Shown: one piece after another, positions 1 through 64,000 of the stretch
Position numbering within the stretch: position 1 is the stretch's first letter
How the letters are laid out: every line of letters begins with the position of its first letter
The notes under the pieces: model-generated
The model's input: the letters and a program-made list of their open reading frames with translations, nothing else
The model's database searches: none
What the model was told of the DNA's origin: nothing
Made by a program: the position numbers and the translations under genes
Assembly: GCA_963668025.2 (NCBI GenBank)
Contig: CAXXTH010000008.1
Location: forward strand, 32,001 to 96,000
DNA: 64,000 bases
Direction of reading: 5' to 3'
Source of the DNA: Candidatus Hydrogenedentota bacterium
GTDB taxonomy: Bacteria; Hydrogenedentota; Hydrogenedentia; Hydrogenedentales; SLHB01

Positions 1-1021
1 TATCGCCAGTTTGAACCGGCAAGAGATCAGAAGCTTGCTACTGGAGTCTGGCTTATGGACGGCGTTCCGGACACGGCCGTTCAGTAAAGCGCCCGCAATG
101 GATAGCGAGCCGCATTCGATTTTCGTGACCGCCATGGACACGAATCCTTTAGCCCCTTCCATGGATGCCATTCTGGAAGGTCAGCAAGAAGACTTCGAGC
201 GCGGGATGATCGCCCTCGCCAAGCTCTGCGAAGGATTCGTCTACGTCTGTAAGGCCAAAGGCTCGAAGATCAGCGTCAATCCCAATACAGGCGCGTCACT
301 AGCCGAGTTTGACGGCATACACCCGGCGGGAACCGCCGGCGTCCATATTCATTTCCTTGATCCCGTGTATCGAGGCAAAACAGTCTGGCACTTGGGCGCG
401 CAAGACGCCATCGCCATAGGCCGTTTGCTTGCGACGGGCCGCTTGCCCGTGGAACGGATTATTTCGCTCGCAGGCCCGCAAGTGCAAAAGCCGCGCCTGC
501 TGCGCACGCGCCTCGGCGCTTCGACGGAAACATTGTGCCAAGGTGAATTGAAAGAAGGCGATAATCGAATCCTATCGGGGTCCGTGTTGTCGGGCCATGC
601 GGCTGGTGGGCCAACGCATGGCTACCTGGGCCGGTATGCCCAGCAAATCTCTGTTTTGCGCGAAGGCCGCGAACGGGAATTCATGGGTTGGATGATGCCT
701 GGCGCGGATAAATTCAGCATCTCGCGCACGTTTCTATCTACGTTCAACAAAAGCAAAAAATACGATTTTACCACCACCACCAATGGCTCCGCGCGCGCCA
801 TGGTGCCGTTTGGCTATTTCGAGCGGGTGATGCCCATGGATTTGATGCCGACCCATCTGCTGCGCGCGCTCGTCATCGGCGATCTGGAACAAGCCGAGCA
901 GTTGGGCTGTTTGGAATTGGATGAAGAAGATTTGGCGCTGTGTTCGTTTGTGTGCGCGGGAAAAATCGATTATGGCTTCCATCTCCGCAAGACCCTCGAA
1001 GCCATTGAGAAAGAAGGCTAA
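1..1021 (+). CDS. nqrA: Na+-translocating NADH:quinone reductase subunit A (5' end outside window)
   Basis: [22 protein letters not shown] and C-terminal [17 protein letters not shown] motifs; TAA overlaps the nqrB ATG (TAATG). Confidence 0.95.
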
Positions 1022-2268
1022 TGAAACCGCTTCTTGAATTCATGCACAAACAGGCGAAGCTGTTCGAAAAAGGCGGCAAGCTCGCGTTGTTCTACCCGAT
1101 GTGGGAAGCGCTCGACACTTTCCTCTTCACGCCGGGGCAAGTGACGGATGACGCGCCGCATGTGCGCGACGCGGGCGACCTCAAACGTCTCATGACGACC
1201 GTGGTGATCGCCCTCGCGCCCTGCATGCTCATGGCCATGTACAACACGGGCTATCAAGCCCATCTGGCCATCCAGGCAGGCTGCCAGCCGCTCGATAATT
1301 GGCAAACCGCCCTGATGCAGGCGATGGGCCTGCCATTTTCGCCAGCGAATCTCCTAGCCTGCTTCCTGCACGGCGCGTTGTACTACCTGCCAATTTATAT
1401 CGTCACGCTCACCGTGGGCGGCCTTATCGAGGTGGCCTTCTCGATTGTGCGCAAACACGATGTCAACGAAGGTTTTTTGGTCACCAGCGCCCTCTTTCCC
1501 CTGACGCTTCCCGCCACTATCCCTTTGTGGCAAGTGGCCCTCGGGATCGCCTTCGGCGTGATCTTCGGCAAAGAGGTCTTTGGCGGCACGGGGATGAACA
1601 TCTTCAATCCCGCCTTGGTGTCACGCGCGTTTCTCTATTTCGCCTACCCGGCGTACATATCGGGCGACAAGGCCTGGATCGCCGCACAGACCAAGCCCGA
1701 CGCCTATAGCGGCGCGACGTGGCTGTCGGTGTTGAAAGAGCAGGGTTTGGATGGTTTCCAGCAAGGACTGGGGCCGAATCGGCCGGGCCTCACGTGGTGG
1801 GATTCATTTCTGGGTTTCGAGCCCGGCTCGATGGGTGAGACCAGTATGCTCCTGATCCTCATCGGAGCCGCGATTATTGTCTTCACCCGCGTCGCTTCTT
1901 GGCGCGTTATCGCGGGATGTTTCGCGGGCAGCGCCGCCATGAGCATCGGATTCAACCTGCTCCACATGGCAGGCGTCGGCGGAAACTATCTGGCGGTTCC
2001 CTTCTGGTGGCACTGGGTGCTCGGCGGCTTCGCATTCGGGGCGGTGTTCATGGCCACCGATCCGGTATCCTCGCCTTTCACCGAGAGGGGCAAGTGGATT
2101 TATGGCATGATGATAGGCGCTTTCGGCGTCATGGTGCGCACCCTGAACCCCGCGTATCCGGAAAGCTGGATGCTCGCGATCTTGTTCATGAACATGTTTG
2201 CTCCCCTGATCGATCACTTCGTCGTTCGGGCGAACATCAAGAGAAGGATGGCCCGGTATGCAGCGTAG
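1021..2268 (+). CDS. nqrB: Na+-NQR subunit B
   Basis: APHVRDAGDLKRLM, GKEVFGGTGMNIFNPAL, FMN site SGAT, MATDPVSS; operon position. Confidence 0.95.
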   Translation: MKPLLEFMHKQAKLFEKGGKLALFYPMWEALDTFLFTPGQVTDDAPHVRDAGDLKRLMTTVVIALAPCMLMAMYNTGYQAHLAIQAGCQPLDNWQTALMQAMGLPFSPANLLACFLHGALYYLPIYIVTLTVGGLIEVAFSIVRKHDVNEGFLVTSALFPLTLPATIPLWQVALGIAFGVIFGKEVFGGTGMNIFNPALVSRAFLYFAYPAYISGDKAWIAAQTKPDAYSGATWLSVLKEQGLDGFQQGLGPNRPGLTWWDSFLGFEPGSMGETSMLLILIGAAIIVFTRVASWRVIAGCFAGSAAMSIGFNLLHMAGVGGNYLAVPFWWHWVLGGFAFGAVFMATDPVSSPFTERGKWIYGMMIGAFGVMVRTLNPAYPESWMLAILFMNMFAPLIDHFVVRANIKRRMARYAA

Positions 2269-3037
2269 TGGAACGGCTTATACGCTGGTCTTCTCGGCGG
2301 TCATGTGCATCGTCTGCTCGATCATGGTGGCGGGCGCGGCGGTGCTCTTCAAGCCCAAACAAGATGAGAATGCCGTGCTGTTTCAGATGAAGCAAGTGCT
2401 ATTGGTCTCGGGATTGATCAAACAGGGCGAAGAACCGCCCGCCGCCGAGATCAAGAAACGCTTCGCGGACAACATCCAGGTGCATTACATCGATTTGAAG
2501 ACTGGCGATAATACGGACGGACAAACGCCCGCTGGATATAATCCCGTGAAGGCCCTGGGCGACGCCTCGACGAGCTATAAAGCGCCCGAAAATAATGCCG
2601 GCGTCATGACGCTTCCCAAGTATGCCGTCGTGCATCAGTTGATGCGGAACGGCCAGGTCGAGATGAATATCCTTCAGATCTGGGGCCAAGGACTCTGGTC
2701 CACCATGTACGGCTATCTCGCATTGGATAAAGACGGAAACACCATCCAGGGCCTTACCTATTATCAACAAGGTGAGACGCCTGGTTTGGGCGGTGAGGTG
2801 GACAATCCCAAATGGAAAGCCAGATGGCCGGGCCGCAAGGCGTTTGATGCCGAAGGCAAGCCCGTGGTGGCCATGCGCAAAGGCGGCGCAGGCTCCATCG
2901 AGGATGATCCCCATGGATTCGATGCCCTGTCTGGCGCCACAATCACCAGCCGCGCCGTCGAGCACATGCTCAATTTCTGGCTGGGCCCTGACGGATATGC
3001 GCCATACTTGGAGCGGTTTCATAGCGGAGTAAGGTGA
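2258..3037 (+). CDS. nqrC: Na+-NQR subunit C
   Basis: N-terminal TM helix, GQGLWS, GETPGLGGEVDNP, FMN site LSGATITS. Confidence 0.95.
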   Translation: MQRSGTAYTLVFSAVMCIVCSIMVAGAAVLFKPKQDENAVLFQMKQVLLVSGLIKQGEEPPAAEIKKRFADNIQVHYIDLKTGDNTDGQTPAGYNPVKALGDASTSYKAPENNAGVMTLPKYAVVHQLMRNGQVEMNILQIWGQGLWSTMYGYLALDKDGNTIQGLTYYQQGETPGLGGEVDNPKWKARWPGRKAFDAEGKPVVAMRKGGAGSIEDDPHGFDALSGATITSRAVEHMLNFWLGPDGYAPYLERFHSGVR

Positions 3038-3119
3038 GAATAAAAAAGCAAGCATGCAAATCTACCCATGCTACGAATACAACACGTCATTTAGTTAGGT
3101 AAATGATGGGAAAACTGAA

Positions 3120-3773
3120 ATGAAACCATACAATCCAATTAGTTTCAAAGTCAGTGCGTGTAACTGTCCTTTTTGTGGAGCTTATTCCGCTCAGCATTGG
3201 TTAGGTGCCACATCGACAGAGCTAAAAAATAAAAGTTATCTAGGTAAAAGTCCATTCATATTTTCGTTCTGTGAACATTGCCGAAAGCAGACTGTCTGGT
3301 TAGAGGGCAAAATGGTATATCCTTTCAGCGGATCTGCACCTTTACCTAATGCAGATATGCCGCATGATATGAGGGAAGACTTTGAAGAGGCAAGAAACAT
3401 CGTAGAACACTCCCCAAGAGGCGCGATGGCATTGCTGAGATTGGCAGTTCAGAAGTTTTGTATACACCTTGGAGAGAATGGCAAGAATATTAATACAGAT
3501 ATTGGGAAACTTGTCGCAAAGGGCTTGCCAGGGAAAATGCAGCAAGCTCTAGACAGTGTCCGAGTGATAGGGAATAACGCTGTTCATCCCGGCCAGATAG
3601 ATTTAAAGGATGATAGGGAAAGTGCATACAAACTGTTTGGGTTCATAAATATTATGGTTGATATTCTTATAACACAGCCCAAAAGCATTGATGAATTCTA
3701 TGACCTGAAGATTCCGCCGAATCAAAAAGATGCTATAGCGGAAAGAGATGGCAAGATAGAACCGAACAGTTGA
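3120..3773 (+). CDS. DUF4145 (HEPN-superfamily) protein with N-terminal Zn ribbon
   Basis: CPFC...CEHC, then DFEEAR..SPRGAMALLRLAVQ and RVIGNNAVH; visibly AT-richer than the nqr genes. Confidence 0.8.
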   Translation: MKPYNPISFKVSACNCPFCGAYSAQHWLGATSTELKNKSYLGKSPFIFSFCEHCRKQTVWLEGKMVYPFSGSAPLPNADMPHDMREDFEEARNIVEHSPRGAMALLRLAVQKFCIHLGENGKNINTDIGKLVAKGLPGKMQQALDSVRVIGNNAVHPGQIDLKDDRESAYKLFGFINIMVDILITQPKSIDEFYDLKIPPNQKDAIAERDGKIEPNS

Positions 3774-3809
3774 TTTGCTGGTTCGCCAAACAGAGGAATT
3801 GGTTGCCAA

Positions 3810-4184
3810 TTGTGCATTGAGCAGAATAGTAAGGAAACCCGGACGCCACGCGATTTCGTGGATGAGGCCATTCTTCGCGCCATGACGGAAGCAATTGTCG
3901 ATGCCATTGATCCCGATGAAGTTATTTTGTTTGGTTCACAGGCCAAGGATGCCGCGCATGAAGGTTCCGACGTTGATCTGCTAGTGATTGTTCCTGATAC
4001 GCCATATATTGTCCGGCACCGCAGTGCGGAAACAGGGCGTTTATATCGTTCATTGAAGCGTTTCCGGGTGTCGAAAGACATATTACTGTACACGCGTTCG
4101 GAAGCTGAACACTGGAGAAACACGGCAGGCCATGTAGTGGCGTCGGGATATGCGGAAGGCAGGCTGCTGTATGAGCGCCAATGA
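3810..4184 (+). CDS. Minimal nucleotidyltransferase (MNT, antitoxin-type); start uncertain
   Basis: VILFGSQAK...SDVDLLVI (GS-x10-DxD) and C-terminal EGRLLYE. Confidence 0.85.
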   Translation: MCIEQNSKETRTPRDFVDEAILRAMTEAIVDAIDPDEVILFGSQAKDAAHEGSDVDLLVIVPDTPYIVRHRSAETGRLYRSLKRFRVSKDILLYTRSEAEHWRNTAGHVVASGYAEGRLLYERQ

Positions 4185-4200
4185 GGCATTGAACTTATTT

Positions 4201-4469
4201 GGTAACACTTTAGCCATCTGGAGCAAAAACATTGGACTGATTTTTTAAACCGCGAATAGATGCGAATAAACGCGAATACATGGCAAATCTCCGTTAAAGG
4301 AATATTTTTTTGACAGGATTTACAAGATGAACAAGATTTTTTGTAACACTTTAGCAACTGAAGCAGGTTTGGCTTTATGAAGAATCGTTGCGATCTAGTC
4401 CAATCTTGTGCATCTTGTAAATCCTGTCTAAAAAAAGCTGCCATAGCTTTAGTCGGCTAGAGTATTACC
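4201..4469. mobile_element. MITE family A, 269 bp
   Basis: TIRs GGTAACACTTTAGCC (4201-4215) and GGCTAGAGTATTACC (4455-4469); TTATTT duplicated at 4195-4200 and 4470-4475; internal 27-bp inverted repeat 4312-4338/4402-4428. Confidence 0.8.
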
Positions 4470-4511
4470 TTATTTGTAACCGCTGCCCAAGCGGCGCTGG
4501 AGGAATAACAA

Positions 4512-5144
4512 ATGGCGGTGTTTGGCAAGGAAGAACGCGAGGCGTTTTTCGATCCCGTTTTTGAAAACAATCCGATAGCGTTACAGGTGCTGGGCATCTG
4601 CAGCGCGCTGGCGGTCACCACGCAAATGAAAACGGCGCTGGTCATGTCGATTGCCTTGACGGTGGTGACGGGCTTCTCGAATCTGGCGGTGAGCCTGATT
4701 CGCAACAGCACGCCCTTTTCCGTGCGCCTCATTGTCCAAATGACCGTCATTTCCTCCATTGTGATTGTCGTGGACCAATTCATGCGGGCCTACCTGTTTT
4801 CCGTAAGCCAGCAATTGAGCGTGTATGTCGGTTTGATCATCACGAATTGCATCGTGCTGGGCCGCGCCGAAGGCTACGCCATGCAGAATCCGCCCTGGCG
4901 CAGTTTCATCGACGGCATCGGCAACGGCGCGGGATATAGTGTCATCCTCGTTGCGCTCGCCGTCTTTCGTGAACTCTTCGGTTCCGGGCGGCTATTGGGT
5001 TATCAGATTCTGCCATTAGTCACGGATGGCGGCTGGTATGTGCCTAACGGCTTGCTGCTGCTGGCCCCGGCGGCGTTTTTCCTGATCGCGGTGATCATCT
5101 GGATATTGCGCACCGTAAAGCCCAACCAGGTGGAGGTGGACTGA
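4512..5144 (+). CDS. nqrD: Na+-NQR subunit D
   Basis: [33 protein letters not shown]. Confidence 0.95.
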
Positions 5145-5145
5145 T

Positions 5146-5763
5146 ATGCTCGAGCATTACTTGAGCCTCGGCGTTAAATCGATCTTCATCGAAAACATGG
5201 CCTTGGCCTTCTTCCTGGGCATGTGCTCGTTTCTAAACTCCTCGAAAAAGCTCGATACCGCCATGGGCCTGGGCGCGGCGGTGGTGTTCGTACAGATAAT
5301 GACAGTGCCCTTAAACAACCTTATCTATATGCATTTGCTTAGGGAAGGCGCGCTGGCTTGGGTGCATCCGTCATTTGCCCGCTTGGATCTCTCGTTTCTC
5401 GCCTTTCTCACCTTCATGGGCAGCATCGCGGCAGCCGTGCAATTGGTCGAGATGGCGCTGGACAAATACATGCCCAAGTTATACATCGCGCTGGGCGTTT
5501 TCCTGCCATTGATTACGGTGAACTGCGCCATTCTAGGCGGTTCGCTCTTCATGATGCAGCGCGAATACGATTTCGGCGAAAGCGTAGTGTATGGATTCGG
5601 CTCCGGGGCGGGTTGGGCGCTGGCGATCATCGCGCTGGCGGCCATTCGCGAGAAGATGCGGTATAGCAACGTGCCGCCTGCCTTGCGCGGCCTCGGCATT
5701 TCATTTATCACGGCAGGGCTGATGGCGATAGCGTTCATGTCCTTCTCGGGAATTCAGTTGTAA
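5146..5763 (+). CDS. nqrE: Na+-NQR subunit E
   Basis: [38 protein letters not shown]. Confidence 0.95.
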
Positions 5764-5824
5764 CGCCGTTCGATTGGGCCAGCCGCCGCAACCGGCGCAG
5801 GCCTCAAAATAGAGGGTATAGGCG

Positions 5825-7069
5825 ATGTTAACCATTATCATGGGAATGTTCATGTTCTCATTTATCATCGTGGGGCTGGTGGTGTTACTCATGGCCGCGA
5901 AGGCGAAGCTCGTGAGCGTCGGGAATGTGGATATCGTCATTAACGACGATCAAAACAAGACCCTCCAAGCGGCGGTAGGTTCGAGCCTCCTCAGTACCCT
6001 GGCCCAGCAAAAAATCTATATCCCGTCCGCCTGTGGCGGCAAAGGCAGTTGCGGCGTATGTAAAGTCACCGTGAAGGAAATCGGCGGCCAGGCGGGCGGC
6101 GGCGCGCTGCTCCCCACGGAACTCAATTTCATCAGCCGGGGCGCGGCCCGCGAGGGACGGCGTTTATCTTGCCAGCTTAAAGTAAAGCAGAATATGAAGA
6201 TCGAGGTGCCGCCGGAGATCTTCAGCGTCCAGCAATGGCAATGCAAGGTGCGCTCGAATCGCAATGTCGCCACCTTTATAAAAGAATTGGTGCTCGAACT
6301 GCCCGAAGGCCAGCATGTCCCTTTCCGCGCGGGCGGTTATATCCAGACTCTATGCCCGCCGCATAAAGTGTCTTATAAGGATTTCGATATTGATGAGCGG
6401 TTCCGGGAAGACTGGGATAAGTTCAATCTGTGGCGATTCGAGTCGGTTTGTGAAGAAAATGTCAGCCGTGCGTATAGCATGGCCAACTATCCCGAAGAGC
6501 GCGGTATTATCATGCTGAATGTACGCATCGCTTCACCGCCGCCGCGCTCGCCCGAAGGCACCCCGCCCGGCATCATGTCGTCTTATATTTTCAACCTCAA
6601 ACCAGGTGATGAAGTGACCATTTCGGGCCCCTTTGGCGAATTTTTCGCCAAAGATACCAGCGCTGAGATGGTGTTCATCGGCGGCGGCGCGGGCATGGCT
6701 CCCATGCGCTCCCATATCTTCGACCAATTGCACCGCCTAGATTCCAAACGTAAAATGTCCTTCTGGTACGGTGCGCGCAGCCTCCGCGAGGCGTTCTATG
6801 TGGAGGAGTTCGATGCCATCCAAAAAGAGCATGATAATTTCAAATGGCATTTGGCCCTTTCCGAACCGTTGTCCGAGGATAATTGGAATGGCTATATCGG
6901 TTTTATCCACCAAGTGTTGTATAACCACTATTTAAAAAATCATTCCACCCCCGAGGACTGCGAATACTACATTTGCGGCCCCCCGATGATGCTTTCGGCG
7001 GTTACAAACATGCTGCACGACTTAGGCGTCGAAGATGAAAATATCCTCTTCGATGATTTTGGCAGCTAA
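5825..7069 (+). CDS. nqrF: Na+-NQR subunit F
   Basis: 2Fe-2S motif [36 protein letters not shown]-terminal DDFG. Confidence 0.97.
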
Positions 7070-7111
7070 CCGTAAAGACCTTCCTAACTGTTTGAGTGTG
7101 GAGTAGCTTCC

Positions 7112-8182
7112 ATGAATGCCAGATTTGTTTCGCGCGGCTTGCCATACAAACCATGCCCCCCTTGCATGGCCGTTTTTTGCATATCGCTTCTCGTGCTTAC
7201 GGCAGGATGTCATAAAACGCCCAATACGGCGGAAATCACGGGCAAAACCATGGGCACCACGTATACGGTGAAAGCCGTCGTGGAACCGGATGCGAATCCC
7301 GAAACCGTGGCGAAACTGGGCGATATCGTGCAAAACGCCGTGGACGAAGTGAATAACCGCATGTCCACTTTCAAGCAAGATTCGGAGTTGTCAAAATTCA
7401 ATCAATTCCAGGATACCGCGCCATTTCAGATTTCCCGCGAAATGATGGAGGTATTCACTTTGGCATGGCGCGTGAGCGCAGAAACCGGAGGCGCTTTCGA
7501 TGTCACCGTCGGGCCTCTTGTAAATGCCTGGGGTTTTGGCCCGCCCGGCCATGAAACTAAGCCGCCCACGGACGAAGAATTAGCGGCATTGCGGGAACGG
7601 GTAGGGTATGAGAAAGTCGAAATAGACCCTGATGCCTGCACCCTCCGCAAAACCCGGCCTGATATTTATTGTGATTTATCGGCCATCGCCAAGGGATATG
7701 GCGTGGATCAAGTAGCCAAAGCGCTTGAGGCGGCAGGTTTTCAACGCTACATGGTCGAAGTGGGAGGGGAGGTGCGCACTTTAGGGGTGAATAGCGCGGG
7801 CGAGCCATGGCGTATCGCCATCGAACAGCCTACCCCCGATGAGCGTTCCATCGAGAAAGTCGTGCCCTTAAACGGATGGTCCATGGCGACCTCGGGCGAT
7901 TACCGGAATTTCCGGCAAGTGGACGGGCAGACCTTCTCACATGAGATTGATCCGCATACGGGACGCCCCATCCAGCATAAACTGGCCGCCGCAAGTGTTA
8001 TCGCTAAAGACTGCGCCACTGCCGATGCCTACGCGACAGGCATGATGGTGCTGGGTCCGGAAGCAGGCATGGCGCTGGCCCAAAAAGAAGGACTCATTGT
8101 GCTGCTCATCTTGCATGGCGAAAACGGCGGCTTCAAGGTGGAAACATCAAGAGCCTTCGACCAATTTATCAATCCAGAATAA
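7112..8182 (+). CDS. apbE: FAD:protein FMN transferase (lipoprotein)
   Basis: lipobox TAGC, TMGTTY, DLSAIAKGYGVD, ATSGDYRN, ADAYAT. Confidence 0.95.
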   Translation: MNARFVSRGLPYKPCPPCMAVFCISLLVLTAGCHKTPNTAEITGKTMGTTYTVKAVVEPDANPETVAKLGDIVQNAVDEVNNRMSTFKQDSELSKFNQFQDTAPFQISREMMEVFTLAWRVSAETGGAFDVTVGPLVNAWGFGPPGHETKPPTDEELAALRERVGYEKVEIDPDACTLRKTRPDIYCDLSAIAKGYGVDQVAKALEAAGFQRYMVEVGGEVRTLGVNSAGEPWRIAIEQPTPDERSIEKVVPLNGWSMATSGDYRNFRQVDGQTFSHEIDPHTGRPIQHKLAAASVIAKDCATADAYATGMMVLGPEAGMALAQKEGLIVLLILHGENGGFKVETSRAFDQFINPE

Positions 8183-8194
8183 TATTCGCTCTTC

Positions 8195-8218
8195 GTGGCA
8201 TGGGCGTCCCGCCCATGC
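8195..8218 (+). repeat. REP-like palindrome
   Basis: GTGGCATGGGCGTCCCGCCCATGC: tetranucleotide followed by a hairpin, intergenic. Confidence 0.5.
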
Positions 8219-8259
8219 GAGCCGCTGTTCGGACAGTATAAAAAGGTGGTTTTATCGCC

Positions 8260-8466
8260 ATGGCCGTTTTTTTATTGAGCACGCTTATCGTCGGAGCAGT
8301 ATTTCTCCTGCTCAGCATCGGCGTCATATGCCACAAGCGTACGCCCCTGAAAAGCTGCGGCGGCGCACGAAACATCGGCCTGGATGGACGCCCGGCCCAA
8401 TGCGCTTCCTGCGCCCAATCCGGTGAAGGCCGCGGCGATGCCTGCGGCCGTGATGATACGCAATAA
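8260..8466 (+). CDS. nqrM: Na+-NQR maturation protein NqrM-like
   Basis: single TM helix then LKSCGG...CASC...C, directly after apbE. Confidence 0.7.
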   Translation: MAVFLLSTLIVGAVFLLLSIGVICHKRTPLKSCGGARNIGLDGRPAQCASCAQSGEGRGDACGRDDTQ

Positions 8467-8469
8467 ACG

Positions 8470-9477
8470 TCAAGCCGGCCTGTTCCGGGGGGCCGCGAGC
8501 TTAATCACCAGCAATTCCAGGGCAAGTGAACGGTCAACTCCCGTGGAGCGAAAGAGCAGGTCTGTCTCGATGCAAAGGGCGAAGGCGTCCCTGAATTTAG
8601 CCAGGCCGAGCTTAGTTGCAAGGGGCTTGACTTTATCGGCGGCAAACCGATTAATGCTGGCCCCCGCCTCACCGCCCGCGGCCACGCCGTATGCCGTGCG
8701 CAGGAGCCAGTTAATCGAGCCCAAAATCTGAAATTCGTTCTTGTTCGGTTCGATGAGTTCCCGGAGCACGCGAATGGCCTTGGTGGTGTTCGATGCGGCG
8801 ATGGCGTCCGTGAGCGCCCATACTTCTTCTTCATCCACATCGGAACAGGCGGCTTCTACATCCTTTTCCTCGATGGATTCCCGTTCGCCAATGTAGTTGC
8901 AGATGATTTCAACCGCGTTCCGTACATCCGAAAGGTGCTTGCCCGTGCGGGCGAAGAGCTGCTGCAATGCCGCTGTTTGTATCGTTTTACCGCGCGCCTC
9001 AATCTCTCGCCTTGCCCATTTGAGCACTTCATCTTCTTTGAGTTCCGGGCACTCGACAATGCGGCCCGCGCGTTCACATACTTTGAAGAGTTTCAACCGC
9101 CGGTCGATTTGGGTGGCCACCAGCAGCATCAACGTGGTGTCCGAAGGCGTTTCGATATAAGACAGGATGGGCTTCCCTACGGTCTCGAATTGGTAATGGT
9201 CCGCGCGATGCACGACAATCACCCGGCGTTCCGTAAGAAAGGGTACGGTCAGCGCATTATTCACCACCTCGCGCGGATCGGATTCATCCGCATAATACAT
9301 CGTGAAGCATAAATCACGCATCGAAGGCTCCACGAAGCGCTCGATAGCGGCTTGCACCGCTTGTTCCGCGAGCATGGGCTCATAAGTGGAAACCTTCGGG
9401 CCTTTATGAGGGCAGAATAAATAGACCGGCGCGGGAACGCCTGAGGCGATTTCCTTGTGGAATTCGGCGATATTCAC
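8470..9477 (-). CDS. holA: DNA polymerase III delta subunit
   Basis: PVYLF, TVPFLTERRVIVV, VWALTDAI, LELLVIKL; follows lptE. Confidence 0.9.
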   Translation of the reverse strand: MNIAEFHKEIASGVPAPVYLFCPHKGPKVSTYEPMLAEQAVQAAIERFVEPSMRDLCFTMYYADESDPREVVNNALTVPFLTERRVIVVHRADHYQFETVGKPILSYIETPSDTTLMLLVATQIDRRLKLFKVCERAGRIVECPELKEDEVLKWARREIEARGKTIQTAALQQLFARTGKHLSDVRNAVEIICNYIGERESIEEKDVEAACSDVDEEEVWALTDAIAASNTTKAIRVLRELIEPNKNEFQILGSINWLLRTAYGVAAGGEAGASINRFAADKVKPLATKLGLAKFRDAFALCIETDLLFRSTGVDRSLALELLVIKLAAPRNRPA

Positions 9478-9483
9478 GGCTGG

Positions 9484-10050
9484 CTACCAGGGTTCGATGG
9501 TGCGATAAAAGATATCCGAGGCCAATTGTTCGAGGGCTTCGCTTGCGCCTTGATTCTCTTCTTCCGACGCGAAAGAACGCACCGCAGGCAAATATACTTC
9601 GGCGTTTCCACGCAACCGGTCGGAAGACTGCCCCGTGGCCCGCGTATAGAAGCTTGCCTCGCCTGTCATGGCCCGCTCTTCCCAAAGCACCTCGCCCGTC
9701 TTACCATCCGAGCAACGCACGCCCGCCAGAACAACACACATATACTGTGTGACTTCGTCATTGAGATCGTCCGTCAGGCCTTTTAGCTTATAATCCCGGA
9801 TAACACCCTCAAGAATAAGGTCCGCATTATCCTGTTCCACGAGGCGCAAACGGCCATCCGTGATAAATTTGCGGCGCAACGCATTCGACAGCGGCGCTTG
9901 TAAATCATATTCCTTGCCGATATTTTGAAACGCGGTGACATACACCGTCTGGTACTTCGGATCAAGGGAACTCATGGTTGAATACCCACATCCGGAGAGC
10001 AGCCCGGCGAGACTTATTGCCCATATCACTAGAACGGCTTGCCGTTTCAT
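9484..10050 (-). CDS. lptE: LPS assembly lipoprotein LptE family
   Basis: lipobox LSGCGY, ADLILEGVI, EQLASDI; upstream of holA. Confidence 0.8.
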   Translation of the reverse strand: MKRQAVLVIWAISLAGLLSGCGYSTMSSLDPKYQTVYVTAFQNIGKEYDLQAPLSNALRRKFITDGRLRLVEQDNADLILEGVIRDYKLKGLTDDLNDEVTQYMCVVLAGVRCSDGKTGEVLWEERAMTGEASFYTRATGQSSDRLRGNAEVYLPAVRSFASEEENQGASEALEQLASDIFYRTIEPW

Positions 10051-10059
10051 ATACTTGCC

Positions 10060-11037
10060 TTATGATTGCGCCGGTTGCGCCGCGTTGGCTGCCAGCCACT
10101 CTTGAGCGCTCGCCGCCGCTTTGGTGTCCGAGAATTGTTCCACTACGACTTGGTAATAAATACGCGCTGCGTCAAACCGGCGCCGACGTTCATAGAATTT
10201 CGCCGTGAGCAAGCGCTGCTGCGCCATGCGCTCACGCATCTCCGCACGCTTAGGAGCCAACTCGCCCGCCCGTGCATCGCTCGGATACCGGGTGGTGAAA
10301 TCATCCATGGCTTCCACCGCCAGGCGGCTGGGAGTCTGGTCATATTCCGGTCGGAGCGACGCCTCATAATAACATGAAGCCAAACCATAACTGGCTTCAT
10401 CCATCCAATCCGAACCGGAATAGTCCTCGATCACCCGCTTGTATTCATAAGCGGCTTCCACATAATGCTTTAGCGCTTGCTGGCATAAGCCCACCTTGTA
10501 TTGGGCTTCTGCTGCGGCAGGCGTGAACGGCTGATTGTCCACCACCATATTATATACTTCGATTGCCCGCTTATACGGACGCTTTTTGAGAAAAGTCCAC
10601 CAGCTTTTGCTTTGGCTCTTTTTTTGCCCTCGTTCAAAGTACTGGTCGCCGATCTCATATTGCATCTTTATCACTTGGCTGTAGAGATCACTATCGGGAT
10701 ACTTCGACACGACTTGCTGGAGTTGCTTGGCTGCGTCCATATTTTTGCCTTGTTTCAGCAGGATCTCCGCGCGCAAAAACTGGTTGTCATCCGCATATTC
10801 CGAATCGCTATAGTAATCGTCAAATTTTTCCGTCTCCCGGACGGCTTTTTTATATTGCCCATCCAGCATAAGGCCTCGGGCATATTCCACTTGCAGCTCA
10901 GCAGTCTCTTTAGGGAGCTTCTTCATGTTGATCCAGCGGCCCGTCTGTGGGGTCCACGTCCACTGCGCACTGGATTCTACACTGATCAGCAGCACCATAA
11001 CCGCCACGGCCGCCACCGCACCGATTCGATATCGCAT
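10060..11037 (-). CDS. bamD: Outer-membrane assembly factor BamD-like TPR protein
   Basis: signal peptide, TPR repeats, PEYDQTP, AKFYE...AARIYY. Confidence 0.8.
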   Translation of the reverse strand: MRYRIGAVAAVAVMVLLISVESSAQWTWTPQTGRWINMKKLPKETAELQVEYARGLMLDGQYKKAVRETEKFDDYYSDSEYADDNQFLRAEILLKQGKNMDAAKQLQQVVSKYPDSDLYSQVIKMQYEIGDQYFERGQKKSQSKSWWTFLKKRPYKRAIEVYNMVVDNQPFTPAAAEAQYKVGLCQQALKHYVEAAYEYKRVIEDYSGSDWMDEASYGLASCYYEASLRPEYDQTPSRLAVEAMDDFTTRYPSDARAGELAPKRAEMRERMAQQRLLTAKFYERRRRFDAARIYYQVVVEQFSDTKAAASAQEWLAANAAQPAQS

Positions 11038-11494
11038 GCCTTCGCCTCCAAACATTATTTTGCTGCCCCCAGATTACCGGCCGGGCGGCCGCGGATAATC
11101 AACGCATACCGCTCTTCTGACAAGTACATGCTACACGCCTGCCGGTATGCTCATCCCGAAAGAAGATAGTAACAGCACCAGCCTTATCAAGGCAAGTTCG
11201 ATGCATGTCTGATGATGCCTGGGGAAAAACGGCGCTTTTTGGAGGCAAGCATGTGAACACGCTTCACATAGCAGGCGTTACTCGGAACACGTGTTGGTAT
11301 CCGCCACGGAAAAGGCAAGGATAGGCATGCTGGATAGTACGATCTCCCCGCGGCAAATCGAGCGATATCAAACAGGAGGCTTTCCCGCCATCGAGTATTT
11401 TCTCCCCATGGTGAATTAAGAGACTTGTGTAATATAGTTGCAGATATATATACCTAAAGCTTGTTCTTTTTTTTTGCCGCGCACGAAAAAAAAC

Positions 11495-11541
11495 TTGCAA
11501 GGAGGTTATTTTCATGGTATAGTTTCAAACAAACGATTGAA
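11495..11541 (+). promoter_or_regulatory. Sigma70 promoter plus TetR operator
   Basis: TTGCAA-17 bp-TATAGT (11495-11523) immediately followed by palindrome TTCAAAC-AAAC-GATTGAA (11524-11541). Confidence 0.75.
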
Positions 11542-11573
11542 TAAAACGATAGTATGAGGTCACAGAAGACATC

Positions 11574-12242
11574 GTGAATCAGGAATATTCAGGCACCAAA
11601 CTCGCCCTCCTCTTAGCCGCCGGGGAGCTATTTGCGGAATATGGCCTCGAAGGGGCCAGCATTCGCGCCATTGCCGAGAAAGCCGGGGCGAATATTGCCG
11701 CTATTAATTACCACTTTGGCAGCAAGGAGAGCCTGTTTCTCGCCGTTGTGAATCATCTCATGCAGGAAAACTTCGAAAAAATAAACCTGGATGAGCATTT
11801 GGCGCGTGCGCACACATTGCGAAAACCCGAGGAATTCTCCGAGTTAATTCGCGATATGGTGTATCGGCGTTTTCAAGTTTTTTTTGATACCGCAGAGCCT
11901 GAATGGCATATCCGTCTTTTTTTGCGAGTGTTCTTGGAGTCAGCAGCTCTACTGGAGGATTTAGTTCATAAATGCTTCGATCCGGATTTATATGCGGTGC
12001 AACAGATTTTTCGTTTGGTGAATCCTCGCCTGAATGAAGATGAAGTAGAGCAGTTCGCACTAGGCTTTATGGCGCATATTTCGTTTTTCTGCATCTCCAA
12101 AATGCCCATTCTAGTGCATCTCAAGCAAGATAAGTATTCGGAAGCTTTTTTGAAACAAACGGCTGACCATATCATCAAGTTGATAACAGCCGGTTTAGGA
12201 TTGCCTAATCCCGTAAGAACGACGATGACGGTAAGCAACTAA
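11574..12242 (+). CDS. TetR/AcrR-family regulator (CecR-like)
   Basis: HTH AAGELFAEYG...SIRAIAEKAGANIAAINYHFGSKESL. Confidence 0.92.
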   Translation: MNQEYSGTKLALLLAAGELFAEYGLEGASIRAIAEKAGANIAAINYHFGSKESLFLAVVNHLMQENFEKINLDEHLARAHTLRKPEEFSELIRDMVYRRFQVFFDTAEPEWHIRLFLRVFLESAALLEDLVHKCFDPDLYAVQQIFRLVNPRLNEDEVEQFALGFMAHISFFCISKMPILVHLKQDKYSEAFLKQTADHIIKLITAGLGLPNPVRTTMTVSN

Positions 12243-12262
12243 GAGTTTAGGGAGTGCCAAAC

Positions 12263-13477
12263 ATGCGTAAAAGTAAAAAGCTCATCGGAATTATGCTGGT
12301 GGGTGTTGGTGTCGTGCTGGCGTTTGCAGCGGTTTTTTATTTCCGCTTGGACGGAAAAGAGCCGCGTGCGCTGGCGTCTACGCCAGAAACGCAACCTGAA
12401 CAGCGGCGTATGCCTGTAGTCGTAGCGCCTCTGGCGGAGCGTGATTTTGTCGAAAAGCTTGTAGTCCAAGGCAATTGCAACGCAAAGCGTTTTGCCATGG
12501 TTCCCTCGAGAGTTGGTGGCACCATCGAAGCGCTGTATGTCGATGAGGGCGATACGGTCGTTGAAGGCGAGACCAAACTCTTTCAGGTGGATTCCCTGAA
12601 ACTCCAGAAAGCGCTGGATATGGCCCGGCAGGAGCTTGCCGTGGCGCAATGCGGCCTTCGCGAAAAAGAAGCAAACCGCGAGCAAGTCATCGCGGACTAC
12701 GATAAGGCAAAAATCGACTACGAGCGCTACCAAAAACTCTATAAGGACGAGGCGGTATCGCTGAACGTGCTGGAACAAATGGAGACGCGCTTCAAACAAG
12801 CCCAGGCCATGAGCAAGCACGCGGACAGCCTGGTGGATCTCGCAACCGAGCAGGAACGCCAGGCTAGGGCTTCTCTCGTGATGGCGGAAAAAGACCTCAG
12901 CGATTCCCTGGTGCTGGCGCCGTTAAGCGGAAGCATCAGCAAAAAATTTCAAGAACTGGGCGAGATGGCGGAAGTCGGCAAGCCCATTTTTCGCGTGGAT
13001 GATCTCTCAACCATCGAAGCCAGCGCATTGCTTCCCGCGCAATACTATGAGCGCGTTCAGGCGAATGTTACGCCCATGCGTATAAAAGTGTATGGCGTGG
13101 ATGCCGGTGAATATCCCATTACGTACAAGAGCCCCACCATTGATGAAACCATCCGTTCGTTCGAGGTGAAATGCATCATCAATAATCCGCCGCAAGGAGT
13201 GGCCCCCGGGGCCATGGCGGATATCGAAGTGGTCCTCGAGCGCCGACACGGCCTGGGCGCGCCTTCGAGCGCCATTTTATCGCGCGGCGGCGGCAGTGTC
13301 CTTTTCACCATCGAGAATGAACTTGCGAAAAGCATCGAGGTGAAAACAGGCCTCGAGTCGGATGGCTGGACGGAGCTCATTAATGACGTATTGAAACCGG
13401 GCACGCCAGTGGTCACCGTGGGACAGAACATGCTCAACAATGGCTCCCCCGTAAACGTGCAGCAGGAGAAATCCTGA
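12263..13477 (+). CDS. RND efflux membrane-fusion (adaptor) protein
   Basis: N-terminal TM, lipoyl halves VGGTIEALYVDEGD and APLSGSI, coiled-coil hairpin. Confidence 0.9.
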   Translation: MRKSKKLIGIMLVGVGVVLAFAAVFYFRLDGKEPRALASTPETQPEQRRMPVVVAPLAERDFVEKLVVQGNCNAKRFAMVPSRVGGTIEALYVDEGDTVVEGETKLFQVDSLKLQKALDMARQELAVAQCGLREKEANREQVIADYDKAKIDYERYQKLYKDEAVSLNVLEQMETRFKQAQAMSKHADSLVDLATEQERQARASLVMAEKDLSDSLVLAPLSGSISKKFQELGEMAEVGKPIFRVDDLSTIEASALLPAQYYERVQANVTPMRIKVYGVDAGEYPITYKSPTIDETIRSFEVKCIINNPPQGVAPGAMADIEVVLERRHGLGAPSSAILSRGGGSVLFTIENELAKSIEVKTGLESDGWTELINDVLKPGTPVVTVGQNMLNNGSPVNVQQEKS

Positions 13478-13494
13478 CGGTCCATCTTTCAGAA

Positions 13495-13521
13495 GTAGGG
13501 CCGTGGGCGCATCCACGGCCC
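13495..13521 (+). repeat. GTAG-type REP-like palindrome
   Basis: GTAGGGCCGTGG-GCGCAT-CCACGGCCC between the adaptor and permease genes. Confidence 0.45.
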
Positions 13522-13558
13522 ATGAAACACACCCCATCTTCCATGAAGGGCTAAGTCT

Positions 13559-16500
13559 ATGTTTTTATCGAACGCTTCGATTCGCCGCCCCATCGCCATG
13601 TCGTGCCTGATCATCGCGCTGGCCGCATTGGGCTTCAATTCATATCGCAAACTCGGCCTGGAGCTGCTCCCGTCCGTGGATATTCCCTATGTCACGGTGG
13701 TGACCACCTATCCCGGCGCAAGCCCATCGGAAATAGAAACGGATGTGGCCAAGCCCATCGAGGATGCCGTCGTCACCATCGATGGCCTCAAGCATGTCAC
13801 ATCTTCCTGCATGGAAGATGCTTGCCAAACCATGATCGAGTTCAACCTTGATGTAAACGTGGATGTCGCGGCCACCGACGTGCGGGATAAAATCGACCTA
13901 ATCATAAATGACTTTCCCGAAGGCGTCGAAAAGCCAAAAGTTCTTAAATATGATATCAACGCCCAGCCCGTCATCAGCCTGGCGCTCACAGGCGATGCGA
14001 CCGTCGAAGAGTTGTACGATTTCGCCGACAACACTTTGAGCGACCGCATCTCGACATTGTCAGGGGTGGCGGAAGTGCAATTGGTGGGTGGCAGCGAACG
14101 AGAGGTGCATGTCGAGCTCGACCGCCAGCGCCTCGCCGAGCGTGGGCTGACCACGATGAATATCGTGCAAGCCATTCAAGGAGGAGTCCGCACCATTCCC
14201 TCGGGGCGCGTACGCGAGGACGGCTCCGAATACAATGTCAAGTTTGACGCGGATTACTCGGCGGTCGCCGACATGGGCAATCTGGAAATCCCCACGCAGA
14301 GCGCATCCAGATGCTACATAAAAGATCTGGGCGATGTCATCATGACTACGGAAGAACAACGCCAGCTTTCTTATGTGGATGGCCGGCCTTGCATTGCGAT
14401 CAGCGTGGTCAAAAAAGCAGATGCAAACGCAGTCGAGGTGGTGAACCGGGTTCGCAAAGCCATGGACAAGCTAAGAGCAGAACTCCCCGGAGGTATGGAG
14501 CTGCTATGGGTTACGGATGATGGGGCGTTCATCAAGGCCTCGGTGGATGGCACCACGAGCAATATTATTCAAGGCATATTGCTTACCGCGGCTATCTTGT
14601 TCTTTTTCCTGTACAATCTACGCTCGACATTCATCGTAGCACTGACTATGCCGCTCACGATCATCATCGGGATACTCGGCATGAGCGCCATGGGCTACAC
14701 CCTCAACGTTTCCACGTTGCTGGCCATCGGCCTCTCGGTGGGCGTGCTGGTGACCAACTCGATTGTAGTGCTCGAGAGCATCATCAAGCGTTTCCACGCG
14801 GGAGAAAGCGCGCTAGAGGCGAGCCGCGAAGGCGCCAGCGAAGTAGGCGTGGCCGTAAGCGCCAGCGCGCTAACCAATCTTGTGGTGCTGATCCCCGTGG
14901 CGCTCATGAGCAGTCTCGTGGGCAGTTTCTTTACCCCATTTGCACTCACCACCATCTTCGTCACGGTTGCTTCTCTCTTCATCTCCTTCACTCTAACCCC
15001 CATTCTCGCATCAAAAATGCTCAAACGCTCCGGAAAGATAGGGATATTAACCTGGATGGAGCAGCGCTGGAACACGTTTTTTGATGGAATTACGCGTGTG
15101 TACGAACGCATGCTCCGATTTTTAGCGCGCCACCGCTGGGCGGCAGGCAGCGTGCTGCTGCTTTCATTGATTATGCTTTTTCACGCATTCCACATCGCAG
15201 GAACCCTTGGTTTTAGCTTCTTTTCCGAGTCTGACCGCGGTGAAATGATGGTCAAACTGGAATTCCCCACCGGATATGATCTGAACCACACGCGGGAGCG
15301 CGTGTTGGAGATGGAAAAAGCGGTCAAGGATTTGCCCGGATTACAGCATATCTTGACGAATATCGGCAAGGTCGAGGGCGCTGTGGGCCAATCGTCCGAG
15401 GGTGTTTACCTTGCCCAGCTTCTGCTCAAATTCAATGATAAAAACGAAAGGCCTCTTGGAATTTGGGAGCTTCAAGACGAAGTGCGCAAACGGTTTGCGC
15501 CATTTCCCGACTGTATTGTGGCGGCTCAAATCAAAAGCGCCGCAGGCGGGCAGGAAGCCCCTATCCAGTTTCAAGTCTCTGGCGATGACATCACCCAGCT
15601 CGAACAAATCGCCCTGAAGTCAGCGGAACTAGCGGGCGCTATACCAGGAATTGTAACACCCGATACGACCGTGCGCCAAGGCAAGCCCGAGCTCCGGATC
15701 CATCCCAGTCGGCCGGTGTTGTCCGATATGAACGTAGTGGCTACAGATATGGGTTACATGTTGCGCGCCAACCTCGAAGGGCTTAAAGCGGGTGTTTTCA
15801 AGCAAGGCGCGCGCACCTATGACATTCGAGTGAAACTCAAAGAAGAAGAAGGCAAAGCCCAGGTTCCCGAGTTCCTCTTTCCTGGCGCTCCGGGCCGCCC
15901 TCTATTGCTGTCAAACGTGGCGAGCATCGAAAACCGGATCGCCCCGGTCCAGATCACCCGAAACGACAAGCAGCGCGTCGCGCGCGTATATGCGAATTTG
16001 GAACAAAGCCTTCCCCTGGGAACGGCGGTGCAGAAGCTCAGCAAAGAAGTGGATGAAAAGGCTGGCTTGCCATCTGGATACTCTTACCGGTTCGTAGGCG
16101 ACTATGAAATGATGAGCGACGCTGCGGCTGATTTCGCGGAAGCGGGGCTTATCGCCATCGTGCTGACCTATCTCGTGCTGGCGGCTATCCTCGAATCATT
16201 CACGCAGCCGTTCCTGATACTCGTCACATTGCCGCTAGGAATGATCGGCGTGTTTTATTCCCTGTATATAACCGGCGAGAGCATCTCGATGTTCGTGCTT
16301 CTGGGCTGCGTGATGCTCATCGGCATCGTGGTGAACAACGCCATCCTAATCATTGACGAGGTGAACCAGCAGGTGCGTTCAGGTGTAAATCCCCGAAACG
16401 CCATGATTCACGCGGCGGCCGATCAATTCAGGCCCGTGGTCATGATCACCTTGGCTGCGGTATTGGGCATGCTGCCTCTGGCCACCAGCAACGGCCTGGG

Positions 16501-16648
16501 CAGCGAAATGCAAACGGGCATTGGCATCGCGTCCGTGGGCGGCATCGCGGTATCTGCACTGCTGACATTGCTCGTGATTCCAGTGCTTTACGGCGTCTTC
16601 ACCCGGGATCCGGACAAGGACAAAAAAAAAGAAGAGCCGAAAGCATGA
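13559..16648 (+). CDS. RND efflux permease (AcrB/AcrD/AcrF family)
   Basis: 1029 aa, YPGASPSEIE, NSIVVLE, GIVVNNAILII, RPVVMIT. Confidence 0.95.
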   Translation: MFLSNASIRRPIAMSCLIIALAALGFNSYRKLGLELLPSVDIPYVTVVTTYPGASPSEIETDVAKPIEDAVVTIDGLKHVTSSCMEDACQTMIEFNLDVNVDVAATDVRDKIDLIINDFPEGVEKPKVLKYDINAQPVISLALTGDATVEELYDFADNTLSDRISTLSGVAEVQLVGGSEREVHVELDRQRLAERGLTTMNIVQAIQGGVRTIPSGRVREDGSEYNVKFDADYSAVADMGNLEIPTQSASRCYIKDLGDVIMTTEEQRQLSYVDGRPCIAISVVKKADANAVEVVNRVRKAMDKLRAELPGGMELLWVTDDGAFIKASVDGTTSNIIQGILLTAAILFFFLYNLRSTFIVALTMPLTIIIGILGMSAMGYTLNVSTLLAIGLSVGVLVTNSIVVLESIIKRFHAGESALEASREGASEVGVAVSASALTNLVVLIPVALMSSLVGSFFTPFALTTIFVTVASLFISFTLTPILASKMLKRSGKIGILTWMEQRWNTFFDGITRVYERMLRFLARHRWAAGSVLLLSLIMLFHAFHIAGTLGFSFFSESDRGEMMVKLEFPTGYDLNHTRERVLEMEKAVKDLPGLQHILTNIGKVEGAVGQSSEGVYLAQLLLKFNDKNERPLGIWELQDEVRKRFAPFPDCIVAAQIKSAAGGQEAPIQFQVSGDDITQLEQIALKSAELAGAIPGIVTPDTTVRQGKPELRIHPSRPVLSDMNVVATDMGYMLRANLEGLKAGVFKQGARTYDIRVKLKEEEGKAQVPEFLFPGAPGRPLLLSNVASIENRIAPVQITRNDKQRVARVYANLEQSLPLGTAVQKLSKEVDEKAGLPSGYSYRFVGDYEMMSDAAADFAEAGLIAIVLTYLVLAAILESFTQPFLILVTLPLGMIGVFYSLYITGESISMFVLLGCVMLIGIVVNNAILIIDEVNQQVRSGVNPRNAMIHAAADQFRPVVMITLAAVLGMLPLATSNGLGSEMQTGIGIASVGGIAVSALLTLLVIPVLYGVFTRDPDKDKKKEEPKA

Positions 16649-16662
16649 TGCCGGAGAAGATC

Positions 16663-16829
16663 AACATGAAGGCGCAAAGACACAAAGAGTTATAAGTGAT
16701 TGTTTGCCTATTGTGATTTTTTCTTAACTAATAGTATTACAATATCTACACATAACTAATACTGAATCTATTGGCGCTAAATGCAACGAAATCCGTACGA
16801 GCCTCTTTGTGTCTTGGCGCCTTTGTGTT
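16663..16829. repeat. Long inverted repeat between convergent genes
   Basis: AACATGAAGGCGCAAAGACACAAAGAG (16663-16689) pairs with 16803-16829 at 24/27; AT-rich spacer. Confidence 0.75.
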
Positions 16830-17889
16830 AGATTCTTTCCTTTCCGAGGATCTGGCGGATGGCGTCCAGGAGCGTGTCGATTTCCTGATCCGTGCCGACG
16901 CTGATGCGCAAGGCGTTATTCAGCCTGCGGGCATCAAAATAGCGCACCACGATGGCGCGTTCTCGCAAGCGCTCAAAAATCACCCGCGCGGATGGCTCGC
17001 CGTTCCGTTGGGCGAAAACAAAGTTCGACTGCGAGGGAGGCACGCAAAAGCCAAGGGCCTCGAGGGCGTCCTTGAGCCGGGCCCGCGTGGCGCGTACGCG
17101 CTGGACATTCGCGCGCATGTACTCATAATCCGTGAAGGCCGCCAGCGCCGCCGCCTGGCAAGCCGCGTTCATGTTATACGAATCCTTCGTCTTTATATAT
17201 TCCACGATCAGCTCAGGACGCGCCACCGCCAGCCCTACGCGGAGCCCCGCAAGGCTGAATGACTTCGAGAAAGTCCGTCCGATGATGACATTGTCGAACC
17301 GTTTCGGGAAATCCATGCAGTTGTCATCCGAAAAATCAACATACGCTTCGTCAATAAACACCAAGCCATCGAAATTTTTGCAAAACTGCGCCACTTGCTC
17401 CTTCGGGAACGCGACGCCGCTGGGCGCATTCGGCCGGGGCAGAAACACCAGGCGGGCGGGTGTCCGCATGAACGTCTCCGTAAGTTGAAAATGCTCGTCC
17501 AGATCCACTTCCGCAATGCGCGCGCCATGAAGCTGGGCCAGTGTTTCGTACAGCGTATAGGTGGGATATGTGGTCAAAATCGTATCGCCAGGATCAACAA
17601 AGGTCCGCACGGTCATGGCGAGAATCTCATCCATGCCGTTTCCCGCCACCACCCAATCCGCGCTGCCGTACCCAAAACGCTGGGCGCAGGCCTCGCGCAG
17701 CGCCAAGGAAAGCGGATCGGGATACCGGCGGATCGAACGCGCATCCAGTCCTTGTAAAGCCTCAAGTACGCGTGGTGAGGGAGGATACGGACTCTCGTTG
17801 GTGTTCAGCTTAATGATATTCGGCATCTTGGGCTGATCGCCCGGCGTATAGCCTTCCACTTCCTTCAGCATGTTTCTTCCATACTTCAT
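16828..17889 (-). CDS. hisC: Histidinol-phosphate aminotransferase
   Basis: IKLNTNESPYPPS, GNGMDE, DEAYVDF, RTFSKSFSLAGLRVG. Confidence 0.95.
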   Translation of the reverse strand: MKYGRNMLKEVEGYTPGDQPKMPNIIKLNTNESPYPPSPRVLEALQGLDARSIRRYPDPLSLALREACAQRFGYGSADWVVAGNGMDEILAMTVRTFVDPGDTILTTYPTYTLYETLAQLHGARIAEVDLDEHFQLTETFMRTPARLVFLPRPNAPSGVAFPKEQVAQFCKNFDGLVFIDEAYVDFSDDNCMDFPKRFDNVIIGRTFSKSFSLAGLRVGLAVARPELIVEYIKTKDSYNMNAACQAAALAAFTDYEYMRANVQRVRATRARLKDALEALGFCVPPSQSNFVFAQRNGEPSARVIFERLRERAIVVRYFDARRLNNALRISVGTDQEIDTLLDAIRQILGKERI

Positions 17890-19186
17890 CGGCGCAACTC
17901 CACGGCCTTGGCGTGTGCGGTAAGCTTTTCCGCCTTGGCCAGCATGATGATATCGTCCGCATCGCGCCGTATACGCTCGCGCGAATACGAGACGAAATTG
18001 GTCACTTTACGAAAGTCCTCGACCGTCAACGGCGAAGAAAAGCGCGCCCGGCGGCGCCTGTCGGCAAGATGTGATTCGGTCCAGCATAATAATCAGAGAC
18101 GGCCACCGGCGTATTGGCGCCAATCATGATCGCCCCGGCATTGCGCACTTTGTCGAATATCTTCATGGGCACATCCACCTGGATGGCGAGATGCTCCGGC
18201 GCAATGATATCAGTGAGGCGTACGGCTTCATCCAGGCTGCGCACTACAAAGGCCGCGCCATACCCATCAAGGGATTGGCGGATATAGTCCGCACGCGACA
18301 GCGTGGGGAGGAGGCCCTCGATAGCCATTTGAACCTCTTCCACTTTTTCTCTCGAAAGCGCGATGAGCGTCGTGGGCGAATCGGCGTTGTGTTCCGCCTG
18401 GCTCATGAGTTCAATGGCCGCAAGTTTCGGGTCCGCATGATCATCCACGATGACTACCACATCGGAAGGCCCCGCCTCCTTATCGATCGCGCAGACATTC
18501 GAAATAAGCCGTTTCGCCAAGGTCACATAGGCGCTTCCCGGCCCTGTGATTTTCACCACCCTTGGGATAGTCTCCGTGCCATACGCCAGCGCGGCGATGC
18601 CAGCCGTTCCGCTCACCCGGAAAATGCGCGTCGCGCCGCCAATACGCGCTGCGGCGAGCGCGAGGGGGTGGATCGTCCCGTTGTACGTAGGCGGCGACAC
18701 CATAATGATCTCTTTTACGCCGGCGGCTTTGGCCGGAACGAGGTTCATCAAGGCGGAAGAAGGGTAAAATGCCGTAGCTCCTGGCACGAATACGCCCGCG
18801 CTATCGAGCGGCGTCACACGCTGGCCCATCATGGTGCCGTCTTCGGAGGTTTCCTCCCACGATTGAAGCACATTCTTCTCATGGAAACGGCGTATATTGT
18901 CATGGGCGCGCTCCAGCGCCGCCACCAATTCCTGATCGGCTTCCGCCATGGCCTTTGCCATGTCGTCCTTGGTGATCTCGAATTGGCTGGGCTGTAGCGA
19001 GATTTTCTCGAACCGCTCCGTATACTCGGTTACGGCCGCATCGCCGCGTATGCGGACATCATCCACTATCGCGCGGACCGCTTCGAGTTTGTCCGAGTAA
19101 TCCGCGTTATCCTCCGCTTCGCGGGAGACGCAAAAAGCTTCCGCCTCGTTGAAGGCGGCGTCATCCGTGATCTCGAATAGCTTCAT
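17886..19186 (-). CDS. hisD: Histidinol dehydrogenase with a frameshift near 18055
   Basis: AGPSD, QAEH, APEHL, DYYAGPNHILPTG; the conserved tail ARFSSPLTVEDF...AHAKAVELR continues in another frame to a TGA overlapping the hisC ATG. Confidence 0.92.
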
Positions 19187-19206
19187 GTCTAATCCTTCCG
19201 CGGTTA

Positions 19207-20461
19207 CTATTCACGCACACGCCGGATATCCGCGCCTAAAGCGGATAAGCGCTCTTCAATCCGCTCATACCCGCGGTCAATGTGGTATACGCGCGAGATG
19301 GCAGTCTCGCCTTTTGCCGCAATCAATCCTGCGATAACAAGCGCCGCGCTCGCGCGCAGATCGGACGCCATAACTGGGGCTCCGCTTAACGCGGGCACGC
19401 CGCGCACCACCGCCGAGTTGCCATCCACATCTATTACCGCGCCCATGCGCATCAGTTCAGAGACTTGCATGAACCGGTTCTCGAAGACGGTTTCCTTGAT
19501 CGTGCTTACGCCCTGGGCAACGCATAGCATAGCCATCATTTGCGCCTGTACGTCCGTGGGAAACCCGGGAAACGGCTGCGTGGTGATTTCGAGTCCTTTA
19601 AAACCGTTTTTGGCTGTGGCGCGAATCTGGCTGCCTTGCGTATGCACCTCCGCACCTGATTCCGAGAGCTTGTCGAGAAATGCCGTAAGGAACTCCGGGT
19701 CCACATCTTGCACCGTAACATCACCGTGCGTGGCGACGCCAGCAATTAAAAACGTAGCCGCTTCGATGCGATCCCCAATGACCACATGCTCCGCGCCGTT
19801 CAAGGCGTCCACACCCACGATGGTGATAAAATCCCGTTCCCGCGCCCGAGATCCGCGCGCCCATGCTGTTCAGGAAATGGGCGAGATCGATGATTTCCGG
19901 TTCACGCGCCACATTGCTGAGGCGGGTGACTCCTTTGGCGCGGCAAGCCGCCATCATGAGATTCTCCGTAGCGCCCACACTGGGAAAATCCAGTGTGTAG
20001 TCCGCGCCCGTAAGAAGCCCCTCCGCCATCACATAGCCTTCTTCAATGTTGATTTTCGCGCCTAACGCTTCCAGGCCTTTGAGATGGATGTCCACCGGGC
20101 GCGTTCCAATGGCGCAGCCACCAGGCAATGACACGCGGGCGCGGCCCAAACGGCCCAGGAGGGGGCCTAAAACAAAAAACGAAGCCCGCATCTTGCGCAC
20201 CAGATCATAAGGCGCTTCCTGGCCGCACAGGTTCGATGAATCCAGCGTCATGTAGCGGCCCGTGAACTCGATGGACATGCCCATGCCGGACAGGATCTTG
20301 TCCATGGTGAAAATGTCATGCAAGCAAGGCACATTGTGAAGCGTGCAAGGCTGTTCCGCCAGAATCGCCGCCGCCATGAGCGGCAATGTCGAGTTCTTGG
20401 CCCCACGTATTTGAACGGAGCCTTTTAATGGCTTTCCGCCCCGAACGAGTATCTTATCCAA
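19207..20461 (-). CDS. murA: UDP-N-acetylglucosamine 1-carboxyvinyltransferase with a +1 frameshift near 19833
   Basis: TTG start with GAGG RBS; GAKNS, LPGGCAIGTRPVD, then DRIEAAT, PGFPTDVQAQ, HIDRGYE in a second frame; extra G in ACGGGAT. Confidence 0.93.
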
Positions 20462-20621
20462 ACCGTACAACCTCGTCTTTCCACACCCAATGGGGTGGCG
20501 CTTATCAGTAAACGACGTTCTGAAAACAATAGGCCCAAAGCATCTCCGCACTTTGGGCCAAATTGTCTCTGCAATTTCTATTGGACTCCCCATGAAACGG
20601 ATGGATAGCCCAATGACACGT

Positions 20622-21128
20622 CTAGTTTGCGGCTTCTTCTGGCGCCGCCGCCGGAGCAGGAGTCTCTGCTGCCGGGGCGGGAGTTGCTTCCGCTGGCGCG
20701 GGCGTCTCCGCTGCCGGTGCTGGGGTGGCTGCTGCTGGCGTAGCCGCGGCGCCGCTTGCCTCATCACTATATTTGGAGCCGAGGCCCATATCGTCGAGAG
20801 CTTGCGATTCCGCCGATTCGGCCATTTCATCCGACGTGATAAGCTCAGGCGCACTGCCGCTAGTGATTCGGGACTGCACCACGGACAAAGAAAACGCCAG
20901 CACGACAAAGATAACCGACATCACATAAGTCAGCCGCACAGGCAGGCTTTTGCTCGCACGCGGGCCAAAAACAGCTTCTGAACCGGCCCCCATGCCGAAT
21001 GCGCCCGCAAATCCCGCCCCTTTGCCTTTTTGAAGGAGCACGATACCAATCAAACCCAAACAACTCGGCACATATAAAACCCACATTAGCACGCGCACCG
21101 CCTGCCAGCTAAAAATCGTCTCCAGCAT
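20622..21128 (-). CDS. secG: Preprotein translocase SecG with Ala/Pro-rich tail
   Basis: IVLLQKGKGAG..GAFG, two TM helices, downstream of tpiA. Confidence 0.9.
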   Translation of the reverse strand: MLETIFSWQAVRVLMWVLYVPSCLGLIGIVLLQKGKGAGFAGAFGMGAGSEAVFGPRASKSLPVRLTYVMSVIFVVLAFSLSVVQSRITSGSAPELITSDEMAESAESQALDDMGLGSKYSDEASGAAATPAAATPAPAAETPAPAEATPAPAAETPAPAAAPEEAAN

Positions 21129-21173
21129 TTTTCGATGTCCTTAACCCGGGCGCACGCGGCGCTATCCGGGCGG

Positions 21174-21929
21174 TTATTGCGCTGCTTTGATGATGGCCGC
21201 AAAACTGTCGGCCTTCAATGCCGCGCCACCCACCAGCGCACCGTCCACATTCGGTTTCGCCATCAGCTCCGCCGCGTTATCGGGCTTCACACTGCCGCCG
21301 TATTGTATCCTCAAGCCTTCCGCGATAGTTGCACCGAATTGATCCGAAACCAGGCTGCGCACGAATGCATGAGCCTCTTCCGCTTGCTCCGGCGTAGCCG
21401 TGACGCCCGTGCCAATCGCCCATATGGGCTCATACGCAACCGAAACGCGGGCAAAATCCACTTCCGACACACCCTGCAATCCGCGCGTGACTTGGCGGAC
21501 CAGCACATCATTCATCTTGCCGCTCTCACGTTCCTCGAGTGTTTCGCCGATGCAGAACATCACTTTGAGGCCGCTCGCCAGCGCAAAATGCAGCTTCTCA
21601 TTGAGAAACTCATCCGATTCATTAAAATACTGCCGCCGTTCGCTATGCCCGAGGATAGTCCACGCGCAGCCGGCATCCTTCAGCATCTGCGGGGAAACTT
21701 CGCCCGTAAACGCGCCGTTCTCCTTGAGATAGCAGTTCTGGCCGCCCATCTCGATATTCGAGCCCGCAAGGACTTGGCCCACGGCGTACAAGGAAGTGAA
21801 CACGGGGCATACCACGATATCCACATTCGATACACCCGCCACGAGAGGTTTCAATTCATTCACTATGGCCGTGGCTTCACCCACGAGCTTATACATTTTC
21901 CAATTGCCAGCAACCAGAGGCTTTCTCAC
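21174..21929 (-). CDS. tpiA: Triosephosphate isomerase
   Basis: AGNWKM, GHSERR, AYEPIWAIGTG, YGGSVKP. Confidence 0.98.
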   Translation of the reverse strand: MRKPLVAGNWKMYKLVGEATAIVNELKPLVAGVSNVDIVVCPVFTSLYAVGQVLAGSNIEMGGQNCYLKENGAFTGEVSPQMLKDAGCAWTILGHSERRQYFNESDEFLNEKLHFALASGLKVMFCIGETLEERESGKMNDVLVRQVTRGLQGVSEVDFARVSVAYEPIWAIGTGVTATPEQAEEAHAFVRSLVSDQFGATIAEGLRIQYGGSVKPDNAAELMAKPNVDGALVGGAALKADSFAAIIKAAQ

Positions 21930-22095
21930 CGTAGTCCCCTTTCTCTATATCCCATATGGGAACACCTGTTTCCTAGACAGACGAATGAACAGGCTTCTCC
22001 ACGCAAAAACCGGAAGCGAATTTTATCAGAATATTCAGGCCAACGCAACGCGCTTGACGAATTCATTTGTCTTTGGATGCATTGAATGCCTTTTC

Positions 22096-22124
22096 TTGCG
22101 CGGTATCCTCGAGGCGATTACAAT
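22096..22124 (+). promoter_or_regulatory. Putative sigma70 promoter of galK
   Basis: TTGCGC-17 bp-TACAAT. Confidence 0.45.
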
Positions 22125-22237
22125 ACGCCGCTTGATTATAGAGCAACTGGCGCTTGGTTGGCGAGTATAAACTGGCATGGCGGCAAATCTAGATGCCCCG
22201 GCGTTTTCATTGCGCTGGGCATCGTTCAGGAAATAGC

Positions 22238-23593
22238 ATGGTCTCTCTGAAAGAACTCCAGCACATATTTTATTCTGTTTTTCCCGGTGTAGGCGAAGCC
22301 CGGATTTGCCGTGCGCCTGGGCGCATTAACCTGCTGGGCGAGCATGTGGACTACAACGGCTTGCCTGTATTGCCCATGGCCATCAATAAGGCTATTTATG
22401 CCGCATTCCGCCCACGTACGGATGGCGCAGTGCGCATGCGGGACGCCCTGGGTTGTTTCGCCCCTGCTGAATTCGCCAATGAGCCGGATATCCCGGTTTC
22501 TCCTCAAGGCGCTTGGGACAATTACTGCAAGGCCGCACTCCAAGGTTTGAACCGCCATTTGGGAGTCAAGCGTTATCCCGGCATGGACATGCTGTTGCAA
22601 GGCGACATTCCCGTGGCGGCGGGGCTTAGCTCCTCATCCGCCATGGTTGTCGCATGCGCCTTGGCCTACCTTGATGTCTTGGGCGTCGTGCTCGGTGAAG
22701 ACATATCCCGCGTGGAACTGGCCAACGTGCTTGCGGACGCGGAGTGTTATGTGGGAACGCGTGGCGGCGGCATGGACCATGCGGCGATACTCCTGTCCGA
22801 ACCTGGATCGGCGTGCCGCATCGACTTTTTCCCGTTGCGCGCCCAGCCCATTCCGTTGCTCGAAGGGTATGCCGTCGTGGCATGCAATAGCCTCGTGAAA
22901 GTGGAAAAGTCCGGCTCGGCCATTCACCGCTACAATGAAGGCCCCATGGCTTCCCGCCTGATATGCGCCCTCGCGGAAAAACAGGCGAAAGAGGAATTCG
23001 GCGATGAGGTGTGTCTCGAACACTTGGCGGACCTTTGGTATGGCCCACTGTGCCTGCGCGACGAAGAGGTGGAAGGATTGTTTGAGCTGGCGTTTCCTTC
23101 CGAGGCCATGACTATTGAGGAAGCGGCGCGGCGGCTGGGGATCTCGATAAAAGAAGTGCGGCGCAAATGGCTGGGCGATCTGGCGGAGCCAGCCGAAGGA
23201 TTCCGTCTGCGCGCCCGCGCCCGGCACCAGCTCACCGAATTTCAACGCGTCGAAGCCGCCCGCGATCTGCTGCTGGCTGGCGACGCTGAAGGCCTGGGGT
23301 GCCTGCTCAATGCGTCCCACGAAAGTTGTGCAAAAGACTATATGGTGAGCTGTCCTGAGCTGGACGAATTAGTGTCGCGGGCGCGGGAGGGAGGGGCATT
23401 GGGCGCTCGCATGACTGGCGCCGGTTTTGGCGGCTGCACCGTCAATCTCGTGCCGGAGAATGCCGTAAAAGATTTCCAAGCCTATCTCGAAGAGACCTAT
23501 TATAAAGAACGCCTGCGCGATGGACGCTCTCCCTCGGATGCCATACTGGTTGTCGAACCTTCCGCGGGCGCTGGGTATTGCAGCGTGGAATAA
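22238..23593 (+). CDS. galK: Galactokinase (GHMP kinase)
   Basis: APGRINLLGEHVDYN, PVAAGLSSSSA, GGMD, GARMTGAGFGGC. Confidence 0.92.
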   Translation: MVSLKELQHIFYSVFPGVGEARICRAPGRINLLGEHVDYNGLPVLPMAINKAIYAAFRPRTDGAVRMRDALGCFAPAEFANEPDIPVSPQGAWDNYCKAALQGLNRHLGVKRYPGMDMLLQGDIPVAAGLSSSSAMVVACALAYLDVLGVVLGEDISRVELANVLADAECYVGTRGGGMDHAAILLSEPGSACRIDFFPLRAQPIPLLEGYAVVACNSLVKVEKSGSAIHRYNEGPMASRLICALAEKQAKEEFGDEVCLEHLADLWYGPLCLRDEEVEGLFELAFPSEAMTIEEAARRLGISIKEVRRKWLGDLAEPAEGFRLRARARHQLTEFQRVEAARDLLLAGDAEGLGCLLNASHESCAKDYMVSCPELDELVSRAREGGALGARMTGAGFGGCTVNLVPENAVKDFQAYLEETYYKERLRDGRSPSDAILVVEPSAGAGYCSVE

Positions 23594-23626
23594 CAATTGT
23601 TTCGGAGTAGGCCGGCGGCTGGCGCA

Positions 23627-25204
23627 TTACGTGGCCAAGCGGGCTTTCGCAATGAGGCGAAGGCAGCCCGCGTAGTCGATAGGCTCCCGCAACAGGCCCT
23701 TGCAGAGCGATTCAATCTCTTCCGGAGCAAGGCGTTCCGCGCCCATGGCGGCGCGGTGCTGTTCACTGTTGCGGCATAACCACAAAAGGGTGGAAGCATA
23801 ACAAGGCTTGGCAATCTCTTTTTTCGGTTTTCCACGCCGGACTTGGCCGAGCGCTTTTTCCGCATGTTCGCGGGTTGCGCCTGGCGGCAATGGCCCGATG
23901 CCAGCGCTCAATTCATGGGCCATATGCGTGGCGTATGCCTCGCTGAGGTGCGGAAGCAGCCATCGCTCCAGTTCATCTTCGAGCACGCCGCCCAGTATCA
24001 ATGACTCAGGCGGCGTTTGCCCGCCGCTCTTCAATAGGCGCAGCATTTGTTGCGAACGCTCGCTGAAAACTTCCCAGCCGGGAATCCAGGCATCAATCGT
24101 ACGGCCCACAAGGTCTGGCAGCGCCACGGTGAGCGTAAAAGAAGTTTCCGTACACTCCATATCCAAACGCCCCTGGTGGCTGGCTTCAATGGCCCGGCGA
24201 AGCGAAGCCGCGAATGCGGCTCCAAAACGCATATCAAGGCTTCCATGCGCCGAGATCACCACACCCGCAATGCGCGCCCCTGCATCATAATCCGCAAGGA
24301 CGGACATGCGCCCGCCTGCGGTAAGCGCGGGCGCTCCGAAGCGCAGCGCATTCAAAAAAAACGCTTGCATGCGTCCTCTGGCAATCGGGATGGGAGGCAG
24401 GCTTTCATCACAGTAGGTGTCCAGATAGCCTTCCGTTGAGAGGCCCCTCGCCTCCGCCTCCCGCCGAGTGCCTTCGAAAAGCGCCGGAAGGCTGGCCGGT
24501 TCAATCGTGCTAGAACCATCGACGATAGCCAATGCCGCATCAATATGTTTGGCGGCGTGGGTGAGGTTCTGGTGGCCATTCTGGGCGCGCAAGGCTTTAT
24601 CCGCGGCATCCAGCGCCGACAAGACCGCGTCAAGGCCCATTACCGGCTCCGTCATCTGGCGGATTCCCCGCAAACGCAGGCAAAGCCCATTGGCGGTCTG
24701 GTCCACCCGGCCTCCCAAGGTCGAACGAGTCCATAAACGCTCAAAATCTTCCATTGTGATGTGCATGGCCGGGCCAAAAGAAAGGGTATTTGGAAAAGAG
24801 CCTACCCCATCTAGAGATAGCTCTATTTGGGGCACATCATCTTCTTCAAATAATTCAACGACAAGCGCGCTGTCCGCCAGCAAGTCGGTGTTACCGGTTA
24901 GCCCGCATAATAAAAGAACGATCTGCTCCGCATCACCCCGGCACGGAGCCACCGCTTCATGTTCAAACATGCACTTAGCGCCCGCAGGCGATTCGGACAG
25001 GCCATTCAGAACTCGAATAGGGTCATACTCGGAGGCCTTTGGGGGGCGATGTAAAGCAAGGAAGCCAGCCGATTGCCGAATGGCGGCATGCGCTTGAGCC
25101 AGCCCATCCGGATGAGGCGCTTCGAGCAATCGTTCGCGGGCGAACGACAAGGAAGGTTCGATTTGGCTGAGCAAGTGTTTCATTTCCGCATCCAAACCGT
25201 GCAT
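23627..25204 (-). CDS. Hypothetical protein, possibly with degenerate HATPase-like domain(s)
   Basis: 525-aa ORF filling the gap; QAFFLNAL...HQGRLDME...FTLTVALP resembles a kinase C-terminus. Confidence 0.6.
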   Translation of the reverse strand: MHGLDAEMKHLLSQIEPSLSFARERLLEAPHPDGLAQAHAAIRQSAGFLALHRPPKASEYDPIRVLNGLSESPAGAKCMFEHEAVAPCRGDAEQIVLLLCGLTGNTDLLADSALVVELFEEDDVPQIELSLDGVGSFPNTLSFGPAMHITMEDFERLWTRSTLGGRVDQTANGLCLRLRGIRQMTEPVMGLDAVLSALDAADKALRAQNGHQNLTHAAKHIDAALAIVDGSSTIEPASLPALFEGTRREAEARGLSTEGYLDTYCDESLPPIPIARGRMQAFFLNALRFGAPALTAGGRMSVLADYDAGARIAGVVISAHGSLDMRFGAAFAASLRRAIEASHQGRLDMECTETSFTLTVALPDLVGRTIDAWIPGWEVFSERSQQMLRLLKSGGQTPPESLILGGVLEDELERWLLPHLSEAYATHMAHELSAGIGPLPPGATREHAEKALGQVRRGKPKKEIAKPCYASTLLWLCRNSEQHRAAMGAERLAPEEIESLCKGLLREPIDYAGCLRLIAKARLAT

Positions 25205-25369
25205 AGCCGGGAAAAAGACGCCACGATAAGAGCTTCAGCATGATAATATGAAGAACAACGCGATATTATAACATAGGAATGGGCGTATGACAATTCCTCG
25301 TTCTCCGCTTTCACGGAGCATGCAAGCCAAAACAAGGAAATGCCAGTGAAATACACCAAAGAGAACATG

Positions 25370-25455
25370 AAAGCGGTAGCAAGCTACCGCACTCCACATG
25401 CGTTCTGAGTGTTTCTTGTAAAGCTACTTGGAGTGCGGCAGCTTGCTGCCGCTTT
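25370..25455. repeat. Inverted pair of REP-like palindromes
   Basis: AAAGCGGTAGCAAGCTACCGCACTCCA (25370-25396) and TGGAGTGCGGCAGCTTGCTGCCGCTTT (25429-25455). Confidence 0.75.
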
Positions 25456-25893
25456 GGGTGTCCGGATTTCGTTTATATGCGCATTTTCGGCTCTGTGGCG
25501 ATGTAGATTTATCTGTGGCGCATTTTTTGGCGCTCCGCTTTCGTTTGAACGACAGATAGGTGATTTGAGTTATTACTACAATACATATACATGAAACATT
25601 TATTTATTAGTTCTAATAGCAGAACTGAAACCAAAATAAAAGTGTTGTCTTGCTTCGATTGAGGCATGATGGCCTAAATCCAATCTGATTGCGAGTTTGC
25701 CCACTATGGGCATATTGCCCATGTCTGCATTTAAATAATACATAAGCCATATTTTACAAAACTACATATGTAACACAAGATGTCTGCTAATATCTTCTGG
25801 CGCATGAAGAAGATCGAAGGTGCAGTCATGCGAACCCCATACCTATCGGATGAGTGTTTGGGCCTTCCGGGGTTATGCTCTCCGGGCATGACG

Positions 25894-26211
25894 CTATTCA
25901 GATGGCGTCATCACATACACCGGCAAGGCTCCTTGTAATTGGTCCTTACACGCCTGGCTTTGTTGTTGATCCCACGGGATTTGGCAATGGCTTTTCAGGA
26001 ATTTCTTCCGCAATTTGATGAGCAGATTCTTCTTGATATCTTTCCGAGAGTTCATACTACCGCGAAGATGCCATGCCCATATCAATACTTCCTGCGCAAG
26101 TGCGCGTGCGTCTTCCGTATTGTGCGTCAGTGCGAACGCCACCGAATAGCACATCTCCGCATACGATAGTAAGTCTTCTTCGTATGTTTCCCATGGCTCT
26201 AGTTGCTTCAT
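25894..26211 (-). CDS. Stand-alone ECF sigma region-2-like protein (no region 4)
   Basis: CYSVAFALTHNTEDARALAQEVLIWAW resembles ECF sigma2; RBS AAGGGG; preceded by a motif promoter. Confidence 0.6.
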   Translation of the reverse strand: MKQLEPWETYEEDLLSYAEMCYSVAFALTHNTEDARALAQEVLIWAWHLRGSMNSRKDIKKNLLIKLRKKFLKSHCQIPWDQQQSQACKDQLQGALPVYVMTPSE

Positions 26212-26354
26212 GGTGTCCCCTTAATCATGGCTTTCGTCCGCCATCATTGCAGATTCAAATACATCCTTAACCAAGTCCTGAGAAGAACGGGCACCCTCCC
26301 GGCATCCCAAGAATCCTGTTGCCCCATTTTTTCTTTTGCATCGTGTTGATGAGG

Positions 26355-26411
26355 ATTATTTGACCACGCCGTCGTAAAAGTGGGGTAAACACTGTGTAAA
26401 GTTTTGGCAAA
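26355..26411 (-). promoter_or_regulatory. 11-bp-period TTTRCC array promoter 1
   Basis: TTTGCCAAAAC TTTACACAGTG TTTACCCCACT TTTACG, then TCAAAT/AATAAT. Confidence 0.75.
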
Positions 26412-26475
26412 CAGTTACTCAACCGGGCAAATAACTTCGCAATCGTTCGCGTAATAACAATCCCGTAAACAAGTG

Positions 26476-26606
26476 AATCTTGCTCAAAAAAATCTCCCGT
26501 TAATGGAGGTATGCCATGTATTCCCATGTATTCCCGTTTATTCGCATCTATTCGTGGTTCAAAAATTGGCCCAATGCTTTTTGCTTCAGATGGCTAAAGT
26601 GTTACC
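26476..26606 (-). mobile_element. Partial inverted copy of MITE family A
   Basis: reverse complement of about 4201-4320, including TIR GGCTAAAGTGTTACC (26592-26606) and the TATTCGCATCTATTCG block. Confidence 0.8.
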
Positions 26607-26686
26607 AAAACTTCAATGTATGATAGTATCATGTGGTGTCAGCAAGGTCCTCGGAATCTTGGATTGTTTTTTCAAAGGGGATAGCC

Positions 26687-29590
26687 ATGGACTCGAGGCA
26701 GGAAGACACGGCGAAGGAACCAGAGGAAACCTTCGAATCCAAACCAGTCGAAATGCTAGGAACCGTTAATAGCGGTGTTATGTGTTTCCCCGTCGTGGGC
26801 ATTGGCGCGTCCGCCGGGGGGCTGGCGGCGTTTGAAGCTTTCTTCTCCGGCATGCCTGTTGACGCCGAGCCCGGCATGGCCTTTGTCTTGGTGCAACACC
26901 TGGCCCCGGATCACAAGAGCATCCTAAGCAATCTCATTCAGCGCTACACCCGCATGCAGGTCTTCGAGGTCGAGGACGGGATGCCGGTACAGCCGAACTG
27001 CGCCTATATCATTCCTCCTAACCGTGACATGGCTTTTCTAAACGGAACATTGCAGTTGCTGGAGCCGAGCGCCCCGCGCGGCCAGCGCCTTCCAATTGAT
27101 TTCTTTTTTCGCTCCCTGGCTCAGGACCAGCATGAACTGGCTATTGGCGTCGTGCTATCGGGCACAGGCAGCGATGGCACCCAAGGTGTGCGGGCCATCA
27201 AAGGGGAAGGCGGAATCGCCCTAGCCCAGAATCCAGAATCCACCGAGTACGACGGCATGCCTCGCAGCGCCATCGCCACGGGTTTAGTGGACTATGTGCT
27301 TCCGCCAGCCGAGATGCCCGCGCAGCTCATCGCTTATGTATCCCATGCCTTCGGCAAGCCCCCCAAGGCCGAATCTCCTTTAGCGCCCAAGACCGAGAAC
27401 GCATTGAAGAAGATTTTTATCCTCTTGCGCGTACAGACCGGCCATGATTTTTCCCAGTACAAACCGTCCACCATCCAGCGCCGCATCGAGCGGCGCATGG
27501 CCGTCCACCAAATCGAGGCTATTGAGCCGTACATCACCTATTTGCAGCAGACGCCCGCGGAGGTGGAGGCGCTCTTTCTCGACCTTTTGATTGGCGTGAC
27601 TCATTTCTTCCGCAATCCGGATGCATTCAAAGCCCTTGAGGAGCAAGCCATTCCCAAGCTCTTTGCCAATACGCCTGCATTTGCCACTATCCGCGCTTGG
27701 GCGCCTGGTTGTTCCACTGGCGAAGAAGCGTATTCCATCGCCATACTGATGCAAGAACATATGGAATCCTTGAAGCAGAATTATATGGTTCAGATCTTCG
27801 CCACGGACATTGACAGCCAAGCGATCGCCACGGCCCGCGCTGGCCTGTACCCGGCGAGCATAGCCGCCGATATTTCGCCGGAACGGCTGGCGCGATTCTT
27901 CGTAGCCGAACCGGGCGGCAGCGCGTACCGCATTCAAAAGAGCATCCGGGACATGCTTATCTTTTCCGAGCAGGACGTGATCAAAGACCCGCCCTTTTCC
28001 AAAGTTGATCTGCTCAGTTGCCGGAACCTCCTCATCTATATGGGCGCGGACCTGCAAAAGAAACTCATACCATTGTTCCATTATGCATTGAAACCGGGAG
28101 GCGTGCTCTTTCTAGGCCCTTCCGAGACCGTGGGGGAATTTGGCGATCTTTTTGGCGCATTGGACCGCAGCTCAAAACTCTATCTGCGCAAGGAGAACAT
28201 GCACGGCTCAACGCACGTGGCCTTGGGCAGGTTTCTCCCGCTCATGACGGCGCAGCCGGAGGCCGCCTCTCGGGCCACCAGAAAACCGGCTTTGCCCGAC
28301 AAACTACCGCTGCGTGAGCTGACAGAGCAAGCGCTTTTACAGCAGGCTGGCCTGGCTGGAGCACTCGTCGATGGACATGGGGATATCTTCTACCTCCACG
28401 GCCGCACCGGGCTGTATCTGGAGCCAGCACCGGGCAAAGCTGGGGTCAACAATATTCTGAAGATGGCCCGGGAAGGATTGCGGAGCGATTTGGCGGCTGC
28501 GCTGCACAAGGCCGCAGGGACAAAAGGTATCATATGCCACCCCGGTTTGCGCGTTAAGACGAATGGCGATTTCACCATAGTCAACCTGACCGTCAGGCCG
28601 ATTGCCCTTGATTATGCCGAGAAGCAGGAAACGCCGCTTTTCCTCATTGTCCTGGAGGATGCGCCGAAGTTCGATCCTGAACAGATGGTGCAGATAGCCG
28701 CCGCGCATGCCATGACAGGAGCGGCGGACAGCCCCGATACGGGAGCCGATGCGCGCATCGCCATGCTCGAGCAGGAATTGCGCGCCAAGGAGGAATACCT
28801 CCAAACCGCCATCGAGGAACTCGAGACTTCCAACGAAGAACTCAAATCATCGAATGAGGAAATGCAGTCCGTGAACGAGGAACTGCAATCCACCAATGAA
28901 GAGCTCGAGACCTCCAAGGAAGAATTACAGTCGGTGAATGAAGAACTGGCCACTGTCAACGCCGAACTACAAACCAAGGTGGCGGATCTGTCGCGGGCCA
29001 ACAATGACATGAACAACCTGCTGGCTGGCACCGGCATCGCCACCGTCTTTGTCGATCATCAACTCCGTATTCTGCGCTTTACACCCACCTCCACCCAGAT
29101 CATCAACCTGATTCTGAGCGATGTCGGACGGCCCGTGGGCCACATCGTCTCCAACCTCGTAGGTTACGACCGCTTGGTGGCGGATGTGCAGGCCGTGCTG
29201 GATAGCCTCATTCCCAAGGAAGAAACGGTTCAGACGACGGCCGGTGCGTGGTTCACGATGCGCATCCAGCCTTACCGCACAATCGACAATGTGATCGAAG
29301 GCGCGGTGCTCACCTTTGTCAATGTCACCGAGATGAAGCAGGCGCAGGACTCGTTGCAAAAGGCATTCGATCAGATCAAAACCTTGCGAGGCATTATTCC
29401 CATCTGTATGCACTGCAAGAAAATCCGTGACGATAAGGGCTATTGGAACCAAGTGGAGAACTACGTCCACGATCACAGCGACGCCGAGTTCAGCCACGGC
29501 ATTTGCCCGGAATGCATGAAGGAGTTGTATCCTGAGTTCGAGCGAAACGAAGATGGAAACGCACCGCAGTCCTCGGAGGATACGCGATGA
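26687..29590 (+). CDS. CheB methylesterase-CheR methyltransferase fusion with coiled coil, PAS and C-terminal Cys/His domain
   Basis: GASAGG, VQH, GTGSDG; FFRN, GCSTGEEAYS, SCRNLLIY; EELxSxNEE heptads; ICMHCKKIRD...SHGICPEC. Confidence 0.93.
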   Translation: MDSRQEDTAKEPEETFESKPVEMLGTVNSGVMCFPVVGIGASAGGLAAFEAFFSGMPVDAEPGMAFVLVQHLAPDHKSILSNLIQRYTRMQVFEVEDGMPVQPNCAYIIPPNRDMAFLNGTLQLLEPSAPRGQRLPIDFFFRSLAQDQHELAIGVVLSGTGSDGTQGVRAIKGEGGIALAQNPESTEYDGMPRSAIATGLVDYVLPPAEMPAQLIAYVSHAFGKPPKAESPLAPKTENALKKIFILLRVQTGHDFSQYKPSTIQRRIERRMAVHQIEAIEPYITYLQQTPAEVEALFLDLLIGVTHFFRNPDAFKALEEQAIPKLFANTPAFATIRAWAPGCSTGEEAYSIAILMQEHMESLKQNYMVQIFATDIDSQAIATARAGLYPASIAADISPERLARFFVAEPGGSAYRIQKSIRDMLIFSEQDVIKDPPFSKVDLLSCRNLLIYMGADLQKKLIPLFHYALKPGGVLFLGPSETVGEFGDLFGALDRSSKLYLRKENMHGSTHVALGRFLPLMTAQPEAASRATRKPALPDKLPLRELTEQALLQQAGLAGALVDGHGDIFYLHGRTGLYLEPAPGKAGVNNILKMAREGLRSDLAAALHKAAGTKGIICHPGLRVKTNGDFTIVNLTVRPIALDYAEKQETPLFLIVLEDAPKFDPEQMVQIAAAHAMTGAADSPDTGADARIAMLEQELRAKEEYLQTAIEELETSNEELKSSNEEMQSVNEELQSTNEELETSKEELQSVNEELATVNAELQTKVADLSRANNDMNNLLAGTGIATVFVDHQLRILRFTPTSTQIINLILSDVGRPVGHIVSNLVGYDRLVADVQAVLDSLIPKEETVQTTAGAWFTMRIQPYRTIDNVIEGAVLTFVNVTEMKQAQDSLQKAFDQIKTLRGIIPICMHCKKIRDDKGYWNQVENYVHDHSDAEFSHGICPECMKELYPEFERNEDGNAPQSSEDTR

Positions 29591-31335
29591 AACACAAAGA
29601 AGATGGCCTTATAAGCGCCGCCGAACTACGCAAGCGCGCGGAAGAGATAGCACGCGAAAAAGCCGCTCCCTCGCCAAAACACGCGGAGGCGCTGACTTCC
29701 GAAGAGAGCCAGCGAGTCCTCCACGATTTGCAGGTTCATCAAATCGAGCTGGAGATGCAAAACGAGGAACTGCGCCGGGCCCAGGTGGAACTGGAGGAGT
29801 CGCGTGCGCGATATTTCGACCTGTACGACTTGGCTCCGGTAGGCTACTGCACCATATCCACAAATGGACTCATCTTGGAGGCCAACCTCACCGCCGCGAC
29901 TTTGTTGGGCGTAAGCCGGGACGCGCTGGTCAACCACCCGATTCGCCGGTTCGTCTTGAAAGCGGATCAAGTCCGTTACGATCTTCACTGTAAACATATC
30001 GTTGAGAATGGAGAACCGCAAGCGTGTGAATTGCGCATGGCGAAAAATGACGGGACCGTGTTTTGGGTGCATATGAAGGCCAGCGCGGCGAAAGATGCCA
30101 ATGGCGGCTCCGTATGGCGTGTCGTGCTGACTGATATCACCGAGCGCAAAGTAACGGAGGGATCGCTTGAAAGAGTGCATGCCGAAGTGGAGAACGAACG
30201 GCTCCGATTAGAGACGGTGATGGATGTGTTGCCAACCGGCGTGGCGATTACCGATGCCCTTGGCGGCACTATCCAGACCAATACGGAGTTCGAGCGGATA
30301 TGGGCTGGCCCGCGCCCCTCGACTCGTTCTCTCGATGATTATGCCGTGTTTAAAGGGTGGTGGATCGGCACCAGCGAACCGGTAGCGCTTGAAGAATGGG
30401 CGTCCGCCCAAGCCATACGCGAGGGCAAGGCCGTCGTGGGGCAGATGCTGGAAATCCAGCGATTCGACGGCTCCCGGGCATTCGTGATAAACAGCGCTTC
30501 CCCCGTCCGGGATGCGGCCGGAAATGTGATCGGAAGCGCCATAGCCATTCAAGACATTACGAGCCTGCGGAAGGCCGAGTTGCGCATACAAGAATTGAAC
30601 GACGCACTTAAAAAACATGTGGCCACCGTGGATGCGATGAACAAAGAGCTGGAGTCATATAGCCATTCCGTATCGCATGATTTACGGACGCCCTTGCGGT
30701 TCGTGAACCGGATTGCGCATTTGCTACTATATGAGCCTGGCGCACACCTATCAAACGGTGCTGCCCAGCAAGTAAACATGATCCTCCAGGCCACGGGCGA
30801 AATGGCTAAACTGATTGAGAGTCTTCTGGTGTTCTCGCAGATGAGCCGGGAGCCCATGAAAAAGCGCCGGGTGGACCTAAAGCGGCTTTTCCAGGAAGCA
30901 GCAAACGAATTACATCACGCACAAGAAGATTGCTGTGTGGAGATTGTAATTGAAGACTTACCTCCATGCCAGGGAGATCGAACGCTCCTGAAGGAGGTCG
31001 TGGTGAACCTGTTGGGGAACGCCCTCAAGTTCACACAGCGGCGTGAACAGGCGCGGATCACGATCGGCTGTACGGAGGCTGCGGATGAAACCGCTTATTT
31101 TATCCAAGATAATGGCGTAGGCTTTGATATGAGTGATGCGGACTCCCTGTTCGTTCCGTTTCACAGGCTTCACAAACCGGCCGACTTTGAGGGATCAGGA
31201 ATTGGCCTGGCTCTCGTCAAGCGCATTATTGAACGGCACGGAGGCCGTGTATGGGCGCTTGGCGAAATCGACAAAGGGGCAACGTTCTTCTTTACGCTGG
31301 GTAAAGAGACGGCGGACAACGATGAATCAAATTAA
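29587..31335 (+). CDS. Cytoplasmic PAS-PAS sensor histidine kinase
   Basis: LQVHQIELEMQNEEL leader, two PAS domains, H-box SHDLRTPL, NLLGNALKF, DNGVGF, GSGIGL; ATGA overlap with upstream gene. Confidence 0.95.
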   Translation: MKHKEDGLISAAELRKRAEEIAREKAAPSPKHAEALTSEESQRVLHDLQVHQIELEMQNEELRRAQVELEESRARYFDLYDLAPVGYCTISTNGLILEANLTAATLLGVSRDALVNHPIRRFVLKADQVRYDLHCKHIVENGEPQACELRMAKNDGTVFWVHMKASAAKDANGGSVWRVVLTDITERKVTEGSLERVHAEVENERLRLETVMDVLPTGVAITDALGGTIQTNTEFERIWAGPRPSTRSLDDYAVFKGWWIGTSEPVALEEWASAQAIREGKAVVGQMLEIQRFDGSRAFVINSASPVRDAAGNVIGSAIAIQDITSLRKAELRIQELNDALKKHVATVDAMNKELESYSHSVSHDLRTPLRFVNRIAHLLLYEPGAHLSNGAAQQVNMILQATGEMAKLIESLLVFSQMSREPMKKRRVDLKRLFQEAANELHHAQEDCCVEIVIEDLPPCQGDRTLLKEVVVNLLGNALKFTQRREQARITIGCTEAADETAYFIQDNGVGFDMSDADSLFVPFHRLHKPADFEGSGIGLALVKRIIERHGGRVWALGEIDKGATFFFTLGKETADNDESN

Positions 31336-31348
31336 AGGGCGCTAAGGT

Positions 31349-32074
31349 TTGGCAACGGATACAAAAACTAAGATTCTGCTCGTGGATGACGACCGGAAGC
31401 TTCTGCGGGAGGTGCAGTCTCATTTGGAGAAGCTCGGTTATGAGGTGGCGACCGCGGAGGATGGACGCGCTGCGTTGAAGCTTGTCCAGTCAATGTCTCC
31501 GGACCTGGTGGTGCTCGACATCAATTTCCCCTATTCTAGGAAGGAGACAAGCCATCCTATTGATGGAGTGGAAGTGCTTCGAAGGATGCGGGAGTCGGGC
31601 AATATTCCCATCCTCATGCTAAGCACCACGAACAGCTCCGCGGTAAAAGTGATGGCGCTCAGTATCGGCGCGGACGACTATGTGTCCAAACCGTTTGAGC
31701 TTCAAGAACTCGGCGCACGAATTGAAGCGATTCTGCGGAGGACCGAACATGAGCTGCCGGGGGAACAGGCGCTGATTTTCCACCGTTTGCGATTGGACCC
31801 TGGGGAAAGGCGCGTCTGGAAAGATGAATCTACTATTGAACTAACCGGCATCGAGTTTGATATCCTATACACGCTTGCCCGGCGGCCCAAACACGTGTTT
31901 ACCCGCGAAAAAATCATTGAACTCGCATGGAAAGACTCCAACTACTGCGTTCCAAAAGCCGTCGATGTGCATATCGGGCATATTCGAAAAAAGATCGAGG
32001 ATGATCCCAGCGCGCCTGCCTTCATCGTGACGGTGCGTGGAACTGGCTACCGGTTTGAAGACGTTCCCGAGTAG
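31349..32074 (+). CDS. OmpR/PhoB-family response regulator
   Basis: LLVDDD, VLDI, GADDYVSKPF, wHTH LTGIEFDIL...VDVHIGHIRKKIE...TVRGTGYRF. Confidence 0.95.
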   Translation: MATDTKTKILLVDDDRKLLREVQSHLEKLGYEVATAEDGRAALKLVQSMSPDLVVLDINFPYSRKETSHPIDGVEVLRRMRESGNIPILMLSTTNSSAVKVMALSIGADDYVSKPFELQELGARIEAILRRTEHELPGEQALIFHRLRLDPGERRVWKDESTIELTGIEFDILYTLARRPKHVFTREKIIELAWKDSNYCVPKAVDVHIGHIRKKIEDDPSAPAFIVTVRGTGYRFEDVPE

Positions 32075-32088
32075 ATAGGTGCTTGGCG

Positions 32089-34185
32089 TCAAATGTGAGA
32101 GAAAAAATGCACAGCGAATCGTGAGGCGAAAAAGATCTCACACGCCATTGTATAAGGAATTCGAAGTATATTGATGCCCAGGAGCTGTCCGGCCTTGATT
32201 CGCCGGATTGAGTCCTGGCGGAAGGCGTTGAATTGGCGGCGCTTGGCCACATAACGGATCGCGGTTTCTTCGTACCCAGCGATGACCGTCTTGCTCACGA
32301 ATTGCTCCGCATCGGTGACCTGCCTCCAACTCGGCGCTTGCATGTCGAAGGCCCTCAGGAAGCTTTCCACCTCCGTTTTTTTCTTCTGCAGCTTGCGCCG
32401 GATTAAAAAGCTTATATGGCTGCCTGTTCCACTCATCTGGTTAAACCGTTCCATCGTGCTGGACAGCATCGTTTTGATTTCCAGGGCGGCGTCGGAGTAG
32501 CGCTTCTGAAGGCCGTATTCCGCAATATGTCGCTGCGTATCAGTCCATTTCTGGCGCAATTCGGCAAGGGCGGCCCAGCGTGGATCATGAGGCTTGCGGG
32601 TGAGCATCCAAATTTCCTGGAACTCGAAAAAGAGGCCAAGGTATGTCCTCAGGCCAACGTATGAGTCCTGTATGCGGCGCCAAGCATATCGGGATACGTT
32701 TTCGCGCGGGAAGATTGGACGCCGGGAACGCCGCTCCTTGAGGCGGAAGACCCCAGTCGCCATTGGATGCATACCCGTCAATGTGCCGTAGCGGTACCAG
32801 ATCGAAAACCCCATGACTTCCCAATAATGCTGGGACTCCGTGCGTAATAGCGCGGCAATGATGTTCTCCTTGCTGTACAGGATATGCATGGCCTCGTCAT
32901 ATGCGGCGCGCCACGCTCCGTCTGGCATGAGCTTGTGCTGAAATGTCTCGTGAAGCCCGTCATAATTGTTATAGTCGCTTTCGATGGGGACGTTGTCCTG
33001 AATCATCTGCCAATGGTCGCGGGAGCCAGGAAGCGGAGTCAGCATGAACAAAGACGCTAGGTCTATTTTGAGTTGATTGCGCATATATTCAATGTCAGCG
33101 CGGACGGATTCTCGTGAATCGAATGGCATGCCGATGATGTACCCAGCATGAACCAATATGTTGTTGTGCCGCCAGGTTTCCACCATCTGCGGATACTCGT
33201 GTGTGTTATTTTGCTGTTTGCCCACCGCTTTCAAATTTTCGGGATTCACGCTTTCCATTCCAATGAACGCGAGGTAGCATCCAGCCAGAGCCGCTTTCTC
33301 CACAAAATTCGGGATACGGTATGCCTGGGTGTCCGTCTGCATCATGAACTGGATCATTATGCCCTTGCTTCTCAATGCGGCAAGCCCATCGAAGATCTCT
33401 TCCCACACGGGATTTCGTGAAAAATTGTCATCGGTGAAAAAGTACACGTGAATCCCGCGCGCCCAGTTCTCCTCAATAGCTTTTAGCACCAATGCAGCAG
33501 GCCGATGGCGCATCTTGCGCCCTTGCACATTGATGATCGTGCAAAACGAACAATTGAATGGGCACCCGCGGCTGGTATCCATTGTGGCCATGTGGCGCGT
33601 AAGAAACCGGTGCTGCATTTTTTTACTGGCGCACGGCACGGGCGCTTTCTCCAGGTCTGGCCACTCCGTGATAGCGTAGATAGGTTTCAGCGCGCCATGA
33701 AGAGCGTCACCCAGCAGCATCGCCATGACCCCTGGCGCTTCCACTTCACCTTTCACCAGCGCCACCCCGTGGTCCAAGAGACGCTGGAGTTCACACGAAG
33801 GTTTCTCGAACAGCGACAGCACGCCACTGACGTGGAACCCCCCGATCATGACCTGTACGCCTTGCTCCCGCAATTCCAGGGCAAGGTCGGAGGCGCGCAT
33901 GAATTGGTTGCTCTGCACCCCTACAAAGCCCACGACGGCCACCGCGCCGGGCCGTCGGTTGAGTTTCGCGATACGGTGAATGGGAATTCGCTGCACGGTG
34001 TCGTCGAACGCTTCTACGGTGACTTGAACATCCGGGCCCAGTTCACCCTGTTGCGCTACGCGTTCGGCCAGGCTTTCGAGACAGCCAAGGGTGTTCGACG
34101 GCAAGACGCCGCGTGCAAAGCGGACTACATAACCGTCGTCATCGTAGCGTGATGGGCGGATAAATATTACATGCAAGTGCTTCAT
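32089..34185 (-). CDS. Radical SAM protein (B12-binding-like N-terminus, long C-terminal extension)
   Basis: SRGCPFNCSFC, FFTDDNF, GMES, LTPLPGS; GGAGG RBS. Confidence 0.9.
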   Translation of the reverse strand: MKHLHVIFIRPSRYDDDGYVVRFARGVLPSNTLGCLESLAERVAQQGELGPDVQVTVEAFDDTVQRIPIHRIAKLNRRPGAVAVVGFVGVQSNQFMRASDLALELREQGVQVMIGGFHVSGVLSLFEKPSCELQRLLDHGVALVKGEVEAPGVMAMLLGDALHGALKPIYAITEWPDLEKAPVPCASKKMQHRFLTRHMATMDTSRGCPFNCSFCTIINVQGRKMRHRPAALVLKAIEENWARGIHVYFFTDDNFSRNPVWEEIFDGLAALRSKGIMIQFMMQTDTQAYRIPNFVEKAALAGCYLAFIGMESVNPENLKAVGKQQNNTHEYPQMVETWRHNNILVHAGYIIGMPFDSRESVRADIEYMRNQLKIDLASLFMLTPLPGSRDHWQMIQDNVPIESDYNNYDGLHETFQHKLMPDGAWRAAYDEAMHILYSKENIIAALLRTESQHYWEVMGFSIWYRYGTLTGMHPMATGVFRLKERRSRRPIFPRENVSRYAWRRIQDSYVGLRTYLGLFFEFQEIWMLTRKPHDPRWAALAELRQKWTDTQRHIAEYGLQKRYSDAALEIKTMLSSTMERFNQMSGTGSHISFLIRRKLQKKKTEVESFLRAFDMQAPSWRQVTDAEQFVSKTVIAGYEETAIRYVAKRRQFNAFRQDSIRRIKAGQLLGINILRIPYTMACEIFFASRFAVHFFSHI

Positions 34186-34272
34186 GGGTTTTCCTCCCAG
34201 AAACGCCTCTCCAGGCATCCGAAGCGCTGGTCCCTACTTGGCGCGGTCTCAGAACGCTCTGCTTTTCGCGCA

Positions 34273-34437
34273 TCAGAAGCCGCGAGGGAGACGCCCCAAC
34301 AGCATGAGCACCAACACGATTACAAGCACAAGCCCCAAAACGCCGCTGGGACCGTAGCCCCAGTTTCGGCTGTAGCCCCATCTGGGCAATCCGCCCACGA
34401 GCAACAGGACCACAATAATGAACAAGATCAAACCCAT
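34273..34437 (-). CDS. DUF3309 family small membrane protein
   Basis: LLVGGLPRWGYSRNWGYGPSG; RBS GAGGAG. Confidence 0.9.
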   Translation of the reverse strand: MGLILFIIVVLLLVGGLPRWGYSRNWGYGPSGVLGLVLVIVLVLMLLGRLPRGF

Positions 34438-34528
34438 GATAGGCTCCTCTCTTATGTTGACTCTGAACGCTTCCACTCACCGCCGTCTCTTGGCAATCAC
34501 ATGTGGCCGCGCTCTTTTCATCGATATG

Positions 34529-34582
34529 ATTTTGCCAGACTCACGTAATGTACGGGTAAAATGGAGGTAAAGCTTCAGTAAA
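34529..34582 (-). promoter_or_regulatory. 11-bp-period array promoter 2
   Basis: TTTACTGAAGC TTTACCTCCAT TTTACCCGTAC ATTACG, then CAAAAT. Confidence 0.75.
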
Positions 34583-34665
34583 TGGCTATGCATTCACAGG
34601 CATCAATTTGGCCGGCGAATCCGCCTCGTATCTGGCGTTTGCGAAGCCGCCCGTGAGAAGACTAG

Positions 34666-34699
34666 CGCCCCTGCGCGGCGGGGGGACCGCGCAGGGGCG
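34666..34699. terminator. Strong GC hairpin (terminator-like, poor U tract)
   Basis: 13-bp perfect stem CGCCCCTGCGCGG/CCGCGCAGGGGCG. Confidence 0.45.
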
Positions 34700-34977
34700 G
34701 TGGTCGTGGAACCTAAACGGGCGCTAAACTCTATTATCCCGTTCGGGATACGCCCTGTATGTAAACCGGCGCACTCTCGAAAAGCGGCGCCGCCGGAGTC
34801 CTCATTTTAACGGCTAAACTTATTTACCTGGCGCATGCTTAATGGATTATTCTTCGAAGCCATAAGCATGAGTTATGTCATCGGTTACGTTTATCGCGAC
34901 GCCAGATTGAATCAATGCATGGTCCTCTGATGTTGCGCCGAGCCGCCCATGCGTCCAATCGTTCTATCGCGTTTGTT

Positions 34978-35913
34978 TCAGCGCCGATGGCTTGGCTCGT
35001 TCTTTCTCTGATGATCCGGCTGCCTGGCGTTGTCAACCGAGGCCCGTGGCTCATATGCTTTGGCTGTGCCGTCAGCTTGTGCCGATTGAATCTTCTCCGG
35101 ATTCGAGCTCTTCTCAGCAATGACCGGTTGCGTGGCGCGAATCCATCGGCCAACTTGCGCATCGAGCTTGTCGCGGATCGGAAAACCAGAGGTGAACATT
35201 TCCCGCAGATAGCTTGAATCTGTCTCGCGCGAGCCCAGCGAGCGATAAAATGCCTCCCAACGATAAGCGTCTTCCATATCGGCCCTCGCGCCGCCGGGAA
35301 GCGGCGTATAGGTATGTGGGGCCGACGCCCGTTCCGCGCTGTTCATGGGTGCGCCCCAGCGCAGTTCCGGAGGATGGTTTGGATCAAACGATAAATCATA
35401 CAGCCGCTGCTCGATGTCGAGCAGCGTCAAACGGATCTTTTCGCCATTGGAATTCATATACTCCATGCCATGCCCGGCGAACAGACGGTTCTTCTCGGCG
35501 ACCAAGGCTTGGGCGAGGTCAGCCTGGCTCCGAATGCGGTACTTCTCTAGACCGGTCATATCAATCAATCCCGGTGCGACACCGAACATACGGACGGCGT
35601 ATTCGAGCCAGTCGGCGAGGTAGAAATACTTGTTTCGCCGGTCGACATCGGATGACGGTGAACTCCACGTTTCCCACCGGCCGAACGCTTGAAAAATGTT
35701 CTCGTTGGGGCGATCCTCGGGATAGACGATCGGGCCATTGGCGCGTACATCGTTCCAAGAGTCCTGAACGAACTGTGCGCGGAACTCATAGGCTTCTAGG
35801 AGTTCGTCCACATACTCTTCCATGAACGTGAGCGGTGCGATTGAATCCACGGTTTTCATGCGCAAACGGATGAAATCATGAAAGCTTTGCGGTTTCAACC
35901 CGCCCTCGGAGAT
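34978..35913 (-). pseudogene. 3' part of an uncharacterised gene lying downstream of the IS
   Basis: protein-like frame (ENIFQAFGRWETWSSPSSD...LSFDPNHPPELRWGA) is cut at the IS end; the frame continues only about 150 bp on the far side of the IS before a stop. Confidence 0.65.
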
Positions 35914-37735
35914 GAGGCATTTGCGAAATAGCGTGGTTTGCGAACGCGCGGACGGTGCGGGCACACGCGGAGCGGTTTTCGCCTGTGGCAATGGGATTAC
36001 GCCTCCGCTACGGGTGCAATAAATCATGCAGGAGGTTCGCGTGTAGGACCCTTGCGGCCCGAATGGGCATGGTTTGCCCTTGATTCGGGCCATCATTGCT
36101 TGTGCGGATTCGATGTGATCTATGCGGCGCGGGGCTGTCCGAGGAGCGAGCGCATGCGTTCTGCCTGGCCGGCTTCGAGCCATCCCAGGGCCATGCCGAG
36201 CATGACGAGGAGGGCTAATCCGGTGCGGGCGCGCATCTTTTTCATACCGCGGATGTAGTGGCGCTCGAATCCGTATGCGCCGTCGAGTCGGCTGTTGACT
36301 CGCTCGATGGCGGTGCGGTGTTTGTATTCGCGGCGCCAGGATTTGGCGCTGCGGGGCAGGGGGGTAAAGATGCGCCGGTCGATAGCGATGGGCACGCGGA
36401 CAATCCGTCCGTGTTCGGGCTGGCATCCTTGGTTGCAGAGGTCTTGCTGGGTACAGGCGCTCCCGCGTGCCTTGGCTGGGCAACGGTATTTCAAGGTTCC
36501 CCGATCTTGCTCGAATCCTTGGTAGGCCATGGAATCATAGTTGTCGCGTTCGTTTGGGGCGCCGTTACGACACCGGCAGAGGACTTCACCTCGTTCGGTA
36601 TGGAAGATCGTGTCTACCCGTTCGGGATATAAAGGGCGGGGCCGTTCCGGTTCTTCTTTCCAGGTCGCCCGGATGTCCACGATGGGCCGGATTTCATGTT
36701 CCTCGAAGAGGCCCTTGTTGTTGGCTTCGGAATCATAGCCCTTGTCGGCGCTGAGGTACTCGGCGCGTTGGACGAGTTCGGGGTGGCGCGCGTCGAGAGC
36801 CGCCACGAGGGGCAGCAGAAAGGGCGAGTCGTTGGCGCTGGCTTTCGTGACCGCGTAGCCCAGCGGCAATTCATATTTCGTGTCCACGATGAGGTGCAGC
36901 TTGTAGCCGAACCACCGTTTGACCTTCTCCCAGGGCGTGCCGTCCTTGTGAACGCCCTTGTAGGTTTTCGTGCCCCAGTCTGCGTCGCGGTCGCGCCGCC
37001 CGTCCGGCTCTTCGTTTTCCAGGACCGCGTCTTTGCGCGGAGGCTTGGCGTGGGTTTGGATGGCTTTCGAGTCTACGGCCAGACGCACCCCGAGATCCGG
37101 CAAGCGTTCCATCAGCCGGACGATGAGCGCGTCGAACATCCGGTCCACTTCTTTCCAGTGGCGCAGTAATCTGGCGAAGAACCGCGTGTACACCCATTCG
37201 GGCGGGACCGCCTTGGCGCCCCGCAACACGTCGAATCCGCACAACTGGCGCAATTGCCCGTTTCGGGCTAGTTCGCGGCGCAGGCTTTCGACGCCGTCGT
37301 GCTGGAAGACGATCCCCGCCAGTATGCTGTTCCACATCGCGCGGATAGGATAATCGTCGCGCCGCCCCTTGCGTTCGGCTTCCATCGCCCGCATCAAATC
37401 TTCATCCGGCAGCGCCGCCAGCAACAGGTTCAGCCGATCCAGATCCGACGCCGCGTCGACCTGGTTCCACGAGAACAACCCCATTTGGTGTATAATGGCC
37501 ATCGCAAACGTCTCCTTGGTGTGTGCGTGGTTATGTGGTCAACTATACTACAATCACACACGGGAGACGTTACGCCTTTTCCCGCTCGCCGAGGGCATTT
37601 GGGGTGATTTTTCACAAAAAATCCTTATTCATGCCCCCGCCAAGCCCCTTTCCCCGCATTCTCCGGGGTAGGCGCCAATTCCGCCGCTTTGTAAACCCTT
37701 GTCAATACGGATTTTCTTTATTTCGCAAATGCCTC
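35914..37735 (-). mobile_element. Complete IS element, 1822 bp (IS1182/IS5-like DDE)
   Basis: perfect 17-bp TIRs GAGGCATTTGCGAAATA/TATTTCGCAAATGCCTC; 6-bp TSD GGAGAT at 35908-35913 and 37736-37741. Confidence 0.95.
36120..37502 (-). CDS. DDE transposase
   Basis: AVDSK, FGYKLHLIVD, ADKGYDS, YKHRTAIERVNSRL. Confidence 0.93.
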   Translation of the reverse strand: MAIIHQMGLFSWNQVDAASDLDRLNLLLAALPDEDLMRAMEAERKGRRDDYPIRAMWNSILAGIVFQHDGVESLRRELARNGQLRQLCGFDVLRGAKAVPPEWVYTRFFARLLRHWKEVDRMFDALIVRLMERLPDLGVRLAVDSKAIQTHAKPPRKDAVLENEEPDGRRDRDADWGTKTYKGVHKDGTPWEKVKRWFGYKLHLIVDTKYELPLGYAVTKASANDSPFLLPLVAALDARHPELVQRAEYLSADKGYDSEANNKGLFEEHEIRPIVDIRATWKEEPERPRPLYPERVDTIFHTERGEVLCRCRNGAPNERDNYDSMAYQGFEQDRGTLKYRCPAKARGSACTQQDLCNQGCQPEHGRIVRVPIAIDRRIFTPLPRSAKSWRREYKHRTAIERVNSRLDGAYGFERHYIRGMKKMRARTGLALLVMLGMALGWLEAGQAERMRSLLGQPRAA

Positions 37736-37757
37736 GGAGATGAATTGCTTTTGGATG

Positions 37758-37812
37758 ATCTCACGAATGACATCGTAAAAGGCGGGCAAAAAGCGGGTAA
37801 GGTTTTGGCAAA
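37758..37812 (-). promoter_or_regulatory. 11-bp-period array promoter 3
   Basis: TTTGCCAAAAC CTTACCCGCTT TTTGCCCGCCT TTTACG, then TGAGAT. Confidence 0.65.
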
Positions 37813-37931
37813 GAATTTCGTAGCCGTTGAGGTGGAAAAAAGGATGAGCGATAGCCAGCGATACCCTATTATCGAGAAAATCATTCCGTCATGGCCGTTG
37901 ATGCTAGTGTTTTCCGGACAGTAATCCGGCC

Positions 37932-39077
37932 TTATTTTTTGGAAATCCCACCCCGATCCCTGCTCCCGAAAATACCTTGAAGATTCATCTTGAGCGCTTC
38001 CGGATTGTCTGAGGCCCATTCAGCGGCTTCTTGAGTAACAAATTTCTGCTTTACTAGACTTACAAGCGCCATATTGAAGGTTTGCATACCGTCCTCCGCG
38101 CCGTCCGCGATGACATTGGGAATGCGCTCGATCTCGTTATCGCGAATCAGCGAAACAATGCCAGGAGCGTTGAACATGATCTCGACGGCGGGAATGCGGC
38201 CTTTTCCGTCGGCGGAAGGGAGGAGCCGTTGTGAGACGATAGCGCGGAGTTGCAGTGCGAGCTGCGACCTGATCTGCGCGTTCTGGTCCGGCGAGAACAT
38301 GTCCAGAATGCGGCCAATCGTCATTGTGACATTCGTAGTGTGTAGTGTACTAAAAACAAGGTGGCCGGTTTCAGCCGCTCCGAGGCACGTCTGGCATGTT
38401 TCCGCGTCACGCATCTCGCCAATTAGGATCACATTGGGATCTTCACGCAAGATGGCTCTTAGGCCCGTCTTGAAATCCTTTGTATCGATCAAGACTTCGC
38501 GCTGGCTCACGCTGCATTTTTTATCCGTGTGTAAATACTCGACGGGATCTTCGAGCGTCACAATGTGGCTTTGGTGAGTCGCGTTGATGCGGTCAATGAG
38601 CGCGGCCAGCGTGGTCGATTTTCCACTGCTTGTCGTTCCTGTGACAAGCACTAAGCCACGGGAAAAAGACGCTATGCGTTCCATCGCTTTCTTAGGTAAA
38701 TTCAACGCCCCAAAGTCTCGAATATCGGACTTGATATAACGGAGAGCCATTGCGCTGGTTCCCCGTTGCCGGTAGCAGTTTATGCGAAATCGCCCCAGGT
38801 CCGAGATGCTTACCGCAAAGTCTGTATCACCTGTCTCATGAAAGCACTGCTTCTGCTGCGGAGTCATGATTTCGTCTAGAAATCGCATCATGTCATTTTC
38901 TGTTAGCTCGCGTATTTCCGTGAATCTCAACACTCCTTCAATGCGGATGGCGGGCGGCCTAGAGACTTTCAGGTGAATATCGGAATCCCCGTTATCCAGT
39001 GCATATGCGGCAATCCGGCGCAGGGAAAGCTCTTCAATGAGCTGTTCTTTCTTTTTGAAATGATTTGGCGTATCCAA
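37932..39077 (-). CDS. PilT/PilU-family type IV pilus retraction ATPase
   Basis: SDIHL, GTTSSGKSTT, TLEDPVE, LREDPNVILIGEMRD, ETGHLVFSTLHT, GMQTF. Confidence 0.93.
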   Translation of the reverse strand: MDTPNHFKKKEQLIEELSLRRIAAYALDNGDSDIHLKVSRPPAIRIEGVLRFTEIRELTENDMMRFLDEIMTPQQKQCFHETGDTDFAVSISDLGRFRINCYRQRGTSAMALRYIKSDIRDFGALNLPKKAMERIASFSRGLVLVTGTTSSGKSTTLAALIDRINATHQSHIVTLEDPVEYLHTDKKCSVSQREVLIDTKDFKTGLRAILREDPNVILIGEMRDAETCQTCLGAAETGHLVFSTLHTTNVTMTIGRILDMFSPDQNAQIRSQLALQLRAIVSQRLLPSADGKGRIPAVEIMFNAPGIVSLIRDNEIERIPNVIADGAEDGMQTFNMALVSLVKQKFVTQEAAEWASDNPEALKMNLQGIFGSRDRGGISKK

Positions 39078-39158
39078 GGGTGTTTTCCTTATTAATAGAA
39101 TGTCCTTTACCTTGCGTCTCGACTCCGGATGGGGCGGAACACCAAAGAGGGGGAGGGG

Positions 39159-39896
39159 TTACTTAAATATCTGTTTCAAGTCGTTGAAAGCACTTTCGAC
39201 CCCAACCTTGACCGTTTCCCAACGATCAGCGCTTGCTGATTTCAACTCGTTGAGCTTATTAGCGGCCACATCTAGCTTCGTTTTCGCTTCCGCGAGCTTC
39301 AGTTCGAGGTCTGTCTTGGCTTGCCCTTCAGCTTTGGCTGCGTTATCTTTCAACTCGGTATACTTTGTATTGAATTGATCCCACTCTTTCTGCATGGCGA
39401 TTTTGTATTCATCCCATTTCACTTTGGCGGCATCCGCTGCCACATTGGCCTCCTTGGTGGGTTCTTGTTTCACAACGGATATTTTTAACTCGGATACGGC
39501 ATCGGCGCCCTTTGTCGGGTGTCCAGTTACTTTAACCGTGAAATCACCCAGGGCTGCGTCCTCCGCAGCTTTGAGTGTCAGTTTCGTCTCTTTATCACCG
39601 TGTTTGATAAGGGGGCTCGCGGATTCGAGGGTCACGCCCTTAGGCAAATCGTTCAGTTTCAACGATACGTCTTCACTGAAGTTCGTTCCCCGGTCGATCC
39701 CGACGGAAGCGGTCACGGTCTCTCCCTGGTTTACTTTCATTGACGGCATGGACAAACTGAATGTGTCGTCAATCTGTCCTGTCATAGGTTTCTTGGTAGG
39801 CGGGCTTGAAGCGCCAGGGCCCCCTGAAGTACCCTGATTGCATCCCACTAGAATTATCAATACTCCAAACAAGATAACACTTAAATAGGCTTTCAT
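39159..39896 (-). CDS. Lipoprotein with an Ig-like domain and C-terminal coiled coil
   Basis: lipobox LVGC; beta-rich middle; LKSASADRWETVKVGVESAFNDL tail. Confidence 0.8.
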   Translation of the reverse strand: MKAYLSVILFGVLIILVGCNQGTSGGPGASSPPTKKPMTGQIDDTFSLSMPSMKVNQGETVTASVGIDRGTNFSEDVSLKLNDLPKGVTLESASPLIKHGDKETKLTLKAAEDAALGDFTVKVTGHPTKGADAVSELKISVVKQEPTKEANVAADAAKVKWDEYKIAMQKEWDQFNTKYTELKDNAAKAEGQAKTDLELKLAEAKTKLDVAANKLNELKSASADRWETVKVGVESAFNDLKQIFK

Positions 39897-40028
39897 GTCT
39901 AGCCATCCTTTCTACTCATTGGGTTCCGTAAATTGGTTATTCAACAACGGACGTTAAGATGATGCCGTGGCGTGCATTCCAATCAGCGTGGAATGAATTC
40001 GCGCCACGGTAAGCGACTCCAGAAGCGT

Positions 40029-40232
40029 TCACGACTTCAGGGTCTTCACGAAATCATCGAGTTCTTTGTGCGCCTGATCCTTTTCGTAGCCATAGCGCTC
40101 CTGGAGCTTTCCAGCAAGGCGCGTGCGCTTACCGGCGATGGCGGCCAGGTCATCGTCGGTCAGTTGGCCCCACTTCTCTTTAACTTTGCCTGTAAACTGT
40201 TTCCAGTTGCCTTCGATTTGATCCCAGTTCAT
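40029..40232 (-). CDS. CsbD/YjbJ family stress protein
   Basis: MNWDQIEGNWKQFTGKVKEKWGQLTDDDL...LQERYG. Confidence 0.95.
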   Translation of the reverse strand: MNWDQIEGNWKQFTGKVKEKWGQLTDDDLAAIAGKRTRLAGKLQERYGYEKDQAHKELDDFVKTLKS

Positions 40233-40373
40233 GATAAGTCTCCTTGAGAAAACGTTATAGCTATTCCACATGGCCGCAGCCTTATGACTACGGCGATAAT
40301 CCTTCAGATGGCTATGCCATCCTGCTTGGGAAGAAAGCCTGCGCTAACCAGAGTGCGTACAATACACTTCCCT

Positions 40374-40538
40374 CTAGAAGCCACGAGGGATATATCCCAA
40401 GAGAAAGAGCACTACCAAGATCAGCAACACCAGCCCCAATCCGCCACTGGGGCCATAACCCCAATTCCGGCTATGCGGCCAGGTGGGGAAGGCGCCAAAA
40501 AGCAGCACGATTATCACAATTAATAAAATCAGCCCCAT
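40374..40538 (-). CDS. DUF3309 family small membrane protein (second copy)
   Basis: GAFPTWPHSRNWGYGPSGGLG; RBS AAGGAG. Confidence 0.9.
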   Translation of the reverse strand: MGLILLIVIIVLLFGAFPTWPHSRNWGYGPSGGLGLVLLILVVLFLLGYIPRGF

Positions 40539-40666
40539 GGTATGAACTCCTTTTCGAGGTGTATACCCAGTAATAGCCGCCGCCGTGAACGCCACGGCGG
40601 AAGCTATTTGACATACGACTCTGGATTTGGCGGGCAAGCCGGTTATCCGTATAAAAATGGATACCC

Positions 40667-41248
40667 CTACTTCTTGGGGGAATCAGCACTCTCCGCTTCT
40701 TTCTTTACTTTCTCCTCCGCCTCTTTCTTTGCTTTCTCTTCCGTCACTTTCTTGTTGTCGCTCTCCATTTTCTTCATCATTTTGTCGTGCATTTCCTTAT
40801 GCATTCCCATCATGGAGGTCGGTTCACCGGCTACATCCGCCAATGTTTTCTGCTGCTCTGGCGTTAATACGGCGGCAGATTGCTGCCTGCTCTCTTTAAT
40901 AATCTGCTCCAATTTCTGAGCCTGCTCAGGGGTGAGCTTGAGCTCTTCTTTGAGCGCAAGAAGGCATGCCGCATCATTTTTGGACATTTCGGTATTCATC
41001 ATCATCTTGCAACACTGCTTCTTGGCCGGAGGCATGTCCATTTCTTTACACATGCCTTTTCCTTCACCTGCCATCATGGGGCACATTGGGCACGCTGGCA
41101 TTGGCGCTTTCGCCTGCGCTCCTTCTGCTTTTGTTTCTGCTGGCGCAGGGCTGGACGGTGTCGTTTCCGCACCCGCGAGCGAAGCGCCGAAGACCATACT
41201 AACCAAGGCGATACTGGCGATTAATGTAATTATGTACCCTGTTTTCAT
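40667..41248 (-). CDS. Exported Spy/CpxP-like (LTXXQ) Met/Cys-rich protein
   Basis: signal peptide; LTPEQ twice; CPMCPMM, CCKMMM, MMGMHKEMHDKMM. Confidence 0.7.
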   Translation of the reverse strand: MKTGYIITLIASIALVSMVFGASLAGAETTPSSPAPAETKAEGAQAKAPMPACPMCPMMAGEGKGMCKEMDMPPAKKQCCKMMMNTEMSKNDAACLLALKEELKLTPEQAQKLEQIIKESRQQSAAVLTPEQQKTLADVAGEPTSMMGMHKEMHDKMMKKMESDNKKVTEEKAKKEAEEKVKKEAESADSPKK

Positions 41249-41315
41249 TGTTTTATTCTCCCGTTTCGTTTTCGCCACAATGATGGACGCTAATCGCCCA
41301 TCTCCTCACTTCACT

Positions 41316-41858
41316 TCATGACATCTTCTCATTCTGGAGTTCCTCTACCGAGTAGTGCCCGACATGCGTTGACCCAGTTGCCTGAAGGATCGTTTTCGCC
41401 CGAGCAACCTCTTGCTCGGAACCATGTGCAACCAGCAGAAATTCGTCCGCCTTTAGGGCGGTCTCATACTGCAAAATGCTGTCTTTTGGGATGCCTATGC
41501 TATAAAGGCCCGCACCGAGGACACTCATTCCTCCCATAACTACCGCCCCCTCAAGTACGGACACGATCACTTGAACAAGCGGCCCCGCAACCACAAGCGG
41601 CCCAAGCCCGGGGATCAGGAAGAACGCCGACCCAAATAACAGGCTCCATACGCCACCCCAGAACGCGCCAAGCTTTCCCCAATATTTCATCCTGTCGCCG
41701 ACATTGTAGTATCCGACGACATGTTCCTCGGTGTGGTAATCTTTACCGACAATCGAAAGCCTCTTCATCTCGAATCCCGCATGCTGCAATTCCTTAATGG
41801 CCGCTTCAGCATCTGTGTGTGTTTGGTACACAGCCACTATCGTGCTATTCTTAGACAT
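41316..41858 (-). CDS. General stress membrane protein (YflT/DUF1269-like)
   Basis: AEAAIKELQHAGF, LSIVGKDYHTEEHVVGYY, IPGLGPLVVAGP, GIPKDSILQYE. Confidence 0.85.
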   Translation of the reverse strand: MSKNSTIVAVYQTHTDAEAAIKELQHAGFEMKRLSIVGKDYHTEEHVVGYYNVGDRMKYWGKLGAFWGGVWSLLFGSAFFLIPGLGPLVVAGPLVQVIVSVLEGAVVMGGMSVLGAGLYSIGIPKDSILQYETALKADEFLLVAHGSEQEVARAKTILQATGSTHVGHYSVEELQNEKMS

Positions 41859-41953
41859 TACGATAACCTTTCTTTCTGAAGCGCTATTTCACAGGGGCTA
41901 AACGTAGCGCACTAACGTTTTTTTTGCGGTGGCGACGCGCCAGCCACGTTTCT

Positions 41954-42007
41954 AGAGTAACGCGGAAACACAAAGGGTGGGCAAAGCTCCGGTAAAGCTT
42001 CAGTAAA
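41954..42007 (-). promoter_or_regulatory. 11-bp-period array promoter 4
   Basis: TTTACTGAAGC TTTACCGGAGC TTTGCCCACCC TTTGTG, then TACTCT. Confidence 0.78.
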
Positions 42008-42074
42008 GAGTCTGTCTTTTCTTAAACGATGTTGGCTCCATCTTGCGAGAGTCAAGTAGTTTTACCGCATAATA

Positions 42075-42104
42075 AATGAAGCGGGGCCGAAGCCCCGCCT
42101 TTTC
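42075..42104. terminator. Intrinsic terminator after the OmpA gene
   Basis: GCGGGGC-CGAA-GCCCCGC stem with T-rich tails on both strands. Confidence 0.7.
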
Positions 42105-42123
42105 AGCCGGAATACCAAGAATT

Positions 42124-43191
42124 TCACTCAATTACGGAAAGCTCGACTCGGCGGTTTTTATACATATTGTCTGGACTGTCATTTGGAACAGCCGGCTTGT
42201 TCTCGCCATATGCGTTGGTTTCCAGCCGGGATGCATCTACACCACGCTGCACTAAAGCTGCTTTCACCGCATTGACACGCCGTTCAGACAGCTTCTGGTT
42301 ATATTGTGTCGACGCATTAGAGTCTGTGTGCCCTTGAAGATGGATGCGTATCTTAGGATTCTCCTTTGTCATCGCGACCGCCTCCCCAAGAAGGCCATCG
42401 TATGTGGACGCAATTACCGAGCTGTCATTGTCGAAAAGGATATTATTGAGCTTCCAGGCTACGGCTGGAGGCGCAGGTTTCGGCGCAGGCTGCGGCGCTT
42501 CTTTGGGTCCGAGGAAAATATCGCGGACCATAGCGTCTATCGCGGCAGCGGTATTAAGCGAAGCGCCGTCGTAGTATTTGCCGCAACCATTCACCGCGGC
42601 CATCTCCTGCAACAGTTTTGCACCACGCTCGGAAGATCCCACCTGCACAGTGAAAATGCATAATTCGCCATTATGCGCTGCTTTTATGTCTTGGCATGCT
42701 TGCAGAACCTCTTCCGGTATACGCACCTTGCCGTCCGAGAAGACCAACAAGGCGCTGCGTCCAGGTTTTCCCGAGAACTCCGCCTCCTGGCAACGAATGG
42801 CGCGCGCCAACGGCGTTAACGAGCCCAGTGGTTTCAGGCTAGATGCGCTTCTGGCCATCACCGTACGGCTGAACGGCTCCAAGGGCTGCTTGACACACAG
42901 GCTGCTTTTCACCCCTGCGAACGAATCCATTCCGGACTCGTATTTTCCGTCCGGCATGGCTGCTGTAAAGGCCTGCACCAGCGCCTTCTCCTCTTCGTAC
43001 ACGCTGGTCGAACCAATGGAGCCCGTAACATCCACAAGGATGATCAACTGATCCCGGATAATTTGTTCATTCTCCTTTGGAACGACAGGCGTCACGCTCA
43101 ACCTTTTTGCGTTGGTAAAAGTCTGGCAACCCACTATTAGTATAAGTGTAATACAGCATAGAATTCCTTTACTCCATATTGCAGTTTTCAT
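42124..43191 (-). CDS. vWA-OmpA fusion lipoprotein
   Basis: lipobox IVGC; MIDAS-like DVTGS...TPL...SDG; OmpA GHTDS..YNQKLSERR..NRRVE. Confidence 0.88.
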   Translation of the reverse strand: MKTAIWSKGILCCITLILIVGCQTFTNAKRLSVTPVVPKENEQIIRDQLIILVDVTGSIGSTSVYEEEKALVQAFTAAMPDGKYESGMDSFAGVKSSLCVKQPLEPFSRTVMARSASSLKPLGSLTPLARAIRCQEAEFSGKPGRSALLVFSDGKVRIPEEVLQACQDIKAAHNGELCIFTVQVGSSERGAKLLQEMAAVNGCGKYYDGASLNTAAAIDAMVRDIFLGPKEAPQPAPKPAPPAVAWKLNNILFDNDSSVIASTYDGLLGEAVAMTKENPKIRIHLQGHTDSNASTQYNQKLSERRVNAVKAALVQRGVDASRLETNAYGENKPAVPNDSPDNMYKNRRVELSVIE

Positions 43192-43417
43192 GGGACGTTC
43201 TCTCCTTTCGTACTTAATGTTCTGGCCCCACCCCGGCCGTGGACCATCCGCGAAGCCACATACCCTCTTATTCCGCTTCAGCACAAGATAGACAACGGCC
43301 TAGCTCGTGCTCCTCCTCGAAAATTCGGCCGCCTTTTAACCTGAGACAATATGCTGGCCGGCTTCCGCCCGTCATGCGCACACATTTATTTGGAGGCGGC
43401 ATGCCGTCCACCTTCTC

Positions 43418-43471
43418 AACATAACAAGGGAACATGAAGTGGTGGTAAAACATAGGTAAAGCTTCAGTAAA
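43418..43471 (-). promoter_or_regulatory. 11-bp-period array promoter 5
   Basis: TTTACTGAAGC TTTACCTATGT TTTACCACCAC TTCATG, then TATGTT. Confidence 0.78.
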
Positions 43472-43538
43472 GAATCCAGCAGAAGCTGACAGAAGGTTCT
43501 CTCCGCAAAGTAAACTCATTAGCAAACAATTTGAGAAG

Positions 43539-43593
43539 TTTACCAAATCTTTACGATTTCTTTGCCGTGGCTTTCCTTGGATATGGCTATATT
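43539..43593 (+). promoter_or_regulatory. 11-bp-period array promoter 6 (divergent from promoter 5)
   Basis: TTTACCAAATC TTTACGATTTC TTTGCCGTGGC TTTCCT, then TATATT. Confidence 0.78.
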
Positions 43594-43674
43594 GTGGAGT
43601 AAAGGTTTCTTGCCTTCGGGTGCGTGTGGTCTCACCCATCGAGGGCCAACAATTCACCACGTGAGGAAATGCAG

Positions 43675-44601
43675 ATGCATAAGCAAAGCCCGTTCGCAAT
43701 ATTACTGGCTGGCGCAGTCCTTCTTCCTTTTGTAGTGATTGCCGCCACAAGTAGATTCTTTGGACATCCATATTTTGGCATGGCCGTGGTTGTGGTTGGA
43801 TTAGGCATCGCGATTCTGACCCTTTCCGCTGTTAAAGTCGCGAATCAGTGGGAGCGGGTCGTCGTTTTGCGGCTCGGGAAATATTTGTCTCTCCGTGGCC
43901 CCGGCTTATTCATCATCGTTCCCGTCATTGATTCGGTTCCCTTCTGGATTGACACCCGCGTCATTACCGCCTCTTTCAAAGCAGAGAAGACATTGACTAA
44001 GGATACGGTTCCTGTAGACGTTGATGCTGTCCTGTTCTGGAAGGTGGTCGATCCAGAGAAAGCCGCTCTGGAAGTGGCCCAATACCAGACGGCTATCGGC
44101 TGGGCGGCCCAAACGGCGTTGCGCGATGTTATCGGCAAGACTATGTTGGCGGACATGCTCACCGGTCGGGAGATGATTGATACTGATCTTCAGAAAATCA
44201 TCGATAAACGAACTGAACCGTGGGGTATCCATGTCCAATCGGTTGAGATTCGTGACGTGCTCATTCCCGCGGCGCTGGAAGATGCCATGTCGATGCAAGC
44301 TCAGGCCGAACGTGAGCGGCAAGCCCGAGTCATCCTAGGAGATTCCGAACGCCAAGTCGCTGAGAAGTTTGAAGAGGCTTCCCGGACCTATGTCAACAAT
44401 CCCACCGCATTACATCTCCGGGCGATGAATATGCTATACGAAGGGCTTAAACAAAATTCTACGTTAGTTATAGTACCAAGCAGCGTCGTGGACACAATGC
44501 AACTAGGAAATCTGGCTGGCATGACCGCTTTGGCTATGGAGCTGAGCCGGAAAAACGAACAGAAACCATGTTCGCAGGAAGAGAACCAAGACGCCACATG
44601 A
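43675..44601 (+). CDS. SPFH/band-7 (stomatin-like) protein
   Basis: ERVVVLRLG, GPGLF, TKDTVPVDVDAV, AQTALRDVIG, QAQAERERQAR. Confidence 0.95.
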   Translation: MHKQSPFAILLAGAVLLPFVVIAATSRFFGHPYFGMAVVVVGLGIAILTLSAVKVANQWERVVVLRLGKYLSLRGPGLFIIVPVIDSVPFWIDTRVITASFKAEKTLTKDTVPVDVDAVLFWKVVDPEKAALEVAQYQTAIGWAAQTALRDVIGKTMLADMLTGREMIDTDLQKIIDKRTEPWGIHVQSVEIRDVLIPAALEDAMSMQAQAERERQARVILGDSERQVAEKFEEASRTYVNNPTALHLRAMNMLYEGLKQNSTLVIVPSSVVDTMQLGNLAGMTALAMELSRKNEQKPCSQEENQDAT

Positions 44602-44849
44602 GTACCCTAAATGCAGTAACTTGTAGAAGGTTAAATAAAATGCATTACTACATTATTATAGACCGAAAAACTTCTGAGCAAGCCGGACCCGATGCGACTT
44701 TCCAGGTGGTCTCCATCGAAGACGATGAAGGCAACAACTATACGGAGTCCATAGGAATTGATCAGCGCGTACACTATCATTCCTTAGAAGAACTCGCGGA
44801 AGAAATTGAGCGGTTAACTGGTGAGCCCGCGGAACTTGATGAATTGTAG
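44598..44849 (+). CDS. Small acidic hypothetical protein (start may be 44640)
   Basis: ATGA overlap with the SPFH stop; globular-looking acidic sequence. Confidence 0.55.
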   Translation: MSTLNAVTCRRLNKMHYYIIIDRKTSEQAGPDATFQVVSIEDDEGNNYTESIGIDQRVHYHSLEELAEEIERLTGEPAELDEL

Positions 44850-44912
44850 CGTTCCTGCACTCTCCTATATGGCGCACGACCCCAAATTGGCAGGCGCACA
44901 TGGAAAATGCCG

Positions 44913-44966
44913 ATTACCAAAGCTTTGCCTAACCTTTGCCTAAACTTCATCTCGGACAGGTACGCT
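44913..44966 (+). promoter_or_regulatory. 11-bp-period array promoter 7
   Basis: ATTACCAAAGC TTTGCCTAACC TTTGCCTAAAC TTCATC, then TACGCT. Confidence 0.72.
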
Positions 44967-45028
44967 TAGGGCGTAAAAAAGTAAAAGTGTATTGCGAGCG
45001 CCACTTTTTGACAGATGGAGGAACGTTC

Positions 45029-45481
45029 ATGTTGAACGATGAGCCAGTAGATATTTTGGTAGTGGAAGATAACGACAGCGAACGGGCCTCCATTGTCGAG
45101 TCATTGCAATCGGCTATTAAAGATGTGCAAGTAGTCGCAGTTCACAATGGTACAGAGGCGCTGGACTTTCTTTTTGCTCGGGGCGGCTGGACGAATCGCG
45201 CTGGGGCGGATGCCCCCAAGCTGATTCTGCTGGACTTGGCGCTACCGGGGTCAGATGGTTTTTCCGTACTTGGACAAATACGTTCGCTCGACGAGGATGA
45301 CACGCTGACGCTTACCCCCGTCGTCATCTTTACTGATTCCCAAGCCCCTAGCGACATCACAAAAAGTTATCGCTGCGGGGCAAACAGTTACATCATAAAG
45401 CCGATGAGTTTTCCCGATTTCCAGGCCATTGTTAAAACGGTCGGCCAATACTGGATGGCCCATAACAGAACATGCCTTTAA
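45029..45481 (+). CDS. Single-domain response regulator (Rcp1-like)
   Basis: ILVVEDN, PKLILLDLALP, GANSYIIKP, GQYW; GGAGG RBS. Confidence 0.92.
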   Translation: MLNDEPVDILVVEDNDSERASIVESLQSAIKDVQVVAVHNGTEALDFLFARGGWTNRAGADAPKLILLDLALPGSDGFSVLGQIRSLDEDDTLTLTPVVIFTDSQAPSDITKSYRCGANSYIIKPMSFPDFQAIVKTVGQYWMAHNRTCL

Positions 45482-45694
45482 ATTGGAGAAAAAGAAAGCA
45501 TGCATCATGGAAAAACAAGGCCATACACTGGAATGGATGTATTGTTATTTGTGTATTCCGATCACGGACCTGAAAAGAACGGCAAAGAAGAAATAGCATA
45601 ACCATGGCGTTGCACGAGGTGTGCATGCCGATTCCTTGGAAACTTATCAGGAGAGTATTTTTCGGAACCTCCAACGAGAAAAGGAGAACTTAAC

Positions 45695-45862
45695 ATGCTG
45701 TACTATGCGCTGGTGTTTTTTCTTGTCGCGGTAGTGGCCGCCGTCTTCGGATTTGGCGGTATCACTTCCGCCGCGCTCGGGATTGCCAAAATCCTGTTCT
45801 TCATTTTCCTTATAATGTTTGTCATATCTCTTGTCATGGGCTTGAATAGACGCCGGATATAA
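45695..45862 (+). CDS. DUF1328 (YtjA-like) small membrane protein; absent from the ORF track
   Basis: [38 protein letters not shown]; AAGGAG RBS. Confidence 0.92.
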
Positions 45863-46000
45863 CCTGTATTCCTAGCATTAATGGCCTTATGAAATGTCAA
45901 CACTTTGTTGAAATGGGCAAGATTGTGAAACGTGCTCGATGAGCTAACGCCTGGTGGATACTTCCCCAGGCGAGAGTTCCAACATGAAAGGAACAGGAAA

Positions 46001-46153
46001 ATGAAAGCATATATGCGAGTAGCCGCAGCTTTGCTGGTGGGCGCACTGATCGGGATTGGCGTGCTCGGATGTAACACCATTCGAGGTGCGGGAAGAGACG
46101 TCGAAAAGGGCGGACAGGGCATCCAAGATGCCGCCGATGGCGCCCAGAAGTAA
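46001..46153 (+). CDS. Entericidin A/B family lipoprotein
   Basis: LGCNTIRGAGRDVEKGG. Confidence 0.9.
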   Translation: MKAYMRVAAALLVGALIGIGVLGCNTIRGAGRDVEKGGQGIQDAADGAQK

Positions 46154-46220
46154 TAGCCGGGATGCTATCTTTTTCCGATTATTATAGCGAAAAGGCCTAG
46201 AATTTCAAGGAGAATGAGTT

Positions 46221-47834
46221 ATGAAAACGTACAGGCATATGCGGCCGGTTTTTGTATCCATGGTTGGGATATGTGTTGCGCCACTCCTGCTTTTGGGAGT
46301 GGCGCCAGCCGCCCAAGAGCAAGCTACTGCGGAGGCAGGCGTGCAGGTGTTGACACGCGGCCCCATTCACGAAGCTTTCGCGGAGACGTTTATGACGGGG
46401 GCCACGGCTGGAGTCGTGATCACCACAAGCCCGCCTGACCCAATTGTGGAATTGCCTCCCGATCAGCGCCCTGAAGGGGACAATGTAGCCTGGATTCCGG
46501 GATATTGGAGCTGGGATGATGACCGAAGCGATTTCATATGGGTGAGTGGCGTTTGGCGGGATCTCCCACCTGGCCGCCAATGGGTTCCCGGATACTGGGC
46601 TTCCGCCCGAAAAGGCTCGCAATGGATTTCAGGCTTCTGGGGAGACGTCGCCCAAACCGAAATAACCTACTTGCCAGCGCCACCGAAACTCCTCGAAGCT
46701 GGTCCTAGTTCTCCTACGCCAGCACCAGATAACATATGGACGCCAGGTTGCTGGGTATGGCAGGAAACCCGCTACGACTGGCAACCCGGATATTGGGTGG
46801 CGCAGCAGCCTGACTGGGTCTGGTCCCCCGCACATTACATATGGACGCCGAGAGGTTATGTTTATGTGCCGGGATACTGGGACCATGACATCGTCCATCG
46901 CGGCATGATGTTCGCGCCGGTCTACTACGAGCAGCCTGTCTACACCCGTCCCAGTTATTCGTATTCACCAAGCACGGTCATTGACATCACCGTCATTCTT
47001 ACGAACCTCTTTGTCCAGCCAAGATCGAACCACTATTACTATGGAGATTATTATGACCAGCGTTATGAAGAAAGGGGCTACCATCCATGGTACTCGAAGC
47101 GCACCAATCAGCATGGCGATGACCCCATATACTCGCACTATCGTTCACAGCAGTTGCGGCAGGACCCCGATTGGGACGTACACGTCAAAGAACAGTACCA
47201 ATATCGCCGCGAGCATGTAGATGCGCGTCCACCCCAAACGCTGGCTCTCCAAGTTAACCGCATCAATGACCAGAGAGTAAGCGCCCCAGAGAACGTGATC
47301 ATCGGCAGAAGTCTAGCCGAAGCATCGCAAAGCAAGGCGGCTCCCGTGCGCTTCACACCTGTAAATATGGATGAACGCAAGCTGAGCGAATCACGGGGGC
47401 GGGAAGTCCATAAACTCCAATCGGAACGTGCGAAAATAGAGACGCTGCCAAAAGCTGCTAAAAAAGTCCGTAAGGCCGCGCCAGCCAGAGTGCAGTTGCC
47501 CGCGTCTCCTGTCGCGGCGAGATCGTTGGATAATGTAGCCGGTGCGAAATTGCCGCCGTCTATGCCTGACGTGCCGAAACCGCAAGCGGTAAAAGATAGA
47601 GGCAGGAAAGAGAAGCCACAGAAGAGCGAAGGTAGACCCGAAGCAAAGCCGACTAACTCCCCAAAAGCTCAAAGCGGGCCGGGGAAAGTGGAATCTAGCC
47701 ATGAACAACTAAAGCAGGCTGCGCCAAATCCAGAAACCAAAACTCAACCGAATACAGTTAAAAATGGAAAGGGCGATAAGGACAAAGCGCCTGGTTCAGC
47801 AGACAAGAAAAACAAAAAAAGCAACGAGCGATGA
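46221..47834 (+). CDS. Exported YXWGXW-repeat protein
   Basis: signal peptide, RGPIHEAFA, repeated WxPGYW, disordered Lys/Pro-rich tail. Confidence 0.85.
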   Translation: MKTYRHMRPVFVSMVGICVAPLLLLGVAPAAQEQATAEAGVQVLTRGPIHEAFAETFMTGATAGVVITTSPPDPIVELPPDQRPEGDNVAWIPGYWSWDDDRSDFIWVSGVWRDLPPGRQWVPGYWASARKGSQWISGFWGDVAQTEITYLPAPPKLLEAGPSSPTPAPDNIWTPGCWVWQETRYDWQPGYWVAQQPDWVWSPAHYIWTPRGYVYVPGYWDHDIVHRGMMFAPVYYEQPVYTRPSYSYSPSTVIDITVILTNLFVQPRSNHYYYGDYYDQRYEERGYHPWYSKRTNQHGDDPIYSHYRSQQLRQDPDWDVHVKEQYQYRREHVDARPPQTLALQVNRINDQRVSAPENVIIGRSLAEASQSKAAPVRFTPVNMDERKLSESRGREVHKLQSERAKIETLPKAAKKVRKAAPARVQLPASPVAARSLDNVAGAKLPPSMPDVPKPQAVKDRGRKEKPQKSEGRPEAKPTNSPKAQSGPGKVESSHEQLKQAAPNPETKTQPNTVKNGKGDKDKAPGSADKKNKKSNER

Positions 47835-47914
47835 TGTGATGCGACATTGATGCTCGCTTCTCAATCGATGAATGCGTTGGTCTTCGCCCTACCGTATATT
47901 GGGATGGAGTAGAA

Positions 47915-48139
47915 ATGAAAATTTATACGATAGTAGCAATCGTTTTGATCGTGGCCGGCATTCTAGGTCTTGTGTATGGCCAGTTCAGCTACAACAAAGA
48001 AACGGAAGGCGCCAAGTTAGGCCCAATCGAACTGACGATAAATGAGAAGAAGACGGTCAACATTCCCGTCTGGGCTGGCGTTGGCTCCATAAGCGTGGGA
48101 GCCGCGATGCTCGTTTTTGCACTCATAAAACACGAGTAA
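47915..48139 (+). CDS. Small two-TM membrane protein (DUF3185-like)
   Basis: LIVAGILGLVYGQFSY...KLGPIEL...IPVWAG. Confidence 0.8.
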   Translation: MKIYTIVAIVLIVAGILGLVYGQFSYNKETEGAKLGPIELTINEKKTVNIPVWAGVGSISVGAAMLVFALIKHE

Positions 48140-48242
48140 ATCGAGCGTGGCTTTTAGGGTGTGCAGGCAAAACACGCGAAAACCGCGGCGGCTTCTCAAA
48201 AAAATATATAAGGACTCAACCATCGCAACAGGAGAAACGCAT

Positions 48243-49199
48243 ATGAAAAAGAGAAGTTGTTTCCACGCCAGCGGCGCTGTATGCACCCTTATGCTCGTAT
48301 GCCTGTCGGCCATGCTGAGCTATGGAGCCGTTACCGCCGATCCCGCAAAAGTTACTTTTACCTCAGCGCAGCAGGCATTCACCATAAATCTGGCCAAAGA
48401 TGGAACGCCCATTCTTGCAACGGACATACGCGGCTGGCAATTTCTTGCGAGCGGCCACGACTACAAGCACATGCTAAGCGTGGAAAACATGGATGGGGCG
48501 ATCAAGATTGCGCCAAGCAAGTCTATTGAAGTGGGCAGTTACGATCTGAATATCGATACCGCGCAAGGTTCCGTGATTGTGCAGGTCTTTGCTCCGCTTA
48601 GCGATCAGCCCAATATCGTCGAGAAGATGTCGGCCCTTACTGGGATGTCCGAGAAAAAAATCGAGGAGAAACTGGGATTATCGGCCAGCATCGGGCGCAA
48701 GGAAATCCAGATCGATTTGCCACCTGTGTATTATGAAGGCCAGACGCTCGTACTCCCCATAGCAAGCAAGCCTGCTCCCGGAAACACCTGTATGTGGTTC
48801 ATGAATGGAGATCTTGTGGCGGAGGGGCCGGAACAGGACACGCTTACGTACACCTTCGAGAAACAGGGCGAGTACGTCCTTACCTACATCGAAGCACGGA
48901 AAGAAAATGGAACGATGGCTGTCGTGCTGAGATCCAGGGCGTACACAAGGGTCGTTGCTGTACCTGGGGTGCCGGTCGAAGTCGCCGTCGATACTGAAAT
49001 GGAGTTTGCGCCACCCTTCGGATACCAGAAACATGCCTGGAGTATAGATGGCCAGGAGGTCTCCACGGAACCATCCTTGAAACGTGCGTTCCAAGCCCCG
49101 GGCTCCCATACCGTCGAGTGCCTGGCATCTGCTCCTAACGAAGGACCAGCGCAAGGCTTCTTGCGTGTCAGGTACAACACGACCGTGATAAAAGATTAA
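48243..49199 (+). CDS. Exported protein with PKD/Ig-like domains
   Basis: signal peptide; TYTFEKQGEY and AFQAPGSHTV; AGGAG RBS. Confidence 0.75.
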   Translation: MKKRSCFHASGAVCTLMLVCLSAMLSYGAVTADPAKVTFTSAQQAFTINLAKDGTPILATDIRGWQFLASGHDYKHMLSVENMDGAIKIAPSKSIEVGSYDLNIDTAQGSVIVQVFAPLSDQPNIVEKMSALTGMSEKKIEEKLGLSASIGRKEIQIDLPPVYYEGQTLVLPIASKPAPGNTCMWFMNGDLVAEGPEQDTLTYTFEKQGEYVLTYIEARKENGTMAVVLRSRAYTRVVAVPGVPVEVAVDTEMEFAPPFGYQKHAWSIDGQEVSTEPSLKRAFQAPGSHTVECLASAPNEGPAQGFLRVRYNTTVIKD

Positions 49200-49233
49200 C
49201 GCGAAATGCATTGAGAAATCTGTGCAATATTAG

Positions 49234-49525
49234 AGGTGTAGTTTTTCTATTACCGAACTGGGAAGAATGCATCATGCGTACGTGCTGAGAAAATAACGCA
49301 AAACCGCCTGCCAGTCATCCCCGCGAAAGCGGGGATCCAGGGCATTTGCACTGGATTCCCGCTTTCGCGGGAATGACAACGAGGTAGTTCACGGTTTTCT
49401 ATACAACAGATGCTATTAGGCGGTGGGACAAATCCACCATGCATGTTGGTTCATCCGCGCGCCCAAGAATGGCTCTAAATAGGTTGCGGCAAGGCGAATG
49501 GAGCGGTAATCACAGAACTACACCT
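49234..49525. mobile_element. MITE-like element family B, about 292 bp
   Basis: 22-bp TIRs (18/22) AGGTGTAGTTTTTCTATTACCG/CGGTAATCACAGAACTACACCT; flanks AATATTAG and GAAATTAG form an imperfect duplication. Confidence 0.6.
49314..49377. repeat. GTCATYCCCGCGAAAGCGGG palindromic repeat doublet
   Basis: GTCATCCCCGCGAAAGCGGGGATCCAG...CTGGATTCCCGCTTTCGCGGGAATGAC. Confidence 0.85.
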
Positions 49526-49622
49526 GAAATTAGGAAAAAAGCGCCAGCTCATCCTGGCGCTTCTCCCTCATTCGGAGAGTTTATATCGAAAAGCGCCAAC
49601 ACTCTAGCTTGCATAAACTATC

Positions 49623-52600
49623 GTGGTAGGCATTGATTCTTTAACTGGCGGAAAGGTGGCTGCCTTGCTCGACACTCCTCCTGGAATAAAGCATCGGCTG
49701 GAACGGCTGATGAACTGGCATAAGACCGTTGGCGGCGATGGCCAGTTTCCGCCATCGACGGATGAACAACCGCTTCGCGCGGAGCTTTACAGTGTTAACC
49801 AGTTGGAGCATCACGCCAAAGTATTGGCGGGATTGCACGAAATCGCTACGGTGGCCGCGCTCGATCGGCTCATACCGAGATTGGAAGAAAACGAACGGAT
49901 ACTAATCCGCACCTACGACTTGCTCACGGACGCAGTGAAAACGAGCCGCCGGATTGTGCCTGCGGCGGAATGGATGCTAGACAATTTCTATGTGATTGAA
50001 GAACAGATCCGCACCGCACGCCTCCATTTTCCGCCATCGTATAGCAAAGGCTTGCCCCGGCTGGCAAAAGGCCCTGTAGCGGGATACCCACGGGTGTACA
50101 GCATAGCGATGGAGCTGATATCACACGTGGACGGCAACCTGGATGTCGAGAGCCTCAACGCGTTTACCGCCTCCTACCAGGCTATCAAGCCCTTGACATT
50201 GGGTGAGCTTTGGGCTGTTCCCATTATGCTTAGGTTGGGGCTGCTCGAGAATCTCCGGCGGGTGGCTGTCCGCTTGACGGCGAGCCTGCGCGACCGAGGA
50301 TTGGCTACCGAATGGGCCGAGCGGATGGAGAACGTGGTCGAGCAGAATCCATCCGACTTGATTCTCGTATTGGCGGATATGGCGCGTGCGAATCCCCCGT
50401 TATCCAGCGCTTTTCTGGCGGAGTTCACCCGGCATCTACATGGGCAGAGCCCGCATTTTGCGTTCGCTTTAAGCTGGCTAGAGCACCGCGTCTCCGAACA
50501 AGGGCTGAATATCGCTCATCTTGTACAGATGGAAAGCCAGGTGCAGGCGGTTGACCAAGTGTCCATCGGCAACACCATTAATAGTCTCCGATTCCTCAGC
50601 CTGTCCGACTGGCGGGAGTTCGTCGAAGGACAGAGCATCGTCGAACAGACGCTACGCAGTGAACCGTCTGGTGTGTATGCCAACATGGATTTTGCCACAC
50701 GGGACCTATACCGCCACGCGGTGGAAGAAATCGCTAAACGCAGCAAGCGTCCGGAGAACGAGATTGCGCAGCAGGCCATTGGACTCGCCATGGAGGCATC
50801 CACCGGCCCGCACAACAACCGAAAAGAGCATGTCGGATACTACCTTATCGATAAAGGCCGTAAGACGCTGGAGCAAGCCGCGGGTGTGCGGTGGTCGCCG
50901 CGCGGAGTCCTCGGGAAAGGCATTCGCCGCTATCCGTTATTCTTCTACCTTTCCAGCATCTTTGTATGGACAGCCTGCATTATGGCGGGCTTGATCGCGT
51001 GGGCGGATCACGGCGGGCTGCCAGCGTGGATACTGGCGTTGTTGGTGGCGCCCGTCTTGGTTTCCGTGTCCCAATTCGCCGTCAGCATCGCCAACTGGCT
51101 GGTAACAATATACATCGGCCCGCAGCCATTGCCTCGGATGGATTTCCGCCACGGCATTCCGCCGGAGCACCGGACAATAGCCGCCGTTCCTACGATGCTC
51201 CTCAACGCGGCTGCAACAGACGCTCTGCTGGAACAACTGGAAATACGGTACCTGGCAAATAGCGCTCCAAACTTGCACTTCGCCCTGCTCACCGATCTCG
51301 CCGATGCGCCACAGGCTGTAATGCCAGAAGATGAGGGACTGGTCCGGCAAGCCCGGGAGGGAATTGCATCCCTGAACCGAAAATATGAGCACGACCGGCC
51401 CGATATCTTTTACCTTTTCCACCGCCCGCGACGATGGAACGAGCCGGACCGGGTGTGGATGGGATACGAACGCAAGAGGGGAAAGTTGAAAGAGTTCAAC
51501 GCGCTCCTGCGCGGCGGCTCAAAGGATTGTTTTCAAGAGATTGTCGGCGAATGTAGTGTTTTGCCTCAAGTCCGCTATGTCATAACGCTCGACACGGACA
51601 CGGAGCTTCCCCGCGACGCGGCGCGCAAGTTGGTTGAAGCAATTAGCCATCCTCTCAACCGGCCTGTTTTTGACAAGGAGCAGAAGCGGATTATTGATGG
51701 CTATGGCATTATACAACCCCGTGTGGGAATCAGCTTGCCGAGTGCGTCGCGTTCCTGGTATGTCCGGTTGTTAGCCGCGGATGCCGGCGTGGATCCATAC
51801 ACGCGGGCGGTATCCGATATATACCAGGATCTTTTCGGCGAAGGCTCTTTCATCGGGAAGGGAATTTACGATGTTGGCGCACTTCACCAAGCGTGCGCCT
51901 GCCTTCCTGACAATGCGATCCTGAGCCATGACTTGCTAGAAGGCGCGTACGCACGTTCGGCGTTGCTCAGTGATGTGGAGGTCTACGAAGATCACCCATA
52001 TCGGTATTTCACGGATGTGAGCCGGAGGCGGCGTTGGATACGCGGCGACTGGCAGATTGCATGGTGGCTGCTGCCGCGTGTGCCCGGCCAGTACGCCAAG
52101 TGGAGCCCAAACCCAATTTCGGCCCTCTCCAAGTGGAAAATCGCCGACAATCTCCGCCGCAGCCTTGTACCGCCCGCGATGTTGATGCTGCTCGTTTTTG
52201 CCTGGCTGCTGCCCTGGCTTTGGTTGTCGGCAGGGGCGACGCTTTTGGTCATTGCGATCTTGGTTATCCCCACGCTTCTCTCGGCGGCAGGCGGAATCGT
52301 ACACAAACCGCGAGACTTGCCATGGTGGATGCATTTTCACGCTCTTGCACCTGGAATCTTCCGCCAGATGGGGCAAGTTCTTTTCGTACTGGCCCTTGTC
52401 CCATATGATGCCTACATCAGTCTTGATTCGATCACACGTACGCTCGTGCGTGTGCTCTGGAAGCGCCGCAAACTTCTGGAGTGGACGACCTCCAGCGATG
52501 CCGCGTTTGCCGTGCGCACCGATCTGCGTGGACATTTTCGAGCCATGTGGATGGAGCCTGTCGCCGCTATGATCGTTCTCATCCTTATTATTCTGGTTCG

Positions 52601-55600
52601 ACAGGAGAGCCTCCCTGCCAGCGCACCATTCCTAGGTGTATGGCTGGTTTCACCAGCCATAGCCTGGTGGCTAAGCCGCCCCATCCCGGCACGAGAACCA
52701 AAACTCTCCGAAGGACAGATTGTCTTTTTGAGAAAATTGGCGCGCCGAACATGGGAATATTTCGAGGTATTCGTTACGCCGCAAGAAAACTGGCTTCCGC
52801 CGGATAATTACCAAGAGCATCCAGTGATAAGCATCGCATCGAGGACCAGCCCAACGAACATCGGGATGGCGCTGCTCGCGAACCTATCCGCCTATGATTT
52901 CGGATACTGCTCCACAACGCGGATGCTGGAGCGGACCGAAAATACCCTCGCCACTATGAGCCGCTTGGAAAAATATCGCGGCCACTTCTACAACTGGTAC
53001 GATACGCATAGTCTCAATATTTTAGCGCCACGATACATTTCCACGATAGACAGTGGGAACCTCGCAGGGCATCTACTGGTCTTGCGAAGCGGGTTGTTGG
53101 AGCTGGTTGATACAAAGATCCTGCCGCCGCGGATGTTCAACGGAGTACAGGATACGGTTCGAGTGCTCTTCGATGAGGTCAATGATTTTATTGATGGGAT
53201 GGGTCCAGATTCCAACGTAGCGCCTGCAAGAGAGGCTTTGCGGAAAATAGAGCAGATAGAGGCAGAATTAAAATCTCGTCCAAGCACGCTCAGGGATTCA
53301 ATGCTGCTCTTGCAACGTTTATCGGCTCAGGCAAGCGATCTGGGCCAAATCAACGGCCTGAATGGGGAATCTCAAAAATGGGCTCAGGCGTTAGAACGAT
53401 GCATAACCGGCCATCTCGGCGACATGGCCTTTATTGCCCCGTGGGCGCTGCTCCCACTCGCGCCCGAAGAATTCTGGCAAGGCAACTCGCCGGAACGGAT
53501 TACCGGCATCAATGAGTTGCGGGAGTCATTGGAGCGGCTCGAAGAAGTCCCGACTCTCCGCCAGGTGGCCGCGATAAAGCTGTCGTTGCTGCCATTGCTT
53601 GATGCGATCTTGGCGGGATTTCATGCAACAAATCGTGGTAGCGCAACCCCCCCCAAGGATTTAAAAGCCTGTGCATGGCTTGCCAGCCTTCGCTGCGCAT
53701 TCGTCGATGCTTCCCAGAACGCCTTGGAACGCATTCGGGCGCTGGAAGCCGCTGCGGAACGTTGCCATGAATTATCGGCCATGGACTTCACATTTCTGTT
53801 TGATAAATCCCGCGACCTGCTGTCCATTGGCTACAATGCTGGCGATCACAACCTGGACAAAGGGTATTACGACCTTCTCGCCTCAGAGGCCCGGCTCGCC
53901 AGTTTTTACGCGATATCGCAAGGGCAGTTGGGACAGGAGCATTGGTTCGCACTGGGCCGCCTGCTCACCGCATCCAGAAGCGCAACTGCACTGCTTAGCT
54001 GGAGCGGTTCCATCTTCGAATACCTTATGCCTCTGCTCGTGATGCCGACCTACGAGAACACCCTTTTAAACCAGACCTACAAAGCGGTCGTGCAACGGCA
54101 AATTGAATATGGAAAGCAGCGCGGGACGCCTTGGGGAATTTCCGAATCCGGATTCAACGCATGGGACGTACACCTGAACTACCAGTATCGGGCCTTCGGC
54201 GTGCCGGGGCTGGGATTGAAGCGGGGACTGGCCGAGGATCTTGTCGTTGCTCCGTATGCATCGGTCATGGCGCTGATGGTGGAGCCCGAAGCCGCATGCC
54301 GAAACCTCGAACGCCTCGTGGCCGAAAAACGGCAGGGCCGTTACGGTTTTTACGAGGCGATTGACTACACGACATCCCGCTTGCCGCTCGGAGTCAACAG
54401 TGCAACGGTCCGGTCTTTTATGACACATCATGAAGGAATGAGCCTTCTATCACTAGAATACCTCCTCCTCGACCGCCCAATGCAACGCCGTTTTCTAGCA
54501 GATCCGGCTCTCCAGGCGACGGATCTGCTGCTGCAAGAACGCATTCCCAAAACAACAGGGCTAATATTTCCCCACGAGATCGAGGCCAGCGCCACACGTA
54601 TGGCCTCTGCTGAGACGGAAGGCACCGTGCGTGTCTTCACTGATCCGGGAAGCCCTGTACCGGAAGTGCATCTGCTCTCCAACGGGCGTTATCACGTCAT
54701 GGTCAGCAGCGCCGGTGGAGGATACAGCCGCTGGCGTGATCTGGCGCTCACGAGGTGGCGGGAAGATCCGACCCGTGATTGCTGGGGGTCGTTCTGTTAT
54801 GTGCGTGATTTGTATAGTGGGCGGTTCTGGTCGATTGGCTACCAGCCCACCCTTCAAGCATCCAAATCGTACGAAGTGATTTTTGCGCAGGGCAAAGCGG
54901 AGTTCCGCCGCCGGGATGATGATATCGAGACCCATACCGAAATCAGCGTTTCACCCGAAGATGACATCGAACTGCGCCGCATCACCATCACCAACCACTC
55001 AGACAGGCCACGGATCATCGAACTAACCAGTTACGCGGAAGTCGTACTGGCTCCGGACGGCCAAGATGTGGCCCATCCAGCGTTTAGCAACCTATTTGTG
55101 CAGACCGAACTGGTGCGCGCCCGGCAAGCGATTCTCTGCACCCGGCGTCCCCGTTCCGCCGAAGAGAAGCCTCCATGGATGGTTCACTTGATGACGCTAC
55201 AGGGCGAGGCAAGGGGGGAAATATCCTTCGAGACGGATCGAATGAAATTTGTAGGAAGAGGCCGGGTGCTATCCTGGCCGGCGGCGATGGCCAGCAGTGG
55301 GCCATTGTCGAACAGCGTGGGTTCGGTGCTCGATCCCGTGGCTTCCATCCGGCATACCGTCTCTATTCAACCGAACGAGAAGGCGCGAATAGACTTGGTC
55401 ACGGGCATCGCCGAAACACGCGAGGCCGCAATGGCGTTGGTGGATAAATATGACGATCCCCGCCTTGCCGACCGCGTCTTCGAGCTGGCGTGGACACACA
55501 GCAACGCCGAACTACAACACCTGAATTCCGTAGAGGCTGAGGGGCAAATGTATGGGCGGCTGGCCGGTTCCGTCATTTATGCAACGTCGCGTTATCGGCC

Positions 55601-58484
55601 AAACTCCGCCATCCTGGTTCGGAATAAGCGCGGCCAGTCGGGACTCTGGGGCTATGGAATCTCTGGCGATCTTCCCATCGTATTGGTGCGTATTCGTGAG
55701 CGGGAGAAGCTTGACCTGGTCCGCCAGGCTGTCCAGGCGCACGCCTATTGGCGGATGAAGGGGCTGAGTGTAGACCTCGTCATTTGGAATGAAGACAATT
55801 CAATTTATCGCGGGGAATTACACGACGCCATCATGGGCCTTATCGCGGCAAGTTCGGAGGCGGCGATGGTGGACAAGCCCGGCGGGGTGTTTCTGCGCCG
55901 GGGAGAACAGATCTCGGAAGAAGATCGGGTGCTCCTGGAGGCCGTGGCTCGAATCGTACTCGTGGACGATGCCGGGACGCTGCCGGAGCAAGTCGAGCGG
56001 CGCGGGCGGGTCCAGGCGCCAATGGCCATTCTTAAACCGGCGCGTCGCCGGGCGAAAATGGAACCCGTGGAGACGCCTAAATATGACTTAACCTTCTTTA
56101 ATGGCCTGGGTGGCTTCACACATGACGGCCGCGAATATATCACGATCCTGAAACCGGGCGAAAACACCCCCGCGCCTTGGGTTAATGTCATTGCAAACCC
56201 ACAGTTCGGAACCATCGTGTCGGAGAGCGGGAGCGTCTACACGTGGGCCGGGAACAGCCATAACTTCCGTTTGACGCCCTGGAGCAATGATCCCGTCAGT
56301 GGCAGCGGCAGCGAAGCGATATACATCCGCGACGAAGAAAGCGGCTACGTCTGGTCTCCTTCTCCCTTGCCTGCCCGCGGGGCCACGGCGTATGTCGTCC
56401 GCCATGGTTTTGGCTACAGCATCTTTGAGTGCCAGGAAGATGGCGCTGCCAGCGAGCTAACCGTATATGTCGATCCGGATGCTCCCGTGAAGTTCGCGCG
56501 GCTTAAATTGACAAACCGCTCAGGACGGCTCCGCCGTTTCTCTGTAACCGCTTATTGGGAATTGGTGTTGGGAGAGTCAAGAGAAAAGACGCTCATGCAT
56601 GTTGTCACGGAAATTGATCCGATAACGGGCGCTGTCTTTGCGAGAAATGCGTACAACATGGACTTCAGCGGACGGGTGGTTTTCGCAGCCACAAGCGAAA
56701 CCACACGAACGATAACAACCGACCGTACCGAGTTCCTTGGCCGCAACGGAACGCCTGCCAACCCAGCGGCCCTAAATCGGGTCCGTCTTTCCGGCCGCGT
56801 GGGAGCAGGACTCGATCCATGCGCGGCGATACAAGCGCCGGTGGAGCTGGATGCCGGACAAGAAAAAGAAATCATTTTTATCTTTGGCGCCGCAGAGTCG
56901 GAAGATCAAGCAAGGCAGTTCATTCAACAGATTCGGAGCGTCTCGGGAGCGCAACGGGCTCTGGAAGGCGTATGGAATTACTGGGGCCGCACATTGGGCG
57001 CGCTGTATGTGGAGACGCCTGATCCCGCGGTCAACTTCCTGGCCAACGGTTGGCTGATTTATCAAACCCTCTCGTGCCGTATGTGGGCGCGCACGGGATT
57101 CTACCAGTCAGGTGGAGCATATGGATTCCGTGACCAGTTGCAAGACGCCATGGCCCTCCTGTTCGCGGAACCTCTTATGCTGCGCGCGCATTTGCTTCGT
57201 GCCGCGGCGAGGCAGTTTCAAGAGGGTGACGTCCAGCATTGGTGGCACACGCCATCGGGGCGCGGCGTGCGGACACACTGCTCGGATGACTTTTTATGGC
57301 TGCCGTACGCCACCTGCCGGTATGTAGCCGCCACGGGAGACACCGGCGTGCTGGATGAACCAGCGCCATTCCTCAACGGCCGCCTCCTGCATCCGGAGGA
57401 AGACTCCTGTTACGACCTTGCGCAAGTCTCGGATAAAGTCGAAACGCTCTACGAACACTGTGTGCGGGCAATCAACCACGGCCTGCGTTTCGGGCTCCAC
57501 GGCCTGCCCCTGATGGGCGGCGGCGATTGGAACGATGGGATGAACCTCGTCGGAGAACAGGGAAAGGGCGAGAGCGTATGGCTGGGATTTTTCCTGTACG
57601 ATGTTCTGATACGTTTCGCCGAACAAGCCCGCCCGCGTGGCGACAGCATGTTTGCGGACAAATGCCTGGCCGAGGCCGGACGCCTGCGCCTTCACATAGA
57701 AGATGCCGCCTGGGACGGGCAATGGTACCTCCGGGCATTCTTCGACAATGGCGAACCGCTCGGTTCTGCGAAAAACACCGAGTGCCAAATCGACTCGATT
57801 CCACAAAGCTGGTCCGTGCTCTCCCGCGCGGGCGAGCGTGGCCGCACCCAGGCCGCAATGGACAGTGTCGACCGCCGGCTGGTGCGCCGGGACTCACAAC
57901 TCGTGCAACTTTTTGCTCCTCCATTCGATAAGTCGGAACTCAATCCAGGCTATATCAAGGGATATACCCCTGGCGTGCGGGAAAACGGCGGGCAATATAC
58001 GCATGCCGCAATTTGGGCCGCGATGGCATTTGCCGCGATGGGCGATTCCAAACGCGCATGGGAATTATTCTCCCTGCTCAATCCAATTGCCCACGGCGCA
58101 TCATACGAGCACATGCTACTCTATAGAGTCGAGCCGTATGTGATGGCGGCTGACATTTATGCCGCGCCCCCTCACACGGGCCGTGGCGGATGGACATGGT
58201 ACACCGGATCATCTGCTTGGATGTACCGCCTCATCATAGAATCCCTGCTCGGCTTACAATTACAATCCGATGTCCTTCAGTTTGCCCCTTGCCTCCCATC
58301 GGCGTGGCAAACATGCAATATGAACTACCGCTACCGCGAGACCTTCTACCACATCACCATCCGTAACGCTGGCGGCGGAAAATCCGTTAAGCGAGTCGTG
58401 GTGGATGGTGCGGAACAACTTGAAAGGGCGGTGCATTTGATTGATGACCGCCATACGCATACAGTAGAAGTGGATGTCGATTGA
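49623..58484 (+). CDS. Cyclic beta-1,2-glucan synthase (Cgs/NdvB/ChvB type with GH94 C-terminus); start uncertain
   Basis: 2953 aa; WMGYERKRGKL, ITLDTDT, SHDLLEG, RWIRGDWQ, YDLLASEARL, WGISES, GAYGFRDQLQD, GDWNDGMN, ENGGQYTH. Confidence 0.93.
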   Translation: MVGIDSLTGGKVAALLDTPPGIKHRLERLMNWHKTVGGDGQFPPSTDEQPLRAELYSVNQLEHHAKVLAGLHEIATVAALDRLIPRLEENERILIRTYDLLTDAVKTSRRIVPAAEWMLDNFYVIEEQIRTARLHFPPSYSKGLPRLAKGPVAGYPRVYSIAMELISHVDGNLDVESLNAFTASYQAIKPLTLGELWAVPIMLRLGLLENLRRVAVRLTASLRDRGLATEWAERMENVVEQNPSDLILVLADMARANPPLSSAFLAEFTRHLHGQSPHFAFALSWLEHRVSEQGLNIAHLVQMESQVQAVDQVSIGNTINSLRFLSLSDWREFVEGQSIVEQTLRSEPSGVYANMDFATRDLYRHAVEEIAKRSKRPENEIAQQAIGLAMEASTGPHNNRKEHVGYYLIDKGRKTLEQAAGVRWSPRGVLGKGIRRYPLFFYLSSIFVWTACIMAGLIAWADHGGLPAWILALLVAPVLVSVSQFAVSIANWLVTIYIGPQPLPRMDFRHGIPPEHRTIAAVPTMLLNAAATDALLEQLEIRYLANSAPNLHFALLTDLADAPQAVMPEDEGLVRQAREGIASLNRKYEHDRPDIFYLFHRPRRWNEPDRVWMGYERKRGKLKEFNALLRGGSKDCFQEIVGECSVLPQVRYVITLDTDTELPRDAARKLVEAISHPLNRPVFDKEQKRIIDGYGIIQPRVGISLPSASRSWYVRLLAADAGVDPYTRAVSDIYQDLFGEGSFIGKGIYDVGALHQACACLPDNAILSHDLLEGAYARSALLSDVEVYEDHPYRYFTDVSRRRRWIRGDWQIAWWLLPRVPGQYAKWSPNPISALSKWKIADNLRRSLVPPAMLMLLVFAWLLPWLWLSAGATLLVIAILVIPTLLSAAGGIVHKPRDLPWWMHFHALAPGIFRQMGQVLFVLALVPYDAYISLDSITRTLVRVLWKRRKLLEWTTSSDAAFAVRTDLRGHFRAMWMEPVAAMIVLILIILVRQESLPASAPFLGVWLVSPAIAWWLSRPIPAREPKLSEGQIVFLRKLARRTWEYFEVFVTPQENWLPPDNYQEHPVISIASRTSPTNIGMALLANLSAYDFGYCSTTRMLERTENTLATMSRLEKYRGHFYNWYDTHSLNILAPRYISTIDSGNLAGHLLVLRSGLLELVDTKILPPRMFNGVQDTVRVLFDEVNDFIDGMGPDSNVAPAREALRKIEQIEAELKSRPSTLRDSMLLLQRLSAQASDLGQINGLNGESQKWAQALERCITGHLGDMAFIAPWALLPLAPEEFWQGNSPERITGINELRESLERLEEVPTLRQVAAIKLSLLPLLDAILAGFHATNRGSATPPKDLKACAWLASLRCAFVDASQNALERIRALEAAAERCHELSAMDFTFLFDKSRDLLSIGYNAGDHNLDKGYYDLLASEARLASFYAISQGQLGQEHWFALGRLLTASRSATALLSWSGSIFEYLMPLLVMPTYENTLLNQTYKAVVQRQIEYGKQRGTPWGISESGFNAWDVHLNYQYRAFGVPGLGLKRGLAEDLVVAPYASVMALMVEPEAACRNLERLVAEKRQGRYGFYEAIDYTTSRLPLGVNSATVRSFMTHHEGMSLLSLEYLLLDRPMQRRFLADPALQATDLLLQERIPKTTGLIFPHEIEASATRMASAETEGTVRVFTDPGSPVPEVHLLSNGRYHVMVSSAGGGYSRWRDLALTRWREDPTRDCWGSFCYVRDLYSGRFWSIGYQPTLQASKSYEVIFAQGKAEFRRRDDDIETHTEISVSPEDDIELRRITITNHSDRPRIIELTSYAEVVLAPDGQDVAHPAFSNLFVQTELVRARQAILCTRRPRSAEEKPPWMVHLMTLQGEARGEISFETDRMKFVGRGRVLSWPAAMASSGPLSNSVGSVLDPVASIRHTVSIQPNEKARIDLVTGIAETREAAMALVDKYDDPRLADRVFELAWTHSNAELQHLNSVEAEGQMYGRLAGSVIYATSRYRPNSAILVRNKRGQSGLWGYGISGDLPIVLVRIREREKLDLVRQAVQAHAYWRMKGLSVDLVIWNEDNSIYRGELHDAIMGLIAASSEAAMVDKPGGVFLRRGEQISEEDRVLLEAVARIVLVDDAGTLPEQVERRGRVQAPMAILKPARRRAKMEPVETPKYDLTFFNGLGGFTHDGREYITILKPGENTPAPWVNVIANPQFGTIVSESGSVYTWAGNSHNFRLTPWSNDPVSGSGSEAIYIRDEESGYVWSPSPLPARGATAYVVRHGFGYSIFECQEDGAASELTVYVDPDAPVKFARLKLTNRSGRLRRFSVTAYWELVLGESREKTLMHVVTEIDPITGAVFARNAYNMDFSGRVVFAATSETTRTITTDRTEFLGRNGTPANPAALNRVRLSGRVGAGLDPCAAIQAPVELDAGQEKEIIFIFGAAESEDQARQFIQQIRSVSGAQRALEGVWNYWGRTLGALYVETPDPAVNFLANGWLIYQTLSCRMWARTGFYQSGGAYGFRDQLQDAMALLFAEPLMLRAHLLRAAARQFQEGDVQHWWHTPSGRGVRTHCSDDFLWLPYATCRYVAATGDTGVLDEPAPFLNGRLLHPEEDSCYDLAQVSDKVETLYEHCVRAINHGLRFGLHGLPLMGGGDWNDGMNLVGEQGKGESVWLGFFLYDVLIRFAEQARPRGDSMFADKCLAEAGRLRLHIEDAAWDGQWYLRAFFDNGEPLGSAKNTECQIDSIPQSWSVLSRAGERGRTQAAMDSVDRRLVRRDSQLVQLFAPPFDKSELNPGYIKGYTPGVRENGGQYTHAAIWAAMAFAAMGDSKRAWELFSLLNPIAHGASYEHMLLYRVEPYVMAADIYAAPPHTGRGGWTWYTGSSAWMYRLIIESLLGLQLQSDVLQFAPCLPSAWQTCNMNYRYRETFYHITIRNAGGGKSVKRVVVDGAEQLERAVHLIDDRHTHTVEVDVD

Positions 58485-58510
58485 GGGCCATTGCCATCCT
58501 TGAGAGTTTA

Positions 58511-58632
58511 GGAGGCGCGTCAAAATAACTTGACTATTTTTTCGCATTCAACGCAATTTTCATGGCGATAGGAATTACCGTTTCCTTTCCGAGTGGTGGG
58601 AGAAAATCGGTAAGTTATTTTGACGCGACTCC
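58511..58632. mobile_element. MITE family C, 122 bp
   Basis: TIRs GGAGGCGCGTCAAAATAACTT/AAGTTATTTTGACGCGACTCC (20/21); TTA on both flanks (58508-58510, 58633-58635). Confidence 0.8.
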
Positions 58633-58663
58633 TTAGCTCAATCAAGCAAGACTGGAGGCGGTT

Positions 58664-60388
58664 ATGGGCATGTGTAAAAGAAACTTTGCGCTGATAAGCA
58701 TCATGGTTTCCTTGATACTGTTAGTTCAGTTAGCTGGTTGCATACTCTGGCCGATCTCCAATACTGTTTTTACGACAGCCCAACAGCAGATCCTCCCCAT
58801 CGGGCTATCGGCAGGCACGCCGCAGATTAATCCGGCCGACATACCGCTCTACGAGCAATACGGTTACAGCGCTTGGCAGGCAGGGGACGGCCTGCCTTAC
58901 GAGATGCGGGCTGAACTTGCGCCTGGCTATAATGGCGCATCCAATGAGGCGCGTCTTTTATCATTCTTTACCATCACCGATATTCATATCGCCGACAAGG
59001 AATCCCCGGCGCAGCCGCTCTATGTCGGCTGGAGTGCATTGTATGGCGCTCCCACTTCTTGTGGGTCGGCCTATTCACCGGTCATACTCTCAACGACCCA
59101 CGTCCTTGACGCCGCCATCCAGACGGTCAATGCGTTACACAAACAATCGCCGTTTGATTTCGGCATCTCTCTCGGCGATGGCATCAACAATAACCAATAT
59201 AACGAACTGAGATGGTTCATAGATGTCCTTGACGGAAAGGTCATCACCCCCAGTTCCGGTGCTCATGACGGAGCCTGCGCCATCGATTATCAAAAACCAT
59301 TCAAGGCCGCCGGGCTCGACAAGGCGATCCCCTGGTATCAGGTGCTTGGCAACCATGATCAGTTTTGGATGGGTTCGGCCTATGAGAATATAAAAACCAT
59401 GCAGGCGCATATCGGGAATACCATTCTCAATATGAAAAATGCCCAGGATCCATCGGAGGGAGGCGTAAATTCATACGGCGCTTATATGGGCGTAGTCGAT
59501 GGCTCGACGCCGTACGGGGATGTCATTAAGGCCGGGCCCGAGGAGAACTTTTCCATACCCCCAACGGTCATTGCCGATCCAAACCGCTACGCCCTTGCGA
59601 CGAGTGCGTCCACAAGCTTGAATTGGATGAAGGAATTCTTCACGACCACCTCGAATCCCGTTGGCCACGGATTCACCCAGGCCAGCCTTGACAACGATTT
59701 TGCCTGCTATAGCTTCGAGCCGAAGTCGGATATGCCAATCAAGGTTATCGTGCTCGACGATACCGTCAAAGGCGCTGGCCAGCCCAATTATGCGCGCGCT
59801 GCGCTCGACCAGACCCGGCTCGACTGGCTCACCGGCGAGCTCCAGATGGGCCAGGACGAAGGCAAGCTCATGATTATCGCGGCGCATATCCCGATCCATC
59901 CACAAAAAACCTTCGATCTGAACTCCGGGAACTATCTTTTATTCTCCAGCACCTCGATCATTGACGATCTTTCGCTGCTTAACATCCTCCACAACTATCC
60001 GAATCTGATCTTGTGGATATCGGGACACCGTCACGTAAACGTCGTTACCGCCCAGCCGTCATCCGATGCAGCACATCCTGAACAAGGCTTCTGGGAGGTC
60101 GAAACGGCATCGCTGCGCGATTTTCCCCAGCAGTTCCGCACCTTCGACATCCGCCGCAACAGCGATAATACCATTTCAATCATTGTGACCAATGTTGATC
60201 CCGCTGTCGCCGAAGGATCGCCCGCCGCAAAATCGAGGGGATATGCAATCGGCATCTCGCGCATAATTGGCGCTACGCCCGACACCATCGCGGATACCAC
60301 TTCCCATGCGTACAATGCCGAGCTTGTGAAACAATTGACCCCCGAAATGCAGGCCGTTATCGCCAATTTCGGATCGCCAATCGAATAG
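58664..60388 (+). CDS. Exported calcineurin-like metallophosphoesterase (TIGR03768-like)
   Basis: lipobox LAGC; TDIHIADKESP, LGDG, GNHD, AAHIP, SGHRH. Confidence 0.85.
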   Translation: MGMCKRNFALISIMVSLILLVQLAGCILWPISNTVFTTAQQQILPIGLSAGTPQINPADIPLYEQYGYSAWQAGDGLPYEMRAELAPGYNGASNEARLLSFFTITDIHIADKESPAQPLYVGWSALYGAPTSCGSAYSPVILSTTHVLDAAIQTVNALHKQSPFDFGISLGDGINNNQYNELRWFIDVLDGKVITPSSGAHDGACAIDYQKPFKAAGLDKAIPWYQVLGNHDQFWMGSAYENIKTMQAHIGNTILNMKNAQDPSEGGVNSYGAYMGVVDGSTPYGDVIKAGPEENFSIPPTVIADPNRYALATSASTSLNWMKEFFTTTSNPVGHGFTQASLDNDFACYSFEPKSDMPIKVIVLDDTVKGAGQPNYARAALDQTRLDWLTGELQMGQDEGKLMIIAAHIPIHPQKTFDLNSGNYLLFSSTSIIDDLSLLNILHNYPNLILWISGHRHVNVVTAQPSSDAAHPEQGFWEVETASLRDFPQQFRTFDIRRNSDNTISIIVTNVDPAVAEGSPAAKSRGYAIGISRIIGATPDTIADTTSHAYNAELVKQLTPEMQAVIANFGSPIE

Positions 60389-60534
60389 GCTTTAGACTAT
60401 CAAGTGTTTGGGACCAGGCGAATAGATAATAAAATGGTCAGTGGGCGAACAATAGATAAAAGGAGAGTATTTGCACTGTTTTGAGAGGGGTGAGTGGCTT
60501 GTAAGTCGTTTTATACAGACGCTTTGTAAAATGA

Positions 60535-60610
60535 TGGCAGCCCGTAGGGGAGTCGAACCCCTCTGACAGGACTGAGAATCCTGCATCCTGAACCACTAGA
60601 TGAACGGGCC
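60535..60610 (-). tRNA. tRNA-Glu (anticodon CTC)
   Basis: GGCCCGTTCATCTAGTGG...CAGGA-TTCTCAG-TCCTG...GGTTCGACTCC...CCA, 76 nt. Confidence 0.96.
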
Positions 60611-60647
60611 GCATGTATTGCCTGGACGCAACGTCCAGTGCGGAGAT

Positions 60648-60676
60648 ACTATAAAGAACCCTATAGATAAAATCAA
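60648..60676 (-). promoter_or_regulatory. Sigma70 promoter of tRNA-Glu
   Basis: TTGATT-17 bp-TATAGT. Confidence 0.6.
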
Positions 60677-60725
60677 GCAACTGAAAATATTTTCTCATAA
60701 GACTTCCCGCACGGCAAAACATACA

Positions 60726-60754
60726 TTGACAGCAAGTGTCTACCGCGCTATTCT
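60726..60754 (+). promoter_or_regulatory. Sigma70 promoter of the HDOD gene
   Basis: TTGACA-17 bp-TATTCT. Confidence 0.7.
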
Positions 60755-60821
60755 AGCGTTGCACCGTTAATTGCATGCATGGCAAAGCAGGCTATGCTGC
60801 CGACGAACAGGAGGTTGTCAT

Positions 60822-61700
60822 ATGCCTAGGTTTCGAAGGGATACGGTACAAAAGCGAGTGTTGGCGGTAGAAGAATTAGCGACTCTTCCCGCTTCGCTTG
60901 CCCGCATTTTAGCTATCACGCAAGACCCAAATTCGACCTCCTTGGATTTGGCCGCCGAAATCGCGAAAGATCCCGCTCTCACGGCTAAAGTCTTGCGAAC
61001 CGTTAACTCGAGTTTCTACGGCTTTCAACGCCGCATCCAAACAGTCTCCGATTCAGTCGTTTTGCTGGGCTACACCGAAGTCGAGCGCCTTGCCTTGGCC
61101 ATTTCGGTCATAAATCTGTTTGGCGGCGAACTGCTCCGTGCTCGATTCCTGCACCAGCTTTGGCGGCATAGTTTCGTGGCCAGCATAGCCGCGGATATCG
61201 TCGCGGAGGCCTATATGCCAGGCATTCCAGAACTCAGCGGCGCGCATGTGGCCGCGCTTTTACATGATATTGGCAAAGCGGTCCTCGCGCAATGCATCCC
61301 GGAAGCGGCTCCCGCGATTGCCCAGCTCATGGATAATAGCGGGCTTAGCTGTTTGGAGGCGGAAGCCCAGATCTTGGATGGTTTCACCCATTGCGAAGTA
61401 GGCGCATGGGTGGCGGAACGCTGGTCATTGCCGGTTTCCATCATCGAATGCATATTGCTCCATCACGCGCCAGATCAAGCAACAGAAGAGCATCCTATGC
61501 TCCATGCCACGCATGTAGCCAATGCGGTGTGTTACGAATTGGGCGTTCCCGCGATAACGGAGCTGGCCGAGCCACCAGCCGTATGTCCCCGTTCCTTTGA
61601 ATACTTGCACGTGGATGGCGCGTTCACGTCCCGGGTGGAGGAACGTATTCAAAAGCGGCGGGATCTCATTAGCATGATTACGACCGGCGTGGCTATTTAG
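60822..61700 (+). CDS. HDOD domain protein
   Basis: DPALTAKVLRTVNSSFYG, LWRHS, ALLHDIGK, HCEVGAWVAERWSLP. Confidence 0.92.
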   Translation: MPRFRRDTVQKRVLAVEELATLPASLARILAITQDPNSTSLDLAAEIAKDPALTAKVLRTVNSSFYGFQRRIQTVSDSVVLLGYTEVERLALAISVINLFGGELLRARFLHQLWRHSFVASIAADIVAEAYMPGIPELSGAHVAALLHDIGKAVLAQCIPEAAPAIAQLMDNSGLSCLEAEAQILDGFTHCEVGAWVAERWSLPVSIIECILLHHAPDQATEEHPMLHATHVANAVCYELGVPAITELAEPPAVCPRSFEYLHVDGAFTSRVEERIQKRRDLISMITTGVAI

Positions 61701-61822
61701 TGATGCCGCCTATTCTTGCGCTCTAGCCAATTTGGAAATCCCTGCTTACTTCGGTAAAGTGTAGCTCCGTTGGAGCGCTCATGTGCTGATGTATGGTGGC
61801 AACTAGGGATTTGAGAGTTGGC

Positions 61823-62650
61823 ATGAAGAAAAAACCTGAAAATGAAATAGCTCGCTATGCTCAAAAAGCGTACAATAACCACGAATTCTTGAACAGCCCG
61901 GATGCGCGCACCGTACGCGTCCTATGTGAATTCATCGAACCAGGCTCCCGATTCCGGAAGTTTCACGTATACAATACAATATGCTTCTTCGGCTCCGCCC
62001 GCGCCCAGACGCCCCATGTGGCCCGCCACGCCTTCGATGTAGCGGAACAGCTCAATGCCGAAAGCCCGTCACCAGAAAACGCCCTCCAGTTGGAACGCGC
62101 ACGTTATGGCATTCGGCTGGCTAGGTATTATCAAGACGCGATGGATTTATCGAAGCGTTTATGCGAATGGTCTATGGCTATCGACAAGCCGCAACGGCGC
62201 TTCCATATTTGTTCAGGCGGCGGGCCAGGCATTATGGAAGCAGCCAATCGGGGGGCGAGCCTAGCTGGTGCGCCCAGCATTGGCCTCAATATCAGCTTGC
62301 CCTTCGAACAGAAGCCAAACCCATATCAAACGCCTGAGCTGGCGCTCGAGTTTCATTATTTCTTTGTACGCAAATTCTGGTTTGTCTATCTTTCCAAAGC
62401 TTTAGTGGCCTTTCCCGGCGGTTTTGGCACCTTCGATGAATTGTTCGAGCTATTAACGCTTGTTCAGACGAAAAAAGCCGGCAAAACGGTCCCCGTGGTG
62501 CTGTATGGCGCGGAGTTTTGGAATGAAGTAATGAATTTCGAGGCGTTGAAGAAATGGGGCGTCATTAATCCAGCCGATCTCGGGCTGTTCCATGTCTGTG
62601 ATGATGTGGAGTGCGCATTCCAATTCTTGACGGAGCATCTGGCGCAATAG
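61823..62650 (+). CDS. LOG family protein (TIGR00730-like)
   Basis: FFGSAR, SGGGPGIMEAANRGA, YFFVRK, PGGFGTFDE. Confidence 0.92.
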   Translation: MKKKPENEIARYAQKAYNNHEFLNSPDARTVRVLCEFIEPGSRFRKFHVYNTICFFGSARAQTPHVARHAFDVAEQLNAESPSPENALQLERARYGIRLARYYQDAMDLSKRLCEWSMAIDKPQRRFHICSGGGPGIMEAANRGASLAGAPSIGLNISLPFEQKPNPYQTPELALEFHYFFVRKFWFVYLSKALVAFPGGFGTFDELFELLTLVQTKKAGKTVPVVLYGAEFWNEVMNFEALKKWGVINPADLGLFHVCDDVECAFQFLTEHLAQ

Positions 62651-62751
62651 GAAGCGGCATGGATGGCCTGATTTCGATGACACAGCGGCATCTTTGCTTG
62701 GATGCCAGTGGCCCCGGCAATCAAGCAAGATTTCATCTGTGCCCGCCGCGT

Positions 62752-63690
62752 TTAGTCCCGTTTCACGACCGTGGTTTTTGCCGCGGCGCGCAGTTTGGGG
62801 AGGAGCACCTGCTCGATGACTTGGGGCCCCTTATACAGCGTGAGTTCCTCTTTATCAATGACATCCACCGCGCCCGAGTCCATCACTTTCTGGCGCATGA
62901 CGCTGCCCCGCTGGGCAATGGTCGAGACGATCACTGTGGGGATGGGCTTGTAGCGCATGATTTTTTGCAGGAATGTATGGCCATCCATCTTAGGCATGAT
63001 GATGTCCAGGCACAGCACATCGGGATCTAGCTCGAGGATAAGCTCCCGGGCCTGATATGGGTCCGCCGCTTCCCCCAGCACTTCCATGTCTTGGGAGCGC
63101 TCGATGCCTTGGCGCAAGACCGCCCGCACCGTGCTTGAATCGTCGATGATAAGCACCCCTATCTTGCGCTGCTGGAATTTGGAGATGCGCTGGGCGCGTT
63201 CCTGATTGGCGGCCATGGGATTGATGGGGCGCACCTGGATCTCGTTCGTGGCCGTATTCATGGCGATTTTACGGCCCTTTTGCTCGCCAACCTCCTCCCG
63301 CATAATACGAATGCCCATCTTGCCAAGCTGTTCGCGGGCTACGGCGATATTGCGCGTGCCGACTTGCTGGCCGCCCTCGAGCGACTGCACCGCGGATAAA
63401 TGGCCGATGACCTGGCCGCCGCCGTAAATGCTGGCTACAAGGCTTCCAGGCTGCGAACCTGCTTTCAACGCAAGTTTCACAAGCGTCTGAATGGCGAAAT
63501 CGCCATATTTACTGGGCGATAGTCCACCTTCCTTCTTGTACGGCAGCATGTAGTGGTTCATTCCGCCCCATCGTTTATGGATGTCATGCAGGCACACGGC
63601 CACGCACGAACCAAGAAGCGTACTGACATCGGTTTCTTCTCGTTCAAAAGCATATTCGCCTGGAAGCAAAAAGACTTTACGTTCCGCCAT
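62752..63690 (-). CDS. cheD: CheD deamidase fused to a CheB-type receiver domain
   Basis: TLLGSCVAVC, GGMNHYMLP, VGTRN; then VLIIDDS...DPDVLCLDIIMPKMDG. Confidence 0.88.
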   Translation of the reverse strand: MAERKVFLLPGEYAFEREETDVSTLLGSCVAVCLHDIHKRWGGMNHYMLPYKKEGGLSPSKYGDFAIQTLVKLALKAGSQPGSLVASIYGGGQVIGHLSAVQSLEGGQQVGTRNIAVAREQLGKMGIRIMREEVGEQKGRKIAMNTATNEIQVRPINPMAANQERAQRISKFQQRKIGVLIIDDSSTVRAVLRQGIERSQDMEVLGEAADPYQARELILELDPDVLCLDIIMPKMDGHTFLQKIMRYKPIPTVIVSTIAQRGSVMRQKVMDSGAVDVIDKEELTLYKGPQVIEQVLLPKLRAAAKTTVVKRD

Positions 63691-63702
63691 ACAACGCTCC
63701 TC

Positions 63703-64000
63703 TCATGCCAGAAGGGGGCTAAGTTTATCGACATCAATAATAAGCGCCACCGAGCCATCTCCCAATAGCGCGCCGCCCGTGATCGATTCCGCTCCGGAAG
63801 ACATGCCCTCCAGGGTGCGTACGACGATTTGTTGCACTCCGCGTACGCCATCAACGACAAGCGCGAACTGGCGGCGCTGCGCCTCAGCCGTAACCATAAG
63901 CTCATAGGCTGATTCCATATCCCGGTGGGGAAGGCCGAGTTCTTCCCGCATATCGAGTACAGGCAAAATCATGCCATGGCGTTGAATGCACCGGCCCCGG
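63703..64000 (-). CDS. cheA: CheA C-terminal CheW-like (P5) domain; gene extends beyond window
   Basis: VVDGVRGVQQIVVRTL...ITGGALLGDGSVALIIDV. Confidence 0.85.
   Translation of the reverse strand, partial: RGRCIQRHGMILPVLDMREELGLPHRDMESAYELMVTAEAQRRQFALVVDGVRGVQQIVVRTLEGMSSGAESITGGALLGDGSVALIIDVDKLSPLLA

Follow-up and report, generated by a model that had tools for sequence, protein, structure and literature searches.

The window analysed here, a stretch of 64,000 nt from a Candidatus Hydrogenedentota bacterium, contains seven promoter-like arrays, each consisting of four units at an exact 11-bp period. We consider it likely that each array is a tandem site for the phosphorylated form of the response regulator encoded at 31349-32074, giving four-box promoters in which the array replaces the -35 element. 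Judged from sequence, this is a new regulon of a known, PhoB-type kind, with tandem 11-bp boxes abutting the -10.

Four-box arrays in the window

Direct reading and alignment of the seven arrays reproduced the coordinates, the four units and the 11-bp period reported in the initial annotation. The first units start at 26411(-), 34582(-), 37812(-), 42007(-), 43471(-), 43539(+) and 44913(+), and all seven arrays face a downstream gene. The arrays, their -10-like hexamers and the genes that they are predicted to drive are as follows.

26358..26411, minus strand: array 1, boxes from 26411 to 26368, -10-like TCAAAT at 26363-26358; predicted to drive the gene of a sigma-region-2-like protein of 105 aa
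34529..34582, minus strand: array 2, -10-like CAAAAT at 34534-34529; predicted to drive DUF3309 and the radical SAM gene
37758..37812, minus strand: array 3, -10-like TGAGAT at 37763-37758; an insertion sequence cuts off its downstream gene
41954..42007, minus strand: array 4, -10-like TACTCT at 41959-41954; six genes on the same strand follow it, in order YflT, LTXXQ-like, DUF3309, CsbD, lipoprotein and PilT-like
43418..43471, minus strand: array 5, TG-extended -10 TATGTT at 43423-43418; predicted to drive the VWA-OmpA lipoprotein gene
43539..43593, plus strand: array 6, -10-like TATATT at 43588-43593, divergent from array 5; predicted to drive SPFH and a conserved 93-aa ORF
44913..44966, plus strand: array 7, -10-like TACGCT at 44961-44966; predicted to drive the receiver-only protein, DUF1328, entericidin and WXXGXW protein genes

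Units 1-3 are TTTRCC except for one departure each in array 3 (CTTACC) and array 7 (ATTACC). Unit 4 is looser (TTTACG, ATTACG, TTTGTG, TTCATG, TTTCCT and TTCATC), in agreement with its earlier description as usually degenerate. The spacers vary between arrays and the conservation is confined to the hexamer cores. The sequence that three arrays had been said to share exactly is TTTACTGAAGCTTTACC, common letter for letter to arrays 2, 4 and 5 in the alignment. The identical stretch in these three arrays is 17 bases long.

The arrays are rare and strictly phased

The genome-wide motif scan that the initial annotation had proposed shows that the pattern is rare. In the whole genome (6,145,620 bp, 24 contigs) the exact three-box pattern at period 11 has nine matches at seven places, and at periods of 9, 10, 12 and 13 bp it has none. 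With up to one mismatch there are 12 matches in the window, all at the seven array places and none in the rest of the window, while 0.06 are expected (100 shuffles, largest shuffle count 1). When the unit matrix is summed over three units, eight places score above 26 bits at period 11 and none at eight other periods, the matrix being trained on the same eight sites that it then recovered. At period 11 there are 18 two-unit sites, most of them belonging to the arrays, versus 4-9 at other periods, i.e., there is no enrichment beyond the arrays.

Besides the arrays, the two-box scan of the window, including the region upstream of the regulator operon, returned a single site at 43130. This lone site falls within the OmpA-domain gene and is probably a chance occurrence.

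One additional full four-box site is found on another contig, at C9:121478(-), which brings the genome total to eight promoters. The earlier remark that no array was seen outside the island is therefore correct for the window, where no other match is present, but not for the genome. The arrays are non-random and private.

An extended -10 at a fixed distance

A hexamer ending in T begins 15 bp past the start of unit 4 in arrays 1, 2, 4, 5 and 7, and 16 bp past it in arrays 3 and 6, as had been noticed from the sequence. This observation can be sharpened using a comparative set of 88 arrays found in this genome and in 21 relatives (the window plus 35 loci). Here, an extended -10, TGnYAnAAT, lies at a fixed distance downstream of box 4, with the hexamer 15 bp after the box-4 start. 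The conservation is seen at positions that were not used for selection, both in box 4 (T33 in 76/88 and T34 in 79/88) and in the -10 region (T45 in 46/88, G46 in 74/88, A49 in 56/88 and T53 in 76/88). A gap of 9 bp separates the conserved box-4 hexamer from the -10 hexamer.

Scanning with the sigma-70 consensus gave no -35/-10 pair at any array, which is what is expected of activator-dependent promoters. Given the extended -10 at a fixed distance after box 4, the arrays would span about -60 to -17 and replace the -35, and the hexamer would be the working -10. Transcripts are predicted to begin some 6-8 nt past the hexamers, near 26351, 34522, 37751, 41947 and 43411 on the minus strand and near 43600 and 44973 on the plus strand.

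The regulator and its operon

The candidate binder is the third gene of an operon on the plus strand.

26633..29590, plus strand: CheB methylesterase-CheR methyltransferase-PAS fusion, first gene of the kinase-regulator operon
29587..31335, plus strand: cytoplasmic PAS histidine kinase of 582 aa, its start overlapping the end of the upstream gene
31349..32074, plus strand: OmpR/PhoB-type response regulator of 241 aa, with a receiver (PF00072, 7.6e-27) and a Trans_reg_C winged helix (PF00486, 2.1e-24) in Pfam

A search for membrane segments in the kinase found no hydrophobic segment. Pfam finds no DNA-binding protein other than the regulator in the cluster of the window, and the genome encodes three further OmpR-type paralogues with 35-49% identity to it. 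Most orthologues keep the recognition-helix stretch PK(A/V)VDVHIGHIRKK, which differs in the three paralogues. No array precedes the regulator's own operon in the two-box scan of the window, and thus there is no autoregulatory tie.

Among the NCBIfam models, the regulator is closer to RpaB, MtrA and PhoB than to CpxR, and it falls below every cut-off. The best model is RpaB (NF045944, 190.7 bits, cut-off 330), and the scores are 174.8 bits for PhoB model TIGR02154 (cut-off 296.2), 127 for PhoB model NF007546 (cut-off 471) and 146.2 for CpxR model NF008199 (cut-off 341). The kinase scores 79 bits against the CpxA model (cut-off 486). With all scores under the model cut-offs, the regulator was ruled out as an orthologue of CpxR, PhoB or RpaB. 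A contig search with the regulator gave generic OmpR-family matches only, at up to 42% identity, and a protein-cluster look-up gave only generic response-regulator clusters.

Genes downstream of the arrays

The genes of the island that lie downstream of the arrays are listed here, together with the insertion sequence.

25894..26211, minus strand: 105-aa protein with a weak match to region 2 only of an ECF sigma factor, array-1 target
32089..34218, minus strand: radical SAM protein, 709 aa, downstream of DUF3309
34273..34476, minus strand: DUF3309 small membrane protein, copy 1 (Pfam)
34978..35859, minus strand: ORF of about 293 aa that Pfam assigns to no family, presumed original array-3 target
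35914..37735, minus strand: insertion sequence with a DDE transposase gene (36120-37502) and perfect 17-nt inverted ends
37932..39077, minus strand: PilT/PilU-family ATPase, last gene of the array-4 run
39159..39896, minus strand: 245-aa lipoprotein of no family, conserved in related islands
40029..40271, minus strand: CsbD-like protein (Pfam)
40374..40637, minus strand: DUF3309 small membrane protein, copy 2 (Pfam)
40667..41278, minus strand: secreted protein of 203 aa whose LTXXQ (CpxP/Spy-type) match is sub-threshold
41316..41858, minus strand: YflT-domain stress protein with two membrane segments
42124..43284, minus strand: VWA-like and OmpA-domain lipoprotein, gene ending at a terminator-like hairpin (42100-42079)
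43624..44601, plus strand: SPFH/Band 7 membrane protein (Pfam)
45029..45481, plus strand: receiver-only response regulator, 150 aa (Pfam)
45695..45862, plus strand: DUF1328 small membrane protein (Pfam)
45932..46153, plus strand: entericidin-family lipoprotein (Pfam)
46221..47834, plus strand: WXXGXW-repeat protein, 537 aa, conserved in relatives after the receiver and entericidin genes

The insertion sequence sits about 16 nt past the predicted start of the array-3 transcript. The sigma-like protein of 105 aa does not contain the promoter-reading parts of sigma factors. Pfam confirms the gene list of the initial annotation except for the Spy/CpxP-like protein, whose LTXXQ match is weak and under the cut-off (18.1 vs 24.3 bits); homologues of this protein follow arrays in four loci. 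Rfam finds only one tRNA in the whole window (60538-60610) and nothing in the gene-poor region 25205-25893.

When the ORFs downstream of arrays are clustered across loci, the targets that recur are receiver-only proteins, DUF3309, entericidin, CsbD, YflT, a radical SAM enzyme and SPFH. Of the promoters in the set, array 7 is conserved most widely. Neither the targets in the window nor the recurrent families include genes for phosphate uptake, scavenging or phosphatases. The target set looks nearer to general or osmotic stress than to envelope folding.

Co-inheritance of arrays and regulator in the phylum

Of the 135 genomes examined in the phylum, 26 carry an orthologue of the regulator (E <= 1e-75), at 53-76% identity. 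The exact pattern has 153 matches in the 135 genomes, versus 19 for a reversed-pattern control. Most of these, 107, are in 21 of the 26 genomes with an orthologue, and the remaining five of the 26 have no match to the exact pattern; the other 46 matches are in 24 of the 109 genomes without an orthologue. These genomes are related and therefore not independent samples.

The linkage is also seen at the level of loci. Outside this genome, an array lies within 6 kb of the orthologue on the same contig, often within 500 bp, at 21 of 27 orthologue loci, although many loci were picked because they bear arrays. The six array-less loci comprise three on contigs of 3-4 kb, one with a degenerate array and two whose regulators are 54% identical, and in these two the recognition-helix stretch is also altered. 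The kinase and CheB-CheR genes adjoin the orthologue in one examined locus only (L134).

Half of the 46 matches in genomes without an orthologue, 23, are clear arrays in five genomes (G123, G119, G065, G066 and G050) where the regulator finds no match at E <= 1e-45. These assemblies are fragmented (480-1060 contigs, 82-94% complete), and hence the regulator gene may simply be missing from them. Genome counts and locus linkage together show that sites and regulator are co-inherited across the phylum, with five array-bearing exceptions. Conservation in homologous islands had been suggested as a check, and the co-occurrence and linkage found here back the proposal that the arrays are sites of the island regulator and probably define a small, private regulon.

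Alternative explanations

The arrays could instead serve another winged-helix regulator, either a paralogue or the product of a gene outside these assemblies, with the neighbouring regulator merely co-inherited. Such a reading would account for the five genomes with arrays and no orthologue at E <= 1e-45, it has candidates in the three paralogues, and it fits the lack of an array at the regulator's own operon. However, the five exceptions are all fragmented assemblies, most orthologues share the recognition helix, from which those of the paralogues differ, no other DNA-binding protein was found in the cluster of the window, and the close linkage at 21 of 27 loci points to the island regulator. 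We regard another regulator as unlikely. It is highly improbable that the system is already known, as the version in this phylum of the Pho regulon (PhoB/SphR) or the Cpx envelope-stress regulon. The 11-bp phasing and the position match those of pho boxes, as described in the consulted excerpt of PMC1906773, the TTTAC core is the complement of the CpxR GTAAA (PMC5063474, excerpt), and one target weakly matches LTXXQ. Against this, the regulator reaches only 175 of the 296 bits required for PhoB and 146 of the 341 for CpxR, the targets include no phosphate-uptake or phosphatase gene, the kinase is cytoplasmic and the LTXXQ match is under threshold. The label Cpx-like, used in the initial annotation, is not supported, given the CpxR score, the kinase with no membrane segment, the four units at 11 bp and the sub-threshold LTXXQ match.

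We also see very little chance that the arrays are something other than activator sites, namely alternative-sigma elements (e.g., with the sigma-region-2-like protein), repressor sites or a small mobile repeat. The island does encode a sigma-like fragment that is itself an array target, but this protein is without the promoter-reading parts, and sigma-factor sites are not characterised by four equal direct repeats with an 11-bp period. The 17 identical bases in three arrays could suggest a mobile repeat; however, copies of such an element are unlikely as the cores are conserved while the spacers differ. As the arrays stop upstream of the -10 and do not cover the start site, their position favours activation.

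Relation to known systems

In Bacillus subtilis, PhoP-activated promoters contain four TT(A/T/C)ACA-like hexamers with 11-bp spacing. In number and sequence these would be the nearest match to the arrays. More generally, the OmpR/PhoB family uses direct repeats of about 11 bp located 10 bp upstream of the -10, and the pho boxes of E. coli repeat every 11 bp (8 bp and a linker of 3 bp) and replace the -35, while in Synechocystis SphR requires three or more 8-bp repeats in tandem, joined by 3-bp linkers (all from the excerpt of PMC1906773). The arrays resemble the PhoB system in having 11-bp direct repeats near the -10 with no -35, and in a regulator made of a receiver and a winged helix. They differ in that the box is TTTRCC and not a pho box, in that there are always four units versus the PhoB minimum of two, in the stress and membrane targets with no phosphate genes, in a cytoplasmic kinase with PAS domains and in the regulator score. 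Compared with SphR and PhoP, the regulon and the signal are different, and orthology is not supported by the NCBIfam models.

The cyanobacterial HLR1 element, bound by RpaB, consists of repeats (G/T)TTACA(T/A)(T/A), and upstream sites activate (PMC6525291, excerpt). Its core is close to TTTACC and RpaB is the top NCBIfam model of the regulator. However, HLR1 has a single pair of 8-nt repeats with a 2-nt gap and thus a 10-bp period (same excerpt), whereas the arrays have four units at 11 bp, the regulator is far under the 330-bit cut-off and none of the targets relates to photosynthesis. A CpxR site has a pair of GTAAA repeats separated by 4-8 nt and is functional in either orientation, and CpxR activates the neighbouring LTXXQ protein CpxP (PMC5063474, excerpt). 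The likeness is that GTAAA complements the TTTAC core; the arrays differ in their four units at 11 bp, in a kinase with no membrane or periplasmic part and in the sub-threshold LTXXQ match.

The literature search found no paper on DUF3309 and CsbD together. Nothing on the regulon was found among the papers on Hydrogenedentes and response regulators, and the article excerpts consulted on TTTACC, response regulators and direct repeats contain no description of the motif.

A model for the four-box promoters

We suggest that four head-to-tail copies of the phosphorylated regulator, i.e., two dimers, bind each array. An 11-bp unit length would align all four copies along one side of the DNA helix. 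Only 4-5 bp separate the end of the last unit from the TG-extended -10, so that the array would fill roughly -60 to -17, in place of the -35. By analogy with PhoB at pho boxes, RNA polymerase could then be recruited or held in place by the promoter-proximal copy. Input is probably received by the cytoplasmic PAS kinase and the CheB-CheR-PAS protein encoded just upstream of it.

As output, the eight promoters would boost a group of small membrane and stress proteins, namely DUF3309 (two copies), CsbD, YflT, DUF1328, entericidin, SPFH and the OmpA-domain lipoprotein. The radical SAM enzyme, the sigma-region-2-like protein and the receiver-only protein would be further outputs, and the last of these may feed back on the phosphorelay.

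Significance

Tandem 11-bp boxes abutting the -10 are textbook for the OmpR/PhoB family, and thus no principle is changed; this is a familiar promoter design, here in an unstudied bacterial group. The value lies in a sharply defined and testable regulon in bacteria without genetics, for which the candidate regulator, the 44-bp site, the predicted starts and the targets can all be named. It also gives a shared regulatory context to several widespread proteins of unassigned function, i.e., DUF3309, DUF1328, the 245-aa lipoprotein, the WXXGXW protein and the large radical SAM enzyme. Further, it hints that stress genes that are under sigma factors elsewhere can be under two-component control.

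It can be speculated, as a tentative extension, that the general-stress set of this uncultured phylum (CsbD, YflT, DUF1328, entericidin, SPFH, OmpA-type and DUF3309 proteins) is run by one two-component regulator via four-box promoters and not, as in other bacteria, by an alternative sigma factor, with the cytoplasmic PAS kinase and the CheB-CheR methylation module as input and the receiver-only and sigma-region-2-only proteins as modulators. If true, the island would amount to a compact and portable stress module that has a signalling logic of its own.

The arrays and the genes behind them

Reading all seven places and aligning them in the sense orientation of the gene that follows confirms, and extends, the initial annotation's observation of arrays with four 11-bp-phased units. 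With boxes numbered from the promoter-distal end, units 1-3 start with TTTRCC, and single departures occur in just two arrays, array 3 (CTTACC) and array 7 (ATTACC). Unit 1 mostly follows TTTACCRAAnC, and arrays 2, 4 and 5 share exactly TTTACTGAAGCTTTACC. Unit 4 is looser (TTTACG, ATTACG, TTTGTG, TTCATG, TTTCCT or TTCATC), and a T-ending hexamer follows 15 or 16 bp past its start (TCAAAT, CAAAAT, TGAGAT, TACTCT, TATGTT, TATATT, TACGCT).

Arrays and downstream genes
Array 1, 26411(-): 105-aa protein, weak likeness to region 2 of ECF sigma factor
Array 2, 34582(-): DUF3309, then a 709-aa radical SAM protein
Array 3, 37812(-): now faces an insertion sequence
Array 4, 42007(-): YflT, LTXXQ-like, DUF3309, CsbD, 245-aa lipoprotein, PilT-family ATPase; six same-strand genes
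Array 5, 43471(-): VWA-OmpA lipoprotein gene, strong hairpin at gene end
Array 6, 43539(+): SPFH and a conserved 93-aa ORF
Array 7, 44913(+): 150-aa receiver-only protein, DUF1328, entericidin, WXXGXW protein
C9:121478(-), another contig of the assembly: upstream of a leucine-rich-repeat lipoprotein and a beta-lactamase-fold protein

No terminators are predicted between the six array-4 genes, and the LTXXQ-like match is below the Pfam cut-off. There are no phosphate genes among the array targets.

The insertion sequence at array 3 (35914-37735, 1822 bp) carries a DDE_Tnp_1/DUF772 transposase gene, 36120-37502(-), and has perfect 17-nt inverted repeats at its ends and the identical six bases ATCTCC on each flank. 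At least 26 full-length copies, 100% identical, are spread across the assembly. It lies about 16 nt past the predicted transcript start of array 3, and its transposase gene points the same way; transcription from the array-3 promoter may therefore now enter the transposase gene in place of an original ORF of about 293 aa.

The protein behind array 1, 25894-26211(-), belongs to a 105-115-aa family resembling only ECF sigma region 2 (NF058625, E 4.7e-6), the rest being absent. Homologues in neighbourhood loci of relatives (L118:15851-16195, L136:9157-9504, L146:2370-2714, L135:4757-5095) show that the family is kept in the islands, mostly near the regulator and 3' of an array; these proteins could act as a decoy for a sigma partner. 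The approximately 690 bp 3' of this gene (25205-25893) hold no convincing ORF and no Pfam or Rfam match, and by eye are AT-richer than their surroundings.

Promoter geometry

Including relatives, 88 arrays were aligned on box 1, and the columns considered here were unused in selecting them. Box 4 is conserved at T33 (76/88) and T34 (79/88), and past it T45 (46/88), G46 (74/88), G47 (57/88), T48 (50/88), A49 (56/88), A51 (49/88), A52 (44/88) and T53 (76/88) stand out. These columns are those of a predicted extended -10, TGnYAnAAT, with its hexamer 15 bp past the start of box 4, and so bear out the proposed fixed-distance -10. The conserved box 4 hexamer ends 9 bp ahead of the -10 hexamer and, with T53 taken as -7, the array covers about -60 to -17. 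A sigma-70 consensus scan found no -35/-10 pair at any array.

Rarity in the genome

All 12 matches to the three-box pattern in the window, with at most one mismatch, fall at the seven arrays, against an expectation of 0.06 (100 shuffles). The whole assembly (6,145,620 bp, 24 contigs, the window being C8:32001-96000) contains nine exact matches at period 11, a rare pattern genome-wide; periods 9, 10, 12 and 13 give none. The nine occupy seven places: five window arrays, the full four-box site at C9:121478(-) and a weak site on contig C23. The initial annotation's remark that none was seen outside the island thus holds within the window and fails in the genome. The 24 units of boxes 1-3 gave a unit matrix; its sum over three units exceeds 26 bits at eight places at period 11 and at none of eight other periods, a scan that is partly circular because the matrix was derived from these eight sites. 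Outside the arrays, sites of two units show no enrichment. From these scans, the regulon in this genome comprises eight promoters, seven of them clustered within 18.6 kb.

The regulator operon

Between arrays 1 and 2 lies an operon, with no array upstream of it:

26633-29590(+): CheB methylesterase/CheR methyltransferase/PAS fusion
29587-31335(+): PAS histidine kinase
31349-32074(+): OmpR/PhoB-type response regulator ("the regulator")

Neither kinase nor regulator has membrane segments. The fusion protein includes a long coiled coil and a C-terminal tail rich in Cys and His, and the end of its gene overlaps the first bases of the cytoplasmic kinase gene, which points to a methylation module coupled to a two-component system that controls transcription. 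The cluster is flanked by ordinary chromosomal genes (Nqr, histidine synthesis, RND pump, GH94 glucan synthase), and no integrase was seen at the flanks. The GH94-family protein directly to the right (cyclic beta-1,2-glucan synthase type, 2953 aa, 49623-58484(+)) has no array upstream. Further on, 62752-63690(-) combines a CheD domain and a receiver domain in a single ORF.

Co-inheritance of arrays and regulator

Among 135 genomes of the phylum, regulator orthologues (E <= 1e-75) are found in 26, at 53-76% identity, with a patchy distribution (14/53 in the window's own family). The exact three-box pattern has 153 matches in 45 genomes, versus 19 for the reversed control; 107 are in 21 of the 26 orthologue-bearing genomes and 46 in 24 of the 109 without an orthologue. 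The neighbourhoods of relatives were fetched and scanned with the unit matrix. An array lies within 6 kb of the orthologue on the same contig, often <500 bp away, in 21 of 27 loci outside this genome, and in related islands the order of these same genes is shuffled. Of the six loci without an array, three lie on contigs only 3-4 kb long, in one the array before the receiver-only gene is visibly degenerate, and two encode a 54% identical regulator with a changed recognition helix.

Across the 88 arrays, from loci partly chosen for holding arrays and from related genomes that are not independent samples, a recurrent-family gene lies <400 nt downstream in 54, and the first gene encodes a receiver-only protein in 19, DUF3309 in 13 and YflT in 4. 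Entericidin, WXXGXW, lipoprotein, radical SAM, NTP-transferase, sigma-like, CsbD, LTXXQ-like and SPFH proteins recur in 3-8 loci each. The receiver-only gene often adjoins the regulator, with the array between (loci L142, L147, L154). In relatives, a KaiC/RadA-like ATPase gene (L139:5248-6993(-), genome G114) and a PRC-barrel-like gene (L133:10953-11936, G108), both labelled by sequence reading only, follow arrays as well. In L150, L151 and L152, from fragmented assemblies that gave no regulator orthologue, clear four-box arrays stand before the usual target genes.

Co-inheritance and linkage make it well supported that the arrays are the regulator's putative sites and form its own regulon. 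The main room for another binding protein comes from genomes G123, G119, G065, G066 and G050, with clear arrays and no regulator match at E <= 1e-45; these assemblies are fragmented and 82-94% complete, so the gene may have escaped sequencing.

Comparison with known regulators

Bacillus subtilis PhoP recognises four TTAACA-like hexamers at 11 bp. The regulator here falls below every NCBIfam equivalog cut-off: RpaB 190 bits (cut-off 330), MtrA 187 (300), PhoB 175 (296), OmpR 167 (331) and CpxR 146 (341). Among solved structures it is closest to MtrA, RpaA, PrrA, RegX3 and KdpE. PhoB repeats are described as 8-bp units with 3-bp linkers, placed 10 bp ahead of the -10, a layout that the arrays match, and Synechocystis SphR requires at least three such repeats (PMC1906773). 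RpaB HLR1 is one pair of (G/T)TTACA(T/A)(T/A) repeats 2 nt apart (PMC6525291). The regulon had also been called Cpx-like. CpxR sites are two GTAAA repeats 4-8 nt apart, functional in either orientation (PMC5063474). Given this differing layout and the low CpxR score, Cpx membership is rejected and the label denotes a loose resemblance, limited to the box core and one weak target match.

Proposed mechanism

For binding, stoichiometry, activation, signal and feedback, we infer the following scheme. The phosphorylated regulator would occupy the four boxes on one DNA face with four copies, arranged head to tail in two dimers, and the proximal copy would aid RNA polymerase at a promoter with a good extended -10 and no -35. 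The PAS kinase, which is cytoplasmic, would probably supply the input, and the CheB-CheR-PAS protein may tune it. The receiver-only protein, the most conserved target, may feed back on the relay by competing for phosphoryl groups. As a regulatory kind this design is known; the arrays would represent a new and clearly bounded regulon of that kind, in a phylum that is unstudied.
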